Positions 1 to 20,000 of a DNA stretch of 20,000 nucleotides are shown piece after piece. This DNA is from Raillietiella orientalis (Eukaryota): positions 55,406 through 75,405 of the forward strand of contig JAYWIR010000135.1 in NCBI GenBank assembly GCA_036172245.1. The letters run 5' to 3'. Every line of letters starts with the position of its first letter. The stretch's first letter is position 1. Below the pieces are notes generated by a model. It made no database searches and had not been told where the DNA came from. It saw nothing but the letters and a program-made list of their open reading frames with translations. The position numbers were made by a program, and so were the translations under genes.

Positions 1-1445
1 GTCCCGACTGCCTGGGGAGTGCCTCCGAGGAGGAGGATGTACTTCCGGCCCCCAGGTCTTACTCACCTGTAGGGATTTTCTTCGCCGGAGCCGGCCTTCG
101 CACGGCCTTCGCACGGCCTTCGCACGGCCTTCGCACGGCCTTCACACGGCCTTCGCACGGCCTTCGCACGGCCTTCGCACGGCCTTCGCACGGCAAACAG
201 AAGGTTCGCCGTAACGAACCTCGGGCGCCTCGGAAACGTCAAGGGGAGGATCGTCGCTCCGGGTGGCAACCTCGGGAACGACGATTCGTTCCAGTGCCAC
301 CGTGCACTCGCGCAAAGTTTTCGAGCGCGGACTGGGTTCTTTCGGCCTACCGGCCGTCTTGCGCTCTCTGCTCTCCGCGGGTGGGAGTTTCTTTTGCTTT
401 CTGGCCTCTACAAGCTGCCTTCCCTCTTCGCCTTCCACCGTTTCAGAAGGTTTATCCTCTGGCTTACGCACCGGAGGTTGTGGTGTTGGCAGATTGTGCT
501 GGCCCTTTTCCACTTCAGGTCTAGAGACCTTTGAAGCGCGTTTCCCCTGCGCTTTTTTCGCGGCAGGGGGAACCGGGGTGGGGCGTTTGGGGCACACGCG
601 CCGAACGTGGCCCTTCTCCCGCACAAATGGCATTGTATATTGGGACACCTTTTACGTAGGTGTTCCACGGTATCACAATGCCCGCAATACCGGGGCTTCA
701 TAACATATCACAGGGCGACGTTTTCTTGCGCCACCTGTAGTTCGTGGAGAAGCCCACAATTCTCCCTTACGATGACCAGCGCTGCAGCCTGCTTACCAAA
801 AAGGCTATTGAAGCCGTCGAAAATGGAGGGTTTCGGCCACACTGCGTGCACCTCAGCGTACTTTCGCAGTTACTCACCAACCGCTGACCGCGTCATGCGG
901 CTGGTGATGCCAGTCATGTGGACCACCACGGAGCGGTCCATTGATACTGGCAGGATCTTGCGGCCGTCTACGTTCAGCGGCGCATGGATTAAGCGGTGAG
1001 CCAAAGTGACATCTTTGCAGACCACCTCGACCCGCTGCCCGCCGCTGAGGACGGAGAGGCCGTCCTGATCCTTCTCAGTCACATTCGCGTCGTTCAACGC
1101 TTTGCTGTAGACGCGCGCTGTCCGGCAGTCGAACAAGTTGCCTACCTGGTACACAAGCGATGGCTTGTACCCGGAGTCCGTGTATGCGGCCATCTCCGCC
1201 ATGGTTTCTGCGCTGGGCGCGGCCACAATGGCGCTCCATGTCGTCGGCGTGGCCGGGATGATTCCGGGGCGGCTGCCCCTGCTCCACTAGGCTCTGATGG
1301 CGAACTAACCTCCCCCACTCCCAGCTCCATCGCCGTGTCCTCTGGCGTCGTGGCCGTTGGACACCGACGATGTACACAAAACACCACAAACAAGAAAGCG
1401 CTTTCCTTCTACTCTTCGAGGAGTGAAGAAAGAACACGTCCTCTA
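1..1445 (-). pseudogene. Copy A: 5' terminus, 5' UTR and disrupted ORF1 (zinc-knuckle protein), running off the left edge
   Basis: ORF pieces 870..1226, 408..701 and 142..648 align with the other ORF1 copies (GY...L.Y.VGNL, SGGQ.VEV.C, C..C....HL..RC...C..C). Stops at 870-872 and 708-710, plus frameshifts. The probable start codon is now ACG at 1357, about 88 nt from the 5' motif GGACGTGTTCTTT near 1443. Confidence 0.88.
92..194. repeat. 11-bp tandem repeat (CGGCCTTCGCA), 9 full copies plus 4 nt
   Basis: Read directly. Units start at 92,103,...,180, and the fifth unit carries G>A (CGGCCTTCACA). Confidence 0.97.
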
Positions 1446-1446
1446 A

Positions 1447-1587
1447 CTGGCCTTGGAGGGGTCTGGCTGCAACGATGCAGCCATCTCCTCCGCCGCACGC
1501 TCGAGGGAGGCGTCATCGATCACGGTCTCGATGACGGACCCTTCCGCCGGTTCACTCCCCACGCTGTTGACATTTTCAACAGTGGGT
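1447..1587 (-). pseudogene. Isolated ~140-bp ORF1 fragment (B') of the copy-B subfamily
   Basis: Closely matches about 2657-2797 (encoding PTVENVNSVGSEPAE...ERAAEE.AASLQP). It is the most similar pair of segments I saw in the window. Confidence 0.9.
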
Positions 1588-2270
1588 TTGCCACCCGGAT
1601 ATGCCAAGGCATTTATTATTCTAATTTTCTACAAAAATTAGATAATAAAGTCTTTCAAACGTTAATTGTGGGAAACACTTGGATTTCCCACCTTGGTTGA
1701 CGTGTCTGTTGCCGGTGCATAGACCGGTTAGGTCCATTCCCGAGGCGCATGGGAAGGGAAAACTAGAGCAAAAACAAACAAAAAGAGAGATAACAAGGAG
1801 GGAAACAGTTGTATGGGGAGAGGGGGGGGGCAAGGAAGGGATCACTGAGCGCCTGGGTCGGTGCTCCGCATCCTGTTCAGGATACATTCAAGTTCTGTTT
1901 TAACTCTGAAAGGTAGACGCCACCTTGTCGCCGTCTCTAAAGAGATCGTCGTCCACTGGATGGCTTCCCTGCATCTTGGGCTTCTTCTTCTGGCGTGCCA
2001 CCTTTGCACAATGCCGCGCACGCAGCAGAGGACTGCTAGAGACGCAGCGGGGCGCAGGCCGTCACGCACAAAGAGGCGACGGTAAATTTCCTTAGGGTCG
2101 CCTACTGGAAGATGGAGGATTGGAGCTATTCTACTCCAGAGTCCATCCAGGGCGACACACTCGAGGGTGAGATGCGGGAAGGTTTCTCTTTTTCCGCACT
2201 CGACACAGCGGGCATCCACATTTCCCAGTGTCCAGTGAGACAGGCGTGCTCTGCTTAACAGTCCTCAGTG
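1588..2270 (-). mobile_element. Copy R: ORF2 C-terminal zinc-finger region (stop 1842-1844), 3' UTR and natural 3' end
   Basis: ORF 1842..2219 has CVECGKRETFPHLTLEC and is homologous to 4950..5453. A pyrimidine tract follows the stop, and the terminal motif is at 1588-1617. Confidence 0.92.
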
Positions 2271-2285
2271 AATCTCTTCCCGGAA

Positions 2286-4090
2286 TTACTGCCGGGAAGA
2301 TGACGGTGTGGGGGAACCCGCCTCTTCCGAGGCGGGTGAGATGAGCATTAGGGTTTCAGCCTCCTCAGGCACCTTGGGTACCATTCCGGCATCAACCCCC
2401 TCCATCTCCTCCGTGTCTGTGCGTGGTGGTCTCTCGGGTGACGATTCGCGGGATTCTCCCACGCTCATGGCACCCTCGCGGTCGGAAGTGATCTCCACGC
2501 CTTCGACCTGGAGAGGGGCTTTCCGGGGTTTGCTGGATTTCCTTCCAGCCTTCCGGCGGGGTGCCGCGGAGATGGAAACTTGGTTTCCGGCCTGCGCTTC
2601 GGGGTCGGAAGTTACAGACTCCTCGGTGGAGGCCGGACGCCTCACTGCCTTTTTGCCAGCCTTGAAGGGGTATGGCTGCAACGATGCAGCCACCTCCTCT
2701 GCCGCACGCTCTAAGGCGGGGTCATCGATCACGGTCTCGGTGACGGACGCTTCCGCCGGTTCGCTCCCCACGCTGTTGACATTTTCAACAGTGGGTTGCT
2801 CGTCGGTAGCAGCGATTTCTACCTTGCGGCGTTCGGCGTGGACGCGTTCCACGACGACACTGCATTCTTTTAAATTCTCGCTAACCTGCTGTTTTTTATT
2901 TTGGTAGGCGAGCTTTTTTTCGAATCTTCGTTCTTTCTTCGACATTTTTTTCTTTTTCGCTGTGACTTCTTGCCATTCCAACACCTGACCGCTTTTGTCA
3001 ATCTTTTCGGCATTCGTTGCCGGGTTGTCGGCTGAGGCGTGGACCACGGGAGTGGGTGGCACAGCTTGAGTGGCAGCCTTCGCCGCCAGTTTTTTCTGTA
3101 GGAGCCGCGCGCGTTTTTTTAGGTTCCTCGCGGAAATCATGCGCACAGCGGATTGTGGACAGTTCCTTCGTGTGGCCCATTGTCCCGCATACTTGGCACT
3201 GTACGTTGAGGCACCTCCTTTTGAGGTGTCTCGACGTGTTGCAGAAGCAACAGTATTTGGGCTTCCCCACGTACCAGAGGTCGACGCTTTCTCCGCCGAC
3301 CACCAGTTTGTGTGGAAGGGGAGAGTCCTCCCGAACGGTTACACGGGCAGCCGTGAGGCCGCACTAAACTGTGGTATTGTCCTCGAAAGGACTAGGCTTG
3401 TTCCATACTGCATGGACCGTGCCTTCTTTTCCCAACCCGACGCGTAACTGTTCTTTCCGCATCCGCGCGGTAACTCCTAAAAGGTGGACCACCATACTGT
3501 GGTCCGCCGTAACGAGAAGGAGCCTGCGTGTCCCCATTACCTCGAGAGTTTTAAGCAGACGTTGGGCCAGATCTGCATGTTTGCAGATCACCTCTACGTA
3601 CTGCCCCCCGCTACGAATGGTCATAGCGCAGAGCTCCTCTTCTTTAAGATCGAGAGCGCGCATCCCCTTCGAAAAGGCGCGCGCACTCTCAGCAGAATAC
3701 AAATTTCCTACCTTGTAGAATAGTGATGCGTTATACCCCTTTTCCACATAGGCAGATAATTCCGCCGCGGCTGCAGGCGATGGCGCCGACACGACGGCGC
3801 TCCACGCCCGCGCTGCAGCGGGGACCGGTTTTGGGGGGGCGGACGCCTTCACCTCCTTCTCCACTGAAGGCGACGTTGCCGCGGCCCCCTGGCACTTCAC
3901 CTTCTCCAGAGGCGACGTTGCTGCCGCCACCTGGCACTCTATTTCTTCAGGAGGCGACGTTGCCACCGCCCCCTGACACGTACTGGTGGTCGCGTCAGGC
4001 ATTGCTGCCTGATCGACCACCACCACACACGAAGCCTACACCTAGGGACGGTTCTCGGCACGAGGAGCACCGAGGAAACCCGTCCGCTCT
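2286..4090 (-). pseudogene. Copy B: 5' terminus, 5' UTR and full-length but disrupted ORF1 (ATG 4002, stop 2286)
   Basis: ORF pieces 3364..4026, 2998..3303 and 2286..3146. Knuckles CCFCNTSRHLKRRC and CQVCGTMGH. In-frame TAG at 3364 and a frameshift near 3150-3170. The 5' motif GAGCGGACG is shared with copy E. Confidence 0.92.
3853..3979 (-). repeat. Imperfect 42-bp x3 coding repeat in the ORF1 N-terminus of copy B
   Basis: AGGCGACGTTGC recurs at 3868, 3910 and 3952. Translation gives CQGAVATSPPEEIE / CQVAAATSPLEKVK / CQGAAATSPSVEKE. Confidence 0.9.
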
Positions 4091-4552
4091 AGCCGACGTA
4101 AAGCCTTCGACTGCGTCGTCCAGGAGCTCTTTCTGGAGCTCCTGGAACGCTTGGAATTTCCGGCCGTCTTCCTGGCCTACCTGCGCTCCTCCTGGCGCTT
4201 TGCGTTCATCAATATTAATTTCAGCGGCCGGCAGGTGTTCGGCGTGCCGCTTCGTCGTGGTATCCGGCAGGGTGACAGCATCACCCCCTGCTCTTCAGGA
4301 TCTACTTTGAGTTGGTGCTGAGAGCATACAGGGAGACTTTGGCAACCCTGCCGAGCTCGTGTCCCGGCACGCCTGCCGTGTCGGCCTATGCCGACGATCT
4401 TCTGCTTCTTCTTCCCGTGTCCACCCCGGCATCGGCGCTCGAGGACTTCACCCAGTTGCTATACCGTGGGACAGGCCTCCAGGTAAGCAGGACGAAGTCG
4501 TCTTTGCTTTTCACCGACTCGACGAGGGCCGGACGGTCGGACTTGATTCGCT
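4091..4552 (+). pseudogene. ORF2 fragment Q1: reverse transcriptase core (about domains 3-6)
   Basis: Manual translation: KAFDCV...PLRRGIRQGDSITP (frameshift) LLFRIYFELVLR...SAYADDLLLLLP...TGLQVSRTKS. Confidence 0.93.
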
Positions 4553-4595
4553 GAGCTGGGTTTTGCTCAGGGAGCTGACCAAAAACGCGTGCGGC
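4553..4595 (-). mobile_element. ~45-bp stub of an element 5' terminus (copy-C-like)
   Basis: Minus strand CGCACGCGTTTTTGGTCAGCTCCC matches CGCACGCGTTTTTGGTGAGCTCCC at the copy C 5' end (about 8465-8488). Confidence 0.8.
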
Positions 4596-4946
4596 ACCGG
4601 CGAATGTTTGCCGCAGTTTGCGGGATTTTTACTTCTCTCTTTACGCCTAGAGGCCACCTGGGCGCCCTCTTGCGCAGCGTCTGCGGCCAGAGGGTGCTCC
4701 CGCGTTAAGGGAGGAGGAACGGCACACCTTCCAACTGGAATTTACGATGGCGGAGATTGTCTCCGCCATCAAGAATCTAAAAAAGAAGAAAGCATCAGGG
4801 AAAGACGGCCTGCCAGCTGAATTCTATTAACACTTCGCGGCCGAGTTGGCTATCCTGGTGCTCAAATTCTGTTTGCTGATCCGTGAACGCGGGGATGTCC
4901 CAAGCTCGTTCCGGTCAGTTAGAGTACGTCTCCTACCTAAGGGTGA
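4596..4946 (+). pseudogene. ORF2 fragment Q2: linker and RT domains 0-1
   Basis: Manual translation: PANVCRSLRDFYFSLYA*...EFTMAEIVSAIKNLKKKKASGKDGLPAEFY*HF...RVRLLPKG, homologous to about 16380-16730 (-). Confidence 0.92.
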
Positions 4947-5725
4947 AGGGTGAAGTGGCCCCCGGCGTCGTGGGATAATGGCACCCTTCCCCTGCAGTGG
5001 CAGGAGACGGCGTTGCTTCTGCTCCATTTGAGACTGTTAAGCAGAGCGCGCTTGTCTCACTGGACACAGGGGAGTGTGGATGCTAATTGTCCTGACTGTG
5101 GGGAAAGAGGAACCTTTCCTCACTTGATTATTCAGTGCGTTGTCCTTCGCGATATGTGGGACCGACTCTCGTTGATCCTGAACATTCCGGTGGGAGACCA
5201 AAAACATCTATTCAGACGCCTCCTGAGGCGAGACGGCTTGCCAGCCTCCGGGTGCGTAGCAGTGCTCTGCTGCATACGCGGTTTCCTGGATAAGTGGACC
5301 GCGTCAAGGGGAGGAAGAACCATTCGGATTGCCATCCACTGGGCAGCGATCTCTTTGGAGAAAGCCTGTCGTTGGCGCCGACTTAATAAACATTTGCCGG
5401 CACTTGTTCAAATCCAAAACAGGATGCAAAGGCCTCCTCACGGCGCATTGTGATCTCCTCCCTCCCACCCCATCCCCAAAAAACATTGCCCTCCATACGT
5501 TATTCTTTGTTTTTTGTTTTATTTTTATTTTCCCCGTCCCGGCGCTAGTGAGAAGGACCATATGGGCCTCCGGGACATTTAACGACAAGTGCAACAACAC
5601 GACGATAAACTTCTGAATGTCCTAAAGAAGAAAATTAACTTTGTTTAAAAATTTAGAACTTATTATGAAATTTTTGTATTCTTAAAAATTTTAATAATGA
5701 AAGCTTTGGCTTACCCGGGTAATAA
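4947..5725 (+). mobile_element. Copy Q3: ORF2 C-terminal zinc-finger region (stop 5451-5453), 3' UTR and natural 3' end
   Basis: ORF 4950..5453 contains CPDCGERGTFPHLIIQC. T-rich tract about 5500-5530, AT-rich tract about 5620-5700, terminal motif 5696-5725. Confidence 0.92.
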
Positions 5726-6776
5726 ACCTGCGCTGGAGATGAGTGCTCCTGGCCTTCTTCGTCCAGTAAGCAGGCAGACCCGGATTGTCAGGCCTGCCTC
5801 TCAGCTGCAGCCTTGAACTCCGCCAGGCGACGGACATCGGGCTTGTTAGAGAAACTTCGGGTGTGGAGATAGTTTCGGTCGTTCCTCAAGCCTTCGCCAA
5901 ATCCTGGAAGAAGTTGATAAAGGGGAAACTCGTCGCAGAACTCTCGGACTGAGCGTTTTATTTTGTCCCAGTCAGCGAGAGTCCGCAATTCGCAACTACG
6001 CAGGAATGCGCGCAGATGTTCGCGCGCTCCTGCGAGTCGCAACCAGTCCCCGGCAGGCGCCACGCTTCAGAGGGTGGACCTTTGTCGCGCAGATGAATGT
6101 TGATCACTAGCCGAGGGTGATCGGACAGCTCCGACGCAATTGCTCCTCGAGTCCCCACCCGCGTACACAGGTGGCTATCGAGGAACACGTAATCGATTCT
6201 GCGTCACACGTCGGCTTCATTAGCCAACAAGTTGCACGCGTGCATCGACGCACACAACACGTTGACCAGTTGTGCTCTTATGTCGGGCGCTTCCGACAGC
6301 AGGCGGACGTTGAAGTCTCCCGCTATCAGGTGCACCCGCCGCACGCCTGCTTCGGCCAACCAGTCTCGCCGCAGGGCTTCGAAGAACGCAGTGCGTTATA
6401 CGCGCCTGTGGCTGCTGTAGGGCGCGTATACGTTCGTGACCACGAGGTCGATCGAGTCGCACCACTTTAGAACAAGTTGCCCAACTCGTCCTTTCTCGTC
6501 GAACTGTAAACTGCGCACTGCCTTTGCGACGACTGGCTTCAGCAGGAAGGCCACTCGGCGAGAGTGGTCTCCACCGGATCGCCAAAGTAGCCTTCCTCCC
6601 GTGAGCCTCTCGATCTCCTGGACGTCCTCTCCCCTGAGGGCGTGAACCTCTTGGAGAAGTGCCAGATCGAAAGGTCTCAGGGTGTCGGCCACGCTACGTC
6701 TCTTGCTTTCGCTACGCAGCCCGTTGACATTCCAACAGGCTATACGCAGTTGCCAGCAAGAGGCGATTTCACGCAT
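5726..6776 (-). pseudogene. Copy C ORF2 N-terminus: APE endonuclease and linker, truncated
   Basis: LRIACWNVNGL..LLQEVH..NVYAP..(frameshift)..IAGDFN..RIDYVFLD..ELSDH, then DWDKIKRSVREFC...AERQA*QSGSACLLD...PAQV. Confidence 0.94.
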
Positions 6777-8490
6777 CATGCTAATGATGGTGGTGGCGAT
6801 TGTGTAGCCGCCTCTTGTTCGGGAAGCGTCTGGTCGATGTCCACTTGCATGGAAGGCGTTTCCGTAACGACCGGTACGTCGGCAGCCGGATTGAGGTGAA
6901 TCGGAAGATCGGAACGAGCGGTTTCCACGGAGGGATCCCGCGACCTCGCGGGCATCGCCTCCTCGCTACCCGAGCGCATTTCCTCCTCCACAGCCTGAGG
7001 GGGAGCGACGCGCATAGGGTTGCGGGACTTCCGGCCCGCCTTCCTCTTCGGGAGGGCGACGGTAAGAGCGTTTCCGGCTTCCGCCTCGGAATCGGAAGTT
7101 TCCGGTCCTTTGGCTTCCGCCGGACGTCTAACGGCCTTCTTTGCAGCCTTAGGCGGCTGCATTAAAAGGTGGCCGCGAGCTCCTCCGCCGCCTTCGCGAA
7201 GTTTTTCTCGTCGCTGCTGCTGGCGTTCTTGTTGCAGGATTCCTACGGCGGTTCCGCGGCGTTCGCGAGGGTTGCGGGAGTCGCGTTTGCCGATCGACGT
7301 TCGATCGACGGAACGCGCTCGATGTTAACGCGGCATTCCTTTATTATTTCGCGCGTCGTGATTTTTGTTTTGCCGTTCGCGGTTTTTTTCGGTTTGCTCG
7401 GGTTCTGTTTTAAAGATTTTTTGTGTTTTTCGTTATTGGGATTTTGATTCTTAGTTTTTTTGGTTGCCACTAGTTTCCAGTTTTCCTCGCCGATGGTTGG
7501 TTCAGAAGTCTCCTTTTGATTCTCTTGTTCCTTTTGTTCGGCTTGTTCTGAGTTTGGCTGTTTGTCGCTCTTTGCTCTTTTTTTTCTGCCTTCTTTCCTT
7601 TTTTTGAAATAGGGGTTTCAGGCGTTGTAGCGGCGTTTTCCGGACACAAAACGCTTGTGTGGCACTTAGCGCCGCACGTTGGGCATGTGGCGTCCGGGCA
7701 TCTCTTTTTAAGATGATTAAACGTGTTGCACAGCCCGCAGTATTCTTGTGTCCCTACGTACTAGAGATCAACGAGCTCGTGGTTAATCTCCAGCTTATGG
7801 GGAATTTGGATGTTTTCGCGGAGTGTCAAGCGAGCGGCAAGTCGCCCACTAAATGTTTCTCTATATGTGAAGGCGTTGGGCTTCTTCCACATCGCGTAAA
7901 TCTCTGCGAACTTGTTAATTTCAGTGCGGATGGCTTCGTCGCTCATCCGCATCGTTGTTCCTGTTAGGTGAATTACTATCAAATGATCCACCGTGTGTGT
8001 GTGGAGATTCCACCCTTCAAAGGGAACAAGCGTTTAGAGCAGTTTGTGCGTGAACGCTGCATCTCTGCAGATGAGCTCCGCAAACTGCCCTTCGCTCCGT
8101 ACCGAGAAGCACAGAATCTCCTCCTCTGTAATGCCCATCCTACAAATGGCGTTTCCAAATTTCCGCGTAGTTAGCGGTGAGTATAAATTCTTTACCTTGT
8201 ACAGCAGGGCTGAATTGTAGCCTTCTTTGATGTAGGCTTGCACTTCTGCAGCCGTGTCTTTCGGAGCCGCCGTGGCCACTTTATTCCAAGCCCTATCCGG
8301 GTTGGCTGGGGCTGATTTTGTGGTGGGGCATGACCCCACCTCCATAGGTTGGGGAGACGTGGGTCTCACGCTTCCCGTCGCAGGTGTTGCTGCGTCTCCA
8401 GGCATTTCTGCCTTCGAACGGCCGCACTTCCACCCACGAAAACTTCTTCGTAGGTTACGCTCGCGGGAGCTCACCAAAAACGCGTGCGAC
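6776..8490 (-). pseudogene. Copy C: 5' terminus, 5' UTR and disrupted ORF1 (ATG 8405, stop 6776)
   Basis: ORF pieces 8034..8519, 7761..7991, 7243..7470 and 6776..7162 are homologous to the other ORF1s. Multiple stops and frameshifts. Confidence 0.9.
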
Positions 8491-8493
8491 CAC

Positions 8494-10085
8494 AACGAAG
8501 GTGGGCCGCATCGTGCCAAAAGGTAGAGTTGGCAATCGGCCCGTTCCTGGAAGGCAGGTTCCTTCTGCTGGAACGTGCCGCTGTGTGGAACGCGTTCGCA
8601 GCTCCCATCCTCCGCCCCCTGCTCTTTGTGTGCCTCGTTCCCCGTAACTTGAAGAAAAGGACAAAATACCTTCTCCGCATCTCCCTCTGGGGCAGAGGGA
8701 GGCCACGTGCGCCTCTTAAGGACATATGCGCTCCGCGTCGTGACGAAGGCCTTGGCCTCCTAACGTTGGAGCACCTGGACATACAGCTGCGATGGCGCAC
8801 CCTCGCCATCGCAGCAAAGACATGGAGCACTTACTGGTGCGCTCCGGCCCGCATCCTTGCCAGCCGTGTATCCAGGACGCAAGAACTTGCGTCTATCCTT
8901 CTGTGCCTTGGCCGGAAGGTCAGGAGATGCGGCCTTCTTTTTGGACGCATCGAAGCTCTGGTGAGGGAAAACGGCTGGACTATATGCAGCCCCGCCAACT
9001 CCTCCGCTTGGCTGGAGGAATCCGTTGCGACGTGGGCCAAGCTAAACAATCCAGGAACCGAAAATTGGAACTGCCTACGATTCGGTTCCATCTACTGCTG
9101 CACCCTACGGAGCACTCTGGAGTGTCCCGCCAGAAGCACGCGGGCGGAGACCACCCCTTTAGCCTTGACGCTGCCCTTCCTGCGGAGGGCTTTGACCAGC
9201 GGTAGGATGCCAAAGTGACAGGTCTCCTGCCGAAACGCAGGAAAGGAAAAAAAGATGAGCGGTTGGACCATGGGAGAACTGGCAGACGCCACGACCCCTA
9301 GTGCCCTCCCACGTGGACTTTTGAGATGGGGTAAACTGCTTGGCATCCCGACGTATGACCTAAAGTGGCCCTAAGTTCTTATCGGATCCAGGCTTCTTCC
9401 TCAAGAGTGGCAAGAGTCAGCGTTGCTCCTCTTGCACTGGGGTCTACCCTGCAACGCGCGCCGCTTCCACTGGACGAGGGGAGCTGTGGATCCTGCGTGT
9501 GCCAGGTGCGGAAAGCATGACTCGCTTTCCCACCTTATATTGGATTTTGATGCCCTTCGACCCCTTTGGGAACAATTCGGGATGACCCTCGAGCTTCCTA
9601 CGGGCAGTGAACCCAGCGACGTTTTCCGCCTCCTCCTCGTGCGGGACGCCCTGCAGCCAGCAGCAGCCCTCGCAGTCCAATGCTGCGATCGAGGCATCGT
9701 GCCGGCTTGGAGAGATGCCAGCAGCGAAGATGAAGATTGGAACGAGAGGGAAGTCATCCAGCACGAAGTACTCTTCTTGCAGAGCTGCCCTGTGGCCCCA
9801 TCTGGGAAGTATGCAAACAGACCTCGAGGGCTTTCTTCGACGGATGGGCCCTCCTCACAGCTTCCGGTGATCTCTTCCCTAACCTCAAAACTCTTTTTTT
9901 TTTGGTTTATCTCTTTTATTTTTCTTTTTGTTTTTTCCCCATCTTCTTCGGCTGTCGGGGAGTGCCACGCCGGGCTGCGTCCCGATGTCCCGACAGGTCG
10001 CGTGTCAAGACGGCAGTGGGGCCTTATGCCACGAATTATAGAGAGTTTTTTCTAAATAAATGCCTTTGGCGTACCCGGGTTGCAA
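8494..10085 (+). mobile_element. Copy P: 3' part of ORF2 (post-RT to zinc finger, stop 9868-9870), 3' UTR and natural 3' end
   Basis: ICAPRRDEGLGL motif typical of L1/Tx1 ORF2 and CARCGKHDSLSHL. Internal stops at 9216 and about 9373. Terminal motif 10055-10085. Confidence 0.92.
10055..10085 (+). terminator. Conserved element 3' terminus with putative poly(A) signal (also at 1588-1617 -, 5696-5725 +, 13976-14005 -, 18848-18877 -)
   Basis: Five copies of AATAAA-like hexamer, (Y)GCC-nn-GGC, N4, CCGGGT, N3, AA. Function as a poly(A) signal is inferred from position. Confidence 0.75.
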
Positions 10086-10973
10086 CACCAAAGCTGGCAG
10101 GCAGAAGGTCCATAGGGAACTCGTCGCAAGGCTCTCGGACCGAGCGCTTGAAACGTTCCCATTCCTGAAGCGTCTGCAAGCTGAAACTTTATAGGTTTCC
10201 GTATAGATGCTTCACGGCTTCCGGAAGTTTTAGCCAGTTCCCCGGTAAGCGCCACGCAGATGACGGGAGACCTCTATCGCGTGGGCGCACCTCGAGTACG
10301 CTCCGGTCATGGTCCGAGAGTTCCTACGGAAACTTGCAGCTCCTGCCCACGCGTGAGCATAGGTGCTGGTCAAGAAACACGTGATATATGCTGTCGGCCA
10401 TTTCCGGATCTCCGGCGAACAAGTTGCGTGTATGTATCTCTGCGCACAGCTCGTTCACGCGGTCCCGAAGTGTGTCGGACGCATCTCACAGCAGGCGAAG
10501 GTTAAAGTCACCTGCGATTAGGTGCGCTTTGCATACTCCCGCTTCGTCCAGATATTCGCGCCTCAGAGTAAAGAAGAAATCTCTCCTTGCCTTCGCCCTT
10601 AGCGCGTCGCTGCCGCATGGGGCGTACAGGTTGGTAATGACCAGATCGATGGAGTCAGACCACCTGATGGTCAACTGGCGACGTGACCAGCACTATCGAA
10701 CCTAACGCCTTTTGCCTCTACCTCGACCGCTGGACGAACCAGGAACGCGTTACCGCAAGATTTAACGGTGCCGCAACGCCACATCAGCCGTCCACCCGAG
10801 ATACGCTCGATCTCCGTTGCTTGGTCTGCGGAGATCACGTGGATCTCTTGCAGCAGCACCAGGTGAAACGATGCCAGGGTGGAGGCCACGTCTCGTCTCT
10901 TGCCGTCGTTGCTTAGCCCGTTGACGTTCCAACAGGCAATTCGCAGACGGCGGCAAGAGGCGATTCTTGTCAT
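10086..10973 (-). pseudogene. Copy D ORF2 N-terminus: APE endonuclease, truncated
   Basis: MTRIASCRRLRIACWNVNGL..LLQEIH..NLYAP..IAGDFN..VFLD..ELSDH..WERFKRSVRE. Confidence 0.93.
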
Positions 10974-12657
10974 TACGGCTGCAAACGTGGCGTTGCAGCA
11001 CCTGTCAAGGGACAGGTGGGAGGGACGAGTAAGGGGACCACGGCCATCTCAGGCACTTGAAACACCTGGGGCACAGACTCTACCCTTTCCCTTCCTCCGA
11101 AGTCGTAGAGTGGGGTTAACTCTCGAGGACAGTTCCCGGAATTCCCCATTTTCTTCGCACCCTCACTTCCCTCGATTATCTTCCTTTTTTCCACGGACGG
11201 GATAATTTTGCGGGTAGCCTTCTGTGTGCGACTGGCTTTCGGGCGGGAGGCCGTGATGCCGTAGGCTGTGTTTTCCGCCTCAACTCTAGAGATCGTTATC
11301 TCCGACTTCTTGATCGATGTCGGACGCCTTAAAGCAGTTTCGCGGATTTGGGGGGACGCTGCAAGGACACAGCGAGCTCCTCCGCCGCTCCCTCAAAGGC
11401 GACGTCGTCGAGCATGCGTTCGACGACAGACGCCACCTCCGGGTCGATAGCCTCCGGTATTAATTTGCCGGAGGGCTAAAAGTCGGCAGCGAAAATATCA
11501 AACGCTGCTCCGTCGTCATCAAGCGCATTCATGCGCTTGATGACGGCAAATTCTCGCTGCGTTTCGAGAGATTTGTTTTTGCTTCCTTGAGGCTTTTCTG
11601 CCTCTCTGATTTTACTACCTGCCATTGAGGTTTCTGGCCGTGCTCCTCGACCTTTTACAAGTTTCCCGGGATCTCGGAGCTGTCCTCCACCTGGGGCACA
11701 ATAGTTGTTTGTTTAGCTTAGGCTCACTCTCCAGCTGCCTGAACTCTTGACTTGTTGGCCACCCGCTTCTTCGCATTCCGTGCGGACGCGAAATGGACTT
11801 CATTTTGCGGCTACACCGGAAGAGTGTGCCTGGGTTGCTTGCATTGCTTGCACTGCAAGTAAGGGCACCTTTTTTTCAGGTGACCTGAAGTGCTGCAATG
11901 CTCGCAGAAATGCGGCTTACCAAGATACCATATGTCAATGGGCTCACCGTTGACCTCCAGCTTGTTAGGTAGGGAGCAACCCTCGTGGACCCTGATGCGC
12001 GCGGAAGGCATACCGCAATTCAGGAGATCGTACTCCCAAAACGGAATCGGCCTTTTCCACAACGCGTGGACGGTTCCAAATTTAACTAGTTCCTTTCAGA
12101 CAGCCTCTTCGGTCATCCGGAAGGTGATTCCGAGGAGGTGGATCACGATAGATCTATCCTTCTCGATGAAGAGGAATCGGCGATTCCACAAAGAAACAGG
12201 TGTACCTAGCAGACCCTGGGCAAGCCTCGCTTCTTTGCAAATCACTTTAACGTACTGTCCACCACTCCTGATGCTCATCGCCAAGAGCTCCTCCTGGGGT
12301 ACTTTGAGAGAGTGCATCGCTTTCCTGAAAGCGCTCGCACTCTCAAAGGAGTAAAGGTTGCCTACCTTGTAGAGTAGACGGGTATTGTACCCCTCCTCCA
12401 GGTAGGCTTCCAACTCTGCTGCATCCGCTTGCGTTGGTGCCGCAAGCACGGAACTCTAGCTTCTCCCTAACTCTAGCATGAGTGGAGGCGGTTGCCCACA
12501 AATCCATTAATTCTGGGGTCGACAAAGAAGTGGCTCCTTGCTTATCACTGGTGGTGGTCCCAGGCTTGCAGCCTAACCAACACATGATCCACTGACACAC
12601 CAGAAAAAAGGAAAATAAAACCACAAACGCTCACGAACGAAATAAAAACCGGTTAGC
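10973..12657 (-). pseudogene. Copy D: probable 5' terminus, 5' UTR and heavily disrupted ORF1
   Basis: ORF pieces 12096..12449 and 11811..12062 (CEHCSTSGHLKKRC, CKQCKQPRH), and 10973..11194. The start codon appears damaged near 12567, and the 5' motif is more degenerate than in other copies. Confidence 0.87.
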
Positions 12658-12659
12658 TC

Positions 12660-13078
12660 TCGAACGCGGACTGGGACGATCTGAAAAGATCGGTCCGCGA
12701 GTTCTGTAGCCGGTTTCCCTTCCGCCTGCTCCCCCGTGGCTTCGGGGAAGGAGTGACCAGCAGCAGAGAGTTTCTGCAGGCTCGCTATTTCTCTCGATGC
12801 CCGGACTTCCGGTACCTTGCTGAGTACAATGCCAAGGGCGAGGGCAATTATGGCAGTCAAAAGGGGCTTGTCTGCTCGACAACCAGGGTTTGAAGTGCTC
12901 GGGCGCGGCCGACGTTCGCCGCTTATTAATGCCCTATTACTCCTCGTTCTATGCTGAGGAGTCAACAAAACGCAGTCTTACGGAGCTGCCTCTGCAGGCG
13001 GATTCCTCTGCGTTCCACGAGGAGAAACGCGCCACTCTTTAATTGCCCTTCACGGCCGTAGATGTGTCTTCCGCGGTG
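12660..13078 (+). pseudogene. ORF2 fragment V: APE-RT linker
   Basis: Manual translation: DWDDLKRSVREFCSRFP...LAEYNAK..ACLLDNQG...YYSSFY...LPFT, homologous to about 5730-5975 (-) and 16570-16965 (-). Confidence 0.88.
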
Positions 13079-13975
13079 GTGGGCGGATCTCGAACAGATC
13101 CCTGGAGGGAGGCTGTGGTATAGGTGTGGGAAATCTAAAAGTTGTGATGTTGCCTACCTGCTTCGGCCAGCCGTCGAGGCCGCAGTGCGGGGCATGCGGT
13201 TCGACGATCACGGTCGTGTCGGCCAGCTGACTCTCAGGTGGTCCGAATCTATCGATCTGAACATTACGAACGTATACGATCCGAGCTGCGCAAACCTGAC
13301 GAAAAGAAGGACGACGAAAGAAATTTTACTTGCACTCCGGCGCGACTGGCTCACCCAAGCAGGCGTGTGTAATGCCAATCTGGTTGCAGGGGATTTCAAC
13401 GTTAGCCTGAAACCAGATGGGAAGAACCACGAGCGTGATCCGGTCAACGAGGTGCGCATGGCGGTTCACACCTGTAATTTGCTGGCCAGTGCACCGGAGA
13501 TGGAGGACAGTATCGACCGCGTGTTCCTTGATCAGCGACCGTGCGAGCTGATCTAGTTCTCGAGATCCATCCGTGCGAGAGAAGCCCCCACTCTTCAGCG
13601 TGGCGTCTGCCATGAGACTAAATGAAGCTCCCGGACGCAGCCGAACATCTCTGCACGTTCATTCGGAGCTCGAGAATGCGGTCAATCCAGGCTTGGGACC
13701 GCTTCAAGCGGTCGAACCAGAAGTTCTGGGACCAGTTCCCTCTGCACCGCCAACCTACGGGTTTCGGGACCGCGCTCCGCAACGAACGAGCCTATCTGCA
13801 GGCCCGTCGTAATGCCTGGACCCCGGACATCCGCAGGCTGGCGGAATACAATGCGGCAGCCGAGAGGCAAGCCTGGCATTACTGATCGGCCAGCTTGCTG
13901 GAGGATCAGAAGCAAGAGCACTTGCACCCGCCCAAATCCGATGCCTGCTGCGGAGATCCTACTCCTCCCTGTATG
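13079..13975 (+). pseudogene. ORF2 fragment Y: APE endonuclease (from about codon 55) and linker
   Basis: ORFs 13062..13556 (GGRLW..NVYDP..VAGDFN..SIDRVFLD) and 13622..13885. The SDH motif is not recognisable. Confidence 0.9.
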
Positions 13976-16900
13976 TTGCCACCCGGTCACGCCGGGGCGT
14001 TTGTTGTAAACTCTCTTTACAATTTGTGGTACTAGGCTCCACTACGGCCAACTCAACCGGAGCTGCCGGGTCGCTGGTACGCAGACCGGCGCGACTCTCC
14101 TCGGCAGAGGAAAAGGGTGGGGAAAAACAAAAATAAAAATAAAACAGAAAAACAAAAAGTTGGAGGGCAGGGAAGTGATCACGGTCCACTGGGAGGAGGG
14201 TTCATCTTTTCCAGGATACCCTTCATGTCCGTCCGAATGATTCACAGGTGGGGCCATCTGGTTGCAAGACGCAGGTAGCGGACTGCGAGTTCTACGGCAC
14301 CCCTCTCGTGGATCGAACTTCTGTAACCGCTTTAGCTCGTCACGCTCCCTCGGATGCAGCAGAGTGCTGCCAGGGCGGCGCCTAGTCGCAGGGCAACCCG
14401 CAGGAAACGAAGCCGAAAAACGTCTATGGGCTGGCAGCCCTCCTGCAGCCGCAGGGAGGTACCAAAACGCTCCCACAGGGGTCGGAGGGCAGCACAATCA
14501 ACAAGGAGGTGGGGGAGGGTATTCTGCTCCTCACACTTAATGAACGCAGGAATCACTCGACCCCTAGTACAGTGGTGGCGGCGTGCGTTGCAGGGTAGAC
14601 CCCAATGCAACAGCAGAAGCGCCGACTCCTCCCACTTCAGGGAGAGGATCCTCGATCCAATAAAATCCGGGGGCCACATCAGGTCATCCATCGGGAAGCC
14701 GAGCAGCTCGCCCTATCACTTTAAAGCACGCGGGAGGACACTTCGGGTAGTGGCATCGGCCAGTTGCGCCGTGGTCCAGCCGCTTAACTTCTTCTCTCTG
14801 CCTGCGATTCGGCAGTAGACTTGTCACCTAGGCTTGCGGCTGCTGAAGTGCTCCCTCCTCAAAAAGGGCATCGCCGTAGCTAGAAGCGTGGTCTCGGAAC
14901 ACGTGCACCGGGCGGGACATTGCAAGAAGGTCCGCAGGCTGCAGCGGGCATGGTTGTGGAATCGCAGGCAGTTGTTGTTTTCTTCTCCTTGGGCATTTAA
15001 CCTCGCCCACGTTCCAACAGATTGCTCCAGCCATGCGGAGGAGATGGCGGGTCTGCATGCCATCCAGACGTCCTCCTTAACCAATGTTGCCATGCGTTCG
15101 AGCAGTAGGCCGCATCTTCTTATCTTCTGGCCTGGACGCAGAAGAAAAGACGCCAGTCCATCGCAGCGCGACACACGGCTGACTAGGATGCGGGCCGTAA
15201 TGCACCAAAGGGTGCTCCATAACTTCGCTGCGATGGCCCGGGAACGCCATCGCAGCTGAGTCACCACTCTCCCCAGCGTCAAGAGGCCGAGACCGCCATC
15301 CCGACGCGGAGCACACAAGTCCATCAACGGGACTCGGGGCCTCCCACTTCCCCGAAGGGGGATCCTTAGGAGGTCCTACGTCCGTTTCTTCAACTGCGGC
15401 AGGACGGGGCAAACAAAAAGCAGGGAGCGGAGGATGGGAGCCGCGAACGCGTTCCACACCGCGGCCCGTTCCGGAAGGAGAAACCTGTCTTCCAAGAACG
15501 GGACGATCGCCAATTCTACTTACCCAAGACGACCCGACCACGCTTCCTGAGGGGAATAGTCCCCCAACGGACCACCAAGGTACTTCAAGCAACTCGCCGT
15601 GGGGATCCCCAAACGGATACAGTCAGGCCGTCCGACCCACGTCGCACCAACCGCTACCACCGATGACTTCGCCTTATTTACCCGTAGTTCAGTCCCGCGG
15701 CTTAGCAGATCGAAGAATTCCTCGACTGCGGTTGCCGGGGCAAACATAGGCAAAAGGAGCAGAAGATCATCGGCGTAAGCAGCTACGGCGGGCGTGCCGG
15801 GGCACGAGCTCGGCAAGGCAGCCAAAGTCACCCTGTATGCTCTCAGCATTAACACGAAGTAGGCCCTGAAGAGCAGGGGACTAAGGCTATCGCCCTGCGT
15901 GATGCCCCGTTGCACCGGCACGCCGTACACTTGTTGACTACTGAGAGAGACATTGATGATAGCGTTGCGCCACCAGGAGCGCAGTTAGGTTAGTAGGAAG
16001 GGTGGTAAGCCCATGCGACCCAGGAGATCCAACAAAAGCACCTGGTCCACGCAGTCGAACTTATTATGCAGATCGACCGCGATCGCTAGGGCCCCCTTCT
16101 CCGCCCAGGTGTCCCTTCCCTGCCCGGCAGGCGCCTTCAAAGCGGGGTAGCCACTCACACGCTTTCGATCATGTTTACTACTCTGCCAGCAAAACTATGT
16201 GCTCGCAAAGAACAGGTTGGCATCCATACTTCGTCCAAGAACAGTGTAAGTCTGTTCCGGGCTAATTACGGATTCTGCCACCTGTCCTAGACGCGACGCC
16301 CACAGTCCGGATATCAGATTGGCGTCCGTATTCACAATGGTGATCCGACGCCAGTTGCTGAGTTCTCTGAGGTCTCCTCTCTTGGGAAGGAGCCTCACTC
16401 TGGCTGAGCGAAACGAGGCGGGAACATCGCCTTCGTCTCGGATAAGCCTTGTCAACTGAAGCACCAGGGGTGCAAACTCTGCCGCGAAGCATTAAAAAAA
16501 CTTCGCGGGCAGGCCGTTCTCCCCTGGTGCTTTCCGCTTCTTAAGCCTCTCGATACCGGAGAGAATTTCGACGGTGGTGAAAGGCTCGTCCAGGCTTTCC
16601 TTCTCCTACTCCTCTATTGCAATGGCACCATCCGGAAGCAAGCGCCAAGAAGCATTTTGTTCAAAAGGCGCCCTGGTGTGAAAAAAGCAATAATAAAGCC
16701 GCACGAGGTGCAGTATTCTAGCCGGAGCCGAGTGCTCCCGGCCCTGGTCGTCCAGCAAGCTGGCCGACCCGGATTGCCAGGCTTGTTGTTCGGCCCCGGC
16801 TTGATTCTCCGCCAGGCAACAAATGTTGGGGGTCCTTGCGTAACAGCGGGCATACAAATACACCCGTTTGTTACGCACCTCATACCAAAATCCGGGGGGC

Positions 16901-16981
16901 AGGCGGTGCAAAAGGAACTCCTCGCAGAACTTGCGGACTGAGGCCTTAAAAAGGTCCCAATCAGCGAGTTTGCGGAGCGTC
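13976..16981 (-). mobile_element. Copy X: longest ORF2 piece (linker, complete RT region, zinc-finger region; stop 14179-14181), 3' UTR and natural 3' end
   Basis: KAPGENGLP, LLPKRGDLRELSNWRRITIVNTD, ISPEQ, VDLHNKFD, RGITQGDSLSPLLF, AYADDL, KYLG, CAPRRDGGLGL. Many stops and frameshifts. Terminal motif 13976-14005. Confidence 0.95.
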
Positions 16982-17062
16982 GAGCGGACGTGTCTTTTCC
17001 CTGCTCCTGAATTTCAATTTTCGGTGCTGCTTTGTGTGGTGTGGGTGGAGGATTAGGCAGCA
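16982..17062 (+). promoter_or_regulatory. 5' UTR, possible internal promoter (homologues end near 1445, 4090, 8490, 12657 on -)
   Basis: Conserved ACG(T/G/C)GT-pyrimidines-CTCC start, GT-rich middle, and AGGCAG(C/A)AATGCCTG start context in copies B, C and E. Promoter role is inferred by analogy with other LINEs. Confidence 0.55.
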
Positions 17063-18684
17063 ATGCCTGATTCCACCACCGGTAAGATTCCGGGGGCAAT
17101 GACCCCATTGCCCTCGGAGGAGATGGAAGTAAGGGCTCCCGCCCCCACTGATGCGCCCCCGGCCCTACCCAGGGCTTGGAAAGCCGTGGCTGCCGCGCCC
17201 ACGCCGACGGCTGTGGCGGAAATGCGGGCCAACCTGGAGGAGGGGTACAACCCACCCCTCCTATACAAGGTAGGTGGTTTATTGTTTCCCGAGAACGCGC
17301 GCGCCTTCTCGCAGGCGATGCGTGCTCTCGACGTAAAAAAGGAGGAGCTTCTGGCAATGTCCGTCAGAAGCGGGGGACAATTTGCGGAAGTTATCTGCAA
17401 CGAGGCAACTCTTGCGCAGAGACTTCTGCGAACCCCCGTAATTATGGGCAGCCAAAGGCTTCTCCCAATTACTGAAGACCGGTCGATGATCACTCACCTG
17501 ACCGGGATTACGTTCCGGATGACGAAGGAGGCCGTCCGGAACGAAATAATAAATTTGCGACCATCCACGCGCTGTGGGGGAAGCCAACTTCGTTCGCTGA
17601 TTACGACGGGTTGCTTGGCGGCCTAAGTGCAGCGCGAGTGACGGTTCGCGAAGGGTGTGAGTTTACACACAAACTCACCGTCAACGGTGAATCCGTCGAC
17701 GTGTTGTACGTGGGGATACCCAAGTTCTGCGGCTGCTATAGCAGCTTTGGTCACCTTAAGATTAGGTGCCCGAGAGAACAGTGCCAACAATGCAAACAAG
17801 CGCGGCACAGCCGTCTGGTGTGCCCCCAAAACACAGTCTGCGTCGTGTCCGCAAAAAACGCGAGAAAGCGCGCGGATAAAAAAGGAAAGAAGCTGGCAGC
17901 TCCTGCTGCTGCTAAGGAGGTCACCACCGCCACCAAGGCGAAAAGCAGCCCCGAGACCCCTGCGAAAAACGCCAAAAAGGTCAAGGGCGAGGGTCAAAAG
18001 CCAGGGTGGCAGAAGGTCGATCCCAAGAAAAACTTCCATAAGAAGGGAAAGAACGTGGCGAAACGGAACGAAACCGCTCCGCGCCGCGAAAAAATTAAAA
18101 GCTGCTGCGTCGTTGTAGAGCGTCTTGCCGCCATCGACGAATGCGGCGCTAAAGAACTCGCTGCTGTCCATGCACAACCCTCCGTTGACAAAGTCACCAA
18201 GGAGGGGAGCGAAGCTGCGGCGTCCGTCAACGAGCCCACGCTCGATGACGTCGCCTTCGAGCGCGCCGTGGAGGAAATGGCTGCTTCGTTGAAGCCGGCT
18301 GCCCCCAAGGCTGGGAAGAAAGCCGTCAGGCGTCCGGCTTCCCCTCAGGAGTCGGCCACTTCCGACCACGAGGTGAAGGCCGGAAACATAGCATCCATCT
18401 CCGCGGCACCCCGCAAAAAGGCAGCACGAAAGTCCACAATGCCCCGGAAGATCTTCTCCCCCGACGAAGGGGAAGAGATGGCTTCCGGTGGCGAGGGTGC
18501 CATGAGCGTGGGTAACTCCCGGAACCCGTCATCCGAGAGATTTCCACGCACGGACTCGGAGGGGATGGAGGGGGTGGAGGCCGATCAGGTGCCTCAGGTG
18601 CCTGAGAAGGCCGAAACCCCAATGGACATCCCGCCTGCCTCGCAAGAGGTGGGATCCCCCACACCTCAATCTTCCCAGAAGTAA
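16982..18684 (+). pseudogene. Copy E: 5' terminus, 5' UTR and nearly intact ORF1 (ATG 17063, stop 18682-18684; one frameshift near 17550)
   Basis: ORFs 17063..17626 and 17611..18684 join into about 540 aa. Second knuckle is CQQCKQARHSRLVC; the first is CGCYSSFGHLKIRC. Confidence 0.92.
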
Positions 18685-18847
18685 TGCCGTGAATCTCCTC
18701 CCGCCGTCGTCTGCGCATCGCCGTTTGGAACGTGAACGGGCTAAGCGACGACGGCAAGAGGCGTGACGTGGCCGCCACCCTTGCATCCTTCGACCTGGTG
18801 CTGCTGCAGGAGATCCACGTGATCTCCGCAGATCAAGCTTGGGAGAT
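18684..18847 (+). pseudogene. Copy E ORF2 start (first ~55 codons of APE), truncated
   Basis: MP*ISSRRRLRIAVWNVNGLSDDGKRRDVAATLASFDLVLLQEIHVISADQAWEI, with a stop at codon 3 where the homologues have Arg. Confidence 0.92.
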
Positions 18848-20000
18848 TTCTCACCCGGTCACGCCGGGGCGTTTATTCCATATAACAGAACCAAAAAAGC
18901 CATTATACAAAATAAACCAGTTGGGAACCAAATTCCCAACCGACGACTGAACAAGAATGAAGAGAATATTGCTAGCACGCAGGCCAGAGTAACAGTTTTG
19001 TGAACGGTGTGGGGGAGCGAGGAACACAAAGAAACCAAAATAAAATAAAAACAATGAATAAGGAGGACAGGATAAGGGTCTTTGGGATCGCTCTGGAAGA
19101 CACGGGGATGAAAGCATGGGCACCGGAAATTTTACCGAGCGAACGGAAACGGGGTATGGGTGGGCGAGAGGTCGCAGGGGTCACCGGATTACGCCGTTCT
19201 CAAAGGTGCGTAAACCGGCGATGTATGCCGGTGATCTCCTCATTCACCTTGTTACGAAGATGAGACCACCTTGAAGCCTTCTTCATGAATTGAGCTGCAA
19301 GCAGGTGAGCCTACCTTCGCTGCGCTGACAACTCCAGGGCGTGGCGGGCCTTCACGATGGTGCGAACGCAAGACAGAGTTGCGACAATCGCGCTAAAACA
19401 AAGTCCATTTCTGCTGAAGAAGCTCCGCAGCACATCAATTTTACTGCCTCCTTCTGGCATGATGGCCGAAGTGAGCCTTTGCCACAGATTCCGGAGGTCA
19501 CCGCAGACCAGCAAAAAGTGCGGAAAAGACTCGAACTCTCCGCACCTTATGCAGTTTGGCAAAGAAGCTCCCCCGGAAACGATGCTTCGCTGCCTATTAC
19601 AGTGTAATGCACAATGTAAAAAGAGCAGCACATCTTGTTTCCACTGAAATGGGAACACGGAGCTGTCCAAACAAACGGAGGGAACCACTATCTCTCCGGG
19701 GGGCACACTTAAAAGTTCGCTTCACCGAAGCAGGCCCTTCACCCGATTCCGAGGTGTGGCGACTTGCACCAGCTCCTTTGTCGTCCAGCTGCCGAGGAGC
19801 TTACAGACTCCCGCTATTTTGCAGAAGAACTCCCATTCCGCCGGCAGGCAACCTTCGTTGCTTGCCCTGAGAGCAGACAGCGCTGCGGCAAGAGTTGTGG
19901 CGGCCAGACGATCCGACAACTTCTTGTCCTGCATGACTTCGACCATTTGATGACTGAGGAGAAGTCGCAGGGGTCGAAGATCTTCCGGGCGCGTTCCTTC
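18848..20000 (-). mobile_element. Copy W: divergent ORF2 C-terminus, 3' UTR and natural 3' end, running off the right edge
   Basis: ORFs 19722..19946 and 19311..19706 (CIRCGEFESFPHFLLVC) align distantly with copies P and X. Terminal motif 18848-18877. Confidence 0.9.

What the first reader, a model, noticed from the sequence alone, without database searches (positions are those of the whole stretch)
1445..18877. Self-nesting LINE with an orientation rule: antisense in ORF2 (9/9), sense in ORF1 (2/2)
Seen: every natural terminus abuts a broken piece of another family member. 5' ends at about 4090, 4595, 8490, 12657 and 16982 and 3' ends at 5725, 10085, 13976 and 18848 all meet ORF2 sequence on the opposite strand. 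The termini at about 1445 and 1588 meet an ORF1 fragment on the same strand. This gives alternating strands with 3' ends every 3.9-4.9 kb. Inference: the simplest reading is serial nesting, each new copy landing antisense in the ORF2 of an earlier one (V>D>P>C>Q leftwards, Y>X>E>W rightwards). Known: the green-algal L1-like element Zepp inserts into earlier Zepp copies. I do not know of a described antisense-into-ORF2 rule.
Basis: partly seen in the sequence, partly recalled or inferred. Interest (0 to 1): 0.85.

Follow-up and report, generated by a model that had tools for sequence, protein, structure and literature searches.

The report
Self-nested LINE array with alternating strands
The whole window is a pile of copies of one L1-like jumping gene inserted into one another, almost always backwards and mostly into one short stretch of the host copy's second gene, a pattern that would be interesting if it holds across the genome.

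Summary
All 20 kb are pieces of one L1-like LINE family of about 5.5 kb. It has an ORF1 with a CCHC knuckle, an ORF2 with APE endonuclease, RT and zf-RVT, a 3' hairpin and no poly(A). Nine termini abut ORF2 of another copy on the opposite strand; the one at about 4595 is only a 30-35 nt remnant. Two termini flank a single 139-nt same-strand ORF1 fragment.

The pieces are 50-76% identical, yet some are nearly intact, so they come from different lineages and represent separate insertions. Twin priming from one RNA is rejected where testable (47 of 83 identical).

New here: six of the nine host breakpoints fall in 303 nt between endonuclease and RT (P about 0.0002-0.0015).

Serial antisense self-nesting is the best reading. 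The 'rule' rests on nine junctions in one window chosen after the fact (two-sided p = 0.004; 0.065 if the two ORF1 joints are counted). The 'sense in ORF1' half rests on one fragment. No genome, reads or related loci were available. Expected host halves are missing at one site.

Verdict: a new variant of Zepp-type self-nesting, unproven as a rule.

The parts
1..1445 (-). z: 5'UTR and ORF1 of a copy, natural 5' end at about 1445, running off the window's left edge
   Evidence: tblastx to reference copy e, positions 149-817, matches 1289-621. The 5' start aligns with the others. The ORF 142-651(-) carries the ORF1 C-terminal KAVRRP motif.
1450..1588 (-). 139-nt ORF1 fragment between the 5' end of z and the 3' end of a; same strand as both
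   Evidence: 92% identical to 2659-2797; matches h positions 1195-1330.
1589..2270 (-). a2: ORF2 C-terminus and 3'UTR with a natural 3' end at about 1588-1593
   Evidence: 3' block at 1593-1610(-); tblastx to g3 2372-2874.
2271..4090 (-). a1: 5'UTR, ORF1 and the first bases of ORF2, natural 5' end at about 4090; joined to a2 by an internal deletion of about 3.1 kb
   Evidence: blastn to h positions 48-1712; 5' start; junction mapped.
4097..4562 (+). b1: RT piece (P0001 residues about 230-388), probably the same element as d
   Evidence: tblastn with P0001; translations.
4563..4597 (-). u: 30-35 nt remnant of a natural 5' end (rival reading: a 24-nt target-site duplication)
   Evidence: 4570-4593 matches 8465-8488 at 23 of 24; in register with the other 5' starts.
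4598..4948 (+). b2: linker and RT N-terminus (P0001 residues 12-127), cut at full-length coordinate about 2733
   Evidence: tblastn; tblastx; alignment.
4951..5725 (+). b3: ORF2 C-terminus (zf-RVT) and 3'UTR with a natural 3' end; joined to b2 by a 1.7-kb deletion with GTGAAG microhomology
   Evidence: Pfam zf-RVT (below Pfam's curated cut-off); 3' block at 5703-5720; junction mapped.
5726..8491 (-). c: 5' half (5'UTR, ORF1, endonuclease, linker), natural 5' end at about 8491, cut at full-length coordinate about 2740
   Evidence: Pfam Exo_endo_phos at 6396-6965(-) (below Pfam's curated cut-off); blastn and tblastx; alignment.
8492..10085 (+). d: RT C-terminal part through to a natural 3' end, starting at full-length coordinate about 3906
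   Evidence: tblastn with P0001 residues 402-584; 70% identical to g over 1578 bp; 3' block.
10086..12657 (-). e: 5' half, natural 5' end at 12657, cut at full-length coordinate 2572
   Evidence: Pfam Exo_endo_phos at 10671-11048(-); 5' start; alignment.
12658..13078 (+). f1: linker and RT N-terminus piece, starting at full-length coordinate about 2489
   Evidence: tblastx to g3 17-430; alignment.
13084..13975 (+). f2: endonuclease and linker piece, full-length coordinates about 1842-2779
   Evidence: Local alignment to e and c; tblastx; alignment.
13976..16981 (-). g: ORF2 from the linker (full-length coordinate 2475) to a natural 3' end
   Evidence: tblastn with P0001 residues 1-599; Pfam RVT_1; 3' block.
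16982..18847 (+). h: 5'UTR, ORF1 and the first ~50 codons of the endonuclease, natural 5' end at 16982, cut at full-length coordinate 1848
   Evidence: ORFs 17057-17626 and 17476-18684; 85% identical to e over 167 bp; sequence view.
18848..20000 (-). i: ORF2 C-terminus and 3'UTR with a natural 3' end at about 18848, running off the window's right edge
   Evidence: 3' block at 18853-18870(-); tblastx to g3 2093-2737.

Best explanation
The window is part of a cluster built only from one deeply diversified L1-like LINE family. New copies have repeatedly inserted by target-primed reverse transcription into older copies of the same family.

Shown:
- At least 13 separate pieces from different lineages fill the window.
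- All 11 natural termini are joined to another family member.
- Nine of them are joined to ORF2 on the opposite strand.
- Six of the nine host breakpoints lie in a 303-nt stretch between endonuclease and RT (full-length coordinates 2475-2779).
- Nearly the same position is used twice in different hosts: 2475 and 2489; 2733 and 2740.

Inferred:
- The element's endonuclease or RNP prefers to nick the coding strand of that stretch. The 3'-OH of the host's sense strand then primes on the hairpin-bearing, poly(A)-less 3' end of the RNA. That geometry makes the new copy antisense to its host.
- cDNA synthesis usually reaches the RNA's 5' end. The end is joined to the upstream host DNA with a few bases of GCTCGA-like microhomology.
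- Repeating this inside the most recent insert gives alternating strands, with a 3' end every 4-5 kb.
- Later deletions and RT template jumps account for the same-strand joints and the ORF1 fragment.
For: Family and termini:
- Pfam finds RVT_1, Exo_endo_phos and zf-RVT on the stated strands. RVT_1 and one of the two Exo_endo_phos hits pass Pfam's curated cut-off; the other Exo_endo_phos hit and zf-RVT fall below it.
- The best solved relative of the nearest ORF2 (P0001) is human LINE-1 ORF2p, E about 1e-39, against about 1e-15 to 1e-17 for R2.
- There are five conserved 3' blocks with a 5-bp hairpin and one covarying pair.
- There are six 5' starts.

Orientation: the map gives 9 of 9 antisense joints, two-sided p = 0.0039.

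Independence of events:
- The 5' halves are 46-65% identical overall, while a1, d and b3 show only 1.4-1.7 frame disruptions per kb against 5.5-7.5 for shuffled sequence.
- The d-g match is 63% at protein level and 70% at DNA level.
- Most divergence therefore predates insertion.
- The e/f1 overlap is 47 of 83 identical, the same as unrelated pairs at 57-66%.

Clustering: six of nine breakpoints lie within 303 nt. Simulation gives P = 0.0002 on the whole element and 0.0015 on ORF2 only.

Assembly: copies this divergent cannot easily be mis-joined by an assembler (inference).
Against: - There are only nine events, from one window selected because of the pattern. If the two ORF1 joints are counted, 9 of 11 gives p = 0.065.
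- No target-site duplication could be verified, because for every insertion one junction lies outside the window or is missing.
- b1 ends about 44 nt before d starts. Between them lie only u (5' stub), B (3' part) and C (5' half). The 3' half of C, the 5' part of B and the body of U are absent. Plain nesting then needs a deletion of roughly 8-11 kb (my estimate) whose ends fall within tens of bases of older junctions.
- f2 starts within about 7 nt of where h ends, but in the wrong order for two halves of one host.
- The joint 13078|13084 could be a sense-oriented, 5'-truncated insertion into ORF2, which would be a counter-example.
- Frame-disruption density does not rise with inferred age: d is 1.4 per kb and c is 3.4 per kb, although d should be older (a crude measure).
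- No common nick-site motif emerged from the five 3' junctions.
Confidence: 0.55

Rival explanations
1. Nesting is real but there is no orientation rule. The nine antisense joints are a chance run in a window that was picked because it looked regular.
For: The selection was made after the fact. 9 of 11 gives p = 0.065 when the ORF1 joints are counted. One of the nine (4597) is a 30-nt remnant with a rival reading. A possible sense-oriented joint lies at 13078|13084.
Against: 9 of 9 gives two-sided p = 0.0039. The same junctions also cluster in position (P 0.0002-0.0015), which a pure orientation fluke does not predict.
Confidence: 0.2
2. Several neighbouring joints were made together in single complex events. 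One route is RT jumping between the 3' ends of RNAs and of finished cDNAs. Another is retro-copying of read-through transcripts from an already nested locus. Either way, the number of independent insertions is well below nine.
For: - u, B and C occupy one site in element D, with b1 and d only about 44 nt apart.
- u repeats the first 24 nt of C at 23 of 24.
- The cut in B (about 2733) and the cut in C (about 2740) nearly coincide.
- The 139-nt ORF1 fragment next to the 3' end of a is 92% identical to a's own ORF1.
- Internal deletions show microhomology.
- End-to-end template jumping of non-LTR RTs is recalled from the R2 literature, not from a call.
Against: Neighbouring pieces are from different lineages where overlap allows a test. 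Such events would therefore need several different RNAs at once. Nothing in the window distinguishes this reading from nesting followed by deletion.
Confidence: 0.17
3. The strand changes are L1-type 5' inversions (twin priming). Each antisense 5' half and the sense 3' part next to it would come from one RNA in one insertion.
For: The geometry fits. A full-length 5' end is joined head-to-head to a 5'-truncated 3' part at 4090, 8491, 12657 and 16982.
Against: Where the two parts overlap they are not the same sequence: e/f1 is 47 of 83 identical, no better than unrelated pairs. The 3' ends abut family DNA at an internal antisense position rather than a target with a duplication. The u-B-C order is the reverse of twin priming.
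Confidence: 0.04
4. The array is an assembly artefact, or arose by duplication and inversion of a composite unit.
For: The period is regular at 3.9-4.9 kb. The 5'-end junction falls at nearly the same host position at 12657 and 16982.
Against: Units are only 50-76% identical, with different junction positions in 2 of 4 units. Such divergent copies are not collapsed or mis-joined by assemblers (inference). Near-intact ORF1s in h and a1 at 65% identity argue against old duplicates that merely decayed.
Confidence: 0.04

Closest known systems
Zepp (Coccomyxa subellipsoidea C-169) and Zepp-like (ZeppL) L1 LINEs of green algae
   Same: LINE copies insert into earlier copies of the same family and build clusters made almost only of the element. 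I read passages of PMC3446292 and PMC8226300. The GC-rich element composition is also similar: 61% for Zepp in PMC3446292, and 49-60% per kb here.
   Different: - Zepp is described as giving tandem arrays made mostly of 3' ends, because of frequent 5' truncation (PMC8226300). Here strands alternate, and 5 of the 6 copies whose 5' side is visible carry a complete 5' end.
- The 3' end here is a hairpin with no poly(A). Zepp's poly(A) tail is recalled, not read.
- No sequence kinship to Zepp could be tested.
- No orientation or position rule is stated in the passages I read. The original Zepp papers were not held.
Human LINE-1 (ORF2p structures 8c8j, 8uw3, 8sxt)
   Same: It is the best solved relative of this ORF2, E about 1e-39 over residues 395-773 of human ORF2p. 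The domain order is APE endonuclease, RT, C-terminal zinc region. The element has two ORFs.
   Different: There is no poly(A) tail. ORF1 carries a CCHC knuckle (seen in the translation). The family targets itself.
L1 5' inversion by twin priming (recalled: Ostertag and Kazazian 2001)
   Same: A 5' segment lies head-to-head with a 3' segment.
   Different: The two segments here come from different lineages. The 3' ends sit inside family DNA rather than at a duplicated target.
Site-specific LINEs such as R2, TRAS/SART and Tx1 (recalled; some are listed in PMC10088271)
   Same: The element prefers a defined kind of target sequence, with a fixed orientation relative to it.
   Different: The target here is the element's own coding region. 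It is a region of about 300 nt with several sites, not one site. The endonuclease is APE-type, not the restriction-like type of R2.

Membership tests
L1-clade LINE | ORF2 with an N-terminal APE-type endonuclease followed by RT | tested here: met
   Pfam Exo_endo_phos at 10671-11048(-) scores 25.8 bits against a cut-off of 24.5. RVT_1 at 15520-15984(-) scores 34.1 bits against 29.6. The order was confirmed on the copy map.
L1-clade LINE | RT closest to L1 among solved non-LTR RTs | tested here: met
   Human L1 ORF2p scores E 7e-40 to 5e-39, against E 7e-17 to 1.5e-11 for R2. The query was P0001, which is 59-72% identical to the window's copies.
L1-clade LINE | Poly(A) or A-rich 3' tail | tested here: not met
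   All 5 natural 3' ends finish with hairpin, CCGGGT and 5-6 nt. No A run is present. Some plant L1 lineages with a stringent 3' end are mentioned in the search listing for PMC3472496 (abstract start only).
L1-clade LINE | Placement inside the L1 clade on an RT tree | not tested
   No named reference set was on hand. The hits are at most 34% identical and mostly unnamed.
Zepp / ZeppL | Self-nested clusters made almost only of the element | tested here: met
   The 20 kb are assigned almost entirely to family pieces, apart from gaps of a few bases at some junctions. All 11 natural termini abut family DNA.
Zepp / ZeppL | Tandem arrays of 5'-truncated 3' ends (as summarised in PMC8226300) | tested here: not met
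   Strands alternate. 0 of 5 natural 3' ends abut same-strand ORF2. Complete 5' ends are present in 5 copies, plus one stub.
Zepp / ZeppL | Sequence kinship with Zepp or ZeppL ORF2 | not testable with these tools
   No Zepp sequence could be fetched. Searches gave no named algal relative.
Zepp / ZeppL | One cluster per chromosome, at the centromere | not testable with these tools
   No genome is held for this window.
Twin-primed L1 inversion | Inverted 5' segment and direct 3' segment copied from one RNA | tested here: not met
   The e/f1 overlap is 47 of 83 identical, within the 57-66% seen for unrelated pairs.

The most novel reading that the evidence does not exclude
A LINE family whose integration machinery recognises a stretch of about 300 nt of its own coding strand, the endonuclease-RT linker. 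It therefore inserts full-length copies antisense into earlier copies, reusing nearly the same positions in different hosts. This would be a self-directed, orientation-fixed targeting mode. It would build strand-alternating, possibly centromere-type arrays, and has been kept across many deeply diverged sublineages.
Probability: 0.35. Interest if true: 0.75.

Novelty: new variant of a known kind. Interest (0 to 1): 0.58.

Why it matters
Self-nesting LINE clusters are the proposed centromere DNA of several green algae. A passage I read (the Chlamydomonas v6 preprint) says their fine structure 'warrants further study'.

If the antisense preference and the linker hot region hold genome-wide, this family would show how a retrotransposon can confine itself to its own copies. 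It would act through a strand-specific target inside its coding sequence, and could persist in one niche while splitting into lineages only 50-65% identical. That would give a concrete, testable target for endonuclease nicking assays. It would also explain why such arrays resist loss by direct-repeat recombination.

If the pattern does not hold, the window is simply a well-preserved example of a nested LINE cluster.

Tried and rejected
- Whole genome: none is held, so the genome-wide junction census could not be run.
- Sequencing runs: none was listed for window 4000-13999, so no read-level check of junctions was made and read laying was not used.
- Earlier findings: three look-ups returned nothing.
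- Related loci: the metagenome scan gave 7 loci, all distant RTs at 22-61% identity over short stretches. The prokaryote genome scan gave 1 distant hit. The viral scan gave no locus. None could be used to count junctions.
- Protein searches: the only close relative is P0001, one metagenome protein from a 2870-bp contig. The next best is 34% identical. No named close relatives appeared. The Atlas gave only generic RT clusters. The organism remains unknown.
- Six-frame Pfam scan of whole frames: rejected by the tool because of stop codons. I mapped pieces with tblastn and tblastx in scripts instead.
- The original Zepp papers (PMC1169995, PMC169880, PMC147790) are not held.
- I first read the joint at about 4595 as a same-strand break, and the 24-nt repeat as a target-site duplication joining b1 and d. 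The duplication reading is kept as a rival.
- Pairing of the RNA 3' tail with host DNA at the nick: all five tails are complete, and at most 1-3 nt are ambiguous at the joints. There is no support for extended annealing.
- A common nick-site motif: none emerged from five 3' junctions.
- Age ordering by frame-disruption density: too crude and not monotonic.


Full report
WHAT IS IN THE WINDOW

The window is GC-rich, 49-60% per kb, and contains no ordinary genes. Pfam finds reverse transcriptase, APE-type endonuclease and the zf-RVT zinc region on both strands. RVT_1 and one of the two endonuclease hits pass Pfam's curated cut-off; the other endonuclease hit and zf-RVT fall below it. The only close relative in the protein collections is one 619-residue metagenome protein, P0001. 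It is 56-72% identical to four pieces of the window and about 36% to a fifth (f1). The next best protein among 1.84 billion representatives is 34% identical. The best solved relative of P0001 is human LINE-1 ORF2p, E about 1e-39, against about 1e-15 to 1e-17 for R2. ORF1 carries a canonical CCHC knuckle, read directly in the translation of 17476-18684. The family is therefore an L1-like LINE. Its organism is unknown, because no genome, run or named relative could be obtained.

TERMINI

A pattern scan finds exactly five copies of a conserved 3' block: a 5-bp hairpin, then CCGGGT, then 5-6 nt ending in AA, with no poly(A). The hairpin has one covarying pair.

Five copies share a 5' start resembling AGAGCGGACGKGT, with the ORF1 ATG 60-90 nt further on. 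A sixth, at about 4597, is a 30-35 nt stub. Its 24 nt match the first bases of copy c at 23 of 24 and align in register with the other starts.

The 3' ends are 3891-4872 bp apart.

MAP

I used two in-window copies as rulers. Copy e, reversed, gives coordinates 1-2572. Copy g, reversed, has its position 1 at coordinate 2475. The full length is about 5480. On that scale the window reads, from left to right:

- z(-) 5' part
- a 139-nt ORF1 fragment(-)
- a(-), with both natural ends and a 3.1-kb internal deletion
- b1(+), RT 3388 to about 3862
- u(-), 5' stub
- b2/b3(+), about 2733 to the 3' end, with a 1.7-kb internal deletion
- c(-), about 2740 to 1
- d(+), about 3906 to the 3' end
- e(-), 2572 to 1
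- f1(+), about 2489 to 2904
- f2(+), about 1842 to 2779
- g(-), 3' end to 2475
- h(+), 1 to 1848
- i(-), from its 3' end onward

THE OBSERVATION

All 11 natural termini abut another family member. Nine abut ORF2 on the opposite strand. Two flank the single ORF1 fragment on the same strand.

- The 4597 junction rests on a 30-nt stub.
- I first misread that stub as a target-site duplication, and that reading remains possible.
- Two same-strand ORF2-to-ORF2 joints without natural termini exist, at 13078|13084 and at 4948|4951.

ARE THE JOINTS INDEPENDENT INSERTIONS?

The 5' halves are only 46-65% identical to each other. The 3' parts d and g are 70% identical in DNA but 63% in protein. Copies a1, d and b3 have only 1.4-1.7 frame disruptions per kb, against 5.5-7.5 in shuffled sequence. 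Most divergence therefore arose between active lineages, not after insertion.

Where neighbouring pieces overlap in element coordinates they are not the same sequence. The e/f1 overlap is 47 of 83 identical, within the 57-66% of unrelated pairs. The g/f2 overlap is 68% identical. This rejects twin priming from one RNA at those joints. It also rejects recent duplication of a composite unit, and it makes assembly mis-joins unlikely.

Serial insertion of different copies into one another is the best reading. Under it, nine separate events are all antisense, two-sided p = 0.0039. The figure is 0.065 if the two ORF1 joints are counted as failures.

A NEW FEATURE: A HOT REGION

The nine host breakpoints are 1848, 2475, 2489, 2572, about 2733, about 2740, 2779, 3388 and 3906. 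Six lie within 303 nt between endonuclease and RT. Simulation gives P = 0.0002 for the whole element and 0.0015 for ORF2 alone.

Two positions are used twice in different hosts: 2475 and 2489 at the 5' ends of h and e, and 2733 and 2740 at u|b2 and b3|c. In addition, f2 starts within about 7 nt of where h is cut.

By alignment arithmetic, this stretch corresponds roughly to residues 320-420 of human ORF2p. That is upstream of, and just into, the N-terminal end of the RT match.

At the 5' junctions the host's sense sequence next to the joint resembles the reverse complement of the element's 5' start (GCTCGA-like). This is seen directly. It suggests microhomology-guided joining and helps explain the reuse of position 2475-2489.

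MECHANISM (INFERRED)

An antisense insertion means that the host's coding strand supplies the primer. A preference of the endonuclease or RNP for nicking the coding strand of the linker would give both the orientation and the hot region. Repeated hits on the latest insert would give alternating strands. I found no shared nick motif in the five 3' junctions, and no extended pairing between the RNA tail and the target. What the machinery recognises therefore remains open.

WHAT DOES NOT FIT

- b1 ends about 44 nt before d begins, so they are probably one element D. Between them lie only u, b2/b3 and c. Plain nesting would require the 3' half of c, the 5' part of b and the body of u to be there too. 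Explaining their absence needs a deletion of roughly 8-11 kb (my estimate) ending close to two older junctions. The alternative is a single complex event, either RT template jumps or a retro-copy of a read-through transcript from a nested locus.
- The ORF1 fragment next to the 3' end of a is 92% identical to a's own ORF1. This looks more like a template jump than like an 'ORF1 rule'.
- The f2/h coincidence is in the wrong order for two halves of one host.
- Frame-disruption density does not follow the inferred age order.

COMPARISON WITH WHAT IS KNOWN

Zepp and Zepp-like L1 elements of green algae insert into earlier copies and form the putative centromeres. I read the abstract and passages of PMC3446292, and passages of PMC8226300, of 10.1101/2022.06.16.496473, of 10.1101/2025.03.28.645958 and of 10.1101/2024.02.27.582245.

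PMC8226300 describes tandem arrays made mostly of 5'-truncated 3' ends. Here strands alternate, complete 5' ends are common, and there is no poly(A). None of the passages I read states an orientation or position rule. The v6 genome paper says the repeat structure 'warrants further study'.

The original Zepp papers were not held, and supplements were not opened, so prior description cannot be excluded. Kinship with Zepp itself could not be tested.

VERDICT

Self-nesting is well supported. The antisense preference and the linker hot region are statistically suggestive, but they rest on one window. I rate this a new variant of a known kind, of moderate to good interest. A genome-wide junction census, which I could not run, would decide it.

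Noticed in passing
window 4570-4593 and 8465-8488: A 24-nt direct repeat, 23 of 24 identical, lies at the left edge of b2 and inside the 5' start of c. The flanking similarity drops to about 65-70%. It is either a stub of a second c-type 5' end or a target-site duplication in element D.
   Followed up: partly
window 13084 and 18847: f2 begins within about 7 nt of the element position where h is cut by the 3' end of i. Both are on the + strand, but they lie in the wrong order for two halves of one host. This is unexplained and may mark a third reused site, at coordinates about 1842-1848.
   Followed up: partly
window 2270-2277 and 4948-4951: Copies a and b both carry large internal deletions whose downstream ends lie within about 75 nt of each other, at element coordinates about 4850 and about 4775. 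The deletion in b has GTGAAG microhomology at the joint.
   Followed up: partly
window 10810-10976 versus 18681-18847: An island of 85% identity spans the first ~170 nt of the endonuclease in e and h. The two copies are about 61% identical elsewhere. Both copies contain an inverted repeat there (7-nt arms GGAGATC and GATCTCC around a 5-nt spacer) that copy c lacks.
   Followed up: no
window 92-194, 3868-3979, 7511-7548: Three short tandem repeats lie inside ORF1 sequence of z, a1 and c: 11 nt x 9.4 copies, 42 nt x 2.7 copies and 18 nt x 2.1 copies. The first gives a repeated peptide in the antisense frame listing.
   Followed up: no
whole window: The family is isolated in sequence space. One metagenome protein is 59-72% identical, and everything else in 1.84 billion representatives is 34% or less. 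At least nine sublineages 50-76% identical sit together within 20 kb.
   Followed up: partly
window 5600-5700, 9990-10060, 1610-1660: The 3'UTRs just upstream of the terminal hairpin are strikingly AT-rich (for example TTAAAAATTTAGAACTTATTATGAAATTTTTG) in an otherwise 57% GC element.
   Followed up: no
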